Sequence record: PQ615101
Source: Shigella phage SP21535
DNA length: 64,000 nucleotides
Strand: one strand, 5' to 3'
In this document: piece by piece, positions 1 through 64,000 of the stretch
Position numbering within the stretch: the stretch's first letter is position 1
How the letters are laid out: every line of letters begins with the position of its first letter
Made by a program: the position numbers and the translations under genes
The notes under the pieces: model-generated
Told to the model about the DNA's origin: nothing
Databases searched by the model: none
Seen by the model: the letters and a program-made list of their open reading frames with translations, nothing else

Positions 1-153
1 AAATGAAAGTAAATATTCTAACACCCATAAAAAGTTTTTAGACTTTTTATATCGTGCTGATATTAATGATCATTATATAGATATTCATGAATTTAAAAAG
101 ATGATGGAGAAAGTATTCCAAGCATACTGTTTACTTAGATAACTGATATCCTC

Positions 154-183
154 TATGCTTTAAGATAGATCTTCAAATATTAT
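154..183 (+). promoter_or_regulatory. candidate MotA-dependent middle promoter upstream of gene 55
   Basis: tatGCTTta MotA-box-like element followed by TATTAT about 18 nt downstream. Confidence 0.35.
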
Positions 184-220
184 GATATAATAGATCTATG
201 AATTGAGCTAAGAGGTGAAA

Positions 221-778
221 ATGTCAGAAACTAAGCCTAAATATAATTACGTAAACAATAAAGAGCTTTTACAAGCTATTATTGATTGGAAAACAGAATT
301 AGCAAATAATAAAGACCCAAATAAAGTAGTTCGTCAGAATGATACTATCGGATTAGCCATTATGCTTATTGCAGAAGGCTTATCTAAACGTTTCAACTTT
401 TCAGGATACACCCAGTCTTGGAAACAAGAAATGATTGCAGATGGTATAGAAGCTTCTATTAAGGGGCTTCATAATTTTGATGAAACGAAATATAAAAACC
501 CACATGCGTATATAACTCAAGCTTGTTTTAATGCATTCGTCCAGCGTATTAAAAAAGAACGTAAGGAAGTTGCAAAGAAATATAGTTACTTCGTTCACAA
601 TGTCTATGACAGCCGTGACGACGATATGGTTGCGTTAGTAGATGAAACTTTTATTCAAGACATCTACGATAAAATGACGCATTACGAAGAATCAACCTAT
701 AGAACACCGGGGGCTGAAAAGAAAAGTGTTGTAGACGATTCTCCTAGTTTGGATTTTTTATATGAGGCTAACGATTAA
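221..778 (+). CDS. 55: late-transcription sigma factor gp55
   Basis: Translation [23 protein letters not shown]... matches T4 gp55 as I recall it; ATG at 221 preceded by AAGAGGTGAAA. Confidence 0.9.
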
Positions 779-980
779 CCTCTCCGGATTCTTGGAAGAA
801 ATACCTGAAGTTGAAGCTATTCCCTATTTACTTAAAATGTATCTCAGGGAAGTTTTAGCTCTTGACATTGATATTGATCCAGAAAATCCGTATGATACCG
901 CTTTTAAATCTAATGGTGTAGAATTAAACTATCGGTATCATTTAACAGATGATGATTTTTATTTTATATTAGAGAAATAA
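762..980 (+). CDS. hypothetical small protein
   Basis: ORF in gene-dense early region, overlaps end of gene 55; start uncertain. Confidence 0.3.
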
Positions 981-981
981 T

Positions 982-1299
982 ATGACTGATAAACCCGAAA
1001 TTAATGATGAAGTGGAAAAGCTTATTTCTTCTATTGAAGAAAAGAACCGTCTTGAAGCAGAAAGAAAAGCAAATAAGTTATTGTCTAAAAACAAACGCGA
1101 ACTGAATCGTCTTTATAAGCATGCTCAGATTGCGGCTGAAAATAATAATTTTGCTCAATACGAATATGCTATCAAGAAAAGTCGGGATATTCTAAAACAG
1201 CCATATAACGATGAACTCATCAGTATTCTTTGGAAGACTACTAGATCGCAAATTGAGGATATGATTGATGCTTACACACGTAAAATTCAAGCGTCTTAA
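982..1299 (+). CDS. hypothetical protein (charged, helical)
   Basis: 105-codon ORF, same strand as flanking early genes. Confidence 0.45.
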   Translation: MTDKPEINDEVEKLISSIEEKNRLEAERKANKLLSKNKRELNRLYKHAQIAAENNNFAQYEYAIKKSRDILKQPYNDELISILWKTTRSQIEDMIDAYTRKIQAS

Positions 1300-1471
1300 A
1301 ATTAATGCAGGATTTACTGAATCTTTGAATGGTCATCTTTGTGTGAAAATTTCTGAAAAAGAATACCATGATAGTTCAATTAAAGAAGTTAATCCTCCTA
1401 TTGTAAGAGCAGACCCTAATATGAAAGTGTGGGTTGATTCTTATCAAGTCAAAAAATGGTGGCAACTGTGA
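1268..1471 (+). CDS. hypothetical small protein
   Basis: ORF with GAGGA 8 nt upstream of ATG 1268; overlaps previous ORF. Confidence 0.3.
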   Translation: MLTHVKFKRLKINAGFTESLNGHLCVKISEKEYHDSSIKEVNPPIVRADPNMKVWVDSYQVKKWWQL

Positions 1472-1474
1472 AAG

Positions 1475-1645
1475 ATGAACACCCAGACTTCTGAAAATTT
1501 CGATAAAATCCGTAAAGGCAAAGCAGAAAGAATGAGACGTTTTAAAGAGTCTTATGATAAAGCTAAAGCCGAAGGAACTATTACGTACAAGCCCATTCGA
1601 TTTAAAAGTTCAAATGAGCCTCTGTATGACGTATTATGTGGATAG
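1475..1645 (+). CDS. hypothetical small protein (56 aa)
   Basis: ATG 1475 to TAG 1645, below ORF-track cut-off; followed by UUCG hairpin. Confidence 0.3.
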   Translation: MNTQTSENFDKIRKGKAERMRRFKESYDKAKAEGTITYKPIRFKSSNEPLYDVLCG

Positions 1646-1711
1646 GAGCTTCGGCTCCTATATTGCTTTATAAATTTTTGGTAAAATAAACCAAAACAAA
1701 GAGGATATTAA

Positions 1712-2914
1712 ATGAAAGTATGTATTTTTATGGCTCGAGGTCTTGAAGGTTGTGGTGTAACAAAATTCTCACTCGAGCAACGTGATTGGTTTATTAAAAA
1801 TGGTCATGAAGTGACTTTGGTTTATGCTAAAGATAAATCATTTACTCGTAATTGCGCGCATGATTATAAATCATTTTCAATTCCAGTTTTATTGGCAAAA
1901 GAATACGATAAAACACTTAAGCTGGTAAATGATTGTGATATTCTAATTATCAATTCAGTTCCTGCTACTTCGGTTGAAGAAGACACTATTAATAACTATA
2001 AAAAAATTATTGATAACATTAAACCTTCTGTTCGTGTTGTAGTTTATCAACATGACCATTCTTCTCTTTCTTTACGCCGAAATTTGGGATTAGAAGAAAC
2101 TGTTCGTCGAGCTGATGTTATTTTTAGTCATTCTGACAATGGTGATTTTAATAAAGTTTTAATGAAAGAATGGTATCCAGAAACAGTTTCTCTGTTTGAT
2201 GATATTGAAGAAGCACCGACAGTATATAACTTTCAGCCTCCTATGGATATTGCGAAGGTTCGATCAACCTACTGGAAAGATGTTTCTGAAATTAACATGA
2301 ATATCAACCGTTGGATTGGTCGTACGACTACATGGAAAGGCTTTTATCAGATGTTTGATTTTCATGAAAAACATCTTAAACCTGCAGGACTAAGTACTAT
2401 TATGGAAGGTCTGGAACGTTCTCCAGCGTTCATTCCTATTAAAGAAAAAGGAATTCCATACGAGTATTATCGTCTTCATCAAGTAGACCAAATTAAAATT
2501 GCTCCTAATTTGCCAACGCAAATTCTCGACCGTTATGTAAATAGCGAAATGCTTGAACGCATGAGTAAATCCGGATTTGGTTATCAGCTGAGTAAATTAG
2601 ATAAAAAATATCTACAACGTTCTTTAGAATATACTCATCTCGAGCTTGGTGCATGCGGAACAATTCCAGTATTTTGGAAATCTACGGGCGAAAATTTGAA
2701 ATTCCGTGTTGATAACACTCCGTTAATTTCTCATGATAGCGGTATCGTTTGGTTTGATGAAAATGACATGGAATCAACATTTGAACGTATTAAAGAACTG
2801 TCATCTGACCGAGCTCTTTATGACCGTGAACGCGAAAAAGCTTATGAATTTTTGTATCAGCATCAAGATTCAAGCTTCTGCTTTAAAGAACAGTTTGACA
2901 TTATTACAAAATAA
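1712..2914 (+). CDS. agt: DNA alpha-glucosyltransferase
   Basis: 400-aa product near-identical over its length to T4 alpha-gt as recalled (MKVCIFMARGLEGCGVTKF...EQFDIITK). Confidence 0.9.
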   Translation: MKVCIFMARGLEGCGVTKFSLEQRDWFIKNGHEVTLVYAKDKSFTRNCAHDYKSFSIPVLLAKEYDKTLKLVNDCDILIINSVPATSVEEDTINNYKKIIDNIKPSVRVVVYQHDHSSLSLRRNLGLEETVRRADVIFSHSDNGDFNKVLMKEWYPETVSLFDDIEEAPTVYNFQPPMDIAKVRSTYWKDVSEINMNINRWIGRTTTWKGFYQMFDFHEKHLKPAGLSTIMEGLERSPAFIPIKEKGIPYEYYRLHQVDQIKIAPNLPTQILDRYVNSEMLERMSKSGFGYQLSKLDKKYLQRSLEYTHLELGACGTIPVFWKSTGENLKFRVDNTPLISHDSGIVWFDENDMESTFERIKELSSDRALYDREREKAYEFLYQHQDSSFCFKEQFDIITK

Positions 2915-2933
2915 AGGGCTTCGGCCCTTTAGC
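2914..2933 (+). terminator. UUCG-tetraloop hairpin terminator after agt
   Basis: AAGGGC-TTCG-GCCCTT followed by TT. Confidence 0.55.
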
Positions 2934-2953
2934 TTTATACGGAGTTTGATATA

Positions 2954-3094
2954 ATGATATTTCTTGGATATGTGATACTTTTTCTTGCATTTTATCTATT
3001 CACTAGAGCATGCTGGATTGGGTTCTTTAGCACTTCAGATGGATTTATTTCAATAATTTTATTTTGCATTTCAATGACGGTTCTTGATATATGA
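2954..3094 (+). CDS. small hydrophobic protein (46 aa)
   Basis: ATG 2954; hydrophobic MIFLGYVILFLAFYLF...; stop overlaps gene 47 start (ATGA). Confidence 0.3.
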   Translation: MIFLGYVILFLAFYLFTRACWIGFFSTSDGFISIILFCISMTVLDI

Positions 3095-4110
3095 AAATTT
3101 TAAATTTAGGTGATTGGCATTTAGGCGTTAAAGCTGATGATGAATGGATTCGCGGTATTCAAATTGATGGAATTAAACAAGCAATAGAATATTCTAAGAA
3201 AAATGGAATTACTACCTGGATTCAATACGGTGATATTTTTGATGTACGAAAAGCGATCACGCATAAAACTATGGAGTTTGCTCGTGAAATAGTTCAAATG
3301 CTTGATGACGTTGGAATCACATTACATACTATTGTAGGAAATCACGATCTCCACTATAAAAATGTAATGCATCCAAATGCCTCTACTGAGCTTTTGGCTA
3401 AATATCCTAATGTTAAAGTATATGATAAGCCTACTACAGTAGATTTTGACGGATGTTTGATTGATTTAATTCCTTGGATGTGCGAAGAAAATACTGGTGA
3501 AATTCTTGAACACATCAAAACTTCATCTGCTTCTTTTTGTGTTGGTCACTGGGAGTTGAATGGATTTTATTTTTATAAAGGAATGAAATCTCACGGTCTT
3601 GAACCTGATTTCCTTAAGACTTATAAAGAGGTGTGGTCTGGTCACTTCCATACTATCTCTGAGGCTGCTAACGTCAGATATATTGGGACACCATGGACAC
3701 TAACTGCAGGTGACGAGAATGACCCTCGCGGGTTCTGGATGTTTGATACAGAAACAGAACGAATGGAATTTATTCCAAACAACACTACCTGGCATCGTCG
3801 AATTCAATATCCATTTAAGGGAAAAATTGACTATAAAGATTTTACAAATCTGTCAGTACGTGTTATAGTAACTGAGGTAGACAAAAATCTGACGAAGTTC
3901 GAATCTGAACTAGAAAAAGTTGTGCATTCATTACGAGTTGTGTCAAAGATTGATAACTCTGTCGAGTCAGATGATAGTGAAGAAGTTGAAGTTCAATCTC
4001 TTCAGACGTTGATGGAAGAATACATTAATGCAATTCCAGACATCACTGATTCTGATCGCGAAGCACTTATTCAATATGCAAATCAGTTATATGTAGAGGC
4101 AACACAATGA
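3091..4110 (+). CDS. 47: recombination endonuclease subunit gp47 (Mre11/SbcD-like)
   Basis: MKILNLGDWHLGVKADDEW... phosphoesterase motifs (GDxHL, GNHD); position between agt and 46. Confidence 0.9.
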   Translation: MKILNLGDWHLGVKADDEWIRGIQIDGIKQAIEYSKKNGITTWIQYGDIFDVRKAITHKTMEFAREIVQMLDDVGITLHTIVGNHDLHYKNVMHPNASTELLAKYPNVKVYDKPTTVDFDGCLIDLIPWMCEENTGEILEHIKTSSASFCVGHWELNGFYFYKGMKSHGLEPDFLKTYKEVWSGHFHTISEAANVRYIGTPWTLTAGDENDPRGFWMFDTETERMEFIPNNTTWHRRIQYPFKGKIDYKDFTNLSVRVIVTEVDKNLTKFESELEKVVHSLRVVSKIDNSVESDDSEEVEVQSLQTLMEEYINAIPDITDSDREALIQYANQLYVEATQ

Positions 4111-4370
4111 CTTTTGATGAATTTAAAAATGTTATGATGAGTCAGCATTTTGAATGTGAAGTAAAAGATGATATTGGGCATAAAGAAATTATTGAATATT
4201 GGTTTGAACCCCTAGAGGTTGAAGATAATTGTATTAAAAAGGTTACGGTATGCACTGACTGGGCTGTATCTTTTAACTTCAACATTTTAGATAATGACAC
4301 GCCTAAATCATTGCGAGATATGGCTGTATCTTGTATTAAGGATGCATACTGTGAAGTTTTCGACATTTGA
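4107..4370 (+). CDS. hypothetical protein
   Basis: ORF translationally coupled to gene 47 stop. Confidence 0.45.
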   Translation: MTFDEFKNVMMSQHFECEVKDDIGHKEIIEYWFEPLEVEDNCIKKVTVCTDWAVSFNFNILDNDTPKSLRDMAVSCIKDAYCEVFDI

Positions 4371-4557
4371 CATTAACGATGAATTCATAGCAAATATTGA
4401 TTACACCGAAGAAGATTCTAGATATGTTGGAATAATTTATATCACATCAAAAGCAGCGCAAGGTGTTGTTTGCATGGCTGAATTTGATGAATACTTTTTA
4501 GATTATGATGATATGATAGAATGGTCTAAAAGATACATTAAAAGGAATCTTTTGTGA
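4342..4557 (+). CDS. hypothetical protein
   Basis: ATG 4342 with TAAGGA upstream; stop overlaps gene 46 start. Confidence 0.4.
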   Translation: MHTVKFSTFDINDEFIANIDYTEEDSRYVGIIYITSKAAQGVVCMAEFDEYFLDYDDMIEWSKRYIKRNLL

Positions 4558-6236
4558 AGAATTTTAAACTTAATAGAGTAAAATATAAAAATATAATGTC
4601 AGTTGGTCAAAATGGGATTGACATTCAATTAGATAAGGTTCAAAAAACTCTTATTACTGGACGAAATGGCGGTGGTAAGTCTACTATGTTAGAAGCCATC
4701 ACATTCGGGCTTTTTGGCAAGCCATTCCGTGATGTAAAGAAAGGTCAATTAATAAACAGCACAAATAAGAAAGAACTTTTAGTTGAACTGTGGATGGAAT
4801 ATGATGAGAAAAAGTACTATATCAAAAGAGGACAAAAACCAAACGTTTTCGAAATCACCGTTAACGGTACACGTCTTAATGAATCTGCCAGCAGTAAAGA
4901 TTTCCAAGCAGAATTTGAACAGCTTATCGGAATGTCATATGCCAGTTTCAAGCAGATTGTTGTCCTTGGTACAGCAGGGTATACCCCTTTCATGGGCCTG
5001 TCGACCCCTGCGCGAAGAAAGCTTGTGGAAGACCTGCTCGAAGTAGGAACATTAGCTGAAATGGATAAGCTTAATAAAGCACTAATACGTGAATTAAATT
5101 CGCAGAACCAAGTGCTTGATGTTAAAAAAGATAGTATTATCCAACAAATTAAAATATATAATGATAACGTTGAACGCCAGAAAAAATTAACTGGTGACAA
5201 CCTTACTCGTCTACAAAATATGTATGATGATTTGGCAAAAGAAGCTAGAACGCTAAAATCGGAAATAGAAGAAGCTAATGAAAGATTAGTTAATATTGTT
5301 TTAGACGAAGACCCGACTGATGCATTTAATAAAATCGGTCAAGAAGCAGTTTTAATTAAATCAAAAATTGACTCGTATAATAAAGTCATTAATATGTATC
5401 ACGAAGGTGGATTATGTCCAACCTGCTTGTCACAATTAAGTTCCGGTGATAAAGTTGTTTCTAAAATTAAAGATAAAGTTTCTGAATGTACGCATTCGTT
5501 TGAACAGCTTTCAACACATCGTGATAATTTAAAAGTTCTTGTTGATGAATACCGAGATAATATTAAAACCCAACAGTCGTTGGCAAATGATATTCGCAAT
5601 AAAAAGCAATCTCTAATCACGACGGTAGATAAAGCCAAAAAAGTTAAAGCAGCTATAGAAAAAGCATCTTCTGAGTTTATTGACCATGCTGATGAAATAG
5701 CACTGCTTCAAGAAGAACTTGATAAAATTGTTAAGACAAAAACTAATTTAGTAATGGAAAAATACCACCGAGGAATTTTGACTGATATGCTCAAAGATTC
5801 TGGTATTAAAGGTGCTATTATTAAAAAGTACATTCCATTATTTAATAAGCAGATTAACCATTATCTTAAAATAATGGAAGCGGATTATGTGTTTACATTA
5901 GATGAAGAATTTAATGAGACAATTAAATCCCGTGGTCGTGAAGATTTTAGTTATGCTTCATTTAGTGAAGGTGAAAAAGCACGAATTGATATTGCTCTTT
6001 TATTTACTTGGCGTGATATTGCTTCTATCGTATCTGGTGTTAGTATTAGTACATTAATTCTTGATGAAGTGTTTGATGGGTCATTTGATGCCGAAGGTAT
6101 TAAAGGCGTAGCTAATATTATAAATTCAATGAAAAATACTAATGTTTTTATAATTTCGCATAAAGACCATGACCCGCAAGAATATGGTCAGCATCTTCAA
6201 ATGAAGAAAGTTGGTCGGTTTACTGTAATGGTTTAA
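4554..6236 (+). CDS. 46: recombination endonuclease subunit gp46 (Rad50/SbcC-like ATPase)
   Basis: 560 aa; Walker A GRNGGGKST at N-terminus, coiled-coil middle, zinc hook CPTC, signature/Walker B at C-terminus. Confidence 0.9.
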   Translation: MKNFKLNRVKYKNIMSVGQNGIDIQLDKVQKTLITGRNGGGKSTMLEAITFGLFGKPFRDVKKGQLINSTNKKELLVELWMEYDEKKYYIKRGQKPNVFEITVNGTRLNESASSKDFQAEFEQLIGMSYASFKQIVVLGTAGYTPFMGLSTPARRKLVEDLLEVGTLAEMDKLNKALIRELNSQNQVLDVKKDSIIQQIKIYNDNVERQKKLTGDNLTRLQNMYDDLAKEARTLKSEIEEANERLVNIVLDEDPTDAFNKIGQEAVLIKSKIDSYNKVINMYHEGGLCPTCLSQLSSGDKVVSKIKDKVSECTHSFEQLSTHRDNLKVLVDEYRDNIKTQQSLANDIRNKKQSLITTVDKAKKVKAAIEKASSEFIDHADEIALLQEELDKIVKTKTNLVMEKYHRGILTDMLKDSGIKGAIIKKYIPLFNKQINHYLKIMEADYVFTLDEEFNETIKSRGREDFSYASFSEGEKARIDIALLFTWRDIASIVSGVSISTLILDEVFDGSFDAEGIKGVANIINSMKNTNVFIISHKDHDPQEYGQHLQMKKVGRFTVMV

Positions 6237-6291
6237 TTTATAAGAGATTATGCTTTAATTTATTAGAGTATAATCTCTATGGAGGAAAAAC

Positions 6292-6480
6292 ATGGAATAT
6301 TCAACTGGACAGCATCTATTAACTATTCCTGAAATAAAACGATATATTCTGAGAAATAATTTTTCTAATGAAGAGCATATAGTTACTGAATCTATGCTTA
6401 AGAATGCATTTAAATCAGAATATACGAAAATAATGTCCAACAGAAATGAAGCTTGGACTGTTACTGATTATTATGACTAA
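6292..6480 (+). CDS. hypothetical small protein
   Basis: 62-codon ORF with strong RBS GGAGGAAAAAC before ATG. Confidence 0.5.
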   Translation: MEYSTGQHLLTIPEIKRYILRNNFSNEEHIVTESMLKNAFKSEYTKIMSNRNEAWTVTDYYD

Positions 6481-6489
6481 AGGTGTATT

Positions 6490-6879
6490 ATGACTAAAAT
6501 TACTGTGAATTATACTGTTGATGTAAAAGATATTCAGCCAAAACACGTGCGTTCTGATTCAAATCCACAAAACCAAAATAAAATTCGTCGAGCATGGGTT
6601 TTGTCTCTTTCTGATAACGCAATGGAAGTTATTCAGAACAAAATTAAATCTGCACCTGCTCGTCATGTGTATTATGAAGCTATCGATCGTGAAGTAAGTA
6701 ATAAATGGATTGAACTAATGCGCAAACATACTACAGAATCCCTAAACGCCGGTGCTAAATTTATTATGACTTCATGTGGTGAACGCCTTGAAGATGAATA
6801 TTGCGGTAATGCAGATGAACGTCTAATTGTTGCTGCTCAACTTGTTGCGGAAACAATTGCGGCTGATTTTAATCGTTAA
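6490..6879 (+). CDS. rpbA: RNA polymerase-binding protein RpbA
   Basis: 129-aa ORF immediately upstream of gene 45, as in T4. Confidence 0.6.
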
Positions 6880-6905
6880 TTGCTTTATTAAATTAGTTAT
6901 AAAAT
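6878..6905 (+). promoter_or_regulatory. candidate MotA-dependent middle promoter for gene 45
   Basis: aatTGCTTtA MotA box with TAAAAT about 18 nt downstream of the box G. Confidence 0.5.
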
Positions 6906-6934
6906 TAAATCTCATTTGAATTGAAGGAAATTAC

Positions 6935-7621
6935 ATGAAACTGTCTAAAGATACGCTGAATATTTTGAAAAATTTCGCTACTATTAACTCCGGTATTATG
7001 CTTAAATCTGGTCAATTTATTATGACTCGCGCGGTTAATGGTACCACTTATGCGGAAGCAAATATTTCTGACGTTATTGATTTTGATGTAGCGATTTACG
7101 ATTTGAACGGTTTTCTCGGTATTCTGTCTCTAGTTAATGATGATGCAGAAATTTCCCAGTCAGAAGATGGTAATATTAAAATTGCTGATGCTCGCTCAAC
7201 AATTTTTTGGCCAGCAGCCGATCCGAGTACAGTAGTTGCTCCTAATAAACCAATTCCATTCCCGGTAGCATCTGTTGTTACTGAAATTAAAGCTGAAGAC
7301 CTTCAACAGCTGTTGCGTGTATCTCGTGGTCTGCAGATTGATACAATTGCTATCACAGTAAAAGAAGGTAAAATCGTAATTAATGGTTTTAATAAAGTGG
7401 AAGATTCTGCTTTGACTCGTGTTAAATATTCTTTGACTCTTGGTGATTATGATGGTGAAAATACATTTAATTTCATTATCAATATGGCAAATATGAAAAT
7501 GCAACCAGGAAATTATAAACTTCTGCTCTGGGCAAAAGGTAAACAAGGTGCTGCTAAATTTGAAGGTGAACACGCGAATTATGTAGTAGCTCTTGAAGCT
7601 GATTCTACCCACGATTTTTAA
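6935..7621 (+). CDS. 45: sliding clamp gp45
   Basis: 228-aa product MKLSKDTLNILKNFATINSGIMLKSGQF... recognised as T4 gp45. Confidence 0.95.
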   Translation: MKLSKDTLNILKNFATINSGIMLKSGQFIMTRAVNGTTYAEANISDVIDFDVAIYDLNGFLGILSLVNDDAEISQSEDGNIKIADARSTIFWPAADPSTVVAPNKPIPFPVASVVTEIKAEDLQQLLRVSRGLQIDTIAITVKEGKIVINGFNKVEDSALTRVKYSLTLGDYDGENTFNFIINMANMKMQPGNYKLLLWAKGKQGAAKFEGEHANYVVALEADSTHDF

Positions 7622-7623
7622 TA

Positions 7624-7643
7624 GAGGGCTTCGGCCCTTTATA
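7624..7643 (+). terminator. UUCG-tetraloop hairpin terminator after gene 45
   Basis: GAGGGC-TTCG-GCCCTTT. Confidence 0.55.
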
Positions 7644-7672
7644 ATTTACACTAAAACTTGAATGAGGAAATT

Positions 7673-8632
7673 ATGATTACTGTAAATGAAAAAGAACACA
7701 TTCTTGAACAGAAATATCGTCCATCTACTATCGATGAATGTATTCTTCCCGCCTTTGATAAAGAAACCTTTAAATCTATTACAAGTAAAGGTAAAATTCC
7801 ACATATTATTCTTCATTCTCCTTCTCCAGGAACAGGTAAAACAACCGTAGCAAAAGCATTATGTCATGATGTAAATGCTGATATGATGTTTGTGAATGGG
7901 TCAGATTGTAAAATTGATTTCGTTCGCGGTCCTTTGACTAATTTTGCTAGTGCAGCTTCATTTGATGGTCGTCAAAAAGTAATTGTTATTGATGAATTTG
8001 ACCGTTCAGGGTTAGCAGAGTCTCAGCGACATCTTCGTTCCTTTATGGAAGCTTATAGTTCAAACTGTAGTATTATTATTACTGCTAACAATATTGATGG
8101 TATTATTAAACCGCTTCAGTCACGCTGCCGAGTTATTACGTTCGGTCAACCGACCGATGAAGATAAAATTGAAATGATGAAGCAGATGATTCGTCGATTG
8201 ACTGAAATCTGTAAGCATGAAGGAATTGCTATAGCTGATATGAAAGTTGTAGCAGCTTTGGTTAAAAAGAATTTTCCTGATTTTCGTAAAACTATTGGCG
8301 AGCTCGATAGTTATTCATCTAAAGGTGTTTTGGATGCTGGTATTTTATCACTGGTTACTAACGATCGTGGTGCTATTGATGATGTTCTTGAGTCTCTCAA
8401 AAATAAAGATGTTAAACAACTCAGAGCTTTAGCACCAAAATATGCGGCTGATTATTCGTGGTTCGTTGGTAAACTTGCCGAAGAAATTTATACACGCGTA
8501 ACTCCACAAAGTATTATTCGTATGTATGAAATTGTTGGTGAAAATAACCAGTATCATGGAATTGCGGCTAATACGGAATTACATTTAGCATATCTTTTCA
8601 TTCAATTGGCATGTGAAATGCAGTGGAAGTGA
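7673..8632 (+). CDS. 44: clamp loader large subunit gp44 (AAA+)
   Basis: [17 protein letters not shown]...; Walker A GTGKTT; RBS GAGGAAA before ATG 7673. Confidence 0.9.
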
Positions 8633-8633
8633 T

Positions 8634-9197
8634 ATGAGCTTATTTGAAGATGATATTCAATTAAACGAGCATCAAGTTGCTTGGTATTCTAAAGATTGGA
8701 CAGCTGTCCAATCCGCTGCTGATTCTTTTAAAGAAAAAGCTGAAAATGAGTTTTTTGAAATAATTGGAGCTATTAATAATAAAACTAAATGCTCTATTGC
8801 TCAAAAAGATTATTCAAAATACATGGTTGAGAATGCATTATCACAATTTCCTGAATGCATGCCAGCTGTATATGCTATGAATTTAATTGGATCAGGTTTA
8901 AGCGATGAAGCCCATTTTAATTATCTGATGGCTGCTGTTCCTCGGGGTAAAAGATATGGTAAATGGGCAAAACTGGTCGAAGATTCTACCGAAGTATTGA
9001 TTATTAAGTTACTTGCTAAGCGGTATCAAGTTAATACAAATGATGCAATTAACTATAAATCAATTCTTACTAAAAATGGAAAACTTCCTTTAGTATTAAA
9101 AGAACTAAAAGGTTTAGTCACGGATGATTTTTTGAAAGAAGTGACTAAGAACGTAAAAGAACAGAAACAACTTAAAAAACTAGCATTGGAATGGTAA
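8634..9197 (+). CDS. 62: clamp loader small subunit gp62
   Basis: [22 protein letters not shown]...; 187 aa; start overlaps gene 44 stop. Confidence 0.9.
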
Positions 9198-9198
9198 A

Positions 9199-9567
9199 AT
9201 GATTGAAATTACTCTTAAAAAACCTGAAGATTTTCTGAAAGTAAAAGAAACTTTGACTCGTATGGGAATTGCTAATAATAAAGATAAAGTTCTGTATCAG
9301 TCCTGCCACATTCTTCAGAAAAAAGGACTATACTATATCGTTCATTTTAAAGAAATGCTTCGTATGGATGGTCGTCAAGTTGAAATGACAGAAGAAGATG
9401 AAGTTCGTCGTGATTCGATTGCATGGCTGTTAGAAGATTGGGGACTGATTGAAATCGTTCCTGGTCAAAGAACTTTTATGAAAGATTTAACTAATAACTT
9501 CCGAGTTATTTCTTTTAAACAAAAACACGAATGGAAACTCGTTCCTAAATATACGATTGGTAATTAA
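9199..9567 (+). CDS. regA: translational repressor RegA
   Basis: 122-aa product MIEITLKKPEDFLKVKETLTRMGIANN... Confidence 0.85.
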   Translation: MIEITLKKPEDFLKVKETLTRMGIANNKDKVLYQSCHILQKKGLYYIVHFKEMLRMDGRQVEMTEEDEVRRDSIAWLLEDWGLIEIVPGQRTFMKDLTNNFRVISFKQKHEWKLVPKYTIGN

Positions 9568-9569
9568 GC

Positions 9570-9593
9570 AAGGGGCTTCGGCCCCTTATTTGG
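9570..9593 (+). terminator. UUCG-tetraloop hairpin terminator after regA
   Basis: AAGGGGC-TTCG-GCCCCTT + TT. Confidence 0.55.
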
Positions 9594-9645
9594 AGTATAA
9601 TATATCAAGAGCCTAATAACTCGGGCTATAAACTAAGGAATATCT

Positions 9646-12342
9646 ATGAAAGAATTTTATATCTCTATCGAAACAGTCGGAAATAATATTGTTGAGCGTT
9701 ATATTGATGAAAACGGAAAGGAACGTACTCGTGAAGTAGAATATCTTCCGACTATGTTTAGGCACTGTAAGGAAGAGTCAAAGTACAAAGACATTTATGG
9801 TAAAAATTGCGCTCCTCAAAAATTTCCATCAATGAAAGATGCACGAGACTGGATGAAGCGAATGGAAGACATCGGTCTCGAAGCTCTTGGTATGAACGAT
9901 TTTAAACTCGCTTATATCAGTGATACATATGGTTCAGAAATTGTTTATGACCGAAAATTTGTTCGTATAGCTAACTGTGACATTGAGGTTACTGGTGATA
10001 AATTTCCTGACCCAATGAAAGCAGAATATGAAATTGATGCTATCACTCATTACGATTCAATTGACGATCGTTTTTATGTTTTCGACCTTTTGAATTCAAT
10101 GTACGGTTCAGTATCAAAATGGGATGCAAAGTTAGCTGCTAAGCTTGACTGTGAAGGTGGTGATGAAGTTCCTCAAGAAATTCTTGACCGAGTAATTTAT
10201 ATGCCATTCGATAATGAGCGTGATATGCTCATGGAATATATTAATCTCTGGGAACAGAAACGACCGGCTATTTTTACCGGTTGGAACATTGAGGGATTTG
10301 ACGTTCCGTATATCATGAATCGTGTTAAAATGGTTCTCGGCGAACGTAGTATGAAACGTTTCTCTCCAATCGGTCGGGTAAAATCTAAACTAATTCAAAA
10401 TGTGTACGGTAGCAAAGAAATTTATTCTATTGATGGCGTATCTATTCTTGATTATTTAGATTTGTACAAGAAATTCGCATTTACTAATTTGCCGTCATTC
10501 TCTTTGGAATCAGTTGCTCAACATGAAACCAAAAAAGGTAAATTACCATACGACGGTCCTATTAATAAACTTCGTGAGACTAATCATCAACGATACATTA
10601 GTTATAACATCATTGACGTAGAATCAGTTCAAGCAATTGATAAAATTCGCGGGTTTATCGATCTAGTTTTAAGTATGTCTTATTACGCTAAAATGCCTTT
10701 TTCTGGTGTAATGAGTCCTATTAAAACTTGGGATGCTATTATTTTTAACTCATTGAAAGGTGAACATAAGGTTATTCCTCAACAGGGTTCGCACGTTAAA
10801 CAGAGTTTTCCGGGTGCATTTGTGTTTGAACCTAAACCAATTGCTCGTCGATATATTATGAGTTTTGACTTGACGTCTCTGTATCCTAGCATTATTCGTC
10901 AGGTTAACATTAGTCCTGAGACTATTCGTGGGCAGTTTAAAGTTCATCCAATTCATGAATATATTGCAGGAACAGCTCCTAAGCCAAGTGATGAATATTC
11001 TTGCTCTCCGAATGGATGGATGTATGATAAGCATCAAGAAGGTATCATTCCAAAGGAAATCGCTAAAGTATTTTTCCAGCGTAAAGATTGGAAAAAGAAA
11101 ATGTTCGCTGAAGAAATGAATGCCGAAGCTATTAAAAAGATTATTATGAAAGGCGCAGGGTCTTGTTCAACTAAACCAGAAGTTGAACGATATGTTAAGT
11201 TCAGTGATGATTTCTTAAATGAACTATCAAATTACACCGAATCTGTTCTTAATAGTCTGATCGAAGAATGTGAAAAAGCAGCTACACTTGCTAACACAAA
11301 TCAGCTGAACCGTAAAATTCTTATCAACAGTCTTTATGGTGCTCTTGGTAATATTCATTTCCGTTACTATGATTTGCGAAATGCTACTGCTATCACAATT
11401 TTCGGTCAAGTTGGTATTCAGTGGATTGCTCGTAAAATTAATGAATACCTGAATAAGGTGTGTGGAACTGATGGTGAAGATTTCATCGCGGCGGGTGATA
11501 CTGATTCGGTATATGTTTGTGTAGATAAAGTAATTGAAAAAGTAGGTCTTGACCGCTTTAAAGAACAAAATGATTTAGTTGAATTCATGAATCAGTTCGG
11601 TAAGAAAAAGATGGAACCTATGATTGATGTTGCATATCGTGAGTTATGTGATTATATGAATAACCGCGAGCATCTGATGCATATGGACCGTGAAGCTATT
11701 TCTTGCCCTCCGCTTGGTTCAAAGGGTGTTGGTGGATTTTGGAAAGCGAAAAAACGTTATGCTCTGAACGTTTATGATATGGAAGATAAGCGATTTGCTG
11801 AACCACATCTAAAAATCATGGGTATGGAAACTCAGCAGAGTTCAACACCAAAAGCAGTACAAGAAGCTCTCGAAGAAAGTATTCGTCGTATTCTTCAGGA
11901 AGGCGAAGAGTCTGTCCAAGAATACTATAAGAACTTTGAGAAAGAATATCGTCAACTTGATTATAAAGTTATTGCTGAAGTAAAAACCGCGAACGATATA
12001 GCGAAATATGATGATAAAGGTTGGCCAGGGTTTAAATGCCCGTTCCATATTCGTGGGGTGCTAACTTATCGTCGAGCTGTTAGTGGTTTAGGTGTAGCTC
12101 CAATTTTGGATGGAAATAAGGTAATGGTTCTTCCATTACGTGAGGGAAATCCATTTGGTGACAAGTGCATTGCTTGGCCATCGGGTACGGAACTTCCAAA
12201 AGAAATTCGTTCTGATGTACTGTCTTGGATTGACTACTCAACTTTGTTCCAAAAATCGTTTGTTAAACCACTTGCGGGCATGTGTGAATCGGCAGGTATG
12301 GACTATGAGGAAAAAGCTTCGTTAGACTTCCTGTTTGGCTGA
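9646..12342 (+). CDS. 43: DNA polymerase gp43 (family B, with 3'-5' exonuclease)
   Basis: 898 aa; exo motif FANCDIE; polymerase motifs DxxSLYPS, KILINSLYG, GDTDS. Confidence 0.95.
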   Translation: MKEFYISIETVGNNIVERYIDENGKERTREVEYLPTMFRHCKEESKYKDIYGKNCAPQKFPSMKDARDWMKRMEDIGLEALGMNDFKLAYISDTYGSEIVYDRKFVRIANCDIEVTGDKFPDPMKAEYEIDAITHYDSIDDRFYVFDLLNSMYGSVSKWDAKLAAKLDCEGGDEVPQEILDRVIYMPFDNERDMLMEYINLWEQKRPAIFTGWNIEGFDVPYIMNRVKMVLGERSMKRFSPIGRVKSKLIQNVYGSKEIYSIDGVSILDYLDLYKKFAFTNLPSFSLESVAQHETKKGKLPYDGPINKLRETNHQRYISYNIIDVESVQAIDKIRGFIDLVLSMSYYAKMPFSGVMSPIKTWDAIIFNSLKGEHKVIPQQGSHVKQSFPGAFVFEPKPIARRYIMSFDLTSLYPSIIRQVNISPETIRGQFKVHPIHEYIAGTAPKPSDEYSCSPNGWMYDKHQEGIIPKEIAKVFFQRKDWKKKMFAEEMNAEAIKKIIMKGAGSCSTKPEVERYVKFSDDFLNELSNYTESVLNSLIEECEKAATLANTNQLNRKILINSLYGALGNIHFRYYDLRNATAITIFGQVGIQWIARKINEYLNKVCGTDGEDFIAAGDTDSVYVCVDKVIEKVGLDRFKEQNDLVEFMNQFGKKKMEPMIDVAYRELCDYMNNREHLMHMDREAISCPPLGSKGVGGFWKAKKRYALNVYDMEDKRFAEPHLKIMGMETQQSSTPKAVQEALEESIRRILQEGEESVQEYYKNFEKEYRQLDYKVIAEVKTANDIAKYDDKGWPGFKCPFHIRGVLTYRRAVSGLGVAPILDGNKVMVLPLREGNPFGDKCIAWPSGTELPKEIRSDVLSWIDYSTLFQKSFVKPLAGMCESAGMDYEEKASLDFLFG

Positions 12343-12354
12343 TAGAATAAATCT

Positions 12355-12377
12355 AGGGACCTCCGGGTCCCTTTTTC
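12355..12377 (+). terminator. intrinsic terminator after gene 43
   Basis: AGGGACC-TCCG-GGTCCCT followed by TTTTT. Confidence 0.7.
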
Positions 12378-12459
12378 ATACAAGTAATATAAATCTATAC
12401 TTAGGAAAAATAGATGATTCTGGACCTCTGGAATTCATTAAAAATTTTTTCACAAAACT

Positions 12460-12489
12460 GTTTACATCCCCGTTCTTCCATGGTACTAT
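12460..12489 (+). promoter_or_regulatory. T4-type early promoter within a PeSL-like cassette
   Basis: GTTTAC -35, 18-bp spacer, TACTAT -10; followed by the conserved leader caactatcaactgatac...ggagaataaaATG. Confidence 0.6.
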
Positions 12490-12523
12490 ACAACTATCAA
12501 CTGATACGGATTTGGAGAATAAA

Positions 12524-12904
12524 ATGAAAATCGCTATTTTGGTTATTGCATTGGGTCTTACTGGTTGTGTAGCTCAAGGACCGGTAGTAAATCAATCTGA
12601 TGTAGGAAAAATTGTAAACTGTTCAAGCAAATTTTATAATCCTAATGTTAAGTGTTATAAAGAAGCTCCAAAACAGACAGTAGAACAAATGCAGGCGAAT
12701 TTTGACGAAGCTATTCGTCCAGATGAATCTGCCCAAGCATATCGTAATTCAGATGTAATTACACGCGAAGAAAAAATTGAAAGCTACTGCGCTGAACTTT
12801 GGGCAAATTGGGCTAATAATTACCAATGGCGTACTGGTAAAAATGCTCCGATGGAGTATGTAGTGAATTCTTATAATTCATGTGTAAAAAATTTGACTAA
12901 GTGA
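12524..12904 (+). CDS. predicted lipoprotein
   Basis: Signal peptide with lipobox MKIAILVIALGLTGC; RBS GGAG before ATG. Confidence 0.55.
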   Translation: MKIAILVIALGLTGCVAQGPVVNQSDVGKIVNCSSKFYNPNVKCYKEAPKQTVEQMQANFDEAIRPDESAQAYRNSDVITREEKIESYCAELWANWANNYQWRTGKNAPMEYVVNSYNSCVKNLTK

Positions 12905-12911
12905 GGAAAAC

Positions 12912-13163
12912 ATGGAAACTTTAGTAGCAGGTTCAATTTTTATGGTTTTAGTTTCAGGCGTGTTGGCTATTATTATATACATGCTTCCATGGTTCATCGC
13001 CTTGATGCGTGGGTCAAAATCGACAGTAGGAATCTTTTTCACATCTTTACTGTTTAACTGGTCAATCATTGGTTGGTTTATTACTTTTATTTGGTCAATT
13101 GCTGGTGAAACTAAAAAGTCAACACAGCCAAATCAGGTAATTATCATCAGAGAGAAGGAATGA
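12912..13163 (+). CDS. imm: superinfection immunity protein Imm
   Basis: 83-aa two-TM membrane protein between 43 and 42, as in T4. Confidence 0.8.
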   Translation: METLVAGSIFMVLVSGVLAIIIYMLPWFIALMRGSKSTVGIFFTSLLFNWSIIGWFITFIWSIAGETKKSTQPNQVIIIREKE

Positions 13164-13309
13164 AAAGCAAAATTTTAGCAGTATTGCTTTTAATCTTGAT
13201 GATTATAATAAGTATATACTATAGTGTAACAGTTCCTTGTATGATTCCAACACTTATTATAGGGTGGAGTTTATTACTGTTACAAGTTAAATATGAATGC
13301 ATCAATTGA
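13160..13309 (+). CDS. small hydrophobic protein (49 aa)
   Basis: ATG overlaps imm stop (ATGA); MKSKILAVLLLILMIIISIYY... Confidence 0.3.
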   Translation: MKSKILAVLLLILMIIISIYYSVTVPCMIPTLIIGWSLLLLQVKYECIN

Positions 13310-13316
13310 GGTTTAA

Positions 13317-14057
13317 ATGATTAATAACTCTATGACAGTTGAAGAAATCCGTCTTTATTTGGGAATTGCATTAAAGGAAAAAGATTTCGTAATTGATAAA
13401 ACCGGTGTTAAAACTATTGAAATTATTGGTGCATCATTTGTAGCAGATGAACCTTTTATTTTTGGCGCTCTTAATGATGAATACATTCAGCGTGAACTTG
13501 AATGGTATAAGTCTCAAAGTTTGTTTGTTAAAGATATTCCAGGTGAAACGCCAAAGATTTGGCAACAGGTAGCATCTTCTAAAGGCGAAATTAACTCGAA
13601 TTATGGTTGGGCCATCTGGTCAGAAGATAACTATGCTCAGTATGACATGTGTTTAGCTGAACTTGGTCAAAATCCTGATTCTCGACGTGGTATCATGATT
13701 TATACTCGTCCATCTATGCAGTTTGACTACAATAAAGATGGTATGTCAGATTTCATGTGTACGAATACAGTACAGTACCTGATTCGTGATAAGAAAGTCA
13801 ATGCAGTGGTTAACATGAGAAGTAATGATTGCTGGGCAGGCTATCGTAATGATTATGCATGGCAAAAATATGTACTAGATAAATTAGTATCTGATTTGAA
13901 TGCAGGTGATTCAACTCGTCAGTATAAAGCAGGTTCCATTATATGGAATGTCGGGAGCCTTCATGTGTATTCCCGTCATTTTTATTTGGTTGACCATTGG
14001 TGGAAAACTGGCGAAACTCATATTGCGAAAAAAGATTATAACGGTGAGTGGAAATGA
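13317..14057 (+). CDS. 42: dCMP hydroxymethylase gp42
   Basis: 246-aa product near-identical to T4 gp42 as recalled (MI..SMTVEEIRL...HWWKTGETHI). Confidence 0.95.
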   Translation: MINNSMTVEEIRLYLGIALKEKDFVIDKTGVKTIEIIGASFVADEPFIFGALNDEYIQRELEWYKSQSLFVKDIPGETPKIWQQVASSKGEINSNYGWAIWSEDNYAQYDMCLAELGQNPDSRRGIMIYTRPSMQFDYNKDGMSDFMCTNTVQYLIRDKKVNAVVNMRSNDCWAGYRNDYAWQKYVLDKLVSDLNAGDSTRQYKAGSIIWNVGSLHVYSRHFYLVDHWWKTGETHIAKKDYNGEWK

Positions 14058-14896
14058 TTCAATTCGTAATTCCAAGCTATCAACGCGTAGGGGCAGTTTC
14101 TGCCCTTGATATGTTTCCGACTGATTATGAACCTCATATTGTAGTACGTGAACATGAAGAAAAAGCTTATTATGACGCTTACGGGTCTAGAGCTAAAATT
14201 ATAACTATTCCTGATGATGTTAATGGAATTGCTGGTACTCGTAAAGCAATTACTGATATGTATGCAGGTCAACGAATTTGGATGATTGATGATGATACTA
14301 CTATTCGTATGAGTTCAATACGAAAGAGAGACGATAAACGGCGTGTAGATAAAGTCAATCAATTGACTCGTGAGCAATTCTATGAATTAATTCAATACGT
14401 TGAGGATGCAATGGATTGCGGGTATTATCATGGTCATGCTCGTTTACCAATTTTTAAAATTACTTCATCTTGGGGTAATTATCGTGAAAATTCATATGGA
14501 TTCACGAATACATGGTATGATTTAGGAAAACTTACAACAGAACAAATTGGGTATGGAAAAATTGATTTATGTGAAGATATGTATGCATTTCTCAATTTAA
14601 TTAATCAAGGTTATCCGCATTTGGCCTTGTTCAAATATCTAGTTGTATCTGGAAAAGCACAAGCTCCTGGCGGATGTAGTTCAATTCGTAGTAATTCAAA
14701 ACATAATAGAGCTCTTGAGCAAATCAATAGAGAGTTTCCAGAGCAAGCTCGTTGGAAAACATCGAATATTGAAAAACGAAAATCGTTGGGTGAAGAAGAT
14801 GAACCGCTAAAGGTTCTTCGCATGTGTGTTTCGCGTAAAGAAAAATCAGAAGCATTTCATAAGTTTAATGCTATTCATCCAATAGCAGTTGATTAA
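14054..14896 (+). CDS. GT-A-fold (GT2-like, DxD) glycosyltransferase at the beta-gt locus
   Basis: N-terminal FVIPSYQR and WMIDDDT motifs typical of GT-A enzymes; start overlaps gene 42 stop (ATGA); does not resemble T4 beta-gt. Confidence 0.6.
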   Translation: MIQFVIPSYQRVGAVSALDMFPTDYEPHIVVREHEEKAYYDAYGSRAKIITIPDDVNGIAGTRKAITDMYAGQRIWMIDDDTTIRMSSIRKRDDKRRVDKVNQLTREQFYELIQYVEDAMDCGYYHGHARLPIFKITSSWGNYRENSYGFTNTWYDLGKLTTEQIGYGKIDLCEDMYAFLNLINQGYPHLALFKYLVVSGKAQAPGGCSSIRSNSKHNRALEQINREFPEQARWKTSNIEKRKSLGEEDEPLKVLRMCVSRKEKSEAFHKFNAIHPIAVD

Positions 14897-14973
14897 TGCC
14901 TAAATTTATTGTGTTATAATTACCCTATCTTTAACCAGTGAGGAAAATATAATGATGCTTATGGAAAAAATGA

Positions 14974-15903
14974 ATGTCTATTGCAGATTTAAAATCCCGT
15001 TTGATTAAAGCTTCCACTTCTAAAATGACTGCTGAACTGACTACATCTAAATTCTTTAATGAAAAGGATGTAATCCGTACAAAAATCCCAATGCTTAATA
15101 TCGCTATTTCTGGCGCGATTGATGGCGGCATGCAGTCTGGTTTAACTATTTTCGCAGGGCCTTCTAAACACTTTAAATCAAATATGTCTTTGACTATGGT
15201 TGCGGCATATTTAAACAAATATCATGACGCAGTTTGTCTATTCTATGATAGCGAATTTGGTATTACTCCAGCTTATTTGCGATCCATGGGAGTTGACCCG
15301 GAACGAGTAATTCATACGCCAATTCAGTCAGTTGAACAGCTGAAAATTGATATGGTGAACCAGCTTGAAGCTATTGAGCGTGGTGAAAAGGTTATTGTAT
15401 TCATCGACTCAATCGGTAATATGGCTTCTAAGAAAGAAACGGAAGATGCCTTGAATGAAAAATCTGTGGCAGATATGACTCGTGCTAAATCACTGAAGTC
15501 ATTATTCCGTATTGTTACTCCTTATTTTAGCATTAAAAATATTCCATGTGTTGCGGTTAACCATACAATTGAAACAATTGAACTGTTTAGTAAAACCGTG
15601 ATGACAGGTGGTTGTGTTATTGCTGGTACTAAAATCCAGATGTCCGATGGTTCTACTAAAGCAGTTGAAGATATTCGTCCAGGTGAGCGTGTTAAAACCA
15701 TGGTCGGTGATAATGAAGTAACTTATGTTTGGGACCCCGAAACTCTGGCTGAAGGTACTCCTGAATGTTTCGAAATTGAATTCGAAGACGGTTATAAAGT
15801 AACTACTTCAGATACTCACAAGTTCCTGGTAATGGTTAAAGACATTCCAACTTGGGTTGAAGCTAAAGATTTAGTAGCTGGAATGGATTGTGTTGTAAGG
15901 TAA
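14974..15903 (+). CDS. uvsX: UvsX recombinase N-terminal fragment (aa 1-213) fused to N-terminal split-intein half (96 aa)
   Basis: N-part matches T4 UvsX through ...FSKTVMTGG, then CVIAGTKIQMSDGS... (intein block A) and TTSDTHKF (block B), then stop. Confidence 0.85.
   Translation: MSIADLKSRLIKASTSKMTAELTTSKFFNEKDVIRTKIPMLNIAISGAIDGGMQSGLTIFAGPSKHFKSNMSLTMVAAYLNKYHDAVCLFYDSEFGITPAYLRSMGVDPERVIHTPIQSVEQLKIDMVNQLEAIERGEKVIVFIDSIGNMASKKETEDALNEKSVADMTRAKSLKSLFRIVTPYFSIKNIPCVAVNHTIETIELFSKTVMTGGCVIAGTKIQMSDGSTKAVEDIRPGERVKTMVGDNEVTYVWDPETLAEGTPECFEIEFEDGYKVTTSDTHKFLVMVKDIPTWVEAKDLVAGMDCVVR
15613..15900 (+). other. N-intein half (Hint domain N-terminal splicing region)
   Basis: Begins with Cys right after the UvsX sequence breaks off; blocks A and B present. 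Confidence 0.8.
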
Positions 15904-15907
15904 TAAA

Positions 15908-15947
15908 TATGGGTACCGGACTAATGTATATTTTTGAGGTACCCATA
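15908..15947 (+). promoter_or_regulatory. hairpin occluding RBS/start codon of the homing endonuclease gene
   Basis: Perfect 10-bp inverted repeat TATGGGTACC / GGTACCCATA with 20-nt loop; right arm covers GAGG and first base of the ATG. Confidence 0.5.
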
Positions 15948-16669
15948 TGAATTTTGTCTATAAAATTGTGTTCAACGATAGAATTAAAAACGGCACTCCG
16001 CCATATTACTACATAGGGAGCAAGACAAATGCTTCTTATGTAGATGGTAAGATTATTGACGCCCACGGTCGTGAGTACTATGGCTCATCGAGATATCCCG
16101 GATATCATGATTTTATCAATAATGTTACTGTTGAAATATTGGAGCAATATGATGATATTAAACACACTAAACTGCTAGAGCGCGAAAATTTCTATCAGAA
16201 ACAAGTAAATGTTAAAACAAATCCAGATTATTTTAATTTAGATTATGCTTGTGGGCATAATTCATATGCTAATGCTGATTTTGCATCATACAAGCATTAT
16301 ATAACAGGTAAATGTATTCGTCTTGAAAGAAACCATCCGCTTGTTAAATCTGGTGTGTATGTTGGCGTCACAAAAGGCGTGAAATCTTCTGATGAACACC
16401 GCAAGCACATATCAGAAGGTATTACCGGAGAAAACAATGGGTTCTATGGTAAGAAACACACTAAAGAAACAATTAATAAAATATCAGAAAAAGCAAAGAA
16501 AAGATTAAAGCATTCCCATCCTAGACAAAAAGGTGTTATCATAAACGGTATTGAATACCGGGGCGTCAGACCTGCTGCAAGAGCGTTGGGAATTAATCCT
16601 AACACAATTATCAACAAAATTAAAGCTAATATAAAAGGATGGGCTTATGCAGTAGATGCACGCGGTTAA
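15947..16669 (+). CDS. GIY-YIG homing endonuclease, I-TevI-like
   Basis: VYKIVF...YYIGSK (GIY-YIG), ERENFYQKQVN (compare I-TevI ERENFWIKELN), GENNGFYGKKHT NUMOD-like, C-terminal HTH-like tail. Confidence 0.85.
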   Translation: MNFVYKIVFNDRIKNGTPPYYYIGSKTNASYVDGKIIDAHGREYYGSSRYPGYHDFINNVTVEILEQYDDIKHTKLLERENFYQKQVNVKTNPDYFNLDYACGHNSYANADFASYKHYITGKCIRLERNHPLVKSGVYVGVTKGVKSSDEHRKHISEGITGENNGFYGKKHTKETINKISEKAKKRLKHSHPRQKGVIINGIEYRGVRPAARALGINPNTIINKIKANIKGWAYAVDARG

Positions 16670-16717
16670 GGCATTCGAAGATATGGTAAAAGAATTTGGA
16701 ATGAACATGACAATCAA

Positions 16718-16745
16718 GATTATGCTTTCATGAAATATGTATATT
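16718..16745 (+). promoter_or_regulatory. candidate MotA-dependent middle promoter for the uvsX C-terminal fragment
   Basis: tatGCTTtcA followed by TATATT at appropriate spacing. Confidence 0.35.
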
Positions 16746-16777
16746 GAAACTAGCTACTACGAAACACAAGGTAAAGT

Positions 16778-16882
16778 ATGAAAATTAAATCTGTTAAATC
16801 TGTTGGTAAAAAAGAAGTCTATGATTTGTCTGTTGCTGACGTCGAGCATTATGTTTTAGAAAATGGTATCGTTACACACAAC
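16778..16882 (+). other. C-intein half
   Basis: Block F/G consensus VYDLxV...H..ENGIVTHN, next residue Thr. Confidence 0.8.
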
Positions 16883-17425
16883 ACAGGCGTAATGTATTCG
16901 GCTGATACTGTATTCATTATCGGTAAGCGCCAGATTAAAGATGGTTCTGATCTTCAGGGGTATCAATTTGTTCTAAATGTAGAAAAATCTCGTACCGTTA
17001 AAGAAAAAAGTAAATTCTTTATTGATGTTAAATTTGACGGTGGCATCGATCCTTATTCTGGATTGTTAGATATGGCTCTTGAATTAGGATTTGTGGTAAA
17101 ACCTAAAAATGGCTGGTATGCTCGTGAATTTCTTGACGAAGAAACAGGCGAGATGATTCGCGAAGAAAAATCTTGGCGTGCAAAAGATACCAACTGCACT
17201 ACATTCTGGGGTCCTTTATTTAAGCATCAGCCATTCCGAGATGCTATTAAACGTGCTTATCAGTTAGGTGCTATTGATAGTAATGAAATTGTTGAAGCTG
17301 AAGTTGATGAATTAATTAACTCAAAGGTTGAAAAATTTAAATCTCCAGAAAGTAAAAGTAAATCAGCAGCTGATTTAGAAACTGACCTAGATCAGTTAAG
17401 TGATATGGAAGAATTTAATGAATAA
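16778..17425 (+). CDS. uvsX: C-terminal split-intein half (35 aa) fused to UvsX C-terminal fragment
   Basis: MKIKSVKSVGKKEVYDLSVADVEHYVLENGIVTHN (blocks F/G ending HN) followed by +1 Thr and TGVMYSADTVFIIGKRQ... matching the UvsX C-terminal region. Confidence 0.85.
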   Translation: MKIKSVKSVGKKEVYDLSVADVEHYVLENGIVTHNTGVMYSADTVFIIGKRQIKDGSDLQGYQFVLNVEKSRTVKEKSKFFIDVKFDGGIDPYSGLLDMALELGFVVKPKNGWYAREFLDEETGEMIREEKSWRAKDTNCTTFWGPLFKHQPFRDAIKRAYQLGAIDSNEIVEAEVDELINSKVEKFKSPESKSKSAADLETDLDQLSDMEEFNE

Positions 17426-17762
17426 AGATGATTTAGATTTAGATCTAGAAATTATCGATGAATCCCCCTCTTCGGAGGGGGAAGAAGAAAGAAAAGAGCG
17501 TCTTTTTAATGAATCTCTTAAGATAATTAAATCTGCTATGGAAAATGTTATCCAGGAGATTGTCATTAAACTAGAAGATGGTTCTACACATATAGTGTAT
17601 GTAACTAAACTGGATTGGGTTGATGGAAAGGTTGTAATGGACTTTGCTGTTCTTGACCAAGAAAGAAAAGCTGAGTTAGCTCCTCATGTAGAAAAATGTA
17701 TTACAATGCAACTACAAGATGCATTTAATAAAAGGTCAAAGAAAAAATTTAAATTCTTTTAA
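17418..17762 (+). CDS. 40: head vertex assembly chaperone gp40
   Basis: Small ORF between uvsX and 41, start overlapping uvsX end; MNKDDLDLDLEIID... Confidence 0.55.
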   Translation: MNKDDLDLDLEIIDESPSSEGEEERKERLFNESLKIIKSAMENVIQEIVIKLEDGSTHIVYVTKLDWVDGKVVMDFAVLDQERKAELAPHVEKCITMQLQDAFNKRSKKKFKFF

Positions 17763-17771
17763 GGAGTAAGT

Positions 17772-19199
17772 GTGGTAGAAATTATTCTTTCTCATCTCAT
17801 ATTTGATCAAGCTTATTTTTCAAAAGTTTGGCCATATATGGATTCAGAATATTTTGAAAGTGGTCCAGCTAAAAATACATTCAAATTAATTAAATCTCAT
17901 GTCAATGAGTATCATAGCGTTCCATCTATTAATGCGTTAAATGTTGCATTAGAAAATAGTTCATTTACTGAAACAGAATATTCTGGTGTAAAAACACTTA
18001 TTTCAAAACTGGCTGATTCTCCGGAAGACCACAGCTGGTTAGTAAAAGAAACAGAAAAATATGTTCAGCAAAGGGCGATGTTTAATGCTACGTCTAAAAT
18101 AATCGAAATTCAAACTAATGCTGAGCTTTCTCCGGAAAAACGAAATAAGAAAATGCCGGATGTTGGTGCTATTCCTGACATCATGCGCCAAGCATTATCA
18201 ATTTCATTTGATAGCTACGTTGGTCATGATTGGATGGATGACTACGAAGCACGTTGGCTATCTTATATGAATAAAGCTCGTAAGGTTCCATTTAAACTCA
18301 AAATTCTAAATAAAATTACTAAAGGCGGAGCTGAGACTGGAACACTGAACGTTTTAATGGCTGGTGTTAACGTTGGTAAGTCATTAGGTCTATGTTCATT
18401 GGCAGCAGATTATTTGCAGCTCGGACATAATGTTCTTTACATTTCCATGGAAATGGCTGAAGAAGTTTGTGCTAAACGTATTGACGCTAATATGCTTGAT
18501 GTTTCTCTTGATGACATTGATGATGGGCATATTTCTTACGCTGAATATAAAGGAAAAATGGAAAAATGGCGTGAGAAATCTACTCTTGGTCGTTTAATCG
18601 TTAAACAGTATCCTACTGGTGGAGCAGATGCTAACACATTCAGGTCTCTCTTGAATGAATTGAAGCTCAAGAAGAATTTTGTTCCAACAATCATTATTGT
18701 CGACTATCTAGGTATTTGTAAATCTTGCCGCATTAGAATTTATTCAGAAAATAGTTACACAACTGTTAAAGCTATTGCAGAAGAATTGCGTGCTCTGGCT
18801 GTTGAAACCGAAACTGTTCTTTGGACTGCAGCACAGGTTGGTAAACAAGCTTGGGATTCTTCTGATGTTAACATGAGTGATATTGCAGAATCCGCCGGTC
18901 TTCCAGCAACAGCCGATTTTATGCTTGCGGTCATTGAAACTGAGGAGTTAGCAGCTGCTGAACAACAACTCATTAAGCAAATCAAATCACGATATGGTGA
19001 TAAGAATAAATGGAATAAGTTTTTGATGGGTGTTCAAAAAGGAAATCAAAAATGGGTAGAAATTGAGCAAGATTCTACTCCAACTGAAGTGAACGAAGTA
19101 ACAGGTTCACAACAGATACAAGCTGAGCAGAATCGCTATCAAAGAAATGAATCTACTCGAGCCCAGTTAGATGCTTTAGCAAATGAATTAAAATTTTAG
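17772..19199 (+). CDS. 41: replicative DNA helicase gp41 (DnaB-like)
   Basis: 475 aa, GTG start after AAGGAG; Walker A GVNVGKS. Confidence 0.9.
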   Translation: MVEIILSHLIFDQAYFSKVWPYMDSEYFESGPAKNTFKLIKSHVNEYHSVPSINALNVALENSSFTETEYSGVKTLISKLADSPEDHSWLVKETEKYVQQRAMFNATSKIIEIQTNAELSPEKRNKKMPDVGAIPDIMRQALSISFDSYVGHDWMDDYEARWLSYMNKARKVPFKLKILNKITKGGAETGTLNVLMAGVNVGKSLGLCSLAADYLQLGHNVLYISMEMAEEVCAKRIDANMLDVSLDDIDDGHISYAEYKGKMEKWREKSTLGRLIVKQYPTGGADANTFRSLLNELKLKKNFVPTIIIVDYLGICKSCRIRIYSENSYTTVKAIAEELRALAVETETVLWTAAQVGKQAWDSSDVNMSDIAESAGLPATADFMLAVIETEELAAAEQQLIKQIKSRYGDKNKWNKFLMGVQKGNQKWVEIEQDSTPTEVNEVTGSQQIQAEQNRYQRNESTRAQLDALANELKF

Positions 19200-19228
19200 T
19201 TTACAAGCTGACAAGACTATGGTATAGT
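19199..19228 (+). promoter_or_regulatory. T4-type early promoter
   Basis: GTTTAC, 18-bp spacer, TATAGT; -10 lies inside inverted repeat CAAGACTA/TAGTCTTG. Confidence 0.6.
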
Positions 19229-19256
19229 AGTCTTGTTGGTTAAATGAGGAGATGTT

Positions 19257-19439
19257 ATGGAATTGGTAAAGGTAGTTTTTATGGGGTGGTTTAAGAATAA
19301 AAGCATGTTTACTAAAGAAATCACAATGATGAAAGATGACGTTCAATGGGCTACTACTCAATATGCTGAAGTTAATAAAGCATTAGTTAAAGCTTTCATT
19401 GATGGCAAGAAAGTATGTGAAGTTGATTGTCGAGGGTAA
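19257..19439 (+). CDS. dmd: Dmd, discriminator of mRNA degradation (antitoxin against RnlA/LsoA)
   Basis: 60-aa product MELVKVVFMGWFKN...; location upstream of 61 cluster. Confidence 0.65.
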   Translation: MELVKVVFMGWFKNKSMFTKEITMMKDDVQWATTQYAEVNKALVKAFIDGKKVCEVDCRG

Positions 19440-19440
19440 T

Positions 19441-19698
19441 ATGCATATTGTTTTATTTAAACCTACTCCGTATAATGTCAGGAAAAATACTCAATTCAAA
19501 GCACTTGTTGCAGATACGTGGGAATTGGTGTTAGATATTCCACCAGAAGAAAGTCCTCCATTTGGTCGAGTGGAATTTATTAAGTTTGCTGTTCGCCCTA
19601 CGAAGCGGCAGATTCGTCAGTGTAAAAGGTATTTTCGTAAGATCGTTAAGCTAGAGAAACAGTTTGTAACATGTGATTACGCAAAAGTTTTAAAATAA
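19441..19698 (+). CDS. hypothetical protein
   Basis: ATG 19441 after GAGGG; overlaps dmd stop. Confidence 0.4.
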   Translation: MHIVLFKPTPYNVRKNTQFKALVADTWELVLDIPPEESPPFGRVEFIKFAVRPTKRQIRQCKRYFRKIVKLEKQFVTCDYAKVLK

Positions 19699-19759
19699 CT
19701 GTTTACTTTTATTGGAAATTGAGATACTATATAAACATAAACTACTGAGGAGATTAATC

Positions 19760-20053
19760 ATGAAAAAATTTATCTTTGCTACAATTTTTGCTTTAGCTTC
19801 TTGTGCTGCTCAGCCTGCTATGGCAGGTTATGATAAAGATTTGTGCGAATGGTCTATGACTGCGGATCAGACTGAGGTTGAAACTCAAATTGAAGCGGAT
19901 ATTATGAATATCGTTGAACGTGATCGTCCTGAAATGAAAGCTGAAGTGCAAAAACAGCTTAAGTCTGGTGGTGTAATGCAGTATAATTATGTTCTATATT
20001 GCGATAAAAACTTTAATAATAAAAATATCATCGCTGAAGTGGTAGGTGAGTAA
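19760..20053 (+). CDS. sp: Spackle-like periplasmic protein
   Basis: 97 aa with signal peptide MKKFIFATIFALASCAAQPAMA; RBS GAGGAG. Confidence 0.6.
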   Translation: MKKFIFATIFALASCAAQPAMAGYDKDLCEWSMTADQTEVETQIEADIMNIVERDRPEMKAEVQKQLKSGGVMQYNYVLYCDKNFNNKNIIAEVVGE

Positions 20054-20065
20054 TTAGAGGTTAAT

Positions 20066-20422
20066 ATGTATAGTTCTGAATTTTCATATTTAAAAATGGA
20101 AAAAATTTCATACGATTTTATAGATGAAAAGGTTTATTACAGTTTCCATGAACCGCGTTTTAATAGTGAGGTTGGGTTTATTGTAGTAAAAGACAATTTC
20201 ATTTTAAAAATATATTCAGCATTAAAGGATTTTCATTACGAAAATATTAACCTAAAATTTAATAAAGAAAACGTTCGTAATTGCGCAGTAACAATTACAG
20301 GAAATAAAGGTACATGTGTTATGCTATCTGATGAAATTAATGATTTGCTAAATGATGCAGAAAATATTACTGCACCATCTATTGATGACCAAATTTTTAA
20401 TGCTTTTATGAATAGAGGTTAA
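20066..20422 (+). CDS. hypothetical protein
   Basis: 118-codon ORF in 61.x cluster. Confidence 0.45.
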   Translation: MYSSEFSYLKMEKISYDFIDEKVYYSFHEPRFNSEVGFIVVKDNFILKIYSALKDFHYENINLKFNKENVRNCAVTITGNKGTCVMLSDEINDLLNDAENITAPSIDDQIFNAFMNRG

Positions 20423-20423
20423 T

Positions 20424-20588
20424 ATGAAAACATATAAAGAATTTATTAAAGAAGATATGGTAGCTGGAGATTCAGGTGGTAATCCTGAAAATATCTCTAC
20501 TGGAACAACGTCAGGCGCTGTAGTAAATAAAGGTCCTGAACAGATTCCTAAAAAGAAAAAAGAGGAATCTAAAGAAAAAGAAGAGTAA
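20424..20588 (+). CDS. hypothetical small basic protein (54 aa)
   Basis: ATG 20424 to TAA 20588; Lys/Glu-rich tail. Confidence 0.35.
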   Translation: MKTYKEFIKEDMVAGDSGGNPENISTGTTSGAVVNKGPEQIPKKKKEESKEKEE

Positions 20589-20591
20589 AAA

Positions 20592-21620
20592 ATGTCATCA
20601 ATACCTTGGATTGATAATGAGTTTGCATATCGTGCGCTAGCTCATTTACCTAAATTCACACAAGTAAATAATAGTTCAACTTTTAAATTACGGTTTAGAT
20701 GCCCTGTTTGTGGAGATTCAAAAACCGATCAAAATAAAGCCCGTGGATGGTATTATGGTGATAACAATGAAGGAAATATTCATTGTTATAACTGTAACTA
20801 TCATGCACCAATCGGAATATATCTAAAGGAGTTTGAACCTGATTTATATCGTGAGTATATCTTTGAAATAAGAAAAGAAAAAGGTAAAAGTCGTCCAGTA
20901 GAAAAACCTAAAGAACTTCCTAAACAACCTGAGAAGAAAATAATTAAATCTCTTCCGTCATGTGTTAGATTAGATAAACTGGCGGAAGACCATCCAATTA
21001 TAAAATATGTAAAAGCTCGTTGTATTCCAAAGGATAAATGGAAATATCTTTGGTTTACAACCGAATGGCCTAAATTGGTTAATAGCATAGTACCGGGAAC
21101 ATATAAAAAGGAAATTTCTGAGCCTCGTCTTGTTATTCCAATTTATAATGCTAATGGAAAGGCTGAGTCTTTTCAAGGACGCGCATTAAAGAAAGATGCT
21201 CCACAAAAGTATATCACCATCAAAGCTTATCCTGAGGCAACAAAAATCTATGGAGTCGAACGAGTTAAAGATGGTGATGTATATGTTCTAGAAGGACCTA
21301 TAGATTCACTTTTTATTGAAAATGGTATAGCCATTACGGGTGGTCAATTAGACCTAGAAGTTGTTCCATTTAAAGATAGACGAGTGTGGGTCTTAGATAA
21401 TGAACCTCGTCACCCTGACACTATTAAACGAATGACTAAATTAGTTGATGCAGGAGAAAGGGTTATGTTTTGGGATAAATCTCCCTGGAAATCAAAAGAT
21501 GTTAATGATATGATTAGAAAGGAAGGTGCAACCCCTGAACAAATTATGGAATATATGAAAAATAATATTGCCCAGGGGTTAATGGCTAAAATGCGGTTAT
21601 CTAAATATGCTAAGATTTAA
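20592..21620 (+). CDS. 61: DNA primase gp61
   Basis: 342 aa; zinc ribbon CPVCGDS...CYNCNYH; Toprim-like C-terminal region. Confidence 0.9.
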   Translation: MSSIPWIDNEFAYRALAHLPKFTQVNNSSTFKLRFRCPVCGDSKTDQNKARGWYYGDNNEGNIHCYNCNYHAPIGIYLKEFEPDLYREYIFEIRKEKGKSRPVEKPKELPKQPEKKIIKSLPSCVRLDKLAEDHPIIKYVKARCIPKDKWKYLWFTTEWPKLVNSIVPGTYKKEISEPRLVIPIYNANGKAESFQGRALKKDAPQKYITIKAYPEATKIYGVERVKDGDVYVLEGPIDSLFIENGIAITGGQLDLEVVPFKDRRVWVLDNEPRHPDTIKRMTKLVDAGERVMFWDKSPWKSKDVNDMIRKEGATPEQIMEYMKNNIAQGLMAKMRLSKYAKI

Positions 21621-21817
21621 ATTAACCCAACTAAAGCAAATGCTAAATCTACGAATGTATCAAGAGTAACTACTGGAATACTAACGCCATGAGCAATAGC
21701 AACTGGCGATAAAACAAAATTCCAAAGTAAAATTCCTATCATAGCAGAAATAGTAAAAGCTATACGTTTCTTATTACCTTTGATGGCATTAACAAGTGCC
21801 ATTAATTTTTGTACCAT
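21617..21817 (-). CDS. small hydrophobic (membrane) protein, antisense to the early transcription direction
   Basis: 66 aa; strong SD AAGGAGGA 5 nt upstream of ATG on the minus strand; convergent with gene 61. Confidence 0.5.
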   Translation of the reverse strand: MVQKLMALVNAIKGNKKRIAFTISAMIGILLWNFVLSPVAIAHGVSIPVVTLDTFVDLAFALVGLI

Positions 21818-21852
21818 ATGTCCTCCTTTAAATTAATATTTATCATAAATTT

Positions 21853-21882
21853 GTTTACTTTCTCAGCTTGTTATGGTATTAT
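21853..21882 (+). promoter_or_regulatory. T4-type early promoter
   Basis: GTTTAC, 18-bp spacer, TATTAT. Confidence 0.6.
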
Positions 21883-21907
21883 AAAATAAATTGCTGAGGA
21901 TGATATA

Positions 21908-23247
<1,340 letters not shown>

Positions 23248-23307
23248 TTGCTTACATACTCAAATGATATAATTATTTAACTTATTAATGAATTGAAAGG
23301 AAAACTA

Positions 23308-23826
23308 ATGGCTCACTTTAATGAATGCGCTCATTTGATCGAAGGTGTTGATAAAGCAAATCGTGCATATGCTGAGTATATTATGCACAGTATTGACCCA
23401 TTGCAGGTTATGCTTGACATGCAGCGGCATTTACAGATTCGTTTGGCTAATGATAAACCAGAAACAAATCGTCATCCCGATTCACTTGAAACTGCAGGAG
23501 AAGTTCTTGCTTGGCTGCGAAACCAAGACGATTATATCGCAGACGAAACTCGCGAGTTATATACTTCTCTTGGTGGTATGAGTAATGGTGAAAAAGAAGC
23601 TTCTGCTGTATGGAAACCTTGGAAGAAACGTTATTCTGAAATGCAATCCAAGAAAATTCAAGATTTATCTCCTGAAGATCAACTTGAAATTAAATTTGAA
23701 CTGATTGATCAATTTCACTTTTTCATGAATAAATTCATTGCTCTTGGAATGTCAGCTGAAGAAATCTTTAAACTTTATTATCTGAAAAATGCTGAAAATT
23801 TCGCTCGTCAAGACCGAGGTTATTAA
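23308..23826 (+). CDS. 56: dCTP pyrophosphatase (dCTPase/dUTPase) gp56
   Basis: MAHFNECAHLIEGVDKA...; MazG-like; RBS AAAGGAAAA. Confidence 0.85.
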   Translation: MAHFNECAHLIEGVDKANRAYAEYIMHSIDPLQVMLDMQRHLQIRLANDKPETNRHPDSLETAGEVLAWLRNQDDYIADETRELYTSLGGMSNGEKEASAVWKPWKKRYSEMQSKKIQDLSPEDQLEIKFELIDQFHFFMNKFIALGMSAEEIFKLYYLKNAENFARQDRGY

Positions 23827-24026
23827 TGGCTCGTTTAAATAAACGTCAACTTAAGAAAGCCCACAAGAAACGTATTGACCAGCTATTTAAAGATTATGAC
23901 AAGGAGCTCACATATGAGCTCTTATCTAATCAGCTTCGTATGGTTGATTGGGTTGCAGAAGAAAGCCCTGACGAAATTTTTGTAAGTGAAGAAGCCTTAA
24001 AATTAATTATAGAGCATTCAAAATGA
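23826..24026 (+). CDS. hypothetical small basic protein
   Basis: 66-codon ORF coupled to gene 56 stop. Confidence 0.4.
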   Translation: MARLNKRQLKKAHKKRIDQLFKDYDKELTYELLSNQLRMVDWVAEESPDEIFVSEEALKLIIEHSK

Positions 24027-24196
24027 AAATATCCAAAGAAGAATTTATTAGACGTCAAAAAGCTTTAATTAATTTACATGAGTGGTATGCTTATCAACTT
24101 AAAGTAGATAGCTCTAACATAAATGCTGTAATGGCTTTATATAAACAAATTCAAGATGAGCATGAATTCCTGGCACAAGTTTTCATTGAAGATTGA
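24023..24196 (+). CDS. hypothetical small protein (57 aa)
   Basis: ATGA overlap with previous ORF. Confidence 0.3.
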   Translation: MKISKEEFIRRQKALINLHEWYAYQLKVDSSNINAVMALYKQIQDEHEFLAQVFIED

Positions 24197-24204
24197 TATA
24201 AATA
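24197..24204 (+). promoter_or_regulatory. late promoter (TATAAATA) for soc
   Basis: Exact TATAAATA about 30 nt upstream of soc ATG, followed by AAAGGAG. Confidence 0.7.
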
Positions 24205-24235
24205 CATCTGTAATTAAACAATAAAGGAGTTTATT

Positions 24236-24472
24236 ATGGGTGGTTTCGTTAACATCAAGACCTTTACTCATCCAGCGGGTGAAGGCAAAGAAGTTAAAGG
24301 TATGGAAGTTTCTGTTCCGTTTGAAATTTATTCTAACGAGCATCGTATTGCAGATTCTCATTATCAGACCTTTCCTTCTGAAAAGGCGGCATATTCTACT
24401 GTAGTTTCTGATGCAGCTGACTGGAAAACTAAGAATGCTGCAATGTTTACGCCTACAACAATAGGTGGTTAA
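24236..24472 (+). CDS. soc: small outer capsid protein Soc
   Basis: 78 aa; VNIKTF...HYQTFPSEKAAYSTV motif as in T4 Soc. Confidence 0.85.
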   Translation: MGGFVNIKTFTHPAGEGKEVKGMEVSVPFEIYSNEHRIADSHYQTFPSEKAAYSTVVSDAADWKTKNAAMFTPTTIGG

Positions 24473-24478
24473 TAATTC

Positions 24479-24505
24479 AAGGACTCCTTCGGGAGTCCTT
24501 TTTTC
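24479..24505 (+). terminator. intrinsic terminator after soc
   Basis: AAGGACTCC-TTCG-GGAGTCCTT followed by TTTTTT. Confidence 0.7.
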
Positions 24506-24513
24506 ATTTTATG

Positions 24514-24543
24514 GTTTACTTTCCAAAATGAGTATGGTATAAT
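24514..24543 (+). promoter_or_regulatory. T4-type early promoter
   Basis: GTTTAC, 18-bp spacer, TATAAT. Confidence 0.65.
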
Positions 24544-24569
24544 AGAATTATCTTATAGAGGAGAGCACT

Positions 24570-24782
24570 ATGTTAAATCGTTGGATTAAACCAAATGAAG
24601 ACCTTCAGAAGGTTCTTGATAAAGCTATCTCTGATAAATGGGGTATGAAAAGCTGGGATTGTGATGTCGTCACGCATTCATTCATGATGCATGCAGATGG
24701 TTCAGTCGAGTTCAATGCTGAAATGCGATATACTGACTGGGGTGGATTTCAAAGAGTCGAATTTCAAAGAGGCTTTTTGTAA
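24570..24782 (+). CDS. hypothetical protein
   Basis: 70-codon ORF downstream of early promoter. Confidence 0.45.
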   Translation: MLNRWIKPNEDLQKVLDKAISDKWGMKSWDCDVVTHSFMMHADGSVEFNAEMRYTDWGGFQRVEFQRGFL

Positions 24783-25114
24783 TGTTTATCTTTAATTGGT
24801 TTAAAAGTTTCTTTACGGATTTTTTCTCTACGACTCCTGGAGAAGGTGTAGTTCCTATTTCAAATGACTACCTTCCTTTAACTGTAGTTGAGTATGTTTA
24901 TATGGGAGATGGAACAGTAGAAGCAGTTACTATGACTTATGAAGAAGCCCAAGAATATTATAAAAATCCTTGGCGCTGGTCAACACCTACTACATCATCT
25001 AACACACAGTCTAGTTCTGATTCATATGATACAAATGTCCCTGTTCATGTATGGGCAGGTGATTCATGCGGAAGTTCTTGTGATTCTAGCTGTTCATCTA
25101 CATCTTGTGATTGA
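24782..25114 (+). CDS. hypothetical protein with Ser/Cys-rich C-terminal tail
   Basis: 110 aa ending ...[18 protein letters not shown]. Confidence 0.45.
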
Positions 25115-25608
25115 GGAAAATTATGGAAGCGATTTTGTTTGAAATGTATATTAGCAGTAATAGCATGGCGTTTGCTAAAGATATTCCAATTACAGTAGCA
25201 GTAATGATTGATAAGGGTTATTGTGACCCAATGTATCTCGTAGAAAATTTCGTTTCAATGCCAGTTCCAGAAGATGCTGAAATAAAACTTAAAAAGATTG
25301 GTATTATTGAAACTGTACCAAATATTCCGTTTAGAGCAATTGAAGCATTTACTAAATCCGAATACATTAATGTTAGCGCAGAACAATATAATGATAAACC
25401 TTTATCTTTCTATTCGTATGATTCATTATATAGTTGGAAAATAGATAAAGGAAATAAATTTATAATTGCAAGTGAAGATGCTTTATCATACTTTATTTAT
25501 TATGTATGGAATAATTTAAATCCAAAATTGCTAAAAATTCATGAATTTGACGATGCTCCTACTATTGTTTTAGGTAAAACAAATGAAAGTTCTGAAGAAA
25601 ATGCTTGA
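25111..25608 (+). CDS. hypothetical protein
   Basis: 165-codon ORF, translationally coupled. Confidence 0.5.
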
Positions 25609-25786
25609 ATGGTTCAATAGACCAAACTCAATGTATATTGACGATGGTTGGGTTGAACAGGCAAATAAAGAAATGCAGAACGAATCGGAAGAATGGATGA
25701 AATCAATGATTAGTGCTGAGAAAGAAAAGAAATTAGAACGCTCAGCGCTTAAATTGATGAGAGACATCTATGGGGATAAATCGTGA
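25583..25786 (+). CDS. hypothetical protein
   Basis: 67-codon ORF. Confidence 0.35.
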
Positions 25787-25939
25787 ACAGAGATATGACG
25801 TTAGAAGAGGCCAAGGCTAAAGCAAATGAAGCACTGGATTTGCTTCTTAAAATCGGTAGTAAAATGATGGAAGAAAATGAGAAATATATCCAGGAAAACA
25901 AAATTCCTGATGGTCCATTAGTAGGCAAAAGGAAATCCC

Positions 25940-26410
25940 ATGATTGAAGTAGCAAAACATTATTCAATAGAATTTATGTCTAAAGAAGGTAAATCGGTAA
26001 ATACACTTGATAAAGAGTGCTCATTAATTATTCCTTTAGCAGAAAATCCGGATATTTTAATTAAAGATATAAAAGAAAGAAAATATCCAGAAAATGTTAT
26101 TCTAATTATAAAGCATACTGAAGATATTTTGCAGAATACTGATTCACCGTTTTCTTCTTCTGAAGCTTTAACTATTAAAGGCTATAAAAGAGCTCATGAA
26201 TATGGTCTTTTTGACCTGTTTGAAGACGATAAAGTTAAATTAGCGAGTCAACCTTCTAAAAGTAAAACATTCATTATTGAAGATATTAAAGATATAAATG
26301 CATTTGTTAAGATGGTCTGGGCTCATTTTGATGTTGGACTACGCTGGAGAATGTCCGAAGAAGAAAGAAAGATTATTGAAGCTAATCGTCAATTTGGTTT
26401 TTATCGCTAG
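25940..26410 (+). CDS. hypothetical protein
   Basis: 156-codon ORF. Confidence 0.5.
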
Positions 26411-26418
26411 GAATTAAT

Positions 26419-26601
26419 ATGGATTTATTTGAGATGTTAGAAGATAATCATTCTACGAATATCCAGAATGATTCTAGTGATTATAAGAAAGAGTACCGTA
26501 TAGTATTACAGAATTATGGAATTGAAGCCCCAGATGCTCTTCTAGAAGAACTAGCTTCATACCATCTTGACCCTCCGCCTTGGGCTCCCTGGGCAAAATA
26601 A
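26419..26601 (+). CDS. hypothetical small acidic protein
   Basis: 60-codon ORF. Confidence 0.35.
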   Translation: MDLFEMLEDNHSTNIQNDSSDYKKEYRIVLQNYGIEAPDALLEELASYHLDPPPWAPWAK

Positions 26602-26612
26602 TTCAAAAAGTT

Positions 26613-26642
26613 GTTTACTTTCCTTCCTAACAATGATATGAT
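26613..26642 (+). promoter_or_regulatory. T4-type early promoter
   Basis: aaaaagttGTTTAC, 18-bp spacer, TATGAT. Confidence 0.6.
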
Positions 26643-26668
26643 AGCTTCTGAAGTATATGGAGGCTATC

Positions 26669-27292
26669 ATGATTATTAATCTTGCAGATGTTGAACAGTT
26701 ATCTATAAAAGCTGAAAGCGTTGATTTTCAATATGATATGTATAAAAAGGTTTGTGAAAAATTTACTGACTTTGAACAGTCAGTTCTTTGGCAATGTATG
26801 GAAGCCAAAAAGAATGAAGCTCTTCATCGGCAGTTGAATAAAATCGTTAAAAAGCATTTAACTAAATCACCTTATCAGCTATATCGTGGTATATCAAAAT
26901 CGACAAAAGAACTCATTAAAGATTTACAAGTTGGAGAAGTGTTTTCAACGAACAGAGTAGATTCATTTACTACTAGTTTGCATACAGCGTGTTCTTTTTC
27001 TTATGCTGAATATTTCACTGAAATAGTACTTCGCTTAAAAACTGACAAAGCTTTTAATTACTCTGACCATATCAGCGATATTATACTTTCTTCTCCTAAT
27101 ACTGAGTTTAAGTATACATATGAAGATACTGATGGATTAGATTCAGAACGTACTGATAACTTAATGATGATTGTGCGTGAACAAGAATGGATGATTCCAA
27201 TTGGAAAGTATAAAATAACTTCTATTTCAAAAGAAAAATTACACGATTCATTTGGAACATTTAAAGTGTATGATATTGAGGTAGTTGAATGA
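26669..27292 (+). CDS. modB: ADP-ribosyltransferase ModB
   Basis: 207 aa; R-S-E triad YRG / TTS / EQEWMIP; RBS GGAGG before ATG 26669. Confidence 0.7.
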   Translation: MIINLADVEQLSIKAESVDFQYDMYKKVCEKFTDFEQSVLWQCMEAKKNEALHRQLNKIVKKHLTKSPYQLYRGISKSTKELIKDLQVGEVFSTNRVDSFTTSLHTACSFSYAEYFTEIVLRLKTDKAFNYSDHISDIILSSPNTEFKYTYEDTDGLDSERTDNLMMIVREQEWMIPIGKYKITSISKEKLHDSFGTFKVYDIEVVE

Positions 27293-27891
27293 AATATTCA
27301 GCAATGCAATTAAAAGATTTTAAAATCAAATCAATGGATGCATCGGTGCGTGCTTCTATTCGTGAAGAATTACTTTCTGAAGGATTTAATTTATCTGAAA
27401 TTGAACTTTTAATTCATTGTATTACTAATAAGCCAGACGATCATTCTTGGTTAAATGAAATAATCAAATCTCGTTTGGTTCCAAACGATAAACCTCTTTG
27501 GAGAGGTGTTCCAGTTGAGACTAAGCAGGCGTTAAATCAAGGAATTGATATTATTACATTCGATAAAGTAGTATCAGCTTCATATGATAAAAATATAGCT
27601 CTGCATTTTGCTTCTGGATTAGAATACAACACGCAAGTTATTTTTGAATTCAAAGCTCCTATGGTATTTAATTTTCAGGAGTATGCTATAAAAGCTCTAC
27701 GTTGTAAAGAATATAGTCCGAGTTTTAAATTTCCAGATAGCCATCGCTATCGTAATATGGAATTAGTTTCAGATGAACAAGAAGTAATGATACCAGCTGG
27801 AAGTGTATTTAGAATTGCAGATAGATATGAGTATAAAAAGTATTCAACATACACTATCTATACTCTTGATTTTGAAGGATTTAATCTATAA
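27289..27891 (+). CDS. modA: ADP-ribosyltransferase ModA
   Basis: 200 aa; LWRG / SAS / EQEVMIP; ATGA overlap with modB. Confidence 0.7.
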   Translation: MKYSAMQLKDFKIKSMDASVRASIREELLSEGFNLSEIELLIHCITNKPDDHSWLNEIIKSRLVPNDKPLWRGVPVETKQALNQGIDIITFDKVVSASYDKNIALHFASGLEYNTQVIFEFKAPMVFNFQEYAIKALRCKEYSPSFKFPDSHRYRNMELVSDEQEVMIPAGSVFRIADRYEYKKYSTYTIYTLDFEGFNL

Positions 27892-27947
27892 TGGAAGGAC
27901 TTAGATTCATTATACCATGAAAGTTTTAAAGCATTTTTCATAAAGTT

Positions 27948-27977
27948 GTTTACAAGCTGAAGTAAAAATGATATAGT
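27948..27977 (+). promoter_or_regulatory. T4-type early promoter
   Basis: GTTTAC, 18-bp spacer, TATAGT. Confidence 0.6.
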
Positions 27978-28006
27978 ATAAGTAGTTAACTGTCCGTGAG
28001 AAAAAT

Positions 28007-28753
28007 ATGAAACTGTCTAATAATCAAATTCGTAAAATTACACGTCGTCTAGAGCATACTCAGGCATCGGCTAAAAGACGTTCTAAAGATTTTAACTTAG
28101 ACTTCAATTACATTAAGAACATTTTAGATCAGAAAGTTTGCGCTTACTCGGGAGAACCTTTTGATAATCGTATTGAAGGAGAGAAATTATCATTAGAACG
28201 TTTTGATAATAACGTTGGATACATTAAAGGGAATGTTATTGCAGTAAAGAAAAAGTATAATACATTTCGTTCTGATTATACTTTAGAAGAGTTGATTGAA
28301 AAGCGTGATTTATTTGCTTTGCGAATTGGTCGTTCATCTGCGAAAAAAGTTCATAAACTAAATTTAGATGAAAAGAAATGGGCTAAAATCAAAAAGACTT
28401 ATAATCAAATTAAAGCTATACAGAAAAAACGTGAAAACCGAATTGAGCACATTTCTCAGCTTTCTAAATCAAAACAAACTTCTGACGTTAAGCTAACGAT
28501 TATAGCACTCAAAGCTCGTATTGATGGTTCTCGTATAGCAGAAGGCGCTGAAGTTGTTAAATTGAACGTTCTTCTTAAAGGCTCGGATTGGAAAACTGTG
28601 AAAAAGTTGTCAGAAGCAGAAATGCAATATGATATGTGTGATAAAATTATTCAAGGTGTAGAGCGGTATCAAAACTTGTCTTTTATTGATAAACTTAAAC
28701 TGAAAAGAGGATACCCGCTAAATTGTTCAATTTTTAAACTTATCCGAGGATAA
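28007..28753 (+). CDS. hypothetical basic protein (Srd-like position)
   Basis: 248 aa, Lys/Arg-rich; sits where srd lies in T4; sequence identity not verified. Confidence 0.4.
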   Translation: MKLSNNQIRKITRRLEHTQASAKRRSKDFNLDFNYIKNILDQKVCAYSGEPFDNRIEGEKLSLERFDNNVGYIKGNVIAVKKKYNTFRSDYTLEELIEKRDLFALRIGRSSAKKVHKLNLDEKKWAKIKKTYNQIKAIQKKRENRIEHISQLSKSKQTSDVKLTIIALKARIDGSRIAEGAEVVKLNVLLKGSDWKTVKKLSEAEMQYDMCDKIIQGVERYQNLSFIDKLKLKRGYPLNCSIFKLIRG

Positions 28754-28754
28754 T

Positions 28755-29066
28755 ATGTTTTATGTATATGCGATAGTGTATAGAGATAAAGATGGATTTG
28801 CGGTGCCTGTTCCTCTTGATGAACATCGTCCTGCTGTATTTTTTGAAAGGGAGATTGCTGATAAAGTATTTACAACTCTTAAAGAGCAGTATCAACTAGC
28901 TTTAGGTATGGGAATTCCTAGATTAGTTGAGACTCCACGCAAGTTTTGGTTTAATAAAATAGAAGTTAAACACGTTAAGCCTGATGTAGACACACAAAGA
29001 TTATATCGGCGAATTTTAGATACTGGGCGTATTGTTAGTATACCAATTGCAGGGAATTTACGATGA
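28755..29066 (+). CDS. hypothetical protein
   Basis: 103-codon ORF directly upstream of dda. Confidence 0.45.
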   Translation: MFYVYAIVYRDKDGFAVPVPLDEHRPAVFFEREIADKVFTTLKEQYQLALGMGIPRLVETPRKFWFNKIEVKHVKPDVDTQRLYRRILDTGRIVSIPIAGNLR

Positions 29067-30382
29067 CATTTGATGATTTGACCGAAGGCCAGAAAAATGC
29101 CTTTAACATCGTTATGAGGGCTATTAAAGAAAAGAAACATCATGTAACTATTAATGGACCTGCTGGTACTGGTAAGACTACTCTTACTAAGTTCATCATT
29201 GAAGCCTTAATATCTACGGGCGAAACTGGCATTATTTTAGCAGCTCCTACTCATGCGGCTAAAAAGATTCTTTCAAAACTGTCAGGGAAAGAAGCGAGTA
29301 CTATTCACAGTATTCTCAAAATTAACCCAGTAACATACGAAGAAAACGTTCTTTTTGAGCAAAAAGAAGTACCGGATTTGGCTAAATGCAGAGTATTAAT
29401 CTGCGACGAAGTATCAATGTATGATAGAAAGCTATTTAAAATTTTGCTTTCAACCATCCCGCCATGGTGTACTATAATTGGAATAGGTGATAATAAGCAA
29501 ATTAGACCTGTTGACCCAGGAGAAAATACTGCTTATATCAGTCCATTCTTTACGCACAAAGATTTTTATCAGTGTGAACTCACCGAAGTTAAACGCAGTA
29601 ATGCTCCTATTATTGATGTAGCTACTGATGTTCGTAACGGTAAGTGGATTTATGATAAAATTGTTGACGGACATGGAGTACGTGGATTTACGGGTGATAC
29701 CGCTTTACGCGATTTTATGGTAAATTATTTTTCAATCGTAAAATCATTAGATGATTTGTTTGAAAATCGCGTAATGGCATTTACGAATAAATCTGTTGAT
29801 AAGTTAAATAGCATTATTCGCAAAAAGATTTTTGAAACTGATAAAGATTTTATCGTTGGTGAAATTATTGTAATGCAGGAACCATTAATTAAAACATATA
29901 AAATTGATGGAAAGCCTGTGTCAGAAATTATTTTTAATAACGGACAATTAGTTCGTATTATAGAAGCAGAGTATACATCGACGTTTGTTAAAGCTCGTGG
30001 TGTTCCTGGAGAATATCTAATTCGTCATTGGGATTTAACAGTAGAAACTTACGGCGATGATGAATATTATCGTGAAAAGATTAAAATAATTTCATCTGAT
30101 GAAGAGCTATATAAGTTTAACTTATTTTTAGGTAAAACGGCAGAAACTTATAAGAACTGGAATAAAGGCGGAAAAGCTCCGTGGAGTGATTTTTGGGATG
30201 CTAAATCACAGTTTAGTAAAGTGAAAGCACTTCCTGCATCAACATTCCATAAAGCTCAGGGTATGTCTGTAGACCGTGCTTTCATTTATACGCCTTGTAT
30301 TCATTATGCAGATGCTGAATTGGCCCAACAACTTCTTTATGTTGGTGTAACACGTGGTCGTTATGATGTATTTTATGTATGA
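29063..30382 (+). CDS. dda: Dda DNA helicase (SF1B)
   Basis: 439 aa; Walker A GPAGTGKTT, Walker B CDEVSM. Confidence 0.9.
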   Translation: MTFDDLTEGQKNAFNIVMRAIKEKKHHVTINGPAGTGKTTLTKFIIEALISTGETGIILAAPTHAAKKILSKLSGKEASTIHSILKINPVTYEENVLFEQKEVPDLAKCRVLICDEVSMYDRKLFKILLSTIPPWCTIIGIGDNKQIRPVDPGENTAYISPFFTHKDFYQCELTEVKRSNAPIIDVATDVRNGKWIYDKIVDGHGVRGFTGDTALRDFMVNYFSIVKSLDDLFENRVMAFTNKSVDKLNSIIRKKIFETDKDFIVGEIIVMQEPLIKTYKIDGKPVSEIIFNNGQLVRIIEAEYTSTFVKARGVPGEYLIRHWDLTVETYGDDEYYREKIKIISSDEELYKFNLFLGKTAETYKNWNKGGKAPWSDFWDAKSQFSKVKALPASTFHKAQGMSVDRAFIYTPCIHYADAELAQQLLYVGVTRGRYDVFYV

Positions 30383-30403
30383 TTAAATTTGAGGAAGCTA
30401 TTC

Positions 30404-30649
30404 GTGGAAATAACTAAAGATCAGTTTTATCTTCTTCAAGATAAAGTAAGCGAAATTTATGAAATTGCTCATGGTAAAAATCGTAAAACTGTAAAAATTG
30501 AATCTAGTAAGTTGATGCTTCAATTAGAAGAAATTGAACGAGATTTAATTGCGTTAGAATTCTTTTGCGGTGAAGTGAAAACTGTTACAATCAATGATTA
30601 CGTTTTAGGCGAAATTAGCTATCTTTATGAGGCGATTATTAATGATTGA
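30404..30649 (+). CDS. hypothetical small protein (paralog 1)
   Basis: GAGGAAG then GTG 30404; alternative TTG start at 30389. Confidence 0.45.
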   Translation: MEITKDQFYLLQDKVSEIYEIAHGKNRKTVKIESSKLMLQLEEIERDLIALEFFCGEVKTVTINDYVLGEISYLYEAIIND

Positions 30650-30884
30650 ATTAAGTTGGTGGCAGTTTAAATCTCTTATGACAAGTGTTAAAGATGTCAT
30701 TGAAGAAAATCCAGGTCCTGAAAATATTACTATTCGCGAAAAAGCTTCAAAGATAGTATACAGTCTTGAAGAGATACAAAAAGACATTGAATCTGTGGCA
30801 AAATTTATTGATGAGCCCATTAATAAAGTTTATATTCAAGACTATACTGTAGGTCAAATTCGCGATTTAGCAAGGAAAATTTAA
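30627..30884 (+). CDS. hypothetical small protein (paralog 2)
   Basis: Shares pattern with the preceding ORF (LEEIERDL / LEEIQKDI; INDYVLGEI / IQDYTVGQI); alternative start 30642. Confidence 0.45.
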   Translation: MRRLLMIELSWWQFKSLMTSVKDVIEENPGPENITIREKASKIVYSLEEIQKDIESVAKFIDEPINKVYIQDYTVGQIRDLARKI

Positions 30885-31567
30885 TGTTTGATTTTATTAT
30901 AGATTTTGAAACAATGGGAAGCGGTGAAAAGGCAGCTGTTATTGATTTGGCTGTTATTGCCTTTGACCCTAATCCAGAAGTAGTTGAAACGTTTGATGAA
31001 TTAGTTTCACGCGGCATTAAAATCAAGTTTGATTTAAAAAGCCAAAAAGGACATCGTCTTTTTACTAAAAGCACTATCGAATGGTGGAAGAATCAATCTC
31101 CTGAAGCTAGAAAAAATATTGCACCATCAGATGAAGATGTAAGCACTATCGATGGTATTGCAAAATTTAATGATTACATCAATGCACATAATATTGATCC
31201 TTGGAAATCTCAAGGCTGGTGCCGTGGAATGTCGTTTGATTTTCCAATTTTAGTCGATCTCATTCGCGATATTCAACGTCTTAATGGCGTTTCTGAGAAT
31301 GAGCTTGATACGTTTAAGTTAGAACCATGTAAATTTTGGAATCAGCGTGATATTCGTACCAGAATTGAAGCACTTCTGCTTGTTCGTGATATGACAACGT
31401 GTCCCCTTCCAAAGGGAACTTTAGATGGATTTGTTGCGCATAATTCTATTCATGACTGTGCGAAAGACATCCTGATGATGAAGTATGCTTTGCGATATGC
31501 TATGGGTCTTGAAGATGCTCCGTCAGAAGAAGAGTGCGATCCTCTATCTCTTCCAACAAAACGATAA
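30884..31567 (+). CDS. dexA: exonuclease A (DEDD 3'-5' exonuclease)
   Basis: 227 aa; N-terminal FIIDFET... acidic motif; recognised as T4 DexA. Confidence 0.85.
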   Translation: MFDFIIDFETMGSGEKAAVIDLAVIAFDPNPEVVETFDELVSRGIKIKFDLKSQKGHRLFTKSTIEWWKNQSPEARKNIAPSDEDVSTIDGIAKFNDYINAHNIDPWKSQGWCRGMSFDFPILVDLIRDIQRLNGVSENELDTFKLEPCKFWNQRDIRTRIEALLLVRDMTTCPLPKGTLDGFVAHNSIHDCAKDILMMKYALRYAMGLEDAPSEEECDPLSLPTKR

Positions 31568-31573
31568 AAAGTT

Positions 31574-31603
31574 GTTTACTTCCTCGGTTAGTTGTGGTAT
31601 TAT
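31574..31603 (+). promoter_or_regulatory. T4-type early promoter
   Basis: aaaaagttGTTTAC, 18-bp spacer, TATTAT. Confidence 0.6.
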
Positions 31604-31630
31604 AACACCATAGCTACTGAGGATAATAAA

Positions 31631-32131
31631 ATGAAAATTTATCGTGTTGAATCATCGTTTAGTATTCTTGATTATGAAGATGCTATAACAATACGTCGAA
31701 ATCTTTGTGTTCAAATAACGCCGTACAGGAGTATAATAGATTCATGGAGCGAAGAGTGGCTATTACACGTAGGTTATGACAGACCTAATTTTATGCATCA
31801 TAGTAATGATAATAAAAGAATTCCTCTTCCACATGAAGACAAATTATTAGTTAAAAATGCTAATATCGTAATTAATACTAAGTTCAAGAAAGATTATGTT
31901 GGAGTAGAATATCATATTCCAGGATGGTTTATAGGTCTTTATCATTTTGCTTTCGCTAGCGAATATGATATGATGAGATGGTTCACACGAGAAGAGCGTG
32001 AAGAATTATCTTCTAAGGGATTTTATCTTGCTGTATACGAAGTGCCAGATGACCAAGTTATCATTGGCGGACGCCAAGTAATGTTCCGCAAATCGCATGC
32101 TGAACTCGTAGATTTTATTGAAATGAGATAA
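31631..32131 (+). CDS. hypothetical protein
   Basis: ATG 31631 after GAGGATAATAAA; 166 aa. Confidence 0.5.
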   Translation: MKIYRVESSFSILDYEDAITIRRNLCVQITPYRSIIDSWSEEWLLHVGYDRPNFMHHSNDNKRIPLPHEDKLLVKNANIVINTKFKKDYVGVEYHIPGWFIGLYHFAFASEYDMMRWFTREEREELSSKGFYLAVYEVPDDQVIIGGRQVMFRKSHAELVDFIEMR

Positions 32132-32133
32132 TT

Positions 32134-32676
32134 ATGAAATTTAATTATAATCCTGAATACACTCCAAATCCGGTAGCTAAACTGATTGATTTTGATGTTG
32201 TAAGCACTTATGTATGCCCTGTTAAACCGCTGGAAATTAAGGAACCTACTATGACTACCGCTATTGAAATCGGCAAAACTTACAAACTGGTTGAACCTAA
32301 AATTAAAACTAATGCCTTGATTTCCGGCCATAAAACTCTGACTGTTGTTTTTGGCGAAGGCGAATTTATTGTTGAAGACTTTGAAAAAAGTAAATGGTTT
32401 ACTAAATCTTATATTGTCCACGGTCGTCGTTTAGACAATAACAAAATAGAGAAAATCCTGGTTTATGAAGAAGAGTTCATCCTGTTCCAAGAAGTTGAAG
32501 AACAAGACCCTACTGACCTTCTAACTCGTGCTGTAGCTATTAAGACCCCATTTGTTTCGGTCTGTGGTTGGGTAACAGACCAGTGGATTGAAGATGGCGT
32601 TGAACTTCTGAATGTTGTTCATGCAGGTGATTTTAGTGTAGTACCTCGTAGTGCAGTGGTAGCTATTTTGAATTAA
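32134..32676 (+). CDS. hypothetical protein (paralog pair member A)
   Basis: 180 aa; C-terminal TDQWIEDGVELLNVVHAGDFSVVP. Confidence 0.5.
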   Translation: MKFNYNPEYTPNPVAKLIDFDVVSTYVCPVKPLEIKEPTMTTAIEIGKTYKLVEPKIKTNALISGHKTLTVVFGEGEFIVEDFEKSKWFTKSYIVHGRRLDNNKIEKILVYEEEFILFQEVEEQDPTDLLTRAVAIKTPFVSVCGWVTDQWIEDGVELLNVVHAGDFSVVPRSAVVAILN

Positions 32677-32678
32677 TA

Positions 32679-32708
32679 GTTTACAAACTCTTGGGACCAG
32701 AGTATAAT
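32679..32708 (+). promoter_or_regulatory. T4-type early promoter
   Basis: GTTTAC, 18-bp spacer, TATAAT; -10 in loop of GGACC/GGTCC inverted repeat. Confidence 0.65.
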
Positions 32709-32752
32709 GGTCCTGTGGAGTATAAAATCTTTTTAACAAGTGAGAGATAACT

Positions 32753-33250
32753 ATGATTATTAATATTGGTGAAATTGCTCGTGTATCTGATAAATCCCGT
32801 TCTAAAGCAGCAGGAAAATTGGTCGAAATTGTAAGCATTCAGCTTAAACATGGTGTTAAAGATGAAGATTCTGAAGTAAAAGTGCGTATCATTCCTAAAG
32901 ATGGAAAGTCTAAACCTCAGTTTGGCTATGTTCGTGCGAAATTTCTTGAATCTGCGTTTTTGAAAGCTGTTCCCGCTAAAGGAATTGAAACGATTGATAC
33001 TTCGCATGTAGGTGTAGACTTTAAGTGGAAACTCGGTCAAGCTATTAAGTTCATTGCTCCTTATGAATTCGAATTTACCGAAGATGAGGAAGGGATTGTT
33101 CAAAAACATCGTACTCGTGCTATGTGTGCATACATTACCGATCAATGGGTAGAAGATGGCGTTAAGTTGTACAACGCGGTATTTTTAGGAACATACAAAG
33201 TCATTCCTGAAAGCTGGATTAAACACTATAGCAAAGCTCGCTGTGCATAA
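32753..33250 (+). CDS. hypothetical protein (paralog pair member B)
   Basis: 165 aa; C-terminal TDQWVEDGVKLYNAVFLGTYKVIP. Confidence 0.5.
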   Translation: MIINIGEIARVSDKSRSKAAGKLVEIVSIQLKHGVKDEDSEVKVRIIPKDGKSKPQFGYVRAKFLESAFLKAVPAKGIETIDTSHVGVDFKWKLGQAIKFIAPYEFEFTEDEEGIVQKHRTRAMCAYITDQWVEDGVKLYNAVFLGTYKVIPESWIKHYSKARCA

Positions 33251-33422
33251 AGTTTAAAATTTTTTCATAAAACTATATACATCAGTAGTTGATTATGGTA
33301 CTATATCAATATCAACTACTGATACAGAAAACAACTTGGAGAATAAAATGGATAATTCGTTAAAGGTGCTGATACTCTTCTGAAACGCATCGCTCCAATG
33401 TTCAATTAATGAGGAAATTGTA

Positions 33423-33638
33423 ATGAAACGTAAAATTGTTCAGAATTGCACTAATGATGAATTTGAAGATGTATTATTTGATCCAAATTTGGTAGTAGTT
33501 CAAAAGGAACATACTAGCAAGTTTACTCACTTGACTTCTGTTTATGTGTATGAGAAAGTCGGTGATAAACAACCAATTTATGGCGTATTTCGTGAAATCA
33601 CTGAAGACGGTACAACTTACTGGAAGGAAATTTATTAA
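33423..33638 (+). CDS. hypothetical protein
   Basis: 71-codon ORF. Confidence 0.45.
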
Positions 33639-34063
33639 TGGCTATTAAATTTGAAGTTAATAAATGGTATCAATTTAAAAATAAACAAGCTCAAGAAAAA
33701 TTTATTAAATATCATACTGAAAACGGAATTTATGCACGACGTTTAGGTATGGAACCTTTTAGAGTTACAGATATTGACTATCTTGGTCGTCCTACTAAAC
33801 TTGTGACATCTAGTGGAAAATTGGCGTTATCTTCTGGTAAAGATATTTTGGATGAAGATTTTATCTGGCTTTCAGCGAGCGAAGCTGAATTCTTTGATGA
33901 AGTTGAAAATCCATACCAGGCAGCTGAAGAGCAAGAGCAGGAAGAGAAAGAGCAAGAACAAATAGAAGATTTCACAGAATTCCCGGTAATGAAAGTTACT
34001 ATTGAAAATAATGAACAAGCATGGTCCTTGTATCAGATGTTGAAAGCTCACTTTAAGGAATAA
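33638..34063 (+). CDS. hypothetical protein with acidic Glu/Gln-rich segment
   Basis: 141 aa; [18 protein letters not shown]. Confidence 0.5.
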
Positions 34064-34065
34064 TT

Positions 34066-34242
34066 ATGCCGCTTTATGATTATAAATGTCAATCCAAAGA
34101 CTGTGCAAAAGAATACGAAAAAATCAAGAAAATTTCTGAAAGGGATACTGATGTATGTCCTGATTGTCATCGGATTGCTATTCGGTTAGTTTCCGCTCCT
34201 AAGCATGTGAATGGTGGATTTTACGACTTGCTTAAAGGGTAA
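34066..34242 (+). CDS. zinc-ribbon small protein (FmdB-like)
   Basis: 58 aa; YDYKC..C and CPDC Cys pairs. Confidence 0.45.
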   Translation: MPLYDYKCQSKDCAKEYEKIKKISERDTDVCPDCHRIAIRLVSAPKHVNGGFYDLLKG

Positions 34243-34244
34243 TT

Positions 34245-34505
34245 ATGAAATATATTAATCGTTCTATTGCAGCATTAGTATTAGCAGTGTCTTTAGTAGG
34301 ATGTACTGATGCTGATAATGCAACTAAAGTTTTGTCTTCAAGTGGTTTTACTAATATTGAAATCACTGGATATAATTGGTTCGGTTGCTCTGAAAATGAT
34401 TTCCAGCATACTGGATTTCGTGCTATTGGACCTACTGGGCAGAAAGTAGAAGGAACAGTATGTTCTGGACTATTCTTCAAGGATTCGACTATTCGTTTTA
34501 AATAA
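34245..34505 (+). CDS. predicted lipoprotein
   Basis: Signal peptide + lipobox LVGC. Confidence 0.55.
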   Translation: MKYINRSIAALVLAVSLVGCTDADNATKVLSSSGFTNIEITGYNWFGCSENDFQHTGFRAIGPTGQKVEGTVCSGLFFKDSTIRFK

Positions 34506-34523
34506 AAGGCCTTCGGGCCTTTA
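34505..34523 (+). terminator. UUCG-tetraloop hairpin terminator
   Basis: AAGGCC-TTCG-GGCCTT + T. Confidence 0.5.
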
Positions 34524-34574
34524 GCTTTATGATTATTGGAGTATAATATTCCCGAAACCAAACGAGGATAAGTG

Positions 34575-36392
34575 ATGATTAAGAATGAAATTAAAATTCT
34601 GAGCGATATTGAACATATCAAAAAGCGTAGCGGCATGTACATTGGCTCTTCAGCTAATGAAATGCATGAGCGCTTTCTGTTTGGTAAATGGGAAAGTGTT
34701 CAGTATGTACCTGGTCTTGTTAAGCTTATTGATGAAATTATCGATAACTCAGTAGATGAAGGTATTCGTACTAAGTTTAAATTCGCAAATAAAATTAATG
34801 TTACTATTAAAAACAATCAAGTAACAGTTGAAGATAACGGTCGCGGTATTCCACAGGCGATGGTTAAAACACCTACCGGTGAAGAAATTCCTGGTCCTGT
34901 TGCTGCATGGACTATTCCAAAAGCAGGTGGTAACTTCGGTGATGATAAAGAACGCGTCACTGGCGGTATGAATGGTGTTGGTTCTAGTTTGACAAACATT
35001 TTTTCTGTGATGTTTGTCGGTGAAACTGGTGATGGTCAAAATAATATTGTAGTTCGTTGTTCAAATGGCATGGAAAATAAATCATGGGAAGATATTCCTG
35101 GAAAATGGAAAGGAACCCGTGTTACTTTCATTCCTGATTTTATGTCATTTGAAACTAATGAGTTGTCCCAAGTTTATCTTGACATTACACTAGATCGTCT
35201 CCAGACACTTGCTGTTGTTTATCCTGATATTCAATTTACCTTTAATGGTAAAAAGGTTCAGGGCAATTTTAAGAAATATGCACGACAGTATGATGAACAT
35301 GCTATCGTTCAAGAACAAGAAAATTGTTCTATTGCGGTTGGTCGTTCACCGGATGGATTTCGTCAATTAACATACGTCAATAACATTCATACTAAGAATG
35401 GTGGTCATCACATTGACTGTGTTATGGATGATATTTGTGAAGACCTTATTCCGCAAATCAAACGTAAATTCAAAATTGATGTAACTAAAGCACGTGTTAA
35501 AGAATGTTTGACTATCGTTATGTTTGTTCGTGATATGAAAAACATGCGGTTTGATTCTCAGACTAAAGAGCGTTTAACTTCTCCTTTTGGTGAAATTCGT
35601 AGTCATATTCAGCTTGATGCTAAAAAGATTTCACGCGCTATTCTAAATAATGAAGCAATTCTAATGCCGATTATCGAAGCTGCTTTGGCTCGTAAATTGG
35701 CGGCAGAAAAAGCAGCAGAAACTAAAGCAGCTAAAAAGGCTTCTAAAGCTAAGGTTCATAAACATATCAAAGCGAATCTTTGTGGTAAAGATGCTGACAC
35801 TACTCTTTTCTTGACTGAGGGCGATTCTGCTATCGGATATCTTATTGATGTTCGTGATAAAGAACTTCATGGTGGTTATCCATTGCGTGGTAAAGTTCTC
35901 AACAGTTGGGGTATGTCATATGCCGATATGCTTAAAAACAAAGAACTGTTTGATATTTGCGCAATCACTGGATTAGTTCTTGGCGAAAAGGCAGAGAATA
36001 CGAACTATCGTAATATTGCAATTATGACTGACGCAGATCACGACGGTCTTGGAAGTATCTATCCGGCTTTGCTTGCTTTCTTTAGTAATTGGCCTGAATT
36101 GTTTGAACAAGGACGTATTCGCTTTGTCAAAACTCCTGTAATCATCGCTCAGGTCGGTAAAAAACAAGAATGGTTTTATACAGTCGCTGAATATGAGAGT
36201 GCCAAAGATACACTGCCTAAGCATAGTATTCGATACATCAAGGGATTGGGCTCACTTCAGCGGGATGAATATAAAGAAATGATTCAAAACCCTGTGTACG
36301 ACGTAGTTAAACTTCCTGAGAACTGGAAAGAGCTTTTTGAAATGCTCATGGGAGATAATGCTGACCTTCGCAAAGAATGGATGAGCCAATAG
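34575..36392 (+). CDS. 39: DNA topoisomerase II large subunit gp39 (GyrB-like ATPase + Toprim), contiguous
   Basis: 605 aa; GHKL ATPase motifs at N-terminus and Toprim IMTDADHDG plus ...ADLRKEWMSQ at C-terminus in a single ORF. Confidence 0.9.
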   Translation: MIKNEIKILSDIEHIKKRSGMYIGSSANEMHERFLFGKWESVQYVPGLVKLIDEIIDNSVDEGIRTKFKFANKINVTIKNNQVTVEDNGRGIPQAMVKTPTGEEIPGPVAAWTIPKAGGNFGDDKERVTGGMNGVGSSLTNIFSVMFVGETGDGQNNIVVRCSNGMENKSWEDIPGKWKGTRVTFIPDFMSFETNELSQVYLDITLDRLQTLAVVYPDIQFTFNGKKVQGNFKKYARQYDEHAIVQEQENCSIAVGRSPDGFRQLTYVNNIHTKNGGHHIDCVMDDICEDLIPQIKRKFKIDVTKARVKECLTIVMFVRDMKNMRFDSQTKERLTSPFGEIRSHIQLDAKKISRAILNNEAILMPIIEAALARKLAAEKAAETKAAKKASKAKVHKHIKANLCGKDADTTLFLTEGDSAIGYLIDVRDKELHGGYPLRGKVLNSWGMSYADMLKNKELFDICAITGLVLGEKAENTNYRNIAIMTDADHDGLGSIYPALLAFFSNWPELFEQGRIRFVKTPVIIAQVGKKQEWFYTVAEYESAKDTLPKHSIRYIKGLGSLQRDEYKEMIQNPVYDVVKLPENWKELFEMLMGDNADLRKEWMSQ

Positions 36393-36421
36393 TTTACTTT
36401 ACCACAAGGATGTGGTATAAT
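36392..36421 (+). promoter_or_regulatory. T4-type early promoter
   Basis: GTTTAC, 18-bp spacer, TATAAT. Confidence 0.65.
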
Positions 36422-36446
36422 TAATTGGGCAAATGAGGATATTGAA

Positions 36447-36650
36447 ATGAAATCATATAAAGTAAATTTAGAACTTTTTGATAAAGCAGTTCATCGAGAA
36501 TATAGAATCATTCAACGCTTTTTCGATATGGGAGAAGCCGAAGAATTTAAAAACCGCTTTAAAGATATTAGAGATAAAATTCAATCCGACACCGCAACTA
36601 AAGACGAACTACTAGAAGTTGCTGAAGTTATTAAGCGTAATATGAATTAA
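36447..36650 (+). CDS. hypothetical small protein
   Basis: 67-codon ORF upstream of rIIA. Confidence 0.45.
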
Positions 36651-36660
36651 TGAGGAAATT

Positions 36661-38838
36661 ATGATTATCACCACTGAAAAAGAAACAATTCTTGGTAATG
36701 GTTCTAAATCAAAAGCATTTAGCATCACAGCATCTCCTAAAGTATTTAAAATTCTGTCATCTGATTTGTATACAAACAAGATTCGCGCAGTAGTCCGTGA
36801 ATTGATTACTAACATGATTGATGCCCATGCTCTTAATGGAAATCCTGAAAAATTTATCATTCAAGTTCCTGGACGTTTAGATCCACGATTTGTTTGCCGA
36901 GATTTTGGTCCGGGTATGAGTGATTTTGATATTCAGGGTGATGATAATTCTCCTGGTTTGTATAATTCATACTTCAGTTCATCTAAGGCTGAATCTAACG
37001 ATTTCATTGGTGGATTTGGTTTAGGTTCTAAATCTCCGTTTAGTTATACTGATACATTTAGTATTACTTCATATCATAAAGGCGAAATTCGTGGTTATGT
37101 AGCTTACATGGATGGTGATGGCCCACAGATTAAACCTACATTCGTAAAAGAAATGGGTCCAGATGATAAAACTGGTATTGAAATCGTAGTTCCAGTTGAA
37201 GAAAAAGACTTTAGAAACTTTGCTTATGAAGTTTCTTATATCATGCGACCATTTAAAGATTTGGCTATCATTAATGGTCTTGACCGCGAAATTGATTATT
37301 TTCCGGATTTTGATGACTATTACGGTGTAAATCCAGAAAGATACTGGCCTGATCGCGGTGGATTATATGCTATCTACGGTGGTATTGTTTATCCTATTGA
37401 TGGTGTTATTAGAGACCGTAACTGGTTAAGCGTCCGTAATGAAGTGAATTACATTAAGTTTCCAATGGGTTCACTTGATATTGCTCCATCGCGTGAGGCT
37501 CTTTCACTGGATGATCGTACTCGTAAAAATATTATTGAGCGCGTTAAAGAGCTTAGTGAGAAGGCATTTAATGAAGATGTAAAACGATTTAAAGAATCTA
37601 CATCTCCTCGTCATACATACCGTGAATTGATGAAGATGGGATATTCTGCTCGAGATTATATGATTAGTAATTCGGTCAAATTCACGACTAAAAATCTGTC
37701 ATATAAGAAGATGCAAAGCATGTTTGAACCTGACAGTAAGTTATGCAATGCAGGGGTTGTGTATGAAGTAAATCTTGACCCTCGACTGAAACGCATTAAG
37801 CAAAGCCATGAAACTTCAGCCATTGCATCAAGTTATCGTCTGTTTGGCATTAATACAACAAAAATTAATATCGTTATTGATAATATTAAAAATCGTGTTA
37901 ATATTGTCCGTGGATTAGCACATGCGTTAGATGATAGTGAATTTAATAACACTTTGAATATTCATCATAATGAGCGTCTTCTGTTTATTAATCCGGAAGT
38001 AGAATCGCAGATTGATTTACTCCCTGATATTATGGCAATGTTTGAAAGTGATGAAGTTAACATTCATTATTTGTCAGAAATTGAAGCTTTAGTTAAAAGT
38101 TATATTCCGAAGGCAGTTAAAAGTAAAGCTTCTCGTCCTAAAGCTGCTACTGCGTTTAAGTTTGAAATTAAAGACGGGCGCTGGGAAAAAGAGGAATTAT
38201 TTACGCTCACATCAGAAGCAGATGAAATTACTGGTTATGTAGCGTATATGCATCGTTCTGATATTTTCTCTATGGATGGTACTACATCTCTCTGTCATCC
38301 ATCTATGAATATTTTGATTCGTATGGCTAATCTTATTGGCATTAATGAATTTTATGTTATTCGTCCGCTTTTACAGAAAAAGGTAAAAGAACTCGGTCAG
38401 TGCCAATGTATTTTTGAAGCTTTGCGTGATTTATATGTAGATGCTTTTGATGATGTAGATTATGATAAGTATGTAGGTTATTCAAGTTCAGCTAAACGAT
38501 ATATTGATAAAATTATCAAGTATCCTGAGTTAGATTTTATGATGAAGTACTTCAGTGTAGATGAAGTTTCTGAAGAATATACACGACTTGCTAATATGGT
38601 TAGTTCATTACAGGGTGTATATTTTAATGGTGGAAGAGATACCATCGGTCATGACATCTGGACAGTAACTAATCTTTTTGATGTATTATCAAATAATGCT
38701 TCAAAAAACAGTGATAAAATGGTTGCTGAGTTTACCAAGAAATTCCGTATTGTTTCCGACTTCATCGGATATCGCAACTCTTTAAGTGATGATGAAGTTT
38801 CTCAAATCGCTAAAACTATGAAGGCCCTTGCGGCCTAA
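36661..38838 (+). CDS. rIIA: rIIA protein
   Basis: 725 aa; N-terminal [20 protein letters not shown]... recognised as rIIA. Confidence 0.9.
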
Positions 38839-38849
38839 TAAGGAAAATT

Positions 38850-39788
38850 ATGTACAATATTAAATGCCTGACCAAAAACGAACAAGCTGAAATTGTTAAA
38901 CTGTATTCAAGTGGTAATTACACTCAGCAGGAATTAGCTTATTGGAAGGATGTATCGGTTGACACAATCCGTCGTGTTTTGAAAAATGCTGAAGAAGCTA
39001 AACGCCCTAAAGTTACTATTAGCGGTGATATTACAGTTAAAGTTAGTAGCGATGCAGTTATTGCTCCGGTTGCTAAATCTGACATTATTTGGAATGCATC
39101 TAAAAAATTCATTTCAATTACTGTTGACGGTGTAACTTATAACGCAACTCCTAATACTCATTCAAACTTCCAGGAAATTCTTAATCTGCTTGTTGCAGAT
39201 AAATTGGAAGAAGCGGCACAAAAAATTAATGTTCGTCGCGCCGTTGAAAAATATATTTCTGGTGATGTTCGAATTGAAGGTGGAAGCCTGTTCTATCAAA
39301 ATATTGAATTGCGGTCTGGTTTAGTTGATCGTATTCTCGATTCGATGGAAAAAGGTGAAAACTTTGAATTTTATTTTCCGTTCCTGGAAAATCTGTTGGA
39401 AAACCCAAGCCAAAAAGCAGTATCTCGACTCTTTGATTTCTTGGTAGCAAACGATATTGAAATCACCGAAGATGGTTACTTCTATGCTTGGAAAGTAGTT
39501 CGTGACAACTACTTTGACTGTCACTCAAACACCTTTGATAACAGTCCGGGTAAAGTAGTTAAAATGCCACGTACTCGTGTGAATGACGATGATACACAAA
39601 CTTGTTCTCATGGTCTGCACGTGTGTTCTAAATCTTATATTCGTCACTTTGGCAGTTCAACCAGCCGAGTTGTAAAAGTTAAAGTACATCCGCGTGATGT
39701 AGTATCAATTCCGATTGATTACAACGATGCTAAAATGCGTACCTGCCAATACGAAGTAGTTGAAGACGTTACTGAACAATTCAAATAA
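38850..39788 (+). CDS. rIIB: rIIB protein
   Basis: 312 aa immediately after rIIA. Confidence 0.9.
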   Translation: MYNIKCLTKNEQAEIVKLYSSGNYTQQELAYWKDVSVDTIRRVLKNAEEAKRPKVTISGDITVKVSSDAVIAPVAKSDIIWNASKKFISITVDGVTYNATPNTHSNFQEILNLLVADKLEEAAQKINVRRAVEKYISGDVRIEGGSLFYQNIELRSGLVDRILDSMEKGENFEFYFPFLENLLENPSQKAVSRLFDFLVANDIEITEDGYFYAWKVVRDNYFDCHSNTFDNSPGKVVKMPRTRVNDDDTQTCSHGLHVCSKSYIRHFGSSTSRVVKVKVHPRDVVSIPIDYNDAKMRTCQYEVVEDVTEQFK

Positions 39789-39803
39789 GGGCTTCGGCCC
39801 TTA
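39787..39803 (+). terminator. UUCG-tetraloop hairpin after rIIB
   Basis: AAGGGC-TTCG-GCCCTT. Confidence 0.5.
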
Positions 39804-39820
39804 TCACATTAAGGAAAATT

Positions 39821-40015
39821 ATGTTAGGTTATCAAGCACGAGTAAAAGAAGAATACGATCAATTAATGCTCAAAATTAATGCACTGAGCAAATTTTTAGA
39901 AAGTGAAAAGTTTTCAACGGTTAATGCAGTTGAGCAAGAACTGTTGCTTTCGCAGTTTATCTCAATGAAATCTTATGCAGATTGTTTAGAGAAAAGAATT
40001 GCACAATTCAAATAA
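39821..40015 (+). CDS. hypothetical small protein
   Basis: 64-codon ORF with AAGGAAAA RBS. Confidence 0.45.
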   Translation: MLGYQARVKEEYDQLMLKINALSKFLESEKFSTVNAVEQELLLSQFISMKSYADCLEKRIAQFK

Positions 40016-40019
40016 AATA

Positions 40020-40042
40020 AAGGGCTTCGGCCCTTTTGTTTT
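40020..40042 (+). terminator. intrinsic terminator
   Basis: AAGGGC-TTCG-GCCCTT followed by TTTGTTTT. Confidence 0.65.
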
Positions 40043-40101
40043 AAGAGAAACTATGATTTATTATATGAATATCAGTGATTCCGACGTGAAAGGAAAGTTT
40101 A

Positions 40102-40659
40102 ATGCAGAAAACGAATCCGGGTTTACAGAGACTATTTCAGATTCCGACATTTACCCTATCGAACAGTGACTTGACTAGTGAAATGAAGGTCAAAATTGCT
40201 GATACAGCAAGATACTCTTTAAAACAAAATCCTAATCAGGATAAAGCAGAAGTCATCGAAAGATGCCGTATCGCTGTGTATGCAGAGTTTTTTGTAGCAG
40301 ATTGGCTGAGCGGGTATGTTAACAAAGGCCAAGAGGATGTTAATGATCCGTATACATACGCATGGGATGTATTGGCGCATCCAAGATATTGCGGGCTTCG
40401 TGTAGAAGTTAAGACACATCAAACTGACTCACGTTGGATTTCGGTAACAACCGGATGCAGCGGAGAGTATCCATATGGTTCTGGAATAAATCTAGGGCCC
40501 ATTCTAAATCATCAAGTCGCTGACTGTATAATTATATTCAACACTAAAGAAATTCATCCAGGTGTCATCCAGTACACTTCGAAGTTCATCGGTGACAGAG
40601 AAGACCTTCGTAAGGTTGTAAGAAAAAGCAACTACAACGGATGGTATCTTTCCATTTAA
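40102..40659 (+). CDS. denB: endonuclease IV-like protein (DenB position)
   Basis: 185 aa ORF after rIIB, matching position and length of T4 denB; not sequence-verified. Confidence 0.5.
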   Translation: MQKTNPGLQRLFQIPTFTLSNSDLTSEMKVKIADTARYSLKQNPNQDKAEVIERCRIAVYAEFFVADWLSGYVNKGQEDVNDPYTYAWDVLAHPRYCGLRVEVKTHQTDSRWISVTTGCSGEYPYGSGINLGPILNHQVADCIIIFNTKEIHPGVIQYTSKFIGDREDLRKVVRKSNYNGWYLSI

Positions 40660-40675
40660 AAAAAATCACAAAACA

Positions 40676-40705
40676 GTTTACATACCACAAGGACTGTGGT
40701 ACTAT
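40676..40705 (+). promoter_or_regulatory. T4-type early promoter in PeSL-like cassette
   Basis: GTTTAC, 18-bp spacer, TACTAT, then caactatcagctacggaggagtaaaaATG. Confidence 0.6.
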
Positions 40706-40732
40706 ACAACTATCAGCTACGGAGGAGTAAAA

Positions 40733-40996
40733 ATGAAATTTAAATTTTATTACGCTAAACATAAAATTACCGGTGAATTTATTGCATTTACGACTTCAAC
40801 TACAGGTGAAGGAGATATTTTTACTGCAGTATTTTTATCAAAATGGGAATCAGATCAACCTTACTTATCATCACGTGAAGATCTCCAACGATTAGTTAAT
40901 GGAGAATATAATGATTCATGGTCATATTTAGTCCATGATTGTGTTAAAAAGGCAATAAAACAAAAACACCTGGAAATCGTTGAGATTGAACTATGA
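40733..40996 (+). CDS. hypothetical protein
   Basis: 87-codon ORF. Confidence 0.45.
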   Translation: MKFKFYYAKHKITGEFIAFTTSTTGEGDIFTAVFLSKWESDQPYLSSREDLQRLVNGEYNDSWSYLVHDCVKKAIKQKHLEIVEIEL

Positions 40997-41181
40997 GTTC
41001 ACTGTGGTGGTGTTTTGTTTGGTTAATTAGTATTCCAGTAATTTGTTTAACATTTACTTTTGTGATGAGGTTATTATGAAAATTTTGAATTCTGTACTTA
41101 TTGCTTGTGCGTGGTGGGTTGTGCAAGTTTCAGCGGTAGTAGTTGGTATTCACATTTATTACGAATATTTTTAAAAAAGTT

Positions 41182-41211
41182 GTTTACAAGACTGTTCTTC
41201 CGTGGTACTAT
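41182..41211 (+). promoter_or_regulatory. T4-type early promoter in PeSL-like cassette
   Basis: aaaaagttGTTTAC, 18-bp spacer, TACTAT, then ccctatcaactacggaggaacagaaaATG. Confidence 0.6.
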
Positions 41212-41239
41212 TACCCTATCAACTACGGAGGAACAGAAA

Positions 41240-41353
41240 ATGAAAAAGATTGTTAAAGCTATATGGAATGTAGTTATAATACTAATAGTTTTGAGTATAT
41301 TCCCAATCGTTTTAATGATTGATGTATTAAACGTTTACTTTGGATTTATGTGA
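41240..41353 (+). CDS. small membrane peptide (37 aa)
   Basis: MKKIVKAIWNVVIILIVLSIFPIVLMIDVL...; driven by PeSL-like cassette. Confidence 0.35.
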   Translation: MKKIVKAIWNVVIILIVLSIFPIVLMIDVLNVYFGFM

Positions 41354-41360
41354 GGAAAAT

Positions 41361-41558
41361 ATGAAGCGTAAACGCAGTGCTTTTACATTTATTGAATGGT
41401 TTTTCGATAATATTTTTCCGGCTTTATTCATTTTCATGCTGATTTTTGCCTTAGGTTCAGTTGTAGTTGGAATCTATTTGATGACAGTAGTCGGAATTGA
41501 TATTCATCAAAATGGTTTAAAATCTGTGGTTGAAACAATTTGGAATGGTGTAAAATAA
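41361..41558 (+). CDS. small membrane protein (65 aa)
   Basis: Hydrophobic core FPALFIFMLIFALGSVVVGIYLMTVVGI. Confidence 0.4.
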   Translation: MKRKRSAFTFIEWFFDNIFPALFIFMLIFALGSVVVGIYLMTVVGIDIHQNGLKSVVETIWNGVK

Positions 41559-41661
41559 GCATTTGGTTTTATATTCTTATGTTTTACATTGGTGCAAATT
41601 TTCCATATTGGATGGGATGGTCAACAACTGCATTTGGATTTTATACTCCTTGAGGTGAATT

Positions 41662-41877
41662 ATGAAAAGTTTTAAAGATGTAAAAGTTGGTGAAATTTTT
41701 TGTTTAGATAACGGTGATCAGTTAATTCGTATTTCACCTCTTAAGAGCACTAGCGAGAAACCGACAGTTAACGCTACTTTAGCAAATAACAGTAATGAAC
41801 GTTTCTGTATTGAAAATGATACTGAAACTTATACCGTAGAAGAGTTCTGGGAATTGAGCGTCGACTGCGACGATTAA
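41662..41877 (+). CDS. hypothetical protein
   Basis: 71-codon ORF upstream of ndd. Confidence 0.45.
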   Translation: MKSFKDVKVGEIFCLDNGDQLIRISPLKSTSEKPTVNATLANNSNERFCIENDTETYTVEEFWELSVDCDD

Positions 41878-41937
41878 TTTAATGGCCGTGTGTATTCATG
41901 CGGTCTTGGAGTAGAAAATAATTTAGAGGAAATTAAT

Positions 41938-42396
41938 ATGAAATATATGACTGTTACTGATCTGAACAATGCAGGCGCTACTGTTATTGGTACAATCAAG
42001 GGTGGTGAATGGTTTTTAGGAACTCCGCATAAAGATATTTTATCTAAACCTGGATTTTACTTTTTAGTAAGTAAATTAGATGGTCGTCCATTTAGTAATC
42101 CATGTGTGTCTGCACGATTTTATGTAGGTAATCAGCGTTCTAAGCAAGGATTCAGTGCAGTTCTAAGTCATATTCGTCAACGTCGGTCTCAGCTTGCACG
42201 TACTATTGCAAATAACAATGTTCCATACACAGTATTTTATCTGCCTGCTTCTAAGATGAAACCTCTGACGACGGGATTTGGAAAAGGACAGTTAGCTTTA
42301 GCGTTTACTCGTAATCATCATTCTGAGTATCAAACACTTGAAGAAATGAACCGTATGTTGGCTGATAACTTTAAATTCGTTTTGCAGGCATATTAA
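41938..42396 (+). CDS. ndd: nucleoid disruption protein Ndd
   Basis: [26 protein letters not shown]... recognised as T4 Ndd; RBS AGAGGAAA. Confidence 0.8.
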
Positions 42397-42476
42397 TGAG
42401 TAATTTCCACAACGAACACGTGATGCAGTTCTATCGTAACAATCTTAAAACCAAAGGCGTCTTCGGACGCCAGTGA
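42396..42476 (+). CDS. stp: Stp peptide (26 aa)
   Basis: [26 protein letters not shown], matching T4 Stp as recalled; start overlaps ndd stop (TAATG). Confidence 0.6.
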
Positions 42477-42623
42477 GGAAACAAAATTATTAGGAGTTAT
42501 TTCATTTATTTGTTGGATAGTAGCATGTGTTTTAATTATCTGTATCGATTCTAGCAGTGTGTTTTCGCAAGCTTTAGCTCAGGGTATGTGTGCATATTTA
42601 ACATTTGTGTTGTTATCTACTAA

Positions 42624-42764
42624 TGATTAAGAAAATCTTGGGCTATTCATTAGCCCTTGCTATTTTATTGATAGCATTATATTACGGAATAATGTTCGGA
42701 TTAATTCAAGTCGTGCTTTTCATTTCTGATGTTATTATGGCACTACATTCACTAGTATGGTAAA
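42624..42764 (+). CDS. small hydrophobic peptide (46 aa), possible ac-like
   Basis: MIKKILGYSLALAILLIALYYGIMFGLIQVVLFI...; located between stp and 52. Confidence 0.3.
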
Positions 42765-42767
42765 TTT

Positions 42768-44096
42768 ATGCAACTGAATAATCGCGATTTAAAAAGTATC
42801 ATTGATAATGAAGCATTGGCTTATGCTATGTACACGGTTGAAAATCGTGCCATTCCAAATATGATTGATGGATTTAAGCCAGTTCAACGATTTGTTATTG
42901 CTCGAGCCCTTGATTTAGCACGAGGAAATAAAGATAAGTTTCACAAACTTGCTTCTATTGCAGGTGGTGTAGCTGATCTTGGATATCATCATGGCGAAAA
43001 CTCTGCACAAGATGCAGGTGCTTTGATGGCTAACACTTGGAATAATAACTTTCCTCTGTTAGATGGTCAAGGAAACTTCGGTTCTCGTACCGTTCAAAAA
43101 GCAGCAGCAAGTCGTTATATTTTTGCTCGTGTAAGTAAAAATTTCTATAACGTATATAAAGATACTGAATATGCTCCGGTACATCAAGATAAAGAACACA
43201 TTCCGCCTGCTTTCTATTTGCCTGTTATTCCTACTGTTCTTCTTAATGGTGTTTCCGGTATTGCAACTGGTTATGCAACTTACATTCTTCCTCATAGTGT
43301 TTCTTCTGTCAAGAAAGCTGTACTGCAAGCTCTTCAAGGAAAGAAAGTAACTAAACCGAAAGTAGAATTCCCAGAATTTCGTGGTGAAGTCGTTGAAATT
43401 GACGGTCAATATGAAATTCGTGGAACATACAAGTTTACTTCACGAACTCAAATGAATATCACTGAGATTCCGTATAAGTATGATCGTGAAACTTACGTGA
43501 GCAAAATTTTAGACCCGCTTGAAGATAAAGGCTTCATTACGTGGGATGATGCTTGCGGTGAGCATGGTTTTGGCTTCAAAGTTAAATTCCGTAAAGAATA
43601 CTCTTTGAGTGATAACGAAGAAGAACGCCATGCAAAAATTATGAAAGACTTCGGGTTGATTGAGCGTCGTTCACAGAATATTACAGTTATTAATGAGAAA
43701 GGAAAACTACAAGTTTACGATAACGTAGTTGATTTAATCAAAGACTTCGTTGAAGTTCGTAAAACTTATGTCCAAAAACGAATTGATAACAAAATCAAAG
43801 AAACTGAATCAGCATTTCGTTTAGCCTTTGCCAAGGCACATTTCATTAAGAAAGTAATTTCAGGTGAAATTGTTGTACAGGGTAAAACTCGTAAAGAACT
43901 GACCGAAGAACTTTCGAAAATCGACATGTATTCTTCTTATGTTGATAAACTAGTTGGAATGAACATTTTTCATATGACTTCCGACGAAGCAAAGAAACTT
44001 GCTGAAGAAGCTAAAGCCAAAAAAGAAGAAAACGAATATTGGAAAACTACTGATGTAGTTACAGAATACACCAAAGATTTAGAGGAAATCAAATGA
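42768..44096 (+). CDS. 52: DNA topoisomerase II medium subunit gp52 (GyrA-like)
   Basis: 442 aa; N-terminal NMIDGFKPVQRFVI... GyrA-type motif with catalytic region. Confidence 0.9.
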   Translation: MQLNNRDLKSIIDNEALAYAMYTVENRAIPNMIDGFKPVQRFVIARALDLARGNKDKFHKLASIAGGVADLGYHHGENSAQDAGALMANTWNNNFPLLDGQGNFGSRTVQKAAASRYIFARVSKNFYNVYKDTEYAPVHQDKEHIPPAFYLPVIPTVLLNGVSGIATGYATYILPHSVSSVKKAVLQALQGKKVTKPKVEFPEFRGEVVEIDGQYEIRGTYKFTSRTQMNITEIPYKYDRETYVSKILDPLEDKGFITWDDACGEHGFGFKVKFRKEYSLSDNEEERHAKIMKDFGLIERRSQNITVINEKGKLQVYDNVVDLIKDFVEVRKTYVQKRIDNKIKETESAFRLAFAKAHFIKKVISGEIVVQGKTRKELTEELSKIDMYSSYVDKLVGMNIFHMTSDEAKKLAEEAKAKKEENEYWKTTDVVTEYTKDLEEIK

Positions 44097-44242
44097 GTCC
44101 ATTCATTGGTATTACAAGCGCTGCATTAGTATCCGGTAGCATTTTACTGGCGGGTTTAGGTGTTGTTCCTGCCGTAGCAGGAGGTCTTCTTGCGTTCGGA
44201 ATTCAACGTGTTATCATGACAGTTATCACAGTCATGCAGTAA
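44093..44242 (+). CDS. small hydrophobic protein (49 aa)
   Basis: ATGA overlap with gene 52; Gly/Ala-rich TM segment. Confidence 0.35.
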   Translation: MSPFIGITSAALVSGSILLAGLGVVPAVAGGLLAFGIQRVIMTVITVMQ

Positions 44243-44248
44243 TTTTAG

Positions 44249-44266
44249 GGAGAGCCTCGGCTCTCC
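44249..44266 (+). other. RNA hairpin without U-tract
   Basis: GGAGAGC-CTCG-GCTCTCC, immediately upstream of PeSL-like leader for motA. Confidence 0.4.
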
Positions 44267-44327
44267 AAAGCATACTGTGGTACTATACAACTATCAACTA
44301 CTGATACAGAATTACGGAGATTAGAAA

Positions 44328-44963
44328 ATGTCTAAAGTAACTTACATCATCAAAGCTTCTAACGATGTTCTGAATGAAAAAACTGCTGCGATTTTAATTA
44401 CCATTGCTAAGAAAGATTTCATTACAGCTGCAGAAGTTCGTGAGGTGCATCCAGATTTAGGTAACGCAGTAGTTAATAGTAATATTGGGGTATTGATTAA
44501 AAAAGGCCTGGTGGAGAAATCTGGTGATGGATTAATCATTACTGGTGAAGCTCAGGATATTATTTCAAATGCAGCAACTTTATATGCGCAGGAAAATGCT
44601 CCTGAACTACTGAAAAAACGAGCAACTCGTAAAGCTCGCGAGATTACTTCTGATATGGAAGAAGATAAAGATTTCATGTTAAAACTTTTAGATGAAAATG
44701 GATTTGTTCTTAAAAAAGTTGAAACTTATCGTAGTAACTATCTCGCTATTTTAGAAAAACGCACTCACGGAATTCGCAATTTTGAAATTAACAACAATGG
44801 AAATATGCGAATTTTTGGATACAAAATGATGGAACATCATATTCAGAAATTTACTGATATTGGAATGTCATGTAAAATCGCTAAAAACGGTAATGTGTAT
44901 CTTGACATTAAACGCTCAGCAGAAAACATTGAAGCAGTAATCACCGTAGCATCTGAACTGTGA
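44328..44963 (+). CDS. motA: middle-transcription activator MotA
   Basis: 211 aa; MSKVTYIIKASNDVLNEKTAAILITIAKKDF... Confidence 0.9.
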   Translation: MSKVTYIIKASNDVLNEKTAAILITIAKKDFITAAEVREVHPDLGNAVVNSNIGVLIKKGLVEKSGDGLIITGEAQDIISNAATLYAQENAPELLKKRATRKAREITSDMEEDKDFMLKLLDENGFVLKKVETYRSNYLAILEKRTHGIRNFEINNNGNMRIFGYKMMEHHIQKFTDIGMSCKIAKNGNVYLDIKRSAENIEAVITVASEL

Positions 44964-44973
44964 GGAATAAATA

Positions 44974-45303
44974 ATGAACAAGTTAGAAATTGTTAATGAA
45001 CTTCGTCGTTGTGCAGAACCCACTCAAGAGGGGTGGGACATCTGGTACCATGGAGCTTATCTTGGAACTATCGTAAAGATTAAGACTGGTAAATATTTAA
45101 TTATCCGTGGTGGTTCTGAAGCCTCTATGGGAATTCGCAAGAACTTCATGGCAGCGATTAGTACCTTTGTTCAATCGGCTTACGAAATTTACCTTGCTGA
45201 TTATAAAGAATTCCAGGAATCTCAACCAGTTATTCGCTCAATTGGTGTTAATAAAGCTCAACAGAAAACTTTGTGGCAACGTATTAAAGGATGGTTTAAA
45301 TGA
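44974..45303 (+). CDS. hypothetical protein
   Basis: 109-codon ORF. Confidence 0.5.
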
Positions 45304-45761
45304 ACCCATTTATTAATCGTTTAAAAATGCTGAATGTTCCTTTATCTCGTGAAACTCCAGAAAGTCTTGTTGAAAAATTTAAAGCACATGGTTATAAATG
45401 CACAGAAGAAGATATTCTTACAGAAGTTCCTGAAATCTGTTGGCAGACCGCGTACTGGGATGAAAACCAAAAGTATCAACGACGAATTGTTTGCGCAGCC
45501 AACCGTTTTAAATTAAAAGATGGACGAACTCTTGTTATTCCAGGTGCTCGTCATTATTCTAAAGATATGGCAGAAGTTTTAGATGTAGTTAAACCTCAAT
45601 TAGTTACTCAGCAAGTTTGTGATGATGACCAAGGGTTTATTGACCAATATAGTAATTATTGGACACGTGAAGAAGCAATGATTATTGCAACTTACGCTGG
45701 ACAAGTACGTATTGAACGTGGTGGTAGTGAAAAAGAACTTTACTCTGAGGACCTTTACTAA
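45300..45761 (+). CDS. hypothetical protein
   Basis: 153-codon ORF, coupled. Confidence 0.5.
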
Positions 45762-46057
45762 TGAATATTAAAAAGTTTCAAATTGATGGAATTAAGAATC
45801 AAATCCAGGCGTTGGAATATGCTAATAAAATGATGTCAACTAATTGGGGAATTTATGCCAATGAACCGGGATTTAAGTTCTGCGATATGGAATTCACTAA
45901 AAAGCTTGTAGGAAAAGATTATGTATGTCCATTTAGTTCTATAATAAATGACATGTTAAAACCCGCTTTACGCGATCTTTATATTGCGATGAACGAAGAA
46001 ATGATAAAAGAACTAAAACGTCAACTGAAGGTGATTCAATTTGGCCAGGGAAATTAA
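45761..46057 (+). CDS. hypothetical protein
   Basis: 98-codon ORF, coupled. Confidence 0.5.
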   Translation: MNIKKFQIDGIKNQIQALEYANKMMSTNWGIYANEPGFKFCDMEFTKKLVGKDYVCPFSSIINDMLKPALRDLYIAMNEEMIKELKRQLKVIQFGQGN

Positions 46058-46259
46058 TTCAAAATCCGATTATTTTAATTCTCTCAATGATAAAGATAAA
46101 AATCTAATACGGCATTTTATCGTTGAGATGGGATATACTGACACACGTGATTTAAGAGAACATATATTTGAATGTGGTGTAGCTAAAAAGTTTTCATTCA
46201 CATGCAAATGTTTAAGAGAGGTAATTCAGCACTATGAACAATTTAGTCGCAAAACATAA
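46041..46259 (+). CDS. hypothetical protein
   Basis: 72-codon ORF. Confidence 0.4.
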   Translation: MAREINSKSDYFNSLNDKDKNLIRHFIVEMGYTDTRDLREHIFECGVAKKFSFTCKCLREVIQHYEQFSRKT

Positions 46260-46342
46260 TTTTAATAAAGCTTCTGTTCATAAAGATAAGAAGAAAGCGT
46301 TTAAAGAATCTAATCGCAAACAGAAACATAAGGGGAAGGTCT

Positions 46343-46621
46343 ATGATTATTGATTCTCAATCTGTGGTTCAATACACAATCAAAATTGATATTCTAGAAA
46401 AGCTATATAAGTTTCTACCAAATTTATACCACTCAATTGTCAATGAATTAGTTGAAGAACTACATCTTGAAAATAATGATTTCTTGATTGGAACTTATAA
46501 AGATAACTCAAAGGCGGGATATTTTTACGTAATTCCAGCTCCAGGAAAAAGTATTGATGATGTATTAAAAACTATAATGATTTATGTCCATGATTACGAA
46601 ATTGAAGATTATTTCGAATGA
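46343..46621 (+). CDS. arn: Arn-like anti-restriction protein (McrBC inhibitor)
   Basis: 92-aa acidic ORF immediately upstream of asiA, matching position and length of T4 arn. Confidence 0.55.
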   Translation: MIIDSQSVVQYTIKIDILEKLYKFLPNLYHSIVNELVEELHLENNDFLIGTYKDNSKAGYFYVIPAPGKSIDDVLKTIMIYVHDYEIEDYFE

Positions 46622-46782
46622 GTCATAATCTTGAAAAGGTAATCGAGCATAATGTAGCTCAGGAACGCGAGTCGTTCAAGGAATTCGTAGAAAAAATTTT
46701 TGAAGAAAATACCACAGACCAGTTTACAAATCAAGCGTCTGATGATATTATAATAAAGTCAACTAATTGAGTGGTATAGTTA

Positions 46783-47055
46783 ATGAATAAAAACATTGAT
46801 ACAGTTCGTGAAATTATTACTGTTGCGTCTATTTTGATTAAATTTTCCAGAGAAGATATTGTTGAGAATCGTGCTAATTTTATTGCATTTCTGAATGAGA
46901 TTGGAGTAACACATGAAGGTAGAAAGTTGAATCAGAATTCATTCCGTAAAATTGTTTCTGAATTAACTCAAGAAGATAAGAAAACCCTCATCGACGAATT
47001 CAACGAGGGTTTTGAGGGTGTATATCGATATCTAGAGATGTATACGAACAAATAA
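46783..47055 (+). CDS. asiA: anti-sigma-70 factor AsiA
   Basis: 90 aa; MNKNIDTVREIITVASILIKFSREDIVENRANF... recognised as T4 AsiA. Confidence 0.9.
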   Translation: MNKNIDTVREIITVASILIKFSREDIVENRANFIAFLNEIGVTHEGRKLNQNSFRKIVSELTQEDKKTLIDEFNEGFEGVYRYLEMYTNK

Positions 47056-47712
47056 TTATTTAGCCCTTCCTAATATTCTGGCCGCCTGAGCACATATTGA
47101 TTCAAGGCGGTCATTACTTATATGATCATTTCTATACCAGTACATTGTTATTGTTCCAGCATAGATATTATCCAAATTGAAATATGGACAACTGTACATG
47201 TAATTTATTTCGGGAGTAGGCTTTTTGGTTGGTAAAAAAGCAAATTTTGAGTTGGAATAATAATGACGTCCATTTAAATGAACTGCATATTCATCCATAG
47301 TTTTATCAACAGGATATCCTCCAAGTGATTTTTCACTTATTGTTGAAGGTAATTTTCCTTCATATGCTATAATATCAACAAAATAGTTTAAGTTTTTAGG
47401 GCGGAAAGAATACACCGCACTAAAGTCTGCCTCAGATGATATATGAACTATCTGGAGTTGTTCCAGGGCGACAGATTCAAAGCGTGCATTTCTTTCCTTT
47501 TCAATAATTTCACTGTATGTTTCATACTTTGATTGCTTATAGTACTCAAAGAAACTATCTCCCCTATACCAAACAATCGCCATTATAAACAAAAGAATTA
47601 CGACAGCTACCCGGGAAGCAAGAACTTTCCCGGTAGCGTTATCTTTGAACAAGCGATCTAGAACACCAAACAGAATATCAGAGGGCGAAAATGATATTCT
47701 AGGTGCTGCCAT
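47056..47712 (-). CDS. t: holin T
   Basis: 218 aa; N-terminal TM segment VAVVILLFIMAIVWY and large periplasmic domain; RBS AAGGAGGG. Confidence 0.9.
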   Translation of the reverse strand: MAAPRISFSPSDILFGVLDRLFKDNATGKVLASRVAVVILLFIMAIVWYRGDSFFEYYKQSKYETYSEIIEKERNARFESVALEQLQIVHISSEADFSAVYSFRPKNLNYFVDIIAYEGKLPSTISEKSLGGYPVDKTMDEYAVHLNGRHYYSNSKFAFLPTKKPTPEINYMYSCPYFNLDNIYAGTITMYWYRNDHISNDRLESICAQAARILGRAK

Positions 47713-47729
47713 AGACCCTCCTTTTAAGG

Positions 47730-47737
47730 ATATTTAT
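47730..47737 (-). promoter_or_regulatory. candidate late promoter for t
   Basis: AATAAATA (7/8 match to TATAAATA) on minus strand upstream of t RBS. Confidence 0.4.
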
Positions 47738-47743
47738 TCAAAA

Positions 47744-48538
47744 TTATACTCTTGAACCATATATTGTACCAACTTTAGTCCAAGTTGGAGCATTACCAGT
47801 AACAGCTTTACCTGCTGCGCCAGGTGAGTTCGAATAGCCGCTCAATCTAACCGCATCCTTACCTCGTTCACCAACGTTACCGCCATCGCCGCCGTAGTAT
47901 CCAACGCCGGAATACATTTTTCCGCCTGCACCTGGAGATGTTAAAGATGCCGATGCGCCCGGGGCTGCTGCGCCATTATTGCCACCAGCTCCGAAAGGAC
48001 GTCCACCGCCACCGCCAGAAACATATTTACCTCCCCATCCATTATCAGTTGATTGGGCGCCACCACCGCCACCACCGCCAGCAATCGCTCCATTGTTAGT
48101 GATTCGTAGACGAGTACCTATACCATTGTTAATTGCAGTACCGCCAGCTTGGCCTGCCTGGTTTCCCGCTTGCGCGCCACGACCACCACGACCATATACT
48201 GTTACGCCACCATTTATAATAAGCGTTACATAAGCATTAGTTAATGAACTAGGAAAATCTAAGCAAGGTTGCCCAGCTGATGAAGAAACAATATTTCCTG
48301 TAATAGTAACAACAACAGGAGTACTACCTTGAGATTTGAGATAATTTATTAGCGTGTCTTTATTATATGAATTACTAGCGCCAATACTGTAATATACTTC
48401 TTTAGATTGCCCAGCCATTGAGCTCATCCAACCAGGAACTGAAACACGAACTGCTTTCATTGCAGCATCCATCCAGCGTTGTCCAGTTTCATTCACGGCA
48501 GATTCGCCAATCCAGCCAGGAACACCTACAATTGCCAT
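47744..48538 (-). CDS. 38: gp38 tail-fibre adhesin (glycine-rich, T2-type)
   Basis: 264 aa; conserved N-terminus then multiple poly-Gly runs (GGGGGGG, GGGGG) separated by variable segments; located after gene 37. Confidence 0.8.
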   Translation of the reverse strand: MAIVGVPGWIGESAVNETGQRWMDAAMKAVRVSVPGWMSSMAGQSKEVYYSIGASNSYNKDTLINYLKSQGSTPVVVTITGNIVSSSAGQPCLDFPSSLTNAYVTLIINGGVTVYGRGGRGAQAGNQAGQAGGTAINNGIGTRLRITNNGAIAGGGGGGGAQSTDNGWGGKYVSGGGGGRPFGAGGNNGAAAPGASASLTSPGAGGKMYSGVGYYGGDGGNVGERGKDAVRLSGYSNSPGAAGKAVTGNAPTWTKVGTIYGSRV

Positions 48539-48548
48539 TAAAAATCCT

Positions 48549-48570
48549 TAGAGGGCCGAAGCCCTCTTTT
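48549..48570 (-). other. UUCG-tetraloop hairpin between genes 37 and 38
   Basis: GAGGGC-TTCG-GCCCTC on the minus strand. Confidence 0.4.
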
Positions 48571-51500
48571 ACATAAGTTTAGATTCAAGTTCTTTTACAC
48601 GAGAAGAAAGTGTTTTCACAGCTTCAACCAGAAGAGCAATCTGGGCTTGAGAAGAAACAGTGAGTATTTTATTACCCTTGCTATCTTCTGTTTCACGGAC
48701 GGCTTCTGGTAAAACGTCTTGCAACGTTTGAGCCACAATACCTGCTTCAGTTTCAATTGCCTCTCCACCGATGTATTCAGCTTTATCGTAAATGACACCG
48801 TTAAGTTTTTCAACTTTATCAAGTGCATTTTCGATAGGTTTAAAGTTGGATTTTAAACGAATATCAGAACGAATATAAACGTTTGGAGCATTTATATTTT
48901 TATATGAGTACAAATCACCGTTTTGGAAACGGAATACTTGTACACTGTTCGCATATATGTCTAATAATCCATCGCCATTTTGCTTAATACCAGTATCGCT
49001 ATCGCCAAATGCTATACTATTTCCACCAAGTGCGTTATTGATATTAATACCAAATGAATTCATTTGGTTAACACCAGCTACAGTAGCATTATTTACTACA
49101 AAACGGTTAGCTCCACCTGGAGCTTTTTCAAAGTAAGCAATATAGTTAGTTTCATCGGCAATTTCAATACGGTTACCACGAGAAGCATCGCCAGCATGAA
49201 ATATTCTCATATTTCTTGGGTTAGCACCAGACTTATCAAAGTTAATAGAACCATTATCTTTGACATTTATGCTATTATAGAATAAAGCAGCACTGCGAAC
49301 AGCTATGCCGTTATTCATTAATACTTCGCCTGTTGTTAAGTTAATTGCGAAAGGACGCTTACTATTCCAATCACCGTTAACAGTTGCTTCGCCATCGGTG
49401 GCATTTTTATCTGTAAACAGAATATAAAAACTACTGCCATCATTTCGTAGCATTGTAGCAACAGAACCAGTTTTATCGCTGTTGCTTCTAATACGAATAC
49501 CAGTTTGGTTATTAATAGCTATTTCAGAATCGGCTTCATAACGCTTAACTTTGCCGCGATCAACCAAGTTATTAAGAACATTAGCAACTTGCCCATCAAC
49601 TGCTGTATCTGGAAGAGCATCCACAGGTGATTGGGTAGATGAGTTAATACCAATAACGCTAACAGTAGCATTTTCGGTACATGACCATTCACAAGTTAAT
49701 TGATTGCAATATGTTCCGGCATAAACATAAATGTCATATGTATCTCCAGAGACGTTATTAACTGCAATATTTTTAAATGCAGCTGCAATTGTTCTTGTGT
49801 ATAATACAGCATTTAAGTCAGCAGGTCTTTCATTACTAGTACGTAAAACAATTTCAGCAATATTGCATTGTGTGAATAATCCACTATTAAATCCAGAACC
49901 ACCGGCTATTTTAAAGAAGACCGTAGAAGTGGATTGTGGCATTGTTACTGTTGCAAACTTATACCATCCAGCAGTTGCTCCATAAGTAATAAATCCAGAA
50001 TTAACTTTACGATTTAGCGTGGTGTTTAAGTTAGCAAAGTTTCCTGAACCGCTAGTAATATTACCGTCAGTTCCTAGTTGGGCATTTCCGACTTTAAAGG
50101 GTTTAGTGATTGACACGAAATTATCACTTATAACAAGACCATGTCCATAAGATTGGCTATAAAGTGATAAATCATTTCCAGCACCACCAAGACCAACATA
50201 CCACGATCTAGTTCCAGCTTTAGAACCCTGCAAATAATTAGCAGAAGAAGATGAAGGAGAATCTAGAGTAAGCGCTGCATTACGTTCATTAATAGTTACT
50301 GGACATATCATTTTAATAGTTTTAAGACTATTACTTACTTGTAATAATCCTGTACCAGATCCAGAATCTCCTAAATGAACATCATGCGACATTTTAACTG
50401 TGCCGGTGTTCAGTTCTATTATCAATGGTCTAAGATTACTTATACCGCCAGATTCTCCAGCATCTTTAAGAGTCGGGATAATATAAAGATTACTTTCTGA
50501 GCGACGGAAAATAGCACCATATTCGGCATTCCAAATTCTTAATGCATCAGCAGTTCCGCCGATTTTAACTTGTCCAGTAATAGAAGAACCACCTTGGACA
50601 AACAAACCATTAGACATGGTAACATTACCGACTAAAGTGCTTAATCCATTAACTTTAAAACTTCCGTCAGTAATAATACTTCCTCTAGCATTAACAGCTC
50701 CAGCAAACTGGGTTACAACAGGACCAGTAGTTTCTGAGCCGCTTGGGGCTACACGCTGGGAATAAAAATAATAACCTTGTCCGTCAGCTACTTCAAAAAC
50801 TGTTTCACGATTACGATCGCCAGATGCGTTAAATGAATTACCCCACGCTTTAACGGTTACATAGCTTTTATTTTGACCAGCACGCTTACCGCCTTCCCAC
50901 ATGATTTGCTTAGTACCATCAATTGTAGTAGTTGGAGCGAATGTCAGCCCAGCAGTAGAATTATTAGCTGCTAAATATATGCCGTTATATATTGAAAGCT
51001 GCTTAACAGATGTAATACCGCCATCAGCATAAAACATTACATTATTTGCACCGGTTACTAGTTTAAGAATACCCGGGTTAACTTCCATGCCTTCTTGAGT
51101 ATTAATATTAGTTTTTCCTTTACCACGGAAATAGTGGTTCATTTTACCGCCAGAGTTATATCCAATGTGGGTTTGACCATCTCCAGCAGAGTTTTCATCA
51201 GCCTGTGTTTGAACTGATAAAAATGCAGCATTCGTACCTGGCATAATCCAAGTTGCACCTTGGTCTTCTGAACGTCCAAATAATGCTTTACGAGTACTAC
51301 GGAAACTGTCAGGAGTAATAGACGCGATAGAAAGACCATTAGCAACTAAATCATATACACCAGATCTTTTATATGATATACCAGTTGCGGCATCTCCAAT
51401 GACTATATAGCATTCACCCATTGCTCCAGTGGAGCCGTAATTATTAATGTTTTCATCTGTTGTAATTGTACCAATTGCGAGTGAGCGTCGCAATACTAAA

Positions 51501-52351
51501 GACCCATCATTGCGAAGGCCCATTTGTTTATTAACGGCTGTATTACCGGTCCACCAAGACAGTTCATCACTTTTTCCGGTTTGTGCAGAAGCTAATTCAT
51601 GATAAATCGTACCACCAGATTTTGCACGGAATTTACGAAGGTAATTAATTCCGTTTGTTTCACCAGTTCCAGGATAAACATATTGAACTAATGACTGCGA
51701 ATCGTATTGTCCAAACGCTTTCGTATCAAATGAAATATTTTTAGTTACAACAGATGGACCAATCAAAGAACCTGTTCTTGTTTCAATATTACTCTGAGCG
51801 ACTAAATATCCACCAGATACTAATAAATTACCAGAATCAACTTGAAAATTACCTGAGCGCGCAAATGTCCAATATTTAGATTGACCAGTTTCATCAATAT
51901 AATGAATCTTTAACGAACCTTCAGAAACTAAAGTACCTAATGAAAAAGTTCCATCTTTAAAGCGCTGTTTAATTATAGGATTATATTCAGATGTGGAAGT
52001 AGCTGAGCTTAAATCTACAAAAATTGGAGCTTTTGCAGTGTGTTGACCGGACCAAGCCCCACTTCCAGTAGTACGATAATTAAACTCAATATATCCACCA
52101 CTTGCTATAATCTGCGGGCCAATTAAATTAAATTTTCCAGTCTGTGTATAATCACCAGTTTGAGTGATATTTCCATTGATATTACCGCCAGCGGAAATGC
52201 TTAAGTCAATGATATTTCCTGAATCATCTTTAGTAAAAATTGTTCTATCTTTTAAGTTTATAGCCAATTCACCTTCGGCTAATACTGAAGCAGCAGGACG
52301 TGCACCTGCGGTTTTGCTTCTTTTAAATTGTATTTGTTTTAAAGTAGCCAT
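48569..52351 (-). CDS. 37: long tail fibre distal subunit gp37
   Basis: 1260 aa; N-terminal MATLKQIQFKRSKTAGARPA...; C-terminal chaperone-type motif ...VKELESKLM. Confidence 0.85.
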   Translation of the reverse strand: MATLKQIQFKRSKTAGARPAASVLAEGELAINLKDRTIFTKDDSGNIIDLSISAGGNINGNITQTGDYTQTGKFNLIGPQIIASGGYIEFNYRTTGSGAWSGQHTAKAPIFVDLSSATSTSEYNPIIKQRFKDGTFSLGTLVSEGSLKIHYIDETGQSKYWTFARSGNFQVDSGNLLVSGGYLVAQSNIETRTGSLIGPSVVTKNISFDTKAFGQYDSQSLVQYVYPGTGETNGINYLRKFRAKSGGTIYHELASAQTGKSDELSWWTGNTAVNKQMGLRNDGSLVLRRSLAIGTITTDENINNYGSTGAMGECYIVIGDAATGISYKRSGVYDLVANGLSIASITPDSFRSTRKALFGRSEDQGATWIMPGTNAAFLSVQTQADENSAGDGQTHIGYNSGGKMNHYFRGKGKTNINTQEGMEVNPGILKLVTGANNVMFYADGGITSVKQLSIYNGIYLAANNSTAGLTFAPTTTIDGTKQIMWEGGKRAGQNKSYVTVKAWGNSFNASGDRNRETVFEVADGQGYYFYSQRVAPSGSETTGPVVTQFAGAVNARGSIITDGSFKVNGLSTLVGNVTMSNGLFVQGGSSITGQVKIGGTADALRIWNAEYGAIFRRSESNLYIIPTLKDAGESGGISNLRPLIIELNTGTVKMSHDVHLGDSGSGTGLLQVSNSLKTIKMICPVTINERNAALTLDSPSSSSANYLQGSKAGTRSWYVGLGGAGNDLSLYSQSYGHGLVISDNFVSITKPFKVGNAQLGTDGNITSGSGNFANLNTTLNRKVNSGFITYGATAGWYKFATVTMPQSTSTVFFKIAGGSGFNSGLFTQCNIAEIVLRTSNERPADLNAVLYTRTIAAAFKNIAVNNVSGDTYDIYVYAGTYCNQLTCEWSCTENATVSVIGINSSTQSPVDALPDTAVDGQVANVLNNLVDRGKVKRYEADSEIAINNQTGIRIRSNSDKTGSVATMLRNDGSSFYILFTDKNATDGEATVNGDWNSKRPFAINLTTGEVLMNNGIAVRSAALFYNSINVKDNGSINFDKSGANPRNMRIFHAGDASRGNRIEIADETNYIAYFEKAPGGANRFVVNNATVAGVNQMNSFGININNALGGNSIAFGDSDTGIKQNGDGLLDIYANSVQVFRFQNGDLYSYKNINAPNVYIRSDIRLKSNFKPIENALDKVEKLNGVIYDKAEYIGGEAIETEAGIVAQTLQDVLPEAVRETEDSKGNKILTVSSQAQIALLVEAVKTLSSRVKELESKLM

Positions 52352-52359
52352 AAGTCCTC

Positions 52360-53025
52360 TTAATAATAGCCGAAATCTTGAACAGAATCCTTAATTACGA
52401 TTTGGTCAAATCGTGGAACATGTGAAGGTTGAGATGCAGGATTCTGTGAGAAAAAGTTTGGTGCGGTTAAGTTTCCAATCATAGTATCACCAGATCGTAA
52501 CACTCTAGAGTTCGCATTTGCCGTAACAGTATTTATTGCTCCGTCAACATAGTCCTTTCTAGTAAGGTCATTCGCTGCTATAGGAGCAGCTGCATCACTT
52601 CTTACTTGACCCGCAGCTGATACAACACCTTTTGTGCTAATATCACCATTACGTGCATTAATTACAACAGTTCGGGCTGCTGAACCCTGTGATGATTTAA
52701 AACCAATACCATTCCACGAAACAATATCGATATTTGCTACAGCAAAAGTAGCATTATCACCGTTACCTGGATAAATACCGCACGGGTTTGTATTGTTTAC
52801 AGCATATGGTACTTGAACACCAGCATTAAATGTTACCTTTGATGCATAAGTACCACCATTAGCTTTAGAAACGAAATCGTTATCAGCAGCTTGTGGTTTA
52901 TTATATTCTGAATATATTTTAAATGATTTATAGAGTACATCGTCACCGGCTGGATTCAATGGAAAATTTCCTTGATGCCAAATGACAGAGCCTCCAGTTG
53001 TTGAACCTACTTTTAAATCAGCCAT
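52360..53025 (-). CDS. 36: tail fibre hinge connector gp36
   Basis: 221 aa; MADLKVGSTTGG... Confidence 0.8.
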   Translation of the reverse strand: MADLKVGSTTGGSVIWHQGNFPLNPAGDDVLYKSFKIYSEYNKPQAADNDFVSKANGGTYASKVTFNAGVQVPYAVNNTNPCGIYPGNGDNATFAVANIDIVSWNGIGFKSSQGSAARTVVINARNGDISTKGVVSAAGQVRSDAAAPIAANDLTRKDYVDGAINTVTANANSRVLRSGDTMIGNLTAPNFFSQNPASQPSHVPRFDQIVIKDSVQDFGYY

Positions 53026-53048
53026 TGTATGCCCCTTTATTTTAATAG

Positions 53049-53056
53049 TATTTATA
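53049..53056 (-). promoter_or_regulatory. late promoter (TATAAATA) for genes 36-37
   Basis: Exact TATAAATA on minus strand between gene 35 terminator and gene 36 start. Confidence 0.7.
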
Positions 53057-53058
53057 AA

Positions 53059-53082
53059 GAAAAAGGGAACCCGAAGGCTCCC
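53059..53082 (-). terminator. intrinsic terminator after gene 35
   Basis: minus-strand GGGAGCC-TTCG-GGTTCCC followed by TTTTT. Confidence 0.65.
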
Positions 53083-53087
53083 TCAAT

Positions 53088-54203
53088 TTATACTTCTCTA
53101 AATTCTTGCCCAAACACTTTACCAGTTTTAGACGATGCTTGCGTAGGAAGTACCATTATATCCGGAGGTGAAGCAGATTCACAGATATAATTAACACGAA
53201 TACCATTGACGCCAAATTCAGCAGGTTTCGAAATACCTCCATTTCTTGACACCTCAGAAAAGCTTAAATTTCTCATGCCACCTTGACCGGCTTGTGCAGT
53301 TCTTTGTGCGTATATCGTAAATCCCACAGCGTTTTCTGGAACAACTACATAATCTTCCTTTAATTCCCAAGACCCAGCTTGTCCGGTAAACTCAGCTTGT
53401 GTTGAAGAAATATATCCATTTGATGCATTATAAAAACGGATAGATATATTTGTAGTTCCAAGCGCAAGTAAATCTGCATCGGCATATAACTGAGCTTTAA
53501 GATAAAGAACATCGCCAGGAATTAAATTATAGTCAGATAATTTACTTATAGCAGCTGAAGTTGGCAATCGCGCAATTTCGTTATTAGTTCCACCAACCGC
53601 TGACATAAATTGCTCAACGCTTTCATATGTTCTTCTTGGAAAGCCGGTAGCTCCAACGTCTTCTAAACTGTCAAATACAACATCTAAAATAGTTTGATAA
53701 TCATCTGTGCTTTTTCTATTACTTAATTTAACATGCTCTAATGCAATAGCTCTTTTAGAAGAAGTGTAAAAAGCAGCATATGATACGTCGAATCTTGACA
53801 ATATAGAATCAGATGGAAAAGCAGACGTTCCTGCGGTTCTTAACCAAGACACCACTTCAGGAGGAAAATTAACCTTTCCACTAGTTAATATAGCAACAAT
53901 TCGATTATTCGTCAAAGAATTCATGAAACTAACAAAAGCAGCTGATGTAGTATCATTTGAAGTCGAAAAAGCATATGACTTACTATCAACTAATGCTCCT
54001 GTAGAAGGGTCAAAAACTCTTAAATGAAGACCTGCATTAAATGTTTGATTTCCGACAGGATTATCCTGAAATTTAACGTATGGTCCTGATGTAGAAAGCG
54101 GGCAAGAACCCGCTATACTTATTTTGTATCTTACTGAATTACTTTCCGATAAAAATGGCGTTTGGACGTATCCTTGTCCAAACTCTGCCATAAATTTTTC
54201 CAT
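53088..54203 (-). CDS. 35: tail fibre hinge protein gp35
   Basis: 371 aa between 34 and 36. Confidence 0.8.
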   Translation of the reverse strand: MEKFMAEFGQGYVQTPFLSESNSVRYKISIAGSCPLSTSGPYVKFQDNPVGNQTFNAGLHLRVFDPSTGALVDSKSYAFSTSNDTTSAAFVSFMNSLTNNRIVAILTSGKVNFPPEVVSWLRTAGTSAFPSDSILSRFDVSYAAFYTSSKRAIALEHVKLSNRKSTDDYQTILDVVFDSLEDVGATGFPRRTYESVEQFMSAVGGTNNEIARLPTSAAISKLSDYNLIPGDVLYLKAQLYADADLLALGTTNISIRFYNASNGYISSTQAEFTGQAGSWELKEDYVVVPENAVGFTIYAQRTAQAGQGGMRNLSFSEVSRNGGISKPAEFGVNGIRVNYICESASPPDIMVLPTQASSKTGKVFGQEFREV

Positions 54204-54211
54204 AATACCTC

Positions 54212-57200
54212 TTATTCAACCCATTCAAATTTAACCGTTTTATTCACTGGGTCAGGAATAATGCGAACATTACCAATTCGTAAGAAATCACGAATAGTAA
54301 GATTCCCCATTGTAGCATTATCAGATGGTAAAGCACCAATATCAGATGGTTGAGGAGGGTTACCTCCGTCAAATACCTGAACAAAACTTGACCAGGAGTT
54401 TTTGGTTTTCTGCCATGTACGCGTCCAGCGAGTGGTACGCGCTTCTGGAGTCGTTGGATAAGTAATCCAATCTTGGTAAAGCGAATCAAGTGTGTTACCA
54501 AACTGAGTCAATGTACCAGGAGATTTAACCTCTTCTCCGCGTTCTAAGTATGGAAGTCCAGTCACTTCATTAGTTTTTTCAACCATTTTAAAATAACCTG
54601 GGAACTGGTTATAAGTAGCTGAATCATTAATGTCAATTGACCAGAATCCTACAGTATCAGATGTTGGCGCACGGGTGTATAGGTCAGATGTTTTAGTACC
54701 TTGAGAACGAATTCTCGAGTTAACTGTTAAACCACCTGAATTTATAGTAGCACCTTTGGCAATGATTAATCTTTCACCAATCGTTACTTGACCAGATGCA
54801 TTATTAATAGCTAAAGGACGTAATCCATTAAATCCGCCAGTCTGATCACCCGATGCAGTGAGCATAAAATATGTGCTTCCGCCATCATTCCTGATAAAGA
54901 ATCCATAATTACCATTTATTGCTCTAAAGGCATTTGCTGATTTACTGGTGAATTCGCCATTAGCAGTAACTGAACGACCGAATGTTGCAGTGCCATTCAC
55001 ATTCATCAAACCGGAAGCATTAACATTTATTGGCATTACAGTACCGTTAATGCTAAACGTTATATTCCCAGCTTTATTGCGTTGAGAATAAAAGTGATTA
55101 GACGTTTCATCACCAACTTCAAATACAGTAGAACGTGTTGTATCTGAACCGCCACCAAACTGATTTCCCCAAACTCTGATATTCATCGTCTGTGCTGGGT
55201 TAGTTCCAGTCTGAGGTCCTTTTTCAAAAATCAGACGAGTTGCTGTTCCAGCGTTAGAAATAGTTAATGTACTATTTGCCGAAACTGATCCACCAAACGT
55301 AGCAGTACTAGATGATACAAGAGGGGCACTCAGATTCGTTTGTTGGGTTAAGGTTAGTGAACCATTAACCGTCTGTGCAATATCCCTACGAATGAACTGA
55401 GATGAATCTAGACCATCCAATAAATTTGTATCAGCAGCTTTTGCTTTTAACGGCAAATAATTTGCTAATACACGGTTTAATTCATATGGTGATACCGCAT
55501 AGCTATTTTTCTCATATGATTCTAACGGTTGTGTTGAACCTACCGTATCATTACCAACGAATGTAATTGAACCAGATGAAGTTTTAACAAAACCTCTTAT
55601 CGCAGTAGTAGCCGCCCAGGTAGGTTCACTCTGCACAATCCATTTTAAATTTTTTGGAGATACAGCAGTATTTGCTGACGTTCCAGCCACAGTTTCAGAC
55701 CGAGTCGCAACTTTAATAACACCTTCCTGTGCTTCAGTAGATTTAGTACCTAAAAGCTTTTTAGGAGTTATTAAAACATTATCTAATTTTCCTGCAGCAG
55801 CTTCAACCTGTGTAGCTACACGAAGTGTACCACGCTGTGTCTCATTTGCTTCAAGAATATTAAGGGTATAATGGTCCCAGAGAGTTCCTGATTCAACTAA
55901 TCCAGATAGAGCAACAACAGAAGTACGATCAGTACTATTAAATCTAGTTTTAATTTTTAATGGTGTAGAGATACGAGTATCGTCGACGCCTGCGTCGAAT
56001 TCAACTTGTGTAGCAATTTCAGCTATACCACTTAAACTTTCAGTTGCTTTACGATCATTTAAAGTTTTAGGAGTGACTGCACGAGTATAATCAGTTCCTG
56101 TATTAACTTCACTTTGCGTAGCAATTTCAATTAAACCAATTCTTCCATCAGTTGATGTCTTTTTATGTAACGTTTCTGGCGTTACAACCGCATTTGCCCA
56201 TCCTTCTTGACTTTTTCCAGCAATTACTTCACTTTCAACTGCTAAAATTACTGCACCTTGTTGTGTTGGAGTAGCTTTATACTGATCCAAAGCTTTAGGC
56301 GAAACAACTAAATTATTAGTGTTTTTATTGTAAACATTTGTACCGTTTAATTCACGACTAGAAGCTGGAGTAGCTCCTGTAGTAGATACAAAAGTTACAA
56401 TACCAGATAATGACTCAGAACCTTGTCGAGCTTGAAGCTTTTTAGGAGTGATGATTGTAGTATCATCAGTACCTGCATTAGTTTCCTGTTGCGTAGCAAT
56501 TTCAGCAACACCTCTGCGAGTTTCTGTAGCAGTTCTTTCATTCAGCTTTTTAGGAGTAATGATAATATCATCAGCAAAAGAGAATGTAGTGTTCTGGTTC
56601 ACTTGAGCAGTAGTTGCTATTCTTGCGATACCTCTGCGAGTTTCTGTAGCAGTACGGTTAGCTAATGTTTCTGGTGTAATTGCTAATTCTTTTTGCGGAG
56701 AATTTTCTAAATCGACGTTAGCTTGAGCTTGTGTAGCTAAAGCAATTACGCCTAATCTTGCTCTAGTAGAATCATTTAAAGAATCTACTCTTTCTACAGT
56801 TGGAACGTTTTGCTGTACAACCCAGTATTTTCCATCAGAATCTTCTATATAAGCAAGTTGTAAAACTGGAACATAATTAGTTTCACCGTTAAAAACTAAT
56901 TCTTGAACAGTTACCCATTTAGTTTCAGGTGGATATTCTGAACGTTTTGGGAATTGCAGCAATTGAACTGAAGAAGCAATTTTATCTTCACCGGCAGCTT
57001 TGATTTTAACTGTTTGTCCTTTTCTCATGTAATTCATGGAAATTTTAACAGTATCACCAACAGAGATATCAGTAGGAAGCTGAAGCTCAATTGTTTGGGT
57101 TGTTCCATTATTCGCACCAAATACCATAACTTCTTCATTTGGACGAATGTTTGAATTAGTTGTTATGATACGTAAACGTGCTTTACTATCCCCGTCAAAT

Positions 57201-58081
57201 AATCTCCATAATTTCTCATTATCATCAAACATCAAGAAACCGTCAATCGTTGTACGGCCTTCAATGGAATGAGTTCCGACTTCTTGTATTGAAGTCGTTT
57301 CATCGTATGTAGTAACAATTGTATGATAAAGCGGATTTAGTTTATCTAAATCGACGAAATTAATAATATCGCCATGATTAGCAAATCTTGGAAGTTTAAC
57401 ATTAATTGGTGCAGCAGAAGTAAATCTACGCACGATAAAATCGTTGGATTGCGCTTGATAAGTATTCGCTGGTGTTACAACTACAGCTTCTCTACTATAA
57501 TCAGCAACATACATTTGCCACAGACGATTACTAAAAATTAAAACTATCTGCGATTTTGGATGAGTCATTAGTACTGAACGTACCTGTTCACCTCTAAAGT
57601 TTACAATACTTTGCACTGGAGCTACAATTAAAACTTGGTTAACTCCAGGTTTTCCTCCAATATCTTGGAGAACGATAGTATCACCATCAATTGGAGAAGA
57701 CGGTAAAGTAAACGTAATGTCATTTCCAGCTGCAGTGTTAACCGAAATTGCTTCACCCGATTTTAATTGATATGAACCAGATGAAACCGTAATCCAGTTA
57801 GCATCAGTACGTAATGCTCTCCAGCGTCCGCTATTAAAAGCTCCTGCTGGTTTTGGAATATCATTTATAGCAGCCCAAAAGCGGTTATCATAAATGATTA
57901 CAAAATCTTTTAAATATCCACGAGTTGGATCATATTGTTGAACTGTGTTTTCTTGAATTAAGTAATCAACGTTAACACCGTCAGTTCCTACGGTACGATC
58001 AGCTAAAGCTACGTTGATTATTTTATCGCCACCTGCGTCCAGACCATCTTCTGCTCTGAACTTTCTTTTAATCTCGGCCAT
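54212..58081 (-). CDS. 34: long tail fibre proximal subunit gp34
   Basis: 1289 aa; MAEIKRKFRAEDGLDAGGDKIINVALADRT...; internal repeated TPKxL / ATExxxG modules. Confidence 0.9.
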   Translation of the reverse strand: MAEIKRKFRAEDGLDAGGDKIINVALADRTVGTDGVNVDYLIQENTVQQYDPTRGYLKDFVIIYDNRFWAAINDIPKPAGAFNSGRWRALRTDANWITVSSGSYQLKSGEAISVNTAAGNDITFTLPSSPIDGDTIVLQDIGGKPGVNQVLIVAPVQSIVNFRGEQVRSVLMTHPKSQIVLIFSNRLWQMYVADYSREAVVVTPANTYQAQSNDFIVRRFTSAAPINVKLPRFANHGDIINFVDLDKLNPLYHTIVTTYDETTSIQEVGTHSIEGRTTIDGFLMFDDNEKLWRLFDGDSKARLRIITTNSNIRPNEEVMVFGANNGTTQTIELQLPTDISVGDTVKISMNYMRKGQTVKIKAAGEDKIASSVQLLQFPKRSEYPPETKWVTVQELVFNGETNYVPVLQLAYIEDSDGKYWVVQQNVPTVERVDSLNDSTRARLGVIALATQAQANVDLENSPQKELAITPETLANRTATETRRGIARIATTAQVNQNTTFSFADDIIITPKKLNERTATETRRGVAEIATQQETNAGTDDTTIITPKKLQARQGSESLSGIVTFVSTTGATPASSRELNGTNVYNKNTNNLVVSPKALDQYKATPTQQGAVILAVESEVIAGKSQEGWANAVVTPETLHKKTSTDGRIGLIEIATQSEVNTGTDYTRAVTPKTLNDRKATESLSGIAEIATQVEFDAGVDDTRISTPLKIKTRFNSTDRTSVVALSGLVESGTLWDHYTLNILEANETQRGTLRVATQVEAAAGKLDNVLITPKKLLGTKSTEAQEGVIKVATRSETVAGTSANTAVSPKNLKWIVQSEPTWAATTAIRGFVKTSSGSITFVGNDTVGSTQPLESYEKNSYAVSPYELNRVLANYLPLKAKAADTNLLDGLDSSQFIRRDIAQTVNGSLTLTQQTNLSAPLVSSSTATFGGSVSANSTLTISNAGTATRLIFEKGPQTGTNPAQTMNIRVWGNQFGGGSDTTRSTVFEVGDETSNHFYSQRNKAGNITFSINGTVMPINVNASGLMNVNGTATFGRSVTANGEFTSKSANAFRAINGNYGFFIRNDGGSTYFMLTASGDQTGGFNGLRPLAINNASGQVTIGERLIIAKGATINSGGLTVNSRIRSQGTKTSDLYTRAPTSDTVGFWSIDINDSATYNQFPGYFKMVEKTNEVTGLPYLERGEEVKSPGTLTQFGNTLDSLYQDWITYPTTPEARTTRWTRTWQKTKNSWSSFVQVFDGGNPPQPSDIGALPSDNATMGNLTIRDFLRIGNVRIIPDPVNKTVKFEWVE

Positions 58082-58115
58082 TCTCCCGGGCTCCTATTGT
58101 GTTTTCAATAATAAG

Positions 58116-58123
58116 TATTTATA
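58116..58123 (-). promoter_or_regulatory. late promoter (TATAAATA) for gene 34
   Basis: Exact TATAAATA on minus strand about 35 nt upstream of gene 34 ATG. Confidence 0.7.
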
Positions 58124-58126
58124 CTT

Positions 58127-58156
58127 GTTTACTTTAAGATTTGGATAGTATATAAT
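58127..58156 (+). promoter_or_regulatory. T4-type early promoter for rnh, divergent from the gene 34 late promoter
   Basis: GTTTAC, 18-bp spacer, TATAAT. Confidence 0.65.
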
Positions 58157-58185
58157 AGAAATCTCACTAATTGAACGAGGTTCAT

Positions 58186-59103
58186 ATGGATTTAGAAATG
58201 ATGTTGGATGAAGATTACAAAGAAGGAATCTGCTTAATTGACTTTAGTCAAATTGCGCTTTCAACTGCTCTGGTAAACTTCCCAGATAAAGAAAAAATTA
58301 ATTTATCAATGGTTCGTCATTTGATATTGAACTCAATTAAGTTTAATGTCAAAAAAGCAAAAACTCTTGGATACACTAAAATTGTATTGTGTATTGATAA
58401 CGCGAAATCTGGATATTGGCGTCGTGATTTTGCTTACTATTACAAGAAAAACCGTGGAAAAGCACGAGAAGAATCTACTTGGGACTGGGAAGGTTATTTT
58501 GAATCCAGTCATAAAGTTATAGATGAATTGAAAACTTATATGCCATACATCGTTATGGATATTGATAAGTATGAAGCAGATGACCATATTGCTGTTCTTG
58601 TTAAAAAGTTCTCTTTAGAAGGACATAAGATTTTAATCATTTCGTCGGATGGTGACTTTACTCAACTTCACAAATACCCAAATGTTAAGCAATGGTCACC
58701 GATGCATAAGAAATGGGTTAAAATTAAAAGCGGTTCTGCTGAAATTGACTGTATGACTAAAATCCTTAAAGGTGACAAAAAGGATAACGTTGCTTCAGTT
58801 AAAGTACGATCTGACTTTTGGTTTACCAGAGTTGAAGGTGAACGAACTCCTTCAATGAAAACCTCTATTGTTGAAGCTATTGCTAATGACCGTGAGCAAG
58901 CTAAGGTGCTTCTTACCGAATCTGAATATAATCGATACAAAGAAAATTTAGTTCTAATTGATTTTGATTATATTCCTGATAATATTGCTTCAAACATTGT
59001 GAATTACTATAATTCATATAAATTACCACCGCGTGGCAAAATTTATTCATATTTTGTAAAAGCGGGTCTTTCTAAATTAACTAATAGCATTAATGAATTT
59101 TGA
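58186..59103 (+). CDS. rnh: RNase H / 5'-3' exonuclease (FEN family)
   Basis: MDLEMMLDEDYKEGICLIDFSQIAL... recognised as T4 RNase H; RBS GAGG. Confidence 0.85.
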   Translation: MDLEMMLDEDYKEGICLIDFSQIALSTALVNFPDKEKINLSMVRHLILNSIKFNVKKAKTLGYTKIVLCIDNAKSGYWRRDFAYYYKKNRGKAREESTWDWEGYFESSHKVIDELKTYMPYIVMDIDKYEADDHIAVLVKKFSLEGHKILIISSDGDFTQLHKYPNVKQWSPMHKKWVKIKSGSAEIDCMTKILKGDKKDNVASVKVRSDFWFTRVEGERTPSMKTSIVEAIANDREQAKVLLTESEYNRYKENLVLIDFDYIPDNIASNIVNYYNSYKLPPRGKIYSYFVKAGLSKLTNSINEF

Positions 59104-59111
59104 GGTGAATA

Positions 59112-59381
59112 ATGGCTAAAAAAGAAATGGTTGAATTTGATGAAGCTATCCATGGCGAAGACTTGGCTAAATTTATTAAAGAAGCATCTGATCATAAACT
59201 GAAAATTTCCGGTTATAATGAACTGATTAAAGATATTCGAATTCGTGCTAAAGATGAACTTGGCGTTGATGGTAAGATGTTTAATCGTCTATTAGCTTTG
59301 TATCATAAAGATAACCGTGATGTGTTTGAAGCTGAAACTGAAGAGGTAGTTGAACTTTATGACACAGTTTTCTCTAAATGA
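59112..59381 (+). CDS. dsbA: dsDNA-binding protein DsbA (late transcription enhancer)
   Basis: 89-aa ORF between rnh and 33. Confidence 0.65.
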   Translation: MAKKEMVEFDEAIHGEDLAKFIKEASDHKLKISGYNELIKDIRIRAKDELGVDGKMFNRLLALYHKDNRDVFEAETEEVVELYDTVFSK

Positions 59382-59697
59382 TATTCGTCCGGTCGATGAG
59401 ACCGGTCTTTCAGAAAAAGAACTTTCAATTAAGAAAGAAAAGGATGAAATTGCAAAGCTTCTTGACCGCCAAGAAAATGGATTTATTATTGAAAAAATGG
59501 TAGAAGAGTTTGGAATGAGTTATCTTGAAGCTACAACAGCATTCTTAGAAGAAAATTCTATTCCTGAAACTCAATTTGCTAAATTTATTCCTTCGGGTAT
59601 AATTGAAAAAATTCAGTCAGAAGCTATCGACGAAAATCTTTTACGTCCTTCTGTTGTTCGTTGTGAAAAAACTAATACATTAGATTTTCTACTATGA
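59359..59697 (+). CDS. 33: late transcription co-activator gp33
   Basis: MTQFSLNDIRPVDETGLSEKELS... 112 aa. Confidence 0.85.
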   Translation: MTQFSLNDIRPVDETGLSEKELSIKKEKDEIAKLLDRQENGFIIEKMVEEFGMSYLEATTAFLEENSIPETQFAKFIPSGIIEKIQSEAIDENLLRPSVVRCEKTNTLDFLL

Positions 59698-60347
59698 TTA
59701 AACTCCGCATGCCTGCTGGTGGTGAAAGATACATTGATGGTAAATCAGTTTATAAATTATACTTAATGATAAAACAACATATGAATGGAAAGTATGATGT
59801 AATTAAGTATAATTGGTGCATGCGGGTGTCTGATGCCGCTTATCAAAAGCGAAGGGATAAGTATTTTTTCCAGAAGTTATCAGAAAAATATAAATTAAAG
59901 GAACTTGCTTTAATCTTTATAAGTAATTTGGTTGCTAACCAAGATGCTTGGATTGGTGACATCTCTGACGCTGATGCACTTGTGTTTTATCGTGAATATA
60001 TCGGACGCTTAAAGCAAATTAAATTTAAGTTTGAAGAAGATATTCGCAACATTTATTATTTTAGTAAAAAAGTTGAAGTTTCTGCTTTTAAAGAAATCTT
60101 TGAATATAATCCAAAGGTTCAGTCAAGTTATATTTTTAAACTACTTCAATCGAATATAATTTCGTTTGAGACGTTTATCTTGCTTGATTCGTTTTTAAAT
60201 ATAATTGATAAACATGATGAACAGACTGATAATTTAGTCTGGAATAATTATTCTATAAAGTTAAAGGCTTATAGAAAAATTTTAAATATTGATTCACAGA
60301 AAGCTAAAAATGTTTTCATTGAAACTGTGAAATCTTGTAAGTATTAA
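59694..60347 (+). CDS. 59: helicase loader gp59
   Basis: 217 aa immediately upstream of gene 32. Confidence 0.85.
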   Translation: MIKLRMPAGGERYIDGKSVYKLYLMIKQHMNGKYDVIKYNWCMRVSDAAYQKRRDKYFFQKLSEKYKLKELALIFISNLVANQDAWIGDISDADALVFYREYIGRLKQIKFKFEEDIRNIYYFSKKVEVSAFKEIFEYNPKVQSSYIFKLLQSNIISFETFILLDSFLNIIDKHDEQTDNLVWNNYSIKLKAYRKILNIDSQKAKNVFIETVKSCKY

Positions 60348-60355
60348 TTGCTTAT

Positions 60356-60363
60356 TATAAATA
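60356..60363 (+). promoter_or_regulatory. candidate late promoter upstream of gene 32
   Basis: Exact TATAAATA about 85 nt upstream of gene 32 ATG. Confidence 0.45.
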
Positions 60364-60380
60364 GATTATAATTATCTCAC

Positions 60381-60446
60381 TGACCAGCTATGAGGTCATA
60401 CATCGTCATAGCACCAACTGTTAATTAAATTAAAAAGGAAATAAAA
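60381..60446 (+). promoter_or_regulatory. gene 32 translational operator (pseudoknot plus A/U-rich tract)
   Basis: Interleaved pairings TGACC/GGTCA and GCTATGA/TCATAGC, followed by UUAAUUAAAUUAAAAAGGAAAUAAAA up to the ATG. Confidence 0.6.
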
Positions 60447-61382
60447 ATGTTTAAACGTAAATCTACTGCTGAACTCGCTGCACAAATGGCTAAACTGGCT
60501 GGAAATAAAGGTGGTTTTTCTTCTGAAGATAAAGGCGAGTGGAAACTGAAACTCGATAATGCGGGTAACGGTCAAGCAGTAATTCGTTTTCTTCCGTCTA
60601 AAAATGATGAACAAGCACCATTTGCACTTCTTGTAAATCACGGTTTCAAGAAAAATGGTAAATGGTATATCGAAACATGCTCATCTACCTACGGTGATTA
60701 CGATTCTTGTCCAGTATGTCAGTACATCAGTAAAAATGATTTGTATAATACTGACAATAAAGAGTACGGTCTTGTTAAACGTAAAACTTCTTACTGGGCT
60801 AACATTCTTGTTGTAAAAGACCCAGCTGCTCCAGAAAATGAAGGTAAAGTATTTAAATACCGCTTCGGTAAGAAAATCTGGGATAAAATCAATGCAATGA
60901 TTGCAGTTGATGTTGAAATGGGTGAAACTCCGGTTGATGTAACTTGTCCGTGGGAAGGTGCTAACTTTGTACTGAAAGTTAAACAAGTTTCTGGTTTTAG
61001 TAACTACGACGAATCTAAATTCCTGAATCAATCTGCGATTCCAAACATTGATGATGAATCTTTCCAGAAAGAACTGTTCGAACAAATGGTTGACCTTTCT
61101 GAAATGACTTCTAAAGATAAATTCAAATCGTTTGAAGAATTGAGCACTAAGTTCAGTCAAGTTATGGGAACTGCTGCTATGGGCGGTGCCGCAGCAACTG
61201 CCGCTAAGAAAGCTGATAAAGTTGCTGATGATTTGGATGCATTCAATGTTGATGACTTCAAAACAAAAACTGAAGATGATTTTATGAGCTCAAGCTCTGG
61301 CAGTTCATCTAGTGCTGATGACACGGACCTCTCTGTTCTTCTATGGTACTATACAACTATCGGCAATACTGCTGATGATTAA
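60447..61382 (+). CDS. 32: single-stranded DNA-binding protein gp32 (variant C-terminus)
   Basis: [24 protein letters not shown]...; zinc-binding Cys/His cluster; Ser-rich SSSSGSSSS tract; last 16 aa encoded by PeSL-like sequence. Confidence 0.9.
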
Positions 61383-61395
61383 AGAGGAAAATAAT

Positions 61396-61623
61396 ATGGC
61401 TAAAGTTGATATTGACATCGTTGATTTTGAATATATTGAAGAAATTATTCGTAATCGTTATCCTGAACTTAGTATCGCAAGCGTACAAGATTCTAAGTTT
61501 TGGAGTATTCAAATCGTTATTGAAGGTCCTCTTGAAGACCTCACCCGCTTTATGGCTAATGAATATTGCGATGGCATGGATGCTGAAGACGCAGAATTTT
61601 ATATGGGACTGATTGAACAATAA
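61396..61623 (+). CDS. hypothetical acidic protein
   Basis: 75 aa; RBS AAGAGGAAA. Confidence 0.5.
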
Positions 61624-61668
61624 TTATCAAGGGGCTATTACAGTCCCGTTAAAATGAGGAAAATCAAA

Positions 61669-62055
61669 ATGGAAATCGGCAAAAAATATGAGTTAAATCC
61701 ACACCGTATTAAATCTTTCATTGATATTAGTTCATCAAATGCTAATATGGTCAGCATCATTCAAGAAAATGGCGGTTGGTTTGAAGTTAAATCAATATCA
61801 AGTTTAGATGGCTTTGATTATGTAACCGAAATCATTTGTGCTAATGGCGAAATCTATAATGATGATGGCATAGGTGATGATTATTTTGAACTTAGTGAAG
61901 AAGAGTTTTATTGTTTCCGCGAGTATAAAGAACCGACTTCTGAAGAAGATGAAGTCGAAGACAAGGTTTCTGGCGTAACAAAAATTCACTGCATTGTAGA
62001 CGAAAACAATGTAGATGAAATCATTGAACTTTTGCGAAAAACTTTTAAGGCCTAA
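61669..62055 (+). CDS. hypothetical acidic protein
   Basis: 128 aa; RBS GAGGAAAA; alternative upstream ATG 61654. Confidence 0.5.
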   Translation: MEIGKKYELNPHRIKSFIDISSSNANMVSIIQENGGWFEVKSISSLDGFDYVTEIICANGEIYNDDGIGDDYFELSEEEFYCFREYKEPTSEEDEVEDKVSGVTKIHCIVDENNVDEIIELLRKTFKA

Positions 62056-62056
62056 T

Positions 62057-62317
62057 ATGACTAAAGATGATTTCCTGGATGCGGTAGAAAAAGCTAGTGA
62101 GAAATTTGAAGTGATGGGTGTACGGGTCCATAAAGACAGAAATTACGGACTCGATATTCAAACGTATTCGTTATGGCTTGTGGGTGAACACAGTCTTGTG
62201 ACCAATTTAGTTATGGGTGTCGATACCTATCCTCTATTGGTTAAGTTCAGAAGTATGGAAAAGGCTACTAAAGAAATGATTAAGCTTGGTAAGTGGCTCG
62301 ATAAAATTCAAAAATAA
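62057..62317 (+). CDS. hypothetical protein
   Basis: 86-codon ORF, near-contiguous with the previous ORF. Confidence 0.45.
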   Translation: MTKDDFLDAVEKASEKFEVMGVRVHKDRNYGLDIQTYSLWLVGEHSLVTNLVMGVDTYPLLVKFRSMEKATKEMIKLGKWLDKIQK

Positions 62318-62319
62318 TT

Positions 62320-62349
62320 GTTTACAACGGGCTATGGTAGTGATACTAT
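62320..62349 (+). promoter_or_regulatory. T4-type early promoter in PeSL-like cassette
   Basis: GTTTAC, 18-bp spacer, TACTAT, then tagccttatcaactaaggagaataaaATG. Confidence 0.6.
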
Positions 62350-62374
62350 AGCCTTATCAACTAAGGAGAATAAA

Positions 62375-62617
62375 ATGAGATTACAACGCCAGAGCATTAA
62401 AGATTCAGAAGTTAGAGGTAAATGGTATTTTAATATCATCGGTAAAGATTTTGATCTCGTTGAAAAAGCCGAACATCTTTTACGTGATATGGGATGGGAA
62501 GATGAATGCGATGGATGCCCTCTTTATGAGGATGGAGAAAGCGCAGGATTCTGGATTTATCATTCTGACGTTGAACAGTTTAAAGCTGACTGGAAAATTG
62601 TGAAAAAGTCTGTTTGA
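62375..62617 (+). CDS. hypothetical protein
   Basis: 80 aa; ATG after ggagaataaa leader. Confidence 0.45.
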   Translation: MRLQRQSIKDSEVRGKWYFNIIGKDFDLVEKAEHLLRDMGWEDECDGCPLYEDGESAGFWIYHSDVEQFKADWKIVKKSV

Positions 62618-63410
<793 letters not shown>

Positions 63411-63411
<1 letters not shown>

Positions 63412-63959
63412 TGAAACAATACCAAGATTTAATTAAAGACATTTTTGAAAATGGCTATGAAACCGATGACCGAACAGGCACAGGAACAATTGCTTTGTTC
63501 GGTACTAAATTACGCTGGGATTTAACTAAAGGTTTTCCTGCAGTAACGACTAAGAAGCTCGCTTGGAAAGCTTGCATTGCTGAGCTTCTATGGTTTATTT
63601 CCGGTTCTACCAATGTTAATGATTTACGTCTTCGCACTCATGGTAGTCTTATTCAAGGTAAAACTATTTGGGACGATAACTATGAAAACCAGGCTAAAGA
63701 CCTAGGATATCATAGTGGTGAACTTGGTCCTATATACGGTAAACAATGGCGTGATTTCGGTGGTGTGGATCAATTAGTTGAAACTATTGATCGTATTAAA
63801 AAATTACCAACTGATCGACGTCAAATCGTTTCAGCATGGAATCCAGCTGAAATCAATCAAATGGCATTACCGCCCTGTCATATGTTCTATCAGTTTAATG
63901 TGCGTAATGGTTATCTTGATTTACAATGGTACCAAAGAAGTGTAGATGTTTTCTTGGGT
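63411..63959 (+). CDS. td: thymidylate synthase, exon 1
   Basis: MKQYQDLIKDIFENGYETDDRTGTGT... ending ...YQRSVDVFLG immediately before intron; in-frame TAA is first intron triplet. Confidence 0.85.
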
Positions 63960-64000
63960 TAATTGAGGCCTGAGTATAAGGTGACTTATACTTGTAATCT
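63960..64000 (+). ncRNA. 5' end of td group I self-splicing intron (truncated by window edge)
   Basis: TAATTGAGGCCTGAGTATAAGGTGACTTATACTTGTAATCT matches the start of the T4 td intron as recalled. Confidence 0.6.

Follow-up and report, generated by a model that had tools for sequence, protein, structure and literature searches.

Promoter-early stem-loops (PeSLs) were defined in phages RB49 and phi1 (Arbiol 2010, PMC2839356) and are composites of an early promoter and a stem-loop that ends in an SD and leads into the ATG of a small ORF. In the view of Arbiol et al., the T-even elements are analogous rather than homologous to the RB49 PeSLs (PMC2839356), and Comeau 2014 (PMC4122927), which also treats the KVP40/nt-1 pair, gave TTTACW-N17-TAYWAT as the PeSL consensus for the T4/PST pair, with the ndd region as an example of exchange. 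In T4, "uber" promoters of the UP/-35/TGn/-10 type, with extra consensus regions, have been described (PMC2988021). In lambdoid morons and integron cassettes, too, a single accessory ORF comes with a promoter of its own and sometimes with a terminator (PMC2839356).

Here we describe a repeated cassette in the window, by which we mean the whole 64,000-nucleotide stretch of Shigella phage SP21535 (PQ615101) that was analysed. The repeated motif very probably represents the sigma-70-dependent early promoters (Pe) of a T4-like phage, with one sub-family that partly recombines. Like PeSLs, the window cassettes combine early promoter, stem-loop, SD and ATG, they fit the T4/PST consensus, and their stem-loops lie 5' of, within or overlapping the promoter, matching the published sub-classes. 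Unlike PeSLs, their stem-loops are AT-rich and variable rather than G(n)...C(n), the general association with indels is non-significant in the window (two comparators), and only a seven-member sub-family behaves as the PeSL model predicts. Unlike morons and integron cassettes, they carry no integrase or attC-like site, their ORFs are co-oriented with their neighbours, and the flanking regulatory repeat is itself the proposed exchange site. With T4 Pe they share hexamers, spacing, TGn, A/T-rich UP element, strand and gene positions; they differ in one promoter without a T4 counterpart (21853), in two promoters (motA and frd.3) that lack the UP element and -35 in the window genome only, and in some alleles unlike the T4 allele of the same locus. 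Because T4 early promoters and the PeSLs of the T4/PST pair (Comeau 2014) have been published already for this phage group, the finding is real and ordinary; the new details are two window-specific deletions, at motA and at gene 32/frd.3.

Results

The window derives from a Tequatrovirus with about 95% identity to T4 (95-97% across Tequatrovirus genomes) and a gene order collinear with that of T4. A sequence-only reading of this DNA had counted at least 14 copies of GTTTAC-(18 bp)-TAnnnT; the window has 16 that match exactly, and all of them lie on the + strand, where 100 dinucleotide-preserving shuffles gave an expectation of 0.85 and a largest value of 4. An SD and ATG follow 25-44 nt downstream in 15 of the 16. 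T4 contains 39 matches, all on one strand (the early strand). The remaining window match (57599..57628, + strand) lies antisense within gene 34, with no SD and no ATG, and its non-hexamer weight-matrix score of -19.5 (T4 counterpart, -20.0) is like that of random positions (-25 +/- 10), whereas scores at the 15 intergenic sites run from +4.5 to +31.9. With about one chance match expected, we rejected this site as a family member; it is a chance match outside the promoter family.

Each complete unit was observed to consist of an A/T-rich UP element, the -35 GTTTAC, an 18-bp spacer ending in TGn (an extended -10), the -10 TAnnnT, a leader of 25-44 nt and an SD, often GGAG; consensus beyond the hexamers reaches the UP element and TGn. 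In a direct-repeat search, the cassettes were the top dispersed repeat families of the window (D1, D3, D4, D9 and D12). For 17 of the 18 real cassettes, T4 has an early-promoter site in the orthologous position; these positions include imm.1, dmd, sp, mrh.2, modB, srd, motB.2, motB, rIIA.1, ndd.6, ndd.4, motA, asiA, rnh, frd.3 and frd.1. The sequence-only reading was right to see cassettes of early promoter and leader from a T4-type genome, and the PeSL literature applies (Arbiol 2010, PMC2839356, which it cited, and Comeau 2014, PMC4122927). By analogy with T4, the start sites and activity of these promoters are probably those of their T4 counterparts, and host RNA polymerase would fire them straight after infection, as in published T4 biology.

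Ten of the promoters are independent and vertically inherited: in 10 of the 18 real cassettes the best match is the cassette's own positional T4 orthologue (identity 0.78-1.0; next best about 0.5), and all ten sit 5' of conserved genes, on the + strand. The dmd promoter (19169..19256; -35 at 19199, ATG 19257) has 0.91 identity to T4 20612 and a 13-bp inverted repeat across the -10 (-16.8 kcal/mol), and that of sp (spackle; 19671..19759; -35 at 19701, ATG 19760) has 0.91 identity to T4 20109 and a faint likeness to the leader sub-family. At mrh.2 (24481..24569; -35 at 24514, ATG 24570), the hairpin GGACTCCttcgGGAGTCC and a T-run (-15.1 kcal/mol) stand in the canonical terminator-then-promoter order. 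The modB promoter (26583..26668; -35 at 26613, ATG 26669) is 0.96 identical to T4 13186, and the srd promoter (27918..28006; -35 at 27948, ATG 28007) is 0.86 identical to T4 11851, with 7 bp deleted from its leader relative to both comparators. The motB.2 promoter (31544..31630; -35 at 31574, ATG 31631) has an identity of 1.00 to T4 8218 and the strongest inverted repeat across a -10 (-23.5 / -23.1), with the SD within the 3' arm; such a repeat also occurs at motB (32649..32752; -35 at 32679, ATG 32753; -17.2). The set is completed by rIIA.1 (36362..36446; -35 at 36392, ATG 36447; 0.97 to T4 2458), asiA (46692..46782; -35 at 46722, ATG 46783; 0.96 to T4 161211) and rnh (58097..58185; -35 at 58127, ATG 58186; 0.99 to T4 150763).

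One promoter (21823..21907, + strand), between gene 61 and dam and 5' of a 186-aa ORF (21908-22468), has no T4 counterpart because T4 lost the promoter-plus-ORF module, retaining only the 3' end of the ORF. The module is found in about 155 of about 500 relatives, T2 included, and the promoter has a non-hexamer score of +12.7, although the training set held no T4 orthologue for it.

Seven cassettes (12460, 33275, 40676, 41182, 44257, 61323 and 62320) form a sub-family that shares the UP element, the extended -10 and the leader TGGTACTATACAACTATCAACTAC. The near-identical leader that the sequence-only reading had noticed behind several copies is borne out by four matches at three or fewer mismatches (0.00 expected); copies with 4-6 mismatches lie at 41203, 61344 and 62341, and a weaker one at 19722. 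The ORF starts that it had named (12524, 40733, 41240, 44328 and 62375) are all correct, and its partial copies at about 33285 and 61330 exist; its motA example has the -10 and leader, but lacks GTTTAC and is a partial copy. Its proposal that similarity extends beyond the hexamers withstood permutation: mean pairwise identity outside the hexamers is 0.36, versus 0.27 for random genomic pairs, and the ten most similar pairs exceed the largest of 1000 column-permutation nulls both in the leader (mean identity 0.672 versus 0.616) and over all non-hexamer positions (0.514 versus 0.499).

We observed mosaic alleles within this sub-family (all on the + strand). In the cassette of the imm.1 homologue (DUF5481; 12430..12523; -35 12460, -10 12484, SD GGAGAATAAAA 12514, ATG 12524), the leader equals that of the T4 nrdC.11 cassette (identity 1.00 over 30 nt). 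The promoter half of this cassette is closest to T4 e.8 (0.86), and its own T4 orthologue reaches just 0.72. The best T4 match is likewise non-orthologous for the cassette 3' of denB (40646..40732), which would drive an 87-aa ORF (40733-40996, phrog_2390), and for that of frd.1 (DUF5417; 62290..62374; SD GGAGAATAAAA 62365, ATG 62375), where a hairpin takes in the -10 (-15.6). At the frd.3 locus, the T4 spacer allele is unlike that of GRNsp7, fPS-90 and the window. These matches to non-orthologous T4 cassettes are signs that sub-family cassettes have been exchanged between loci. The cassette of the ndd.4-like ORF (41152..41239; ATG 41240) is 0.99 identical to T4 166807 and has a 14-bp inverted repeat in which spacer GTTCTTCCGTGGT pairs with SD region ACTACGGAGGAAC (-23.3). 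The cassette at 33245..33383 (-35 ATATAC, -10 33299, SD GGAGAATAAAA 33338; inverted repeat -19.3) is a degraded copy of old date, shared with T4, where its state is the same; an 11-codon remnant ORF (33348-33383) follows it, and here and at T4 e.8, identity runs past the ATG into the first codons.

The slots behind sub-family cassettes are polymorphic. Downstream of denB we observed three states: ORF87 in the window, an unrelated ORF68 in Ec_MI-02, and an empty slot in T4 that corresponds to a deletion between TAAAATG repeats. The slot upstream of cef (33275) holds an intact 89-aa ORF in Ec_MI-02 and a mere remnant in the window and T4, the slot behind 62320 (frd.1) differs in each of the three genomes compared, and Ec_MI-02 has an additional cassette plus ORF 5' of sp. 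In several cases the difference reflects loss of the ORF from T4 rather than a gain by the window. Several deletion junctions fall inside ORFs or at short microhomologies, outside cassette-to-cassette homology, and therefore this homology is not the sole driver of the changes.

The claim that cassettes mark recently shuffled cargo fails in its general form: synteny breakpoints versus two comparators, T4 and Ec_MI-02, show no enrichment at cassettes (6/18 cassette gaps versus 14/60 other gaps, p=0.29, or 6/15 other gaps of at least 40 nt). It holds for the seven-member sub-family only, which shows mosaic alleles and variable slots (5/7 cassettes versus 2/11 others, p=0.039); this enrichment (p=0.039 and 0.017) is post hoc and concerns 7 sites.

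Shuffling does not account for the motA (44257) and 61323 copies, which are local microhomology deletions unique to the window genome, with no cassette insertion; each has cost a cassette its UP element and -35. At motA (44248..44327, + strand), a terminator stem (44248-44266) is fused to the spacer, TGn, -10 (44281) and leader, and the window lacks a 42-bp segment (T-run, UP element and GTTTAC) that T4 and every other relative retain; all full-length matches align in two pieces (about 292 bp versus 251 bp of query). At frd.3 (61331..61395, + strand; spacer remnant, -10 61347, leader, ATG 61396), a deletion of about 105 bp joins the cassette to the gene 32 reading frame, so that the gene 32 stop now lies within the frd.3 leader (61380-61382) and the C-terminus of gp32 is rewritten. 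Neither deletion occurs in any other of about 400-500 relatives, and the gp32 variant was not found on record in public assemblies.

Inverted repeats straddling the -10 beyond the 1st percentile of random positions occur at 5/19 window and 10/39 T4 sites (p=0.0065 for T4 versus swapped partners). In about a third of units, such a repeat could fold only in read-through RNA that starts at an upstream promoter. Terminator hairpins lie 5' of the cassettes at 24514 and motA, and of the T4 frd.3 cassette, and may insulate these units from upstream transcription; a generic hairpin test at cassettes was weakly significant (p=0.017).

Discussion

Pure convergence, in which independent promoters were selected for maximal RNA polymerase binding with no exchange between loci, would accommodate the ten cassettes that match their own T4 orthologue alone, the absence of overall breakpoint enrichment, and the strong consensus past the hexamers, which is expected for the UP/-35/TGn/-10 class. 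We consider it quite improbable, given that the most similar pairs lie above all 1000 permutation nulls, that the 12460 leader agrees at all 30 nt with a T4 cassette from a non-orthologous locus and is unlike its own orthologue, that the frd.3 spacer alleles each resemble paralogues at other loci, and that identity extends through the ATG into the first codons (33275, T4 e.8). Active mobility, in which a cassette leaves the genome with its ORF as a mini-circle and inserts at another cassette, perhaps with the help of a dedicated protein, as in the model put forward for RB49/phi1 PeSLs, is highly improbable. That model and circle detection have been published for RB49/phi1 (PMC2839356), cargo slots do occur in three alternative states, and ORF68 of Ec_MI-02 has a repeated leader end on either side (GGAGAATAAAATG ... 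GAGTAAAATG), T4 representing the excised form; however, sequence alone cannot reveal circles, a recombinase was not identified, the junctions are in many cases microhomologies within ORFs, flanking repeats span just 7-13 nt, and most cassettes are stable in position. For the recombining sub-family of early promoters, we infer instead that 20-60 nt of near-identity could let the phage's own recombination system carry out occasional ectopic recombination or gene conversion, which would produce mosaic alleles and make small ORFs come and go in the slot downstream. The stretches that the repeat finder aligned between copies are, at 35-41 nt and 66-91% identity, short for homologous recombination.

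The leaders and spacer/leader inverted repeats might instead serve mainly RNA-level control (SD masking, RegB protection, or processing sites in read-through transcripts) and be conserved for function rather than by recent recombination, a reading that we regard as unlikely. Such control is well documented in T4 for e, soc, 49 and I-TevI, which use late promoters (PMC3014915); in those genes, as at window cassette 41182, the SD lies in the 3' arm of a hairpin at or around the promoter, so that only proximal-promoter transcripts have a free SD, but the window cassettes are early promoters. SD accessibility averages 0.60 in own-promoter RNA versus 0.38 in read-through RNA (mean difference 0.215, versus 0.055 in 118 control genes; p=0.0004). 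Sequestration is clear at T4 regB, rnlA, e.8 and nrdC.11 and at 41182, where the SD is fully masked (unpaired probability falling from 0.64 to 0.00; rank 0.00 among swapped promoter halves). Over the whole cassette set, unlike the known cases, partner-specific masking is non-significant: swapped promoter halves mask nearly alike (0.168 versus native 0.215, p=0.19), so most masking reflects generic pyrimidine-rich spacer composition. The sub-family cassettes at 12460, 40676, 44257 and 62320 give little or no specific masking, and an Rfam search matched no family. As for the motA and gene 32/frd.3 truncations, it is somewhat unlikely that they are sequencing, cloning or assembly artefacts. Their uniqueness among relatives and the unrecorded gp32 variant would suit this explanation, and both remove a very strong promoter segment next to a hairpin, of a kind reportedly recovered in plasmid clones almost only as mutants (PMC2839356); yet the flanks are clean, with 2-bp microhomologies as in real deletions, and elsewhere the window differs by 4-5% from all relatives examined, a distance at which lineage-specific changes are to be expected.

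The GGAG ribosome-binding sites may be targets of the phage RegB endoribonuclease, as in published T4 biology, in which case RegB would cut them and expression would be transient. Secondary structure shields GGAG from RegB, whose strong consensus is GGAGRAYARAA (PMC3014915). All three exact window matches to this consensus fall in cassette leaders, with the sequence GGAGAATAAAA; 11/18 cassette SDs contain GGAG and 7/18 do not. As in T4 early ribosome-binding sites, the GGAG SD runs into an A-rich tract, and RegB cleavage of the window leaders is predicted. The motA SD GGAGATTAGAAA is the same as that of T4, and the motA ribosome-binding site was the original RegB substrate.

Early promoter cassettes in the window

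The pattern GTTTAC-N18-TAnnnT has 16 exact matches in the 64-kb window, all on the + strand, compared with a mean of 0.85 and a maximum of 4 in shuffled sequence, a count in line with the "at least 14" copies of the sequence-only reading. Allowing one mismatch, or changing the spacer length, produced additional sites without strand bias, which we regard as noise. An SD and an ATG lie 25-44 nt downstream in 15 of the 16 exact sites, and the five start codons assigned by that reading (12524, 40733, 41240, 44328 and 62375) were all right when each was checked against the sequence. An unbiased search for direct repeats placed the promoter cassettes first among the dispersed repeat families in the window (D1, D3, D4, D9 and D12), and both an A/T-rich UP element and a TGn extended -10 are visible in the consensus and information profile. 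With a weight matrix trained only on the non-hexamer positions of T4 promoters, 15 intergenic sites scored from +4.5 to +31.9 (random positions, -25 +/- 10). The exact hexamer match at 57599-57628, which is antisense within the gene 34 reading frame, scored -19.5, has no UP element, TGn, SD or ATG, and was rejected as a family member; since shuffling predicts ~0.85 matches, it is best regarded as a single chance occurrence. The same match is present in T4 at 151291 because the gene 34 coding sequence is conserved.

The window comes from a Tequatrovirus whose identity to many T4 relatives is 95-97%. Its gene order follows the reverse complement of the T4 map (gene 55, 43, uvsX, 41, 61, dda, 39, rIIA, rIIB, denB, ndd, 52, motA and asiA), after which come tail-fibre genes 38-34 on the other strand and then rnh, 59, 32, frd and td. 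Database comparison found no genome near-identical to the window, and Ec_MI-02, which we used as a comparator along with T4, was rejected as a close relative, its overall identity being only ~95%. The T4 genome contains 39 matches to the same pattern, on the early strand only. Window sites were matched to T4 promoters by position, as no promoters are annotated in the inspected regions of records NC_000866 and AF158101, and have positional orthologues upstream of imm.1, dmd, sp, mrh.2, modB, srd, motB.2, motB, rIIA.1, ndd.6, ndd.4, motA, asiA, rnh, frd.3 and the ORF upstream of frd.1; the site at 21853 is the only one without a T4 counterpart. T4 early promoters have been described as UP/-35/TGn/-10 elements with further regions of consensus (PMC2988021), and on the basis of the orthologous positions and this published description we assign the family to the T4 early promoter class, all of whose sequence-level defining features the elements have. 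The T4/PST PeSL (promoter-early stem-loop) consensus, TTTACW-N17-TAYWAT, is compatible with all window sites. In sequence terms, the elements are strong sigma-70-type early promoters running into the SD and start codon of a downstream ORF, and they correspond to what Comeau et al. 2014 name PeSLs in the T4/PST pair (PMC4122927).

GGAG is present in 11 of the 18 cassette SDs. The strong RegB cleavage consensus, GGAGRAYARAA (PMC3014915), has three matches in the whole window (0.44 expected), all of them in cassette leaders; these putative cleavage sites (GGAGAATAAAA) are at 12514, 33338 and 62365. The predicted probability that the SD is unpaired in RNA from the cassette's own promoter is 0.60, so that the cassettes would present an unpaired GGAG in an early ribosome-binding site, as is expected of a RegB site.

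On the best-supported account, each cassette would be an immediate-early expression unit complete in itself. A very strong promoter, used by the host RNA polymerase, would be followed by a short leader and by an SD that would often be a RegB target, making expression transient, and in a subset a terminator or promoter-spanning hairpin would insulate the unit; polymerase recognition, the RegB step and insulation are drawn from the T4 literature (PMC2988021, PMC3014915). By itself the finding adds little: it is already known, contains nothing beyond published knowledge, and mainly confirms textbook T4 biology in a new relative.

A sub-family of cassettes shares a leader

The leader TGGTACTATACAACTATCAACTAC has four matches in the window at three or fewer mismatches, with 0.00 expected. 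More diverged copies are located at 41203, 61344 and 62341, and a weaker one at 19722. Three copies lack GTTTAC: at 33275 the -35 position reads ATATAC, at 44257, upstream of motA, a stem-loop is found in place of the -35, and the copy at 61323 lies within the 3' end of gene 32.

The sequence-only reading had named one outcome as fatal to its proposal of a repeated cassette: with the hexamers set aside, the copies would be no more alike than independent sigma-70 promoters are expected to be. This was not what we observed. Mean pairwise identity outside both hexamers was 0.36, compared with 0.27 for random genomic pairs, and the ten most similar pairs were more alike than in any of 1000 permutations in which each alignment column was shuffled among sequences, a procedure that keeps the consensus and destroys the relationship between copies (leader, 0.672 compared with a largest null value of 0.616; all non-hexamer positions, 0.514 compared with 0.499). 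The extended consensus, together with top pairs that exceed all permutations, indicates two layers, the first an extended promoter consensus general to the copies and the second a true sub-family consisting of the cassettes at 12460, 33275, 40676, 41182, 44257, 61323 and 62320. Conservation of the kind expected of PeSLs, over ~100 bp and sufficient for a recombination substrate, is seen at best in the leader sub-family, where near-identity extends over 20-60 nt, as in a leader match of 30 of 30 nt to a T4 paralogue; other copies are 66-78% identical over 35-41 nt. A scan of viral contigs with the 24-nt leader returned only 12 loci, from 5 contigs, which is too few for a population test.

Signs of exchange and ORF turnover in the sub-family

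The sequence-only reading had further held that the cassettes mark recently shuffled genes. On this the evidence is mixed, and for cassettes in general the claim found no support. For the ten promoters outside the sub-family, the best match is their own T4 orthologue (0.78-1.0 identity; next best, ~0.5), and synteny breakpoints relative to T4 and Ec_MI-02 occur in 6 of 18 cassette-bearing gaps compared with 14 of 60 other gaps (p=0.29; 6 of 15 among other gaps of at least 40 nt), in a test that covers these two comparator genomes only and in which crude gene calls mis-assigned two gaps. For the leader sub-family the claim gained support, post hoc, as a breakpoint or deletion is present at 5 of 7 sub-family sites compared with 2 of 11 other cassettes (p=0.039).

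Matches between loci point in the same direction. The promoter half of the cassette at 12460 is most similar to the T4 e.8 cassette (0.86; own orthologue, 0.72), and its leader is identical over 30 nt to that of the T4 nrdC.11 cassette. The best match of the leader at 40676 is T4 nrdC.9, and the cassette at 62320 has no match to its own T4 orthologue. At the frd.3 locus, T4 has the spacer allele of its nrdC.11 cassette, and the relatives GRNsp7 and fPS-90 share with the window another allele, like that of the imm.1 and e.8 cassettes. The sub-family alleles are thus mosaic.

The small ORFs behind these cassettes also vary. Downstream of denB, the window has an 87-aa ORF and Ec_MI-02 an unrelated one of 68 aa; the slot is empty in T4, a state that corresponds to a deletion between TAAAATG repeats flanking the 68-aa ORF. 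We had considered that the T4 ndd.6 leader contains the first four codons of imm.1; this was dropped, since Ec_MI-02 shows that the mini-ORF ATGAAAATCG(C/T)TGAGATTGAACTATGA is resident in that slot. Because the T4 ndd.6 slot arose by deletion between the TAAAATG repeats, the imm.1 resemblance may be a remnant leader end or coincidence. The cassette upstream of cef is followed by an intact 89-aa ORF in Ec_MI-02 and by an internally deleted remnant in the window and T4, and the frd.2/frd.1 slot is in three different states in the window, T4 and Ec_MI-02. All of the variable ORFs fall into phage protein families that are known but have no assigned function. Outside the sub-family, the promoter at 21853 and its 186-aa ORF are present in ~155 of ~500 relatives, T2 included; T4 retains just the last 29 codons of the ORF, indicating that it lost the module. 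Ordinary illegitimate deletion also contributes to these differences, because several junctions are inside ORFs or at microhomologies of 2-7 bp. Comparative sequence evidence therefore suggests exchange and ORF turnover in the sub-family, and if PeSLs are understood strictly, as recombination-prone elements tied to ORF turnover, only its seven members qualify on the evidence here. This separates promoters that are conserved in place from a small sub-family with exchange between loci and ORF turnover, and tempers the general claim that cassettes mark shuffled genes.

Two cassette-plus-ORF modules of Ec_MI-02 are missing from the window. One, upstream of sp (L009, 18594-18860), has a 60-aa ORF and a promoter with a 9-12 bp repeat straddling the -10; the other, downstream of denB (L010, 25148-25354), has a 68-aa ORF.

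Two apparent window-specific deletions of promoter parts

The three copies without GTTTAC have different histories. At 33275 the same ATATAC is present in T4 and Ec_MI-02, and this copy is an old, degraded one. At the motA cassette (junction 44266/44267, ATG at 44328), 42 bp that are present in T4 (CTTTTTTATTTTAAAAATTTTTTCACAAAACGGTTTACAACC) are missing; they comprise the T-run of a terminator, the UP element and the -35, so that the stem-loop upstream of motA now abuts the TGn and -10. All of the ~400 full-length matches to this locus in the phage collection align in two pieces (~292 bp compared with the 251-bp query), and by this comparison the deletion is unique to this genome. Expression of motA would depend on read-through transcription or on the extended -10 promoter alone.

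At 61323, ~105 bp are deleted relative to GRNsp7, fPS-90 and T4, a segment that is kept in all ~495 matching relatives. Lost with it are the final seven codons of gene 32 and its stop, the terminator GGGGACC...GGTCCCC, the UP element and GTTTAC. Gene 32 consequently extends from 60447 to 61382, with its altered portion at 61330-61382: where T4 gp32 ends in the 7 residues DDLLNDL, the window protein has 16 residues read from the frd.3 -10 and leader. The T4-type ending ...DDTDLDDLLNDL thus gives way to a tail that is novel because the deletion removed the stop codon, terminator and -35, and public assemblies contain no record of this exact gp32 protein. The acidic tail of gp32 is a region that mediates contacts with replication proteins.

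These are the only window-specific deletions of at least 20 bp relative to both T4 and Ec_MI-02, and both have 2-bp microhomologies at their junctions. If real rather than artefacts, both would have turned a terminator-promoter insulator into a read-through junction that keeps the TGn/-10 element; between them, the cassette upstream of motA and the one behind gene 32 have lost promoter and insulator parts. These deletions, like the changed gp32 tail, add new detail of modest interest.

Inverted repeats that straddle the -10

T-run hairpins, or remnants of them, are found upstream of the promoters at 24514 and motA, and the T4 motA, frd.3 and nrdC.11 cassettes have a common order of terminator, TTTTTTATTTTAAAAATTTTTTCACAAAAC and GGTTTAC. 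A generic search for the best hairpin at each cassette gave a weak signal (p=0.017): about half of the sites have no notable hairpin, and the fraction of hairpins at or below -8 kcal/mol is the same for cassettes and controls. An Rfam scan of the window returned no family at threshold. We replaced the generic search with a geometry-specific test for inverted repeats that straddle the -10, in which an arm in the spacer pairs with an arm in the leader. At 5 of 19 window sites (19199, 31574, 32679, 33275 and 41182; ~0.2 expected) and at 10 of 39 T4 sites (~0.4 expected) the duplex energy was more extreme than the 1st percentile of random positions, and native arms paired better than swapped ones (p=0.0065 in T4, p=0.055 in the window). 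Arbiol et al. described the T-even elements on T4 early promoters as AT-rich hairpins of varying size (PMC2839356), a description that the AT-rich, variably sized window hairpins match.

In about one third of these early promoters, the spacer sequence before the -10 can pair with the leader and SD that follow it, and one possible role for this arrangement is to discriminate between transcripts by origin, the ribosome-binding site and RegB site being exposed only in RNA from the cassette's own promoter and masked in RNA read through from upstream. Across 34 T4 cassette genes, predicted SD accessibility is 0.60 in RNA from the cassette's own promoter and drops to 0.38 in read-through RNA, a mean difference of 0.215 compared with 0.055 for 118 control genes (p=0.0004), and the difference is at least 0.3 in 12 of the 34 compared with 9 of the 118. 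Partner-specific masking was not significant over the cassettes as a whole, as swapped promoter halves gave 0.168 compared with the native 0.215 (p=0.19); because swapped halves mask nearly as well, masking is mostly generic to pyrimidine-rich spacers. The models predict clear partner-specific masking only for 41182 in the window and for regB, rnlA, e.8 and nrdC.11 in T4. We consider discrimination by transcript origin unlikely to be what the cassettes do. If true, it would extend to immediate-early genes a logic known for the T4 late-promoter genes e, soc, 49 and I-TevI, would account for each small ORF having its own promoter inside a long co-directional transcription unit, and would make the motA and frd.3 deletions natural experiments in the collapse of insulated units. 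The -10-straddling repeats are themselves statistically supported, and the masking of ribosome-binding sites predicted for read-through RNA offers an idea on the regulation of T4 early genes that can be tested.

Other features of the window

The only other dispersed repeat family consists of GGGCTTCGGCCC hairpins at 2908, 7618, 9565, 34500, 39778 and 40014; their loop is UUCG, A/T runs flank them, and they resemble intrinsic terminators placed between early and middle genes. The 186-aa ORF at 21908-22468 (phrog_8706) is directly upstream of, and overlaps, dam (22468-23247), which encodes a Dam GATC methyltransferase. It resembles type II restriction endonucleases weakly and below threshold (PADLOC REase_II, E=9e-5; Pfam DpnII, E=0.0045, under the cut-off) and is found in about one third of relatives, always in the same position beside dam, with which it might form a pair as a nuclease-like gene.

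The topoisomerase large subunit is encoded by a single 606-aa ORF (34572-36392; also 35992-36056), and the window and Ec_MI-02 both lack the T4 segment with mobA, 60.1 and the gene 60 split, translational bypass region included. At the uvsX/gene 40 boundary, ~1.27 kb (15612-16892) is absent from T4 and Ec_MI-02 and contains a 240-aa ORF (15947-16669) that, as a guess only, could encode a homing endonuclease. The distal tail-fibre region (47737-52206, genes 38 and 37) is unrelated to that of T4 or only 74% identical to it, and the ORF at the gene 38 position is 264 aa long compared with 183 aa for T4 gp38, a length that suggests a T2-type adhesin arrangement.

Follow-up and report, generated by a model that had tools for sequence, protein, structure and literature searches.

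The genomic slot between gene 42 and uvsX holds, in phage T4, the beta-glucosyltransferase gene beta-gt (GT63, PF09198, PDB 1JG7) together with the homing endonuclease gene segA. In the 64,000-nucleotide stretch of Shigella phage SP21535 DNA that we analysed (record PQ615101; referred to below as the window), segA is absent, and the same slot carries an open reading frame (ORF) whose product contains the motifs VIPSYQR and IDDD. The original prediction for this ORF, made from the letters of the sequence, was that it encodes a GT-A-type glycosyltransferase in place of T4 beta-gt, and that this may be the second-step transferase of phages T2 and T6, which adds a further glucose to alpha-glucosylated 5-hydroxymethyl-dC (hmC) and would thereby change how the phage evades restriction. 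We asked which glycosyltransferase the ORF encodes, and what modification of the phage DNA would be expected from it.

The ORF lies at 14054–14896 on the + strand, with an ATG at 14054 and a stop codon at 14894–14896, and encodes a protein of 280 residues. An alternative GTG start appears in the ORF list at 14048, 6 nt earlier; the annotation of T2 and T6 uses the ATG that corresponds to 14054. VIPSYQR occupies residues 5–11, and IDDD occupies residues 78–81 (nt 14285–14296). The upstream neighbour is gene 42 (13317–14057, +), encoding the dCMP hydroxymethylase that is the source of the hmC precursor (Pfam PF00303, Thymidylat_synt; 94.7% identity to T2 gp42), and the downstream neighbour is uvsX, which starts at 14974. 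The coordinates, motifs and neighbours named in the original prediction were thus all correct, and the gene order is that of T2 and of T6. The window and T4 share 93% DNA identity until about position 14040; homology is lost across the ORF and is regained at about 14986, inside uvsX, indicating that the beta-gt locus is indeed occupied by another sequence. Since the stop codon of gene 42 and the start codon of the ORF overlap as ATGA, the two genes are probably co-transcribed and translationally coupled. A scan for sigma-70-like promoters and for terminators of the ORF identified none above chance (23 sigma-70-like matches versus 21.5 expected). Base composition gave no signal of foreign origin, the GC content being 35.3% for the ORF and 35.0% for the window.

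Comparison with known families placed the product of the ORF clearly. It matches Pfam PF20691 (TET-associated glycosyltransferase, TAGT) at 41.2 bits (cut-off, 27.5) over positions 2–205 of the 205-position profile, and it matches PHROG 842, 'beta-glucosyl-HMC-alpha-glucosyltransferase', with E = 1.3e-88. Across all 280 residues, identity reaches 98.2% with the T2 enzyme and 97.5% with the T6 enzyme (YP_010067197.1). This comparison bears most directly on the proposal of a T2/T6 second-step transferase, and upholds it. The T4-like alpha-glucosyltransferase gene that had been noted upstream was also found: alpha-gt, which encodes the first-step enzyme that makes alpha-glucosyl-hmC, lies at 1712–2914 (+; PF11440, E = 2.4e-236; 98.75% identity to T2 alpha-gt). 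Gene 56 (dCTPase/dUTPase), which belongs to the hmC replacement pathway, lies at 23308–23826 (+; 98.3% identity to the T2 homologue by tblastn), such that alpha-gt and genes 42 and 56 all occur in the window together with the ORF. Every feature of the T2/T6 gene that could be checked, namely the Pfam score, orthology, locus, GT-A fold, conserved residues and co-occurrence, was found here. We conclude with high confidence that the ORF encodes a T2/T6-type beta-glucosyl-HMC-alpha-glucosyltransferase (ba-gt, also called g-gt or TAGT), the second-step transferase that makes gentiobiosyl-hmC.

The gene is common among related phages. A tblastn search of 50,697 phage records gave matches in 688, with at least 95% identity in 472 of them and a best match of 99.6% identity. 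Nearly all of the 472 records belong to Tequatrovirus phages whose hosts are Escherichia, Shigella, Yersinia and Salmonella; homologues with 60–80% identity form a further group, found in Klebsiella, Enterobacter and related T4-like phages. The ba-gt annotation is already present on many of the 688 records. The wider family comprises 2143 representatives in an exhaustive profile search (E <= 0.001), and a narrower homologue search returned 11. The gene was reportedly cloned and sequenced from both T2 and T6 by Winkler & Ruger in 1993 (NAR 21:1500). For the T6 enzyme, a GT-A fold and a sister relation to GT2 have already been stated (PMC13216743), as has the synteny of TAGT with T4 beta-gt (PMC13390438). 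Gene, fold, locus and phenotype are all published, and this ORF adds no new biology to them. For TAGTs in general, function has been called 'yet to be defined', and homologues have also been found beside beta-GT or alone (PMC13216743); hence, specificity is not uniform across the wider TAGT family.

We examined the fold and the conserved residues of the protein. An AlphaFold2 model based on a 10-sequence alignment (mean pLDDT 73.5, pTM 0.75) has a GT-A fold and does not have the two Rossmann domains of a GT-B enzyme. Its weak loops are at residues 125–138, 147–150 and 203–211, the last of which spans a conserved GG motif. Conservation was measured across 153 aligned family members with 20–65% identity to the window protein, which keeps R11 (99% conserved), D79 (99%), D80 (100%), D81 (96%), D175 (100%), G186 (99%), G206 (99%), G207 (100%) and R212 (97%). 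R11 is also invariant in a 78-sequence alignment, in which DDD, D175, G206, G207 and R212 are likewise invariant or close to it; R11, a near-invariant residue, closes the N-terminal 'PSYxR' motif that follows strand 1 (codons S8-Y9-Q10-R11, 14075–14086, +). The DxD-type motif D79-D80-D81 (GAT GAT GAT, 14288–14296, +) follows strand 74–77 of the model. The conserved 'ED' motif E174-D175 (14573–14578, +), in which E174 is 79% conserved, lines up, in a profile match below threshold, with the 'eeD' of a GT2 beta-1,3-glucosyltransferase. The mere occurrence of a DxD tripeptide would be no evidence; here, on the strength of the family alignment, we judge that the motif is beyond chance, since it is 96–100% conserved in the 153 members and is placed after strand 74–77, at the GT-A DxD position. 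The statement in the original prediction that T4 beta-gt lacks a DxD motif holds for the mechanism but fails for the string of letters, since T4 beta-gt contains 'DYD'.

PDB sequence searches with the single protein and with the 78-sequence family profile yielded no significant relative, and no family member has a solved structure. The best PDB match, to a de novo TIM barrel (E = 0.006), was rejected as spurious, no stretch of it being significant by itself. The GT2 enzyme 9jma was reached with the family profile at E = 1.1 only; this sub-threshold alignment pairs IPSYxR, DDD and ED with GT2 motifs, with R11 opposite the N-terminal motif 'IPTYNRPE' of 9jma, and appears consistent with the fold result. 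Analogy to GT2 enzymes, drawn from the E = 1.1 alignment and from fold matches of 10–17% identity, suggests roles for the conserved residues: D79, D80 and D81 are most likely ligands of a divalent metal and of the UDP-sugar diphosphate, D175 of the ED motif is likely the candidate catalytic base of an inverting GT2-like enzyme, and R11 and R212 would probably bind the nucleotide-sugar or DNA.

Cellular GT2 enzymes with a GT-A fold (TarP 6h1j, TarS 5tze, AvpGT 9jma, and the catalytic domains of cellulose and hyaluronan synthases) are 6–17% identical to ba-gt, which differs from them in its modified-DNA acceptor and in the family-specific GGCSxxR motif at residues 206–212. A check of CAZy GT2 membership by sequence found no match to a Pfam GT2 family (e.g., Glycos_transf_2) at E <= 0.01; the relation of ba-gt to GT2 is at the level of the fold only. 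The TET/JBP-associated glycosyltransferases, which are the founding members of PF20691, belong to the same Pfam family, and the window protein covers the whole 205-position profile. The hmC of the window is made on the nucleotide by a thymidylate-synthase-like hydroxymethylase, whereas a TET/JBP dioxygenase acts on DNA, and no TET gene was seen beside ba-gt among the neighbouring genes in the window.

The pathway that we propose takes its substrate, product and defence phenotype from published orthologues, and the identity, fold, conserved residues and gene context from this analysis. Genes 42 and 56 would replace dC with 5-hydroxymethyl-dC, and alpha-gt (1712–2914) would then, after replication, attach an alpha-linked glucose to hmC in DNA. 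In the last step, ba-gt would move a second glucose from UDP-glucose to the 6-OH of the first glucose, with anomeric inversion leading to a beta-1,6 linkage and to alpha-gentiobiosyl-hmC as the product. A beta linkage formed from UDP-alpha-glucose is the expected outcome of an inverting GT2-like GT-A enzyme.

For substrate and product, this scheme draws on published work on orthologues. LC-MS of ten natural Tequatrovirus isolates that carry alpha-GT and TAGT detected alpha-glucosyl-hmC and gentiobiosyl-hmC, and no beta-glucosyl-hmC (PMC13390438). When ba-gt is deleted from T6, the glycosylase Brig1 can degrade the DNA in vitro, and the phage itself becomes more sensitive to Brig1; that the mutant DNA carries only alpha-glucosyl-hmC was the authors' presumption, made without measurement (PMC11078745). 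The glucosidase BapA releases glucose from the DNA of T6 delta-g-gt and releases none from wild-type T6 DNA (bioRxiv 10.64898/2026.02.25.707755). Brig1 excises alpha-glucosyl-hmC in vitro and does not excise gentiobiosyl-hmC, and BapA is unable to take glucose off gentiobiose; cutting by GmrSD and BrxU persists (PMC13216743; PMC11078745; bioRxiv 10.64898/2026.02.25.707755). In T-even phage, ba-gt decides between mono- and di-glucosylated hmC, and in this way alters how sensitive the phage is to sugar-reading defences. The altered restriction evasion that had been anticipated for the window gene has been demonstrated experimentally for the T6 orthologue (PMC11078745). For the phage studied here, we predict from the intact R11 and DDD that the enzyme is active, and that the virion DNA is rich in gentiobiosyl-hmC. 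The pattern of modification is predicted to be closer to that of T6 and most natural Tequatrovirus isolates than to that of T4, i.e., T6-like DNA that carries gentiobiosyl-hmC along with some alpha-glucosyl-hmC and some bare hmC, and that lacks beta-glucosyl-hmC.

The amount of gentiobiosyl-hmC is not the same in all phages with this gene. Classic chemistry, as cited in later papers, puts it at 5% in T2 and 72% in T6 (PMC13390438; PMC13216743; PMC11078745). The window gene shares with T2 and T6 ba-gt the slot between 42 and uvsX, the alpha-gt partner, the Pfam family and the PHROG, and its product differs from theirs by 5–7 substitutions, none of them known to matter. At residues 89, 95 and 97, the window protein has I, K and R, whereas T2 and T6 both have M, R and C. 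At residue 11, it has R where T2 has H. Codon 11, at 14084–14086 of the window, is CAT (His) in all eight T2/SV76 records (15031–15033 of the fetched stretch of PV648364; the second T2 record fetched was PV958097). Among the three non-T2 records that were fetched and aligned at this codon, together with the window, it encodes Arg throughout, as CGC in the window and SYGD1 and as CGT in RB32 and Bas44, and T6 also has Arg. None of roughly 453 other records contains an 80-nt segment identical to that of T2. These sequences suggest that R11H may be a candidate reason for the low gentiobiosyl-hmC content of T2. The DxD-type motif reads DDD in the window and DD in the T6 record. Two GAT codons are present in the T6 record (NC_054907 / AP018814; 3235–3240 of the fetched T6 stretch, the counterpart of window 14288–14296) and in phage HP3.2, and three GAT codons are present in the other 471 records. 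A GAT triplet repeat is prone to slippage, and the DD of T6 could be a true feature, a mutation of the laboratory stock or a sequencing error.

A broader reading of these differences is that R11 or H11, three or two GAT codons, and the loop at residues 89–97 together set the share of DNA that is di-glucosylated. We regard this as unlikely. If it were true, the window allele (R11, DDD, I89/K95/R97) would lead to a level of modification, or a sequence-context preference, unlike those of T2 and T6, and ba-gt would be a gene through which sensitivity to glycosylase-based and GmrSD-type defences can be tuned quickly. Very unlikely, in our assessment, is a weak or inactive allele in an otherwise intact gene, as seemingly in T2, such that the DNA of the phage would be essentially alpha-monoglucosylated. 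The T2 precedent counts for this reading, since a near-identical gene there goes with gentiobiosyl-hmC of only about 5% as cited (PMC13390438; PMC11078745), but the residue altered in T2, R11, is intact in the window protein, as are all the other near-invariant residues. I89, K95 and R97 depart from the common allele, but they sit in a poorly conserved loop, and the nearest allele in the database is 99.6% identical. Natural isolates with this same set of genes have a gentiobiosyl-hmC fraction of 40–67% (PMC13390438).

The least probable reading, to which we give hardly any credence, is that ba-gt is a first-step transferase that places beta-glucose directly on hmC, standing in for T4 beta-gt in function without being homologous to it. 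The gene does occupy the exact slot of T4 beta-gt, and a beta linkage is expected of an inverting GT2-like enzyme, but beta-glucosyl-hmC is undetectable in phages with alpha-GT and TAGT (PMC13390438). The roughly 25% of hmC that alpha-gt leaves bare in T2 and T6 would be a possible substrate, and yet this fraction stays unglucosylated in both phages (PMC11078745; bioRxiv 10.64898/2026.02.25.707755). Solitary TAGT homologues do exist in phages without alpha-GT and beta-GT (PMC13216743); however, deletion of the 97.5% identical T6 gene gives Brig1-degradable, BapA-sensitive DNA, consistent with alpha-glucosyl-hmC replacing gentiobiosyl-hmC (PMC11078745; bioRxiv 10.64898/2026.02.25.707755).

That the ORF is T4 beta-gt itself can be dismissed, since BLASTP gave no full-length alignment to it (best match, 7 residues, E = 3), there is no PF09198 match, and tblastn with T4 beta-gt found nothing below E = 1.5 anywhere in the 64-kb window. 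The T2/T6-type ba-gt of the window and T4 beta-gt sit in the same genomic slot, use UDP-glucose as the donor, and are alike in creating a beta linkage on phage hmC-DNA by an inverting transfer. They differ in fold, which is GT-A for ba-gt and GT-B for T4 beta-gt, and in acceptor, which is the glucose of alpha-glucosyl-hmC for ba-gt and the hydroxymethyl group for T4 beta-gt. We also observed a 25-nt patch of 96% identity between window 14874–14898, at the 3' end of ba-gt, and the T4 intergenic sequence just upstream of segA (4239–4263 of the fetched T4 stretch), within an otherwise non-homologous cassette. This patch may be the remnant of a recombination junction at which beta-gt plus segA and ba-gt are exchanged for one another. 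SegA cuts in uvsX (PMC2988022).

Other features were observed at the upstream end of the gene and elsewhere in the window. Phage SYGD1 (MW883059) has an additional 154-aa hypothetical ORF (2226–2690 of the fetched stretch) between gene 42 and ba-gt; hence, SYGD1 lacks the ATGA overlap that is present in the window, T2 and T6. We conclude from the SYGD1 ORF that the 42/ba-gt junction is another insertion hot spot. A hairpin, GGGCAG TTT CTGCCC, with a 6-bp G+C-rich stem, lies at 14088–14108 (+), 35 nt into the coding region of ba-gt, and is unchanged in six phages despite variable synonymous sites nearby. It might be an RNA structure that acts on expression downstream of gene 42, or it might reflect mere codon constraint. 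A gene for a Dam-like DNA adenine methyltransferase, with 98% identity to T2 Dam, is present at 22468–23247 (+). In Tequatrovirus isolates, a Dam-like gene goes with a ratio of hmC to alpha-glucosyl-hmC to gentiobiosyl-hmC of 1:2:2, the ratio otherwise being about 1:0:2, a relationship that is a correlation only (PMC13390438).

The downstream neighbour, uvsX (14974–17425, +), is divided into two genes: a split intein interrupts it, and a free-standing homing-endonuclease gene (HEG) lies between the halves. The first gene (14974–15903, +) encodes the UvsX N-extein (213 aa) and IntN (96 aa, starting with Cys). The HEG (15947–16669, +) encodes 240 aa with a NUMOD3 match, a PHROG homing endonuclease match and an N-terminus that looks GIY-YIG-like. 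The second gene (16778–17425, +) encodes IntC (35 aa, ending in ...THN) and the UvsX C-extein (Thr+1, 180 aa). Conceptual splicing gives a 393-aa UvsX with 90% identity to T4 UvsX, free of gaps at the junction. Only 27 phage records contain the uvsX IntN; they span several Straboviridae genera, and in them the pieces are always annotated separately, once as 'portal protein'. Within the literature library that was searched, no description of a uvsX split intein was found; the layout is that of the 'fractured genes' that Dassa et al. 2009 described from metagenomes (PMC2677866). Directly before the ATG of the HEG, at 15906–15949, is an inverted repeat, ATGGGTACC ... GGTACCCAT. Since the 3' arm of this repeat includes a GAGG ribosome-binding site, the repeat could sequester translation initiation of the HEG, by analogy with other free-standing endonucleases of phages.

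Follow-up and report, generated by a model that had tools for sequence, protein, structure and literature searches.

Control of expression by an RNA hairpin combined with a late promoter is established for the homing endonuclease I-TevI and for gene e, has been implicated for segB, soc and 49, and, according to two reviews, was tested for Aeh1 mobE (PMC2988022, PMC3014915). The T4 genes e (lysozyme) and soc are late genes that lie in early units; a stem blocks initiation on the long RNA, and the late transcripts begin within that stem (PMC3014915). In fractured genes from marine metagenomes, a hairpin was found in the 5'-UTR of the homing endonuclease gene (HEG) in 15 of 16 loci, and TATAAATA in 10 (Dassa 2009, PMC2677866). 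These loci, carried on uncultured cyanophage-like contigs, follow the order N-extein plus N-intein, endonuclease, C-intein plus C-extein; their hosts are gp41, NrdA, NrdJ, IMPDH, DnaE, ligase and terminase, with uvsX merely a neighbour (PMC2677866).

The locus described here lies in the genome of Shigella phage SP21535 (record PQ615101), of which a stretch of 64,000 nucleotides, hereafter the window, was analysed. It has the same order of extein, intein and endonuclease parts as the Dassa loci, in a cultured enterobacterial member of the Straboviridae, and the hairpin design is already known for this architecture from the metagenomic fractured genes. The likeness to I-TevI, from the T4 td intron (Gott et al. 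1988; Gibb & Edgell 2010; reviewed in PMC2988022 and PMC3014915), extends to an endonuclease of putative GIY-YIG type, whose DNA-binding domain resembles that of I-TevI and whose gene lies within an early/middle gene, to a stem over the Shine-Dalgarno sequence (SD) and the AUG, with a late-promoter-like word so placed that late RNA would lack the 5' arm, and possibly to a homing-site-like sequence over the promoter. I-TevI differs in its host, a group I intron; the element that hosts the HEG is a split intein within a gene for a protein, so that the rationale shown for I-TevI, that intron folding is shielded from ribosomes, is inapplicable. The promoter word here is AATAAATA. Aeh1 mobE in the split nrdA (Gibb & Edgell 2007, 2009; cited in PMC2988022) is likewise a free-standing endonuclease gene, which splits an essential gene of DNA metabolism, with an RBS-sequestering hairpin and a late promoter upstream, but it encodes an HNH enzyme, the nrdA halves rejoin without an intein and the Aeh1 late consensus is CTAAATA. 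T4 e and soc would share with this HEG the position of a late gene in an early unit and a stem that blocks initiation on the long RNA; unlike it, they are ordinary phage genes and no mobile elements. The first-pass annotation had invoked I-TevI as the precedent for translational restraint of this type, an arrangement that is indeed established in the literature (PMC2988022, PMC3014915). Since the design matches I-TevI, mobE, gene e and the Dassa loci, the RBS hairpin is another instance of a known T4-type device, and the mechanism itself is not new.

The window belongs to Tequatrovirus, its closest match being phage BYEP01 (98.8% identity), and has the gene order 43 - imm - 42 - glucosyltransferase - uvsX - 40 - 41. 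In it, uvsX is found in two same-strand ORFs (14974-15903 and 16778-17425), and between the intein halves, 3' of the uvsX-N stop, there is a separate endonuclease ORF that has an SD and an ATG of its own, the same-strand order being uvsX-N / HEG / uvsX-C / 40 / 41. The parts of the locus are as follows.

14974 to 15612, + strand: uvsX N-extein, RecA-like core, residues 1-213, ending ...TVMTGG (Pfam RecA).
15613 to 15903, + strand: N-intein half, 96 aa (Cys1 CVIAGTKIQ..., TxxH block SDTH), with weak Hint/Vint/Intein_splicing matches below threshold.
15947 to 16669, + strand: free-standing HEG, 240 aa, with a SegG-like N-terminal nuclease domain, NUMOD3 and an I-TevI-like C-terminal DNA-binding domain (by homology).
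16778 to 16882, + strand: C-intein half, 35 aa (...HYVLENGIVTHN), by NCBIfam intein_Cterm and the C-terminal end of Pfam Intein_splicing.
16883 to 17425, + strand: uvsX C-extein (starting TGVMYSAD...), T4_UVSX_C domain (Pfam PF21134, E=1.9e-39), collinear with T2 UvsX.

The uvsX-N ORF thus encodes a RecA-like core and, from Cys214 on, a Hint/intein N-terminal region, which reaches 22.4 bits with NCBIfam intein_Nterm, just under the cutoff of 24.5, and is 82-100% conserved among 24 phage records. The C-intein half scores 29.9 bits with intein_Cterm, over the cutoff of 15.6. Splicing motifs are present at the break, GG/CVIAG..., SDTH and ...VTHN/TG (Cys1, TxxH, terminal HN and +1 Thr; slashes mark the extein borders). 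When residues 1-213 were joined in silico to the C-extein, the product had the length of T2 UvsX and was identical to it at 391 of 394 aligned positions, and hence the uvsX insert is, on sequence grounds, a precisely inserted split intein. The insert was present in only 8 of 759 related phage records, uvsX being uninterrupted in 751. Among the 24 phage records, no HEG-less version of the uvsX intein, contiguous or empty, was seen, and in the literature searched we found no description of a fractured uvsX. The fractured-uvsX locus, which occurs in at least 8 Straboviridae lineages of cultured enterobacterial phages, is the more useful by-product of this analysis.

The HEG matches phrog_7504 and phrog_314, both annotated in PHROG as 'homing endonuclease'. 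Its N-terminal 103 aa have 46% identity to T4 SegG (E=1e-19), NUMOD3 is matched at 40.2 bits, over the Pfam cutoff of 20.4, and residues 159-234 match the I-TevI DNA-binding domain (PDB 1i3j, E=2e-4). The sequence contains VYKI...YYIGS; the Pfam GIY-YIG model gave no match to the HEG at E<=0.01 and the TIGR01453 score of 53.9 is just below the cutoff of 56.05, so that family membership rests on the SegG homology. The product is, by homology, a SegG/I-TevI-like free-standing homing endonuclease, and its place between the N- and C-intein halves agrees with the first-pass annotation, which had called the gene an intein-associated homing endonuclease.

The start of this gene lies in a hairpin with the following elements.

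15907 to 15917, + strand: 5' arm, ATATGGGTACC (from sequence, folding and consensus).
15918 to 15937, + strand: loop of 20 nt, GGACTAATGTATATTTTTGA, its 5' half conserved in the clade and its 3' half variable in length and sequence.
15936 to 15939, + strand: Shine-Dalgarno GAGG, 7 nt 5' of the ATG, with G15938 and G15939 paired in the stem.
15938 to 15948, + strand: 3' arm, GGTACCCATAT, whose last bases are the AU of the start codon (from sequence, folding and consensus).

A perfect 10-bp inverted repeat had been proposed here, and TATGGGTACC (15908-15917) and GGTACCCATA (15938-15947) are indeed exact reverse complements; an extra pair, A15907-U15948, makes it an 11-bp stem with a 20-nt loop. 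The accompanying claim, that the 3' arm covers the GAGG and the first base of the ATG, needs amending: of the GAGG only the last two G are paired, together with the entire 7-nt spacer, while the A of the ATG at 15947 is paired as stated and, through the 11th pair, its U as well. The isolated hairpin has a free energy of -16.9 kcal/mol and forms the core of the local RNA in its MFE structure as well as in the centroid; a run of four U lies directly 3' of the stem. An Rfam search of 15700-16900 returned no family match, only a chance miRNA hit (E=0.89). The palindrome alone was rejected as a source of significance, the window having 6 perfect hairpins of at least 10 bp (loops of 3-30 nt) vs 3.1 +/- 1.9 in dinucleotide shuffles, and the z-score of the local fold being a modest -1.8. 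What is beyond chance is the position of the hairpin over the start site and its conservation, not its mere existence.

The cost of opening the start site (-13 to +2) was 14.1 kcal/mol with 150 nt of upstream RNA present vs 2.4 kcal/mol for an RNA that begins at 15915. The former value ranks fourth among the 65 gene starts mapped in the window, for which the median is 4.6 kcal/mol. The three gene starts that are costlier than that of the HEG lie just 3' of T4-type early promoters.

Conservation of the stem was followed across copies of the locus. The Tequatrovirus copies are near-identical, and in the most diverged of them, RPN226, the pair G15913-C15942 has become A-U by a change on both sides. 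The same split uvsX of other genera holds HEG copies with 62-69% protein identity, namely in Bragavirus Pm5461, Gelderlandvirus SEA1 and CF-SP2, Karamvirus UFV01 and EnC07, and Klebsiella phage Lion_ER11, and every one of these distant copies has a stem at the equivalent place. A scan of IMG/VR with a single HEG protein gave mostly NUMOD3-only matches and added Pm5461 alone. The arms of the diverged stems read as follows.

RPN226 and the CF-SP2 group: 5' arm ATATGGATACC, 3' arm GGTATCCATAT.
Pm5461: 5' arm ATAGATACC, 3' arm GGTATCTAT.
SEA1: 5' arm GCGGATAC, 3' arm GTATCCGC.

The 3' arm of Pm5461 has lost 2 nt; substitutions in its 5' arm offset the deletion and pairing is kept. The RNAalifold consensus of five distinct diverged copies (the window, RPN226, the CF-SP2 group, Pm5461 and SEA1) comprises 10 pairs, and at 4 of these both partners have changed in a compensatory way. 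The hairpin stem is under selection for pairing. Its relation to the start codon differs in some copies: SEA1 retains the stem at a distance of 15 nt 5' of the homologous ATG and has an alternative upstream in-frame ATG with its own GAGG, while the stem of EniLVp02 is too far upstream to matter. In Thanatos-1 and VmeM-32 the hairpin is missing, the HEG start overlapping the uvsX-N stop, which indicates that restraint by a stem is not obligatory for the locus. Translational restraint of the HEG, as the first-pass annotation had suggested, gains support from this comparison, where a stem over the SD and AUG, compensatory changes and the occurrence in other lineages all point to a start site that would be hidden.

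At the 5' edge of the stem there is a further candidate element.

15902 to 15909, + strand: AATAAATA, putative late promoter, a 7/8 match to the T4 late promoter TATAAATA (-13 to -6), with a predicted +1 at about 15915.

This word overlaps the base of the 5' arm, and the predicted +1 falls inside that arm, leaving 3 nt of it on the transcript. The shorter late transcript from within the stem that the first-pass annotation had raised thus has a counterpart in the sequence. Position -13 of the late promoter is often A or T in T4-like phages (PMC1524935). Both forms are depleted in the window, with 4 occurrences of TATAAATA vs 10 expected and 5 of AATAAATA vs 14 expected, which makes the placement of AATAAATA unlikely to be accidental. 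However, within 120 nt 5' of the late genes of BYEP01 TATAAATA occurs 11 times and AATAAATA once, before gp15, so that this non-consensus form may have little or no activity as a late promoter. At the promoter place of clade relatives stands GATAAATA, ATTAAATA or AATAAATG, and this could indicate promoter decay. The uvsX-N ORF stops at TAA 15901-15903 with a second TAA next in frame, and AATAAATA is partly forced by these tandem TAA TAA stops and by the A/T-rich base of the stem.

Further copies of the arrangement were seen in the following lineages.

Metagenome L051: TATAAATA adjoins a stem with the 3' arm TAGGAGTTA.
L053/L054: TATAAATA lies over the 5' arm of a 14-bp stem that reaches the ATG.
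Pseudomonas phage PspYZU05: TATAAATA lies within the stem, and the stem reaches as far as the GGAG.
Proteus phage PM2: GCTCCGAT-ATAAATA...ATCGGAGC.
Yersinia phage TG1: TATAAATA lies in the loop of a 10-bp stem adjoining the ATG.
L052: AATAAATA lies in the loop.

The predicted +1 falls inside the hairpin in each of them, and in five (L051, L054, PspYZU05, PM2 and TG1) an exact TATAAATA within or beside the 5' arm is combined with an SD in the 3' arm. The UTRs of these independent lineages cannot be aligned to that of the window, and for this reason they provide the strongest support. The contrast in opening energy between read-through and late-start RNA was also obtained for RPN226, CF-SP2, Pm5461, L051, L052, L054 and PspYZU05; SEA1 and EniLVp02 gave none.

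Taking these observations together, we propose the following switch. With uvsX fractured by a split intein, both halves would be needed from early/middle transcripts that cross the HEG, and since uvsX-C lies downstream of the HEG, such read-through RNA is expected. The gene order on one strand, with no call from a terminator scan, also makes it likely. This RNA would carry both arms, and the stem would lock part of the SD, the spacer and the AUG; judging from structure and energetics, the 30S subunit would rarely initiate on it. Later, a gp55-type late promoter of the variant form AATAAATA, at the 5' edge of the stem, may start a late RNA at about 15915. Lacking the 5' arm, this RNA would leave the site open, and the endonuclease would be made late, as the position of the motif and the homologous loci suggest. 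We regard this full model, a stem that hides the RBS and a late promoter that releases HEG translation, as probably correct, with confidence somewhat short of high; more certain than the whole is that the stem is a selected element that lowers initiation, and less certain is the late-promoter step. Against tight repression stands the uvsX-N stop 4 nt from the stem: ribosomes terminating there should melt the stem base, and repression could therefore leak.

The same sequence may also act at the DNA level, where it includes the following segment.

15912 to 15929, no strand assigned: GGTACCGGACTAATGTAT, which agrees at 15 of 18 positions with the uvsX junction as reconstructed in its uninterrupted form, GGT/ACAGGCGTAATGTAT; speculatively an operator or a footprint of invasion.

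By analogy with I-TevI, whose operator overlaps the late promoter and agrees with the homing site at 15 of 20 positions (PMC2988022), the 5' arm and loop might have a dual role, hiding the RBS as RNA and, as DNA, mimicking the homing site, so that the HEG product would occupy GGTACCGGACTAATGTAT, over the late promoter, and hold down transcription of its own gene; otherwise the likeness could be a preserved footprint of the event in which the HEG entered the intein at a sequence resembling its target. We hold this only tentatively, as a possibility with perhaps a minor share of the probability, and it is compatible with the switch proposed above. The 15/18 junction match spans the intein insertion site (p about 0.004) and stands in the same register in four clade relatives (RPN226, Pm5461, UFV01 and EnC07), although, given shared ancestry, the clade copies amount to about one observation; the UTR of UFV01/EnC07 shares the 10-mer AATGTACTCA with its own junction, and in the distant L054 an 11-mer of the junction of that lineage recurs without mismatch in the 3' arm (p about 0.0025). 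Beyond the precedent of a homing-site-like sequence over a late promoter, the reading draws on the match of the HEG C-terminal domain to PDB 1i3j and on the 37 nt 5' of the mimic, which hold no C and thus no CNNNG-type cleavage motif. These p-values become modest once multiple testing is counted, however, loop conservation (8-10/12) is little over the coding background, and L051, L052, PspYZU05, PM2 and TG1 show no similarity to the junction. If the operator reading is true, a split intein would harbour a free-standing endonuclease that has acquired an operator in the style of I-TevI.

Two other explanations concern the RNA. The stem could be a translational-coupling valve, in which ribosomes terminating on uvsX-N unwind its base and briefly expose the AUG; throughout infection the endonuclease would then be produced in a small constant proportion to UvsX-N, with no need for the late promoter. 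The distance from stop to stem (4 nt in the window, 4-12 nt in clade relatives) suits this idea, as do the stop/start overlap in Thanatos-1 and VmeM-32, the upstream in-frame ATG with GAGG in SEA1 and a promoter word that is non-consensus for the genus. It leaves unexplained, however, the exact TATAAATA in or at the 5' arm of five independent lineages, and the G+C-rich upper stem, which pairs the SD, is past the expected reach of a terminating ribosome, judged from ribosome footprint sizes. We consider coupling unlikely as the sole role of the stem, but it and the temporal switch are not mutually exclusive. Less probable still, and very unlikely, is a stem unrelated to initiation, whether a chance palindrome, a terminator, a stabiliser of the uvsX-N 3' end or a processing site. 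About 3 such perfect hairpins are expected per window and the U run follows the stem, but neither chance nor another role accounts for compensatory changes in 4 pairs or for a stem in register with the SD/AUG in most lineages, and there is no GGAG RegB site. An intrinsic terminator was rejected, the 20-nt loop being too large, the U tract weak and a terminator scan making no call at the stem; efficient termination there would moreover be harmful, since uvsX-C downstream must be transcribed.

The proposed switch, an RBS-hiding stem with release from a late promoter, would extend to a new host element, a split intein in the recombinase gene uvsX, a T4-type rule by which selfish nuclease genes are silent on early read-through RNA and are freed by a late promoter within the stem. 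The split uvsX also explains why annotation pipelines call two unrelated genes at this place. The value of the finding is practical and not conceptual. Phages with the locus infect E. coli, Salmonella, Proteus, Klebsiella and Enterobacter and are cultured, which makes the locus genetically tractable and offers a laboratory system for fractured-gene expression, trans-splicing and mobilisation. Such a system could ask whether the timing of the endonuclease matters where there is no intron to fold.

The window's uvsX (14974-17425) is broken in two by a split intein, whose N-intein of 96 aa and C-intein of 35 aa lie on either side of a free-standing endonuclease. When this arrangement was compared with the fractured uvsX loci of related phages and metagenomes (L008, L009, L044-L049, L050-L054 and L070-L073), the intein insertion site was found to be identical at every locus, TGG|C...HN|TG. 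The fractured gene is present in Tequatrovirus, Bragavirus, Gelderlandvirus, Karamvirus, Tegunavirus and Jiangsuvirus, and also in Vibrio, Shewanella and Klebsiella phages; a literature search found no published description of it. Conservation of the intein (82-92% at the amino acid level) is far above that of the endonuclease (43-69%), and the slot between the intein halves is filled by endonucleases of at least four distinct types of C-terminal architecture.

The junction between the endonuclease stop and the start of uvsX-C, the downstream uvsX ORF, also takes several forms, which are as follows:

16670-16777 of the window: non-coding spacer, 108 nt
HY03, ELT1 and pSe_SNUABM_01: spacer of 142 nt
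RPN226: spacer of 38 nt
SEA1 and CF-SP2 group: a 4-nt overlap (ATGA) instead of a spacer

The stem over the endonuclease start is retained in Salmonella phage SEA1 (L009, 1441-1503), with two compensatory pair changes. There, the distance from the stem to the homologous ATG is longer by 15 nt, and that ATG has no SD. The annotated SEA1 start is another ATG in the same frame, immediately 5' of the stem and preceded by a GAGG at 6 nt; if this start is used, the stem would be part of the coding sequence, and initiation would be coupled to termination of uvsX-N.

BYEP01, the best match to the window and nearly identical to it, carries many homing endonucleases at loci outside the window or at its edge (L067-L069). 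Its nrdA annotation is split in two by an intervening ORF, the large terminase subunit is divided into two parts, and two helicase (uvsW-like) ORFs flank a NUMOD3 protein. Another NUMOD3 gene lies immediately 3' of gene 39; no counterpart of its start could be mapped onto the window, indicating that the two sequences differ there.

Over the two strands of the whole window, both late-promoter words are under-represented: the T4 consensus TATAAATA was observed 4 times against 10.3 expected, and AATAAATA, the 7/8 variant at the 5' edge of the stem, 5 times against 14. Occurrences of TATAAATA include:

24197, + strand: precedes soc (ATG 24237)
60356, + strand: precedes gene 32 (ATG 60428)

Besides the endonuclease hairpin, five further sites in the window hold perfect inverted repeats, each with arms of 10-13 bp and a short loop:

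5833-5879
20761-20789
22490-22516
28252-28284
33281-33323: the longest, ATCAGTAGTTGAT / ATCAACTACTGAT, loop of 17 nt, close to where an ORF begins (~33270)

Four other gene starts, 41240, 31631, 26669 and 21908, have SD regions paired as tightly as that of the endonuclease, with an opening cost of 12-16 kcal/mol. The pairing partner of the SD is in every case a sequence within, or directly following, the -35 region of a T4-type early promoter (GTTGTTTAC...), so that read-through RNA would keep these sites closed, whereas transcripts from the proximal promoter would leave them open. The logic would be that of the endonuclease hairpin, with early promoters in place of late ones.

Follow-up and report, generated by a model that had tools for sequence, protein, structure and literature searches.

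The pattern of glycine-rich motifs (GRM) and hypervariable segments (HVS) in T2-type gp38 has been described previously (Trojet 2011, PMC3157838; Lutz 2025, PMC12032242), and in T2/T6-type phages gp37 reportedly undergoes cleavage before gp38 caps it (Trojet 2011, PMC3157838). In Salmonella phage S16, three tryptophans of gp38 fill three pockets on the gp37 base and thereby dock gp38 to the trimer (PMC6851490). Swaps of gp38 from HVS2 onward change the porin that is used, which places specificity in gp38, and a single HVS substitution in RB68 (Q206L) shifts receptor use from OmpF to OmpW (bioRxiv 10.64898/2026.04.02.716166). The gp38 of PP01 has been cross-linked to OmpC.

We examined a related locus in a 64,000-nucleotide stretch of Shigella phage SP21535 (record PQ615101), referred to here as the window. 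Gene 38 (47744..48538, 264 aa) and gene 37, for the distal long-tail-fibre subunit (48569..52351, 1260 aa), both begin with ATG on the minus strand, with the positions and lengths given in a first-pass annotation. They are preceded by gene 36, for the hinge connector or short distal subunit (52360..53025, minus; Pfam Phage_T4_gp36, 1.7e-43), and gene 38 is directly followed by the holin gene t (47056..47712, minus; Pfam Phage_holin_T, 2e-117). This order, 36-37-38-t, is the same in T2, T6, PP01 and S16, and the assignment of genes 36, 37 and 38 to the distal long-tail-fibre, or receptor-binding, module of a Tequatrovirus (an ime09-like T-even phage) is supported. Upstream of gene 36 lies an exact match to the T4-type late promoter motif, TATAAATA (53049..53056, minus), and the homologous site is an annotated late promoter in Escherichia phage vB_EcoM_SA21RB (SA21RB below). 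The motif occurs in the window no more often than expected by chance, so it is the position and the homology that argue for a promoter here. A terminator-like hairpin follows gene 35 (53063..53084, minus) and is marked as a terminator in SA21RB. The 30-nt spacer between genes 37 and 38 contains a 7-bp GC-rich hairpin with a TTCG loop (AGAGGGC-TTCG-GCCCTCT; 48550..48567, minus), then AAGGA and then the gene 38 ATG; the gene 37 record of K3 (X04747) likewise annotates a stem-loop or potential terminator. The GC content at 47500-48499 rises to 44-45%, compared with 29-39% in the flanks, which fits the abundance of GGN codons in gene 38.

The gp38 protein matches the Pfam families GP38 (PF05268; 1e-72, 244.9 bits, residues 47-264 against model positions 1-218 of 218) and Gp38_N (PF21721; 7e-18, 64.7 bits, residues 1-42), each with a Pfam cut-off of 25 bits. 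It also matches PHROG 2056, 'tail fiber protein; host specificity', over its whole length (8e-102), and aligns over nearly its whole length with the solved adhesins of PP01 (9V85, 1.6e-55) and S16 (6F45_D, 6.4e-46). These similarities support its identification as a T2/S16-type tail-fibre tip adhesin, in agreement with the first-pass annotation, which had proposed a T2/T6-type adhesin rather than the T4 chaperone and had pointed to poly-glycine runs separating variable segments. Indeed, 60 of the 264 residues are glycine (22.7%), 48 of them in the 152-residue stretch 113-264, and they form one run of seven (154-160), one of five (175-179) and eight GG pairs with non-glycine segments between. 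Aligning 16 gp38s, as had been recommended for delineating the hypervariable segments, revealed invariant glycine blocks and variable intervening segments, as in the published GRM/HVS pattern, and a C-terminal PxWxxxGxIxG motif is kept across the aligned proteins. The N-terminal attachment domain (about residues 1-45; 48404..48538, minus) is 98-100% identical to gp38s of the K3/T2/Bas39 lineage, and its tryptophans W9, W22 and W37 occur without exception in the 13 gp38s aligned, S16 included. In the specificity region (about residues 113-240; 47819..48202, minus), glycine-rich motifs alternate with hypervariable recognition loops A-E, which were mapped by alignment to PP01 gp38 using the loop definitions of PMC12892980. 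A polyglycine-II sandwich fold is implied by homology to 9V85 and 6F45; a single-sequence AlphaFold2 model of gp38, with a pLDDT of 32, was too poor to use.

The gp37 protein, 134.6 kDa at full length, matches PHROG 1699 (5e-301) and contains the Pfam domains gp37_trimer, Gp34_trimer and Peptidase_S74. The last of these (PF13884; 3.5e-15, residues 1162-1219) begins at model position 1 with a Ser-x4-Lys dyad, S1162/K1167, in the sequence SDIRLK, which aligns with SDRRIK of S16. Residues 1162-1260 (48572..48868, minus) thus appear to form a C-terminal intramolecular chaperone that is predicted to cleave itself, and we infer autocleavage at Ser1162 from the behavior of the S74 family. The preceding segment (about residues 1096-1161; 48869..49066, minus) aligns with S16 gp37 556-641, and residues 1104-1258 match 6F45_A (1.8e-11); by analogy with S16, this distal tip would carry gp38 after processing and provide its docking surface. 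The Pfam (1e-72 and 3.5e-15) and PHROG (8e-102 and 5e-301) matches of the two products indicate that genes 37 and 38 are real genes rather than chance open reading frames. The description of gp37 as long holds for its 1260 residues but does not distinguish it, since lengths in the comparison set run from 749 aa (S16) through 994 aa (T6) up to 1341 aa (T2), and for its type (1229-1341 aa in K3/T2-type relatives) a length of 1260 aa is mid-range.

We consider it likely that this locus is a late-expressed T2-type fibre module in which a self-cleaved gp37 is capped by gp38, with OmpC as the probable receptor. Genes 36, 37 and 38 would probably be transcribed late from the promoter upstream of gene 36, and gp37 would trimerize into the distal half-fibre, aided by its own S74 chaperone, which is predicted to release itself by cleavage at Ser1162, shortening gp37 by 99 residues. 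The exposed tip would then be capped by one gp38 molecule through the N-terminal domain and its tryptophans, with the glycine-rich motifs folding into a polyglycine-II sandwich from which five hypervariable loops would face the cell surface. The most likely target of these loops is the porin OmpC, and K171 and Y172 of loop B may contact LPS as well, like their PP01 equivalents. Binding of the long fibres would lead to baseplate rearrangement and infection. The sequence itself establishes what the genes are, their domain architecture and family membership, how the alleles are related and where the recombination boundaries lie; the cleavage, the 3:1 stoichiometry, the location in the virion and the binding of OmpC are all extrapolated from homologues.

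To consider the receptor, gp38 was compared with phages of reported specificity. Of its 264 residues, 6 differ from the gp38 of Shigella phage Sf22 and 5 from that of Shigella phage KRT47 (97.7-98.1% identity; 97-98% over residues 151-264), and a search with the HVS alone matched solely the Sf22/KRT47 allele group. Both phages are reported to be ompC-dependent, and mutations in loops 5 and 7 of ompC to weaken their adsorption (Tinney et al. 2022, cited by PMC12892980 and PMC11654681). The nearest of the receptor-typed anchors in the loop region 151-264 is the OmpC-binding PP01 (66% identity, compared with 43-57% for the Tsx, OmpA, OmpF, FadL and S16 anchors), and the functional PP01 residues Y209, G208, Y230, K168 and Y169 are kept as Y214, G213, Y235, K171 and Y172. 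These comparisons point to OmpC of E. coli, Shigella and Citrobacter as the most likely receptor. Against this assignment, the essential Y159 of PP01 is replaced by Q162, loop D has two extra residues, gp38 is paired with the gp37 of the Tsx phage Bas39, and three of the five to six differences from the Sf22/KRT47 alleles lie in or beside recognition loops.

These last differences could mean that the protein is a T2-type adhesin of shifted specificity. The residues Q130, A191 and S233, shared only with SA21RB, lie in or adjoin loops A, C and E, where the OmpC-dependent alleles have E, K and N. They account for three of the five residues that separate this gp38 from those of ime09 and KRT47, and with them one negative charge (E130Q) and one positive charge (K191A) are lost. 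In PP01, A191 corresponds to R188 in loop C, and S233 corresponds to A228 at the tip of loop E, where A228D abolishes infection but Val and Leu are tolerated. Electrostatics are said to aid the binding of Sf22 and KRT47 to OmpC; one-residue receptor switches are on record (bioRxiv 10.64898/2026.04.02.716166), and SA21RB was isolated on non-O157 STEC (PMC6956337). However, the remaining loop sequence is identical, and the gp38 codons differ from those of ime09 by 42 synonymous and 5 non-synonymous changes, a ratio that indicates purifying selection and argues for a retained binding function. An adaptive retargeting of an OmpC-type adhesin by these three residues, whether to other OmpC alleles (for example, those of non-O157 STEC), another porin or an LPS sugar, therefore seems unlikely to us; if true, it would mean that three residues had switched specificity in nature while the rest of the scaffold stayed constant.

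Use of Tsx or another non-OmpC porin could be proposed from the gp37 shaft, which is 95-100% identical along its entire length to that of Bas39, a phage typed as Tsx-dependent, and some porin-predictive k-mers do fall in gp37 (bioRxiv 10.64898/2026.04.02.716166). We regard this as very improbable: over residues 151-264 gp38 is just 54% identical to the gp38s of Bas39 and JK38, with unrelated loops, gp38 swaps alone change the porin in the experiments of the same preprint, and the same OmpC-type gp38 is found on at least four distinct gp37 backbones. Least credible of all is a T4-like arrangement in which gp38 acts as a non-structural catalyst of assembly and receptor binding falls to the C-terminus of gp37: although the SA21RB, ime09, teqhal and RB18 records name gp38 a 'distal long tail fiber assembly catalyst', a BLASTP comparison with the 183-aa T4 gp38 found no similarity (best E=0.8 over 6 residues), whereas the solved tip adhesins match strongly over the full length; homology of gp37 to T4 gp37 (49% over the aligned region) is limited to the N-terminal part, ending near residue 690-830, the last ~570 residues of gp37, from about 690, bear no relation to the T4 receptor-binding tip, and T4 gp37-tip structures were absent among the PDB matches at E<=0.01; and the RefSeq note on T4 gene 38 itself calls the T2-subfamily 'gp38' an unrelated adhesin. 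The catalyst labels on the closest GenBank records are a carried-over annotation. The T4-like fibre tip, named at the outset as part of the finding that would contradict a tip adhesin, is not seen in gp37, which ends in an S74 domain like that of S16.

The module also bears signs of recombination, as anticipated by the first-pass annotation, which had called the module a recombination hotspot. A 5.06-kb cassette (47826..52885), which holds the whole of gene 37 together with the 3' portion of gene 36 and almost all of gene 38, differs from SA21RB at 2 of 5060 nt, but its flanks are about 4% divergent: the left flank has 108 mismatches over 3000 nt and the right flank 109 over 2400 nt. The identity profiles of gp37 across the comparison phages are mosaic, and together with the cassette they directly bear out the proposed hotspot. 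The gp38 is the rare ime09-type allele, present in 7 phages among 763 records.

Among individual relatives, the module is most similar to genes SA21RB_244/245 of SA21RB (OL960580; 99.8% nucleotide identity), whose gp38 has the same Q130/A191/S233 variant and differs only at S262A. The remaining 25-kb neighborhood of SA21RB is just 95.7% identical to the window, and its holin allele is unlike that of the window, which is identical to that of ime09. The gp38s of Sf22, KRT47, ime09, CrRp10, ECP2301 and ESh26 represent the same 264-aa allele (97.7-98.1% amino-acid identity), and their loops B and D do not differ from those of the window protein; they show about 6% nucleotide divergence, mostly synonymous, the substitutions are Q130E, A191K and S233N, and in this group the gp37 shafts are strongly unlike that of the window (18-70% identity in many bins). 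The gp37 of FriedrichMiescher/Bas39 has the same length, 1260 aa, and is 95-100% identical per 60-aa bin. In Bas39 and RB18, which have K3/T2-type shafts, the 3' end of gene 37 and the 5' end of gene 38 are conserved with the window, but the gp38 loops are Tsx-type, and divergence begins at about 48400 and ends at about 47800.

The nearest structurally solved relative, the gp38 of PP01 that binds E. coli O157 OmpC, has the same loop architecture and conserves the equivalents of Y214/Y215, Y235, W168 and K171/Y172, although its N-terminal and beta-helix parts are merely 34-47% identical to those of the window gp38. Relative to PP01, the window protein has Q for Y159, S for A228, two additional residues in loop D and a loop C that lacks R188/W189. 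PP01 requires the O157-specific GVIN insertion in loop 7 of OmpC, and this need not hold for the window phage. The S16 tip (6F45) has the architecture that is predicted here, comprising a gp37 trimer, a released chaperone domain and a monomeric gp38 cap with a polyglycine-II sandwich, and its gp38 likewise carries the three docking tryptophans; however, S16 is a Gelderlandvirus with a gp38 that is 43-53% identical per segment, a shorter loop B and a gp37 of 749 aa rather than 1260. In T4, genes 37 and 38 occupy the same position and the N-terminal ~690 residues of gp37 are homologous, but gp38 is an unrelated 183-aa chaperone and the receptor-binding tip at the gp37 C-terminus has no counterpart here. 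The T2-type gp37/gp38 receptor-binding module of this kind is already known, ordinary and well understood.

Genes 38 (47744..48538) and 37 (48569..52351), both on the minus strand, are ORFs of 264 and 1260 amino acids with ATG starts, in a tail-fibre locus ordered 34 (54212..58081), 35 (53088..54203, minus), 36 (52360..53025), 37, 38 and the holin gene t (47056..47712). Sixty of the 264 gp38 residues are glycine, among them a G7 run (154-160), a G5 run (175-179) and eight GG pairs, which alternate with non-glycine segments; the GC content of 44-45% across gene 38, versus 29-39% in the flanks, fits the many GGN codons. An alignment of 13 gp38s has invariant glycine blocks and variable stretches in between. 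The ORF, the glycine count and this alignment bear out the first-pass annotation, which had described a 264-aa gp38 with poly-glycine runs separating variable segments.

Homology searches placed gp38 firmly among adhesins. The protein matched Pfam GP38 (PF05268) over the whole model at 1e-72, Gp38_N (PF21721) at 7e-18 and PHROG 2056 ('tail fiber protein; host specificity') at 8e-102, and no NCBIfam model matched gp38 or gp37. Residues 39-264 matched gp38 of the OmpC-binding phage PP01 (PDB 9V85, 1.6e-55), and residues 8-262 matched gp38 of Salmonella phage S16 (PDB 6F45 chain D, 6.4e-46); the fold can be taken as settled by these matches to two solved adhesins, each at E<1e-45. A single-sequence structure model of gp38 was too poor for use (pLDDT 32, pTM 0.23). 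W9, W22 and W37 are invariant in the 13-sequence alignment; in the S16 structure, three gp38 tryptophans enter three pockets at the base of the gp37 trimer (PMC6851490). A T4-type role for gp38 as 'assembly catalyst' was rejected, as a direct BLASTP comparison with T4 gp38 gave E=0.8. The earlier reading as a T2/T6-type tip adhesin rather than the T4 chaperone therefore holds, and the module is a textbook T2-type receptor-binding module. Several GenBank records of T2-type gp38 (OL960580, JN202312, MN895435, MH553563), including those closest to the window gp38, carry the product name 'distal long tail fiber assembly catalyst'. That name belongs to the unrelated T4 gp38; given the empty BLASTP comparison, it is carried-over T4 nomenclature, uninformative on function. 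Antisense ORFs within genes 38 and 37 (e.g. 47979..48233, plus) were rejected as unsupported by-products of glycine-codon-rich sequence.

The alternative named in the first-pass annotation, a fibre tip formed by the gp37 C-terminus as in T4, was not supported by comparison of the two proteins: the window gp37 is homologous to T4 gp37 over only about its first 690 residues, and the T4 receptor-binding tip has no counterpart in it. Instead, the C-terminus carries a Peptidase_S74 intramolecular-chaperone domain from residue 1162 (3.5e-15), with the Ser-x4-Lys motif SDIRLK at 1162-1167. The S16 gp37 C-terminus, including its SDRRIK, aligns with this region, which matched PDB 6F45 chain A at 1.8e-11. 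If cleaved at S1162, gp37 would lose 99 residues, and its mature form would have a mass of ~124 kDa. The description of gp37 as long was correct as to its 1260 residues, although this length is not unusual among K3/T2-type relatives (1229-1341 aa); T6 gp37 has 994 residues and that of S16 has 749. Residues 596-650 and 967-1010 of the window gp37 are internal repeats of an 'RRSESNxYIIPT...LRP' module that is also present in gp34 (Pfam Gp34_trimer, two stretches; PDB 4UXE and 5NXF match residues 467-658). In phage JK38 (MK962755), gene 37 is annotated as two overlapping CDS, suggesting a frameshift or sequencing error. The gp35 hinge protein matched Pfam PF15711 ILEI (interleukin-like EMT inducer / FAM3 domain) at residues 58-126, with an E-value of 1e-8 and 36 bits against a cut-off of 27 bits; a match to such a family is surprising in a hinge protein of phage fibres.

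In adhesins of this class, the hypervariable loops carry the receptor specificity. The receptor is predicted by a phylogeny of adhesins built without the N-terminus (PMC12032242), and swapping gp38 from the second hypervariable segment (HVS2) onward switches the porin (bioRxiv 10.64898/2026.04.02.716166). We took receptor-typed anchors from Table S1 of the latter study, retrieved their loci and aligned 16 gp38s. The affinities of the window gp38 are chimeric: its residues 1-45 share 98-100% identity with the lineage of K3, T2 and the Tsx-dependent phage FriedrichMiescher/Bas39 and only 47% identical to PP01, whereas residues 151-264 are closest to PP01 (66%), with 43-57% identity to the Tsx, OmpA, OmpF and FadL anchors and S16. 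The gp38s of phages ime09, CrRp10, ECP2301, ESh26, Sf22 and KRT47 form a tight group with it, at 97.7-98.1% identity in amino-acid sequence. For two of these phages, Sf22 and KRT47, a requirement for OmpC has been reported, together with weakened adsorption upon mutation of OmpC loops 5 and 7 (Tinney et al. 2022, BBA Biomembr 1864:183920, as cited in PMC12892980 and PMC11654681). Published accounts of CrRp10, SH7 and SA21RB (PMC6956337) contain no receptor data for this gp38 allele. When gp38 was mapped onto the crystallographically defined PP01 loops, PP01 K168/Y169, G208, Y209 and Y230 were conserved as K171/Y172, G213, Y214 and Y235, PP01 Y159 and A228 were changed to Q162 and S233, and loop D proved two residues shorter in PP01. 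OmpC is the best-supported receptor and quite probably the one used.

Gene 38 (47744-48538) differs from its ime09 homolog at 49 nucleotides, with 42 synonymous codon differences and only 5 amino-acid changes; the whole adhesin, loops included, is therefore under purifying selection. The synonymous differences cluster in glycine codons of the glycine-rich motifs (GGT/GGC/GGA swaps); in this comparison the motifs are invariant as protein and not specially conserved as DNA, an observation relevant to their suggested role as recombination linkers.

Three of the differences from the OmpC-validated alleles lie in or beside recognition loops: Q130 (E in those alleles) beside loop A, A191 (K in those alleles, R188 in PP01) in loop C, and S233 (N in those alleles, PP01 A228) at the tip of loop E. 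The others, at 28, 83, 89 and 262, are outside the loops. This three-residue combination is common only to the window and Escherichia phage vB_EcoM_SA21RB (OL960580), which lyses 10 of 22 non-O157 STEC isolates (PMC6956337). A single substitution in a hypervariable segment can switch the receptor, as does Q206L in RB68, from OmpF to OmpW (bioRxiv 10.64898/2026.04.02.716166), so it is conceivable, although we consider it unlikely, that the preferred OmpC variants or, with still lower probability, the receptor itself have changed here.

We compared the locus with that of SA21RB. The module is 99.8% identical, versus only 95.7% for the surrounding 25 kb, and the mismatch map shows 2 differences across 47826-52885 (5060 nt), versus 108 in 3000 nt on the left flank and 109 in 2400 nt on the right. 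This block is a recently exchanged cassette, with one junction within gene 36 and the other within the conserved 3' end of gene 38, and the earlier description of the locus as a recombination hotspot agrees with such a near-identical 5-kb block within ~4%-divergent flanks. From 47056 to 47825, covering the holin gene and the final ~80 nt of gene 38, the window is identical to ime09, and the holin is not that of SA21RB; with this ime09-type holin next to an SA21RB-type cassette, the genome is a new mosaic, unlike any phage in the collection searched, where no record exceeded 95.7% identity over 39001-64000. Across its first 25 kb, the window is best matched, at ~96%, by other phages. An older mosaic, of Bas39-type gp37 and ime09-type gp38, lies within the cassette: along its whole length gp37 shares 95-100% identity with that of Bas39, and gp38 diverges from Bas39 between about 48400 and 47800, while ime09-type phages share gp38 and have very different gp37 shafts until about 49050. 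Sf22, CrRp10 and RB18 each have different blocks of gp37 identity. The stretch from ~49000 to 48400, comprising the chaperone-encoding part of gene 37, the spacer and the attachment-domain part of gene 38, is conserved in all of these phages and is the obvious crossover region, in agreement with exchange at conserved motifs reported earlier (PMC3157838). Few phages have the loop allele: it is present in 10 of the 763 phage records with a gp38 homolog, and these 10 represent 7 phages.

The late-promoter motif TATAAATA is not enriched in the whole window (4 found versus 10 expected), so promoter status was given only to the two copies immediately preceding genes 36 (53049-53056, minus) and 34 (58116-58123). 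A terminator-like hairpin (53063-53084) precedes the gene 36 motif, and the SA21RB record annotates homologous sites. A sigma-70 scan gave 24 sites versus 21.2 expected, a chance level uninformative on phage late genes, and no Rfam family reached its gathering threshold in the window. Genes 37 and 38 are separated by a 30-nt spacer, most of which is taken up by a 7-bp, GC-rich perfect hairpin with a TTCG (UUCG-type) loop (48550-48567, minus), followed by AAGGA (Shine-Dalgarno) and the gene 38 ATG. This hairpin could stabilise the RNA, act as an attenuator or couple translation; in the K3 record X04747, a stem-loop is marked as a potential terminator. For the late 36-37-38-t transcript, a strong 14-bp terminator-like hairpin (46981-47013, minus) follows the holin gene, inside the convergent asiA (46783-47055, plus). 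SA21RB has terminators annotated on both strands in this region.

Since the host range of the phage depends mainly on this module, its allele gives a practical prediction, namely OmpC dependence with resistance through ompC or ompR mutations, which is useful for choosing and combining therapeutic and biocontrol phages. This analysis adds the assignment to OmpC, the exact limits of the cassette, a predicted site of gp37 cleavage and the loop variant of three residues. Nothing in the locus is new in kind: its architecture, structure, receptor class and recombination behaviour are already published, GenBank already contains a nearly identical copy, a receptor has been reported for near-identical alleles and the structure class is solved. 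Among T-even phages, it offers a clean example of fibre cassette exchange, in which an OmpC-type gp38 rides on a gp37 shaft otherwise met with Tsx-type gp38.
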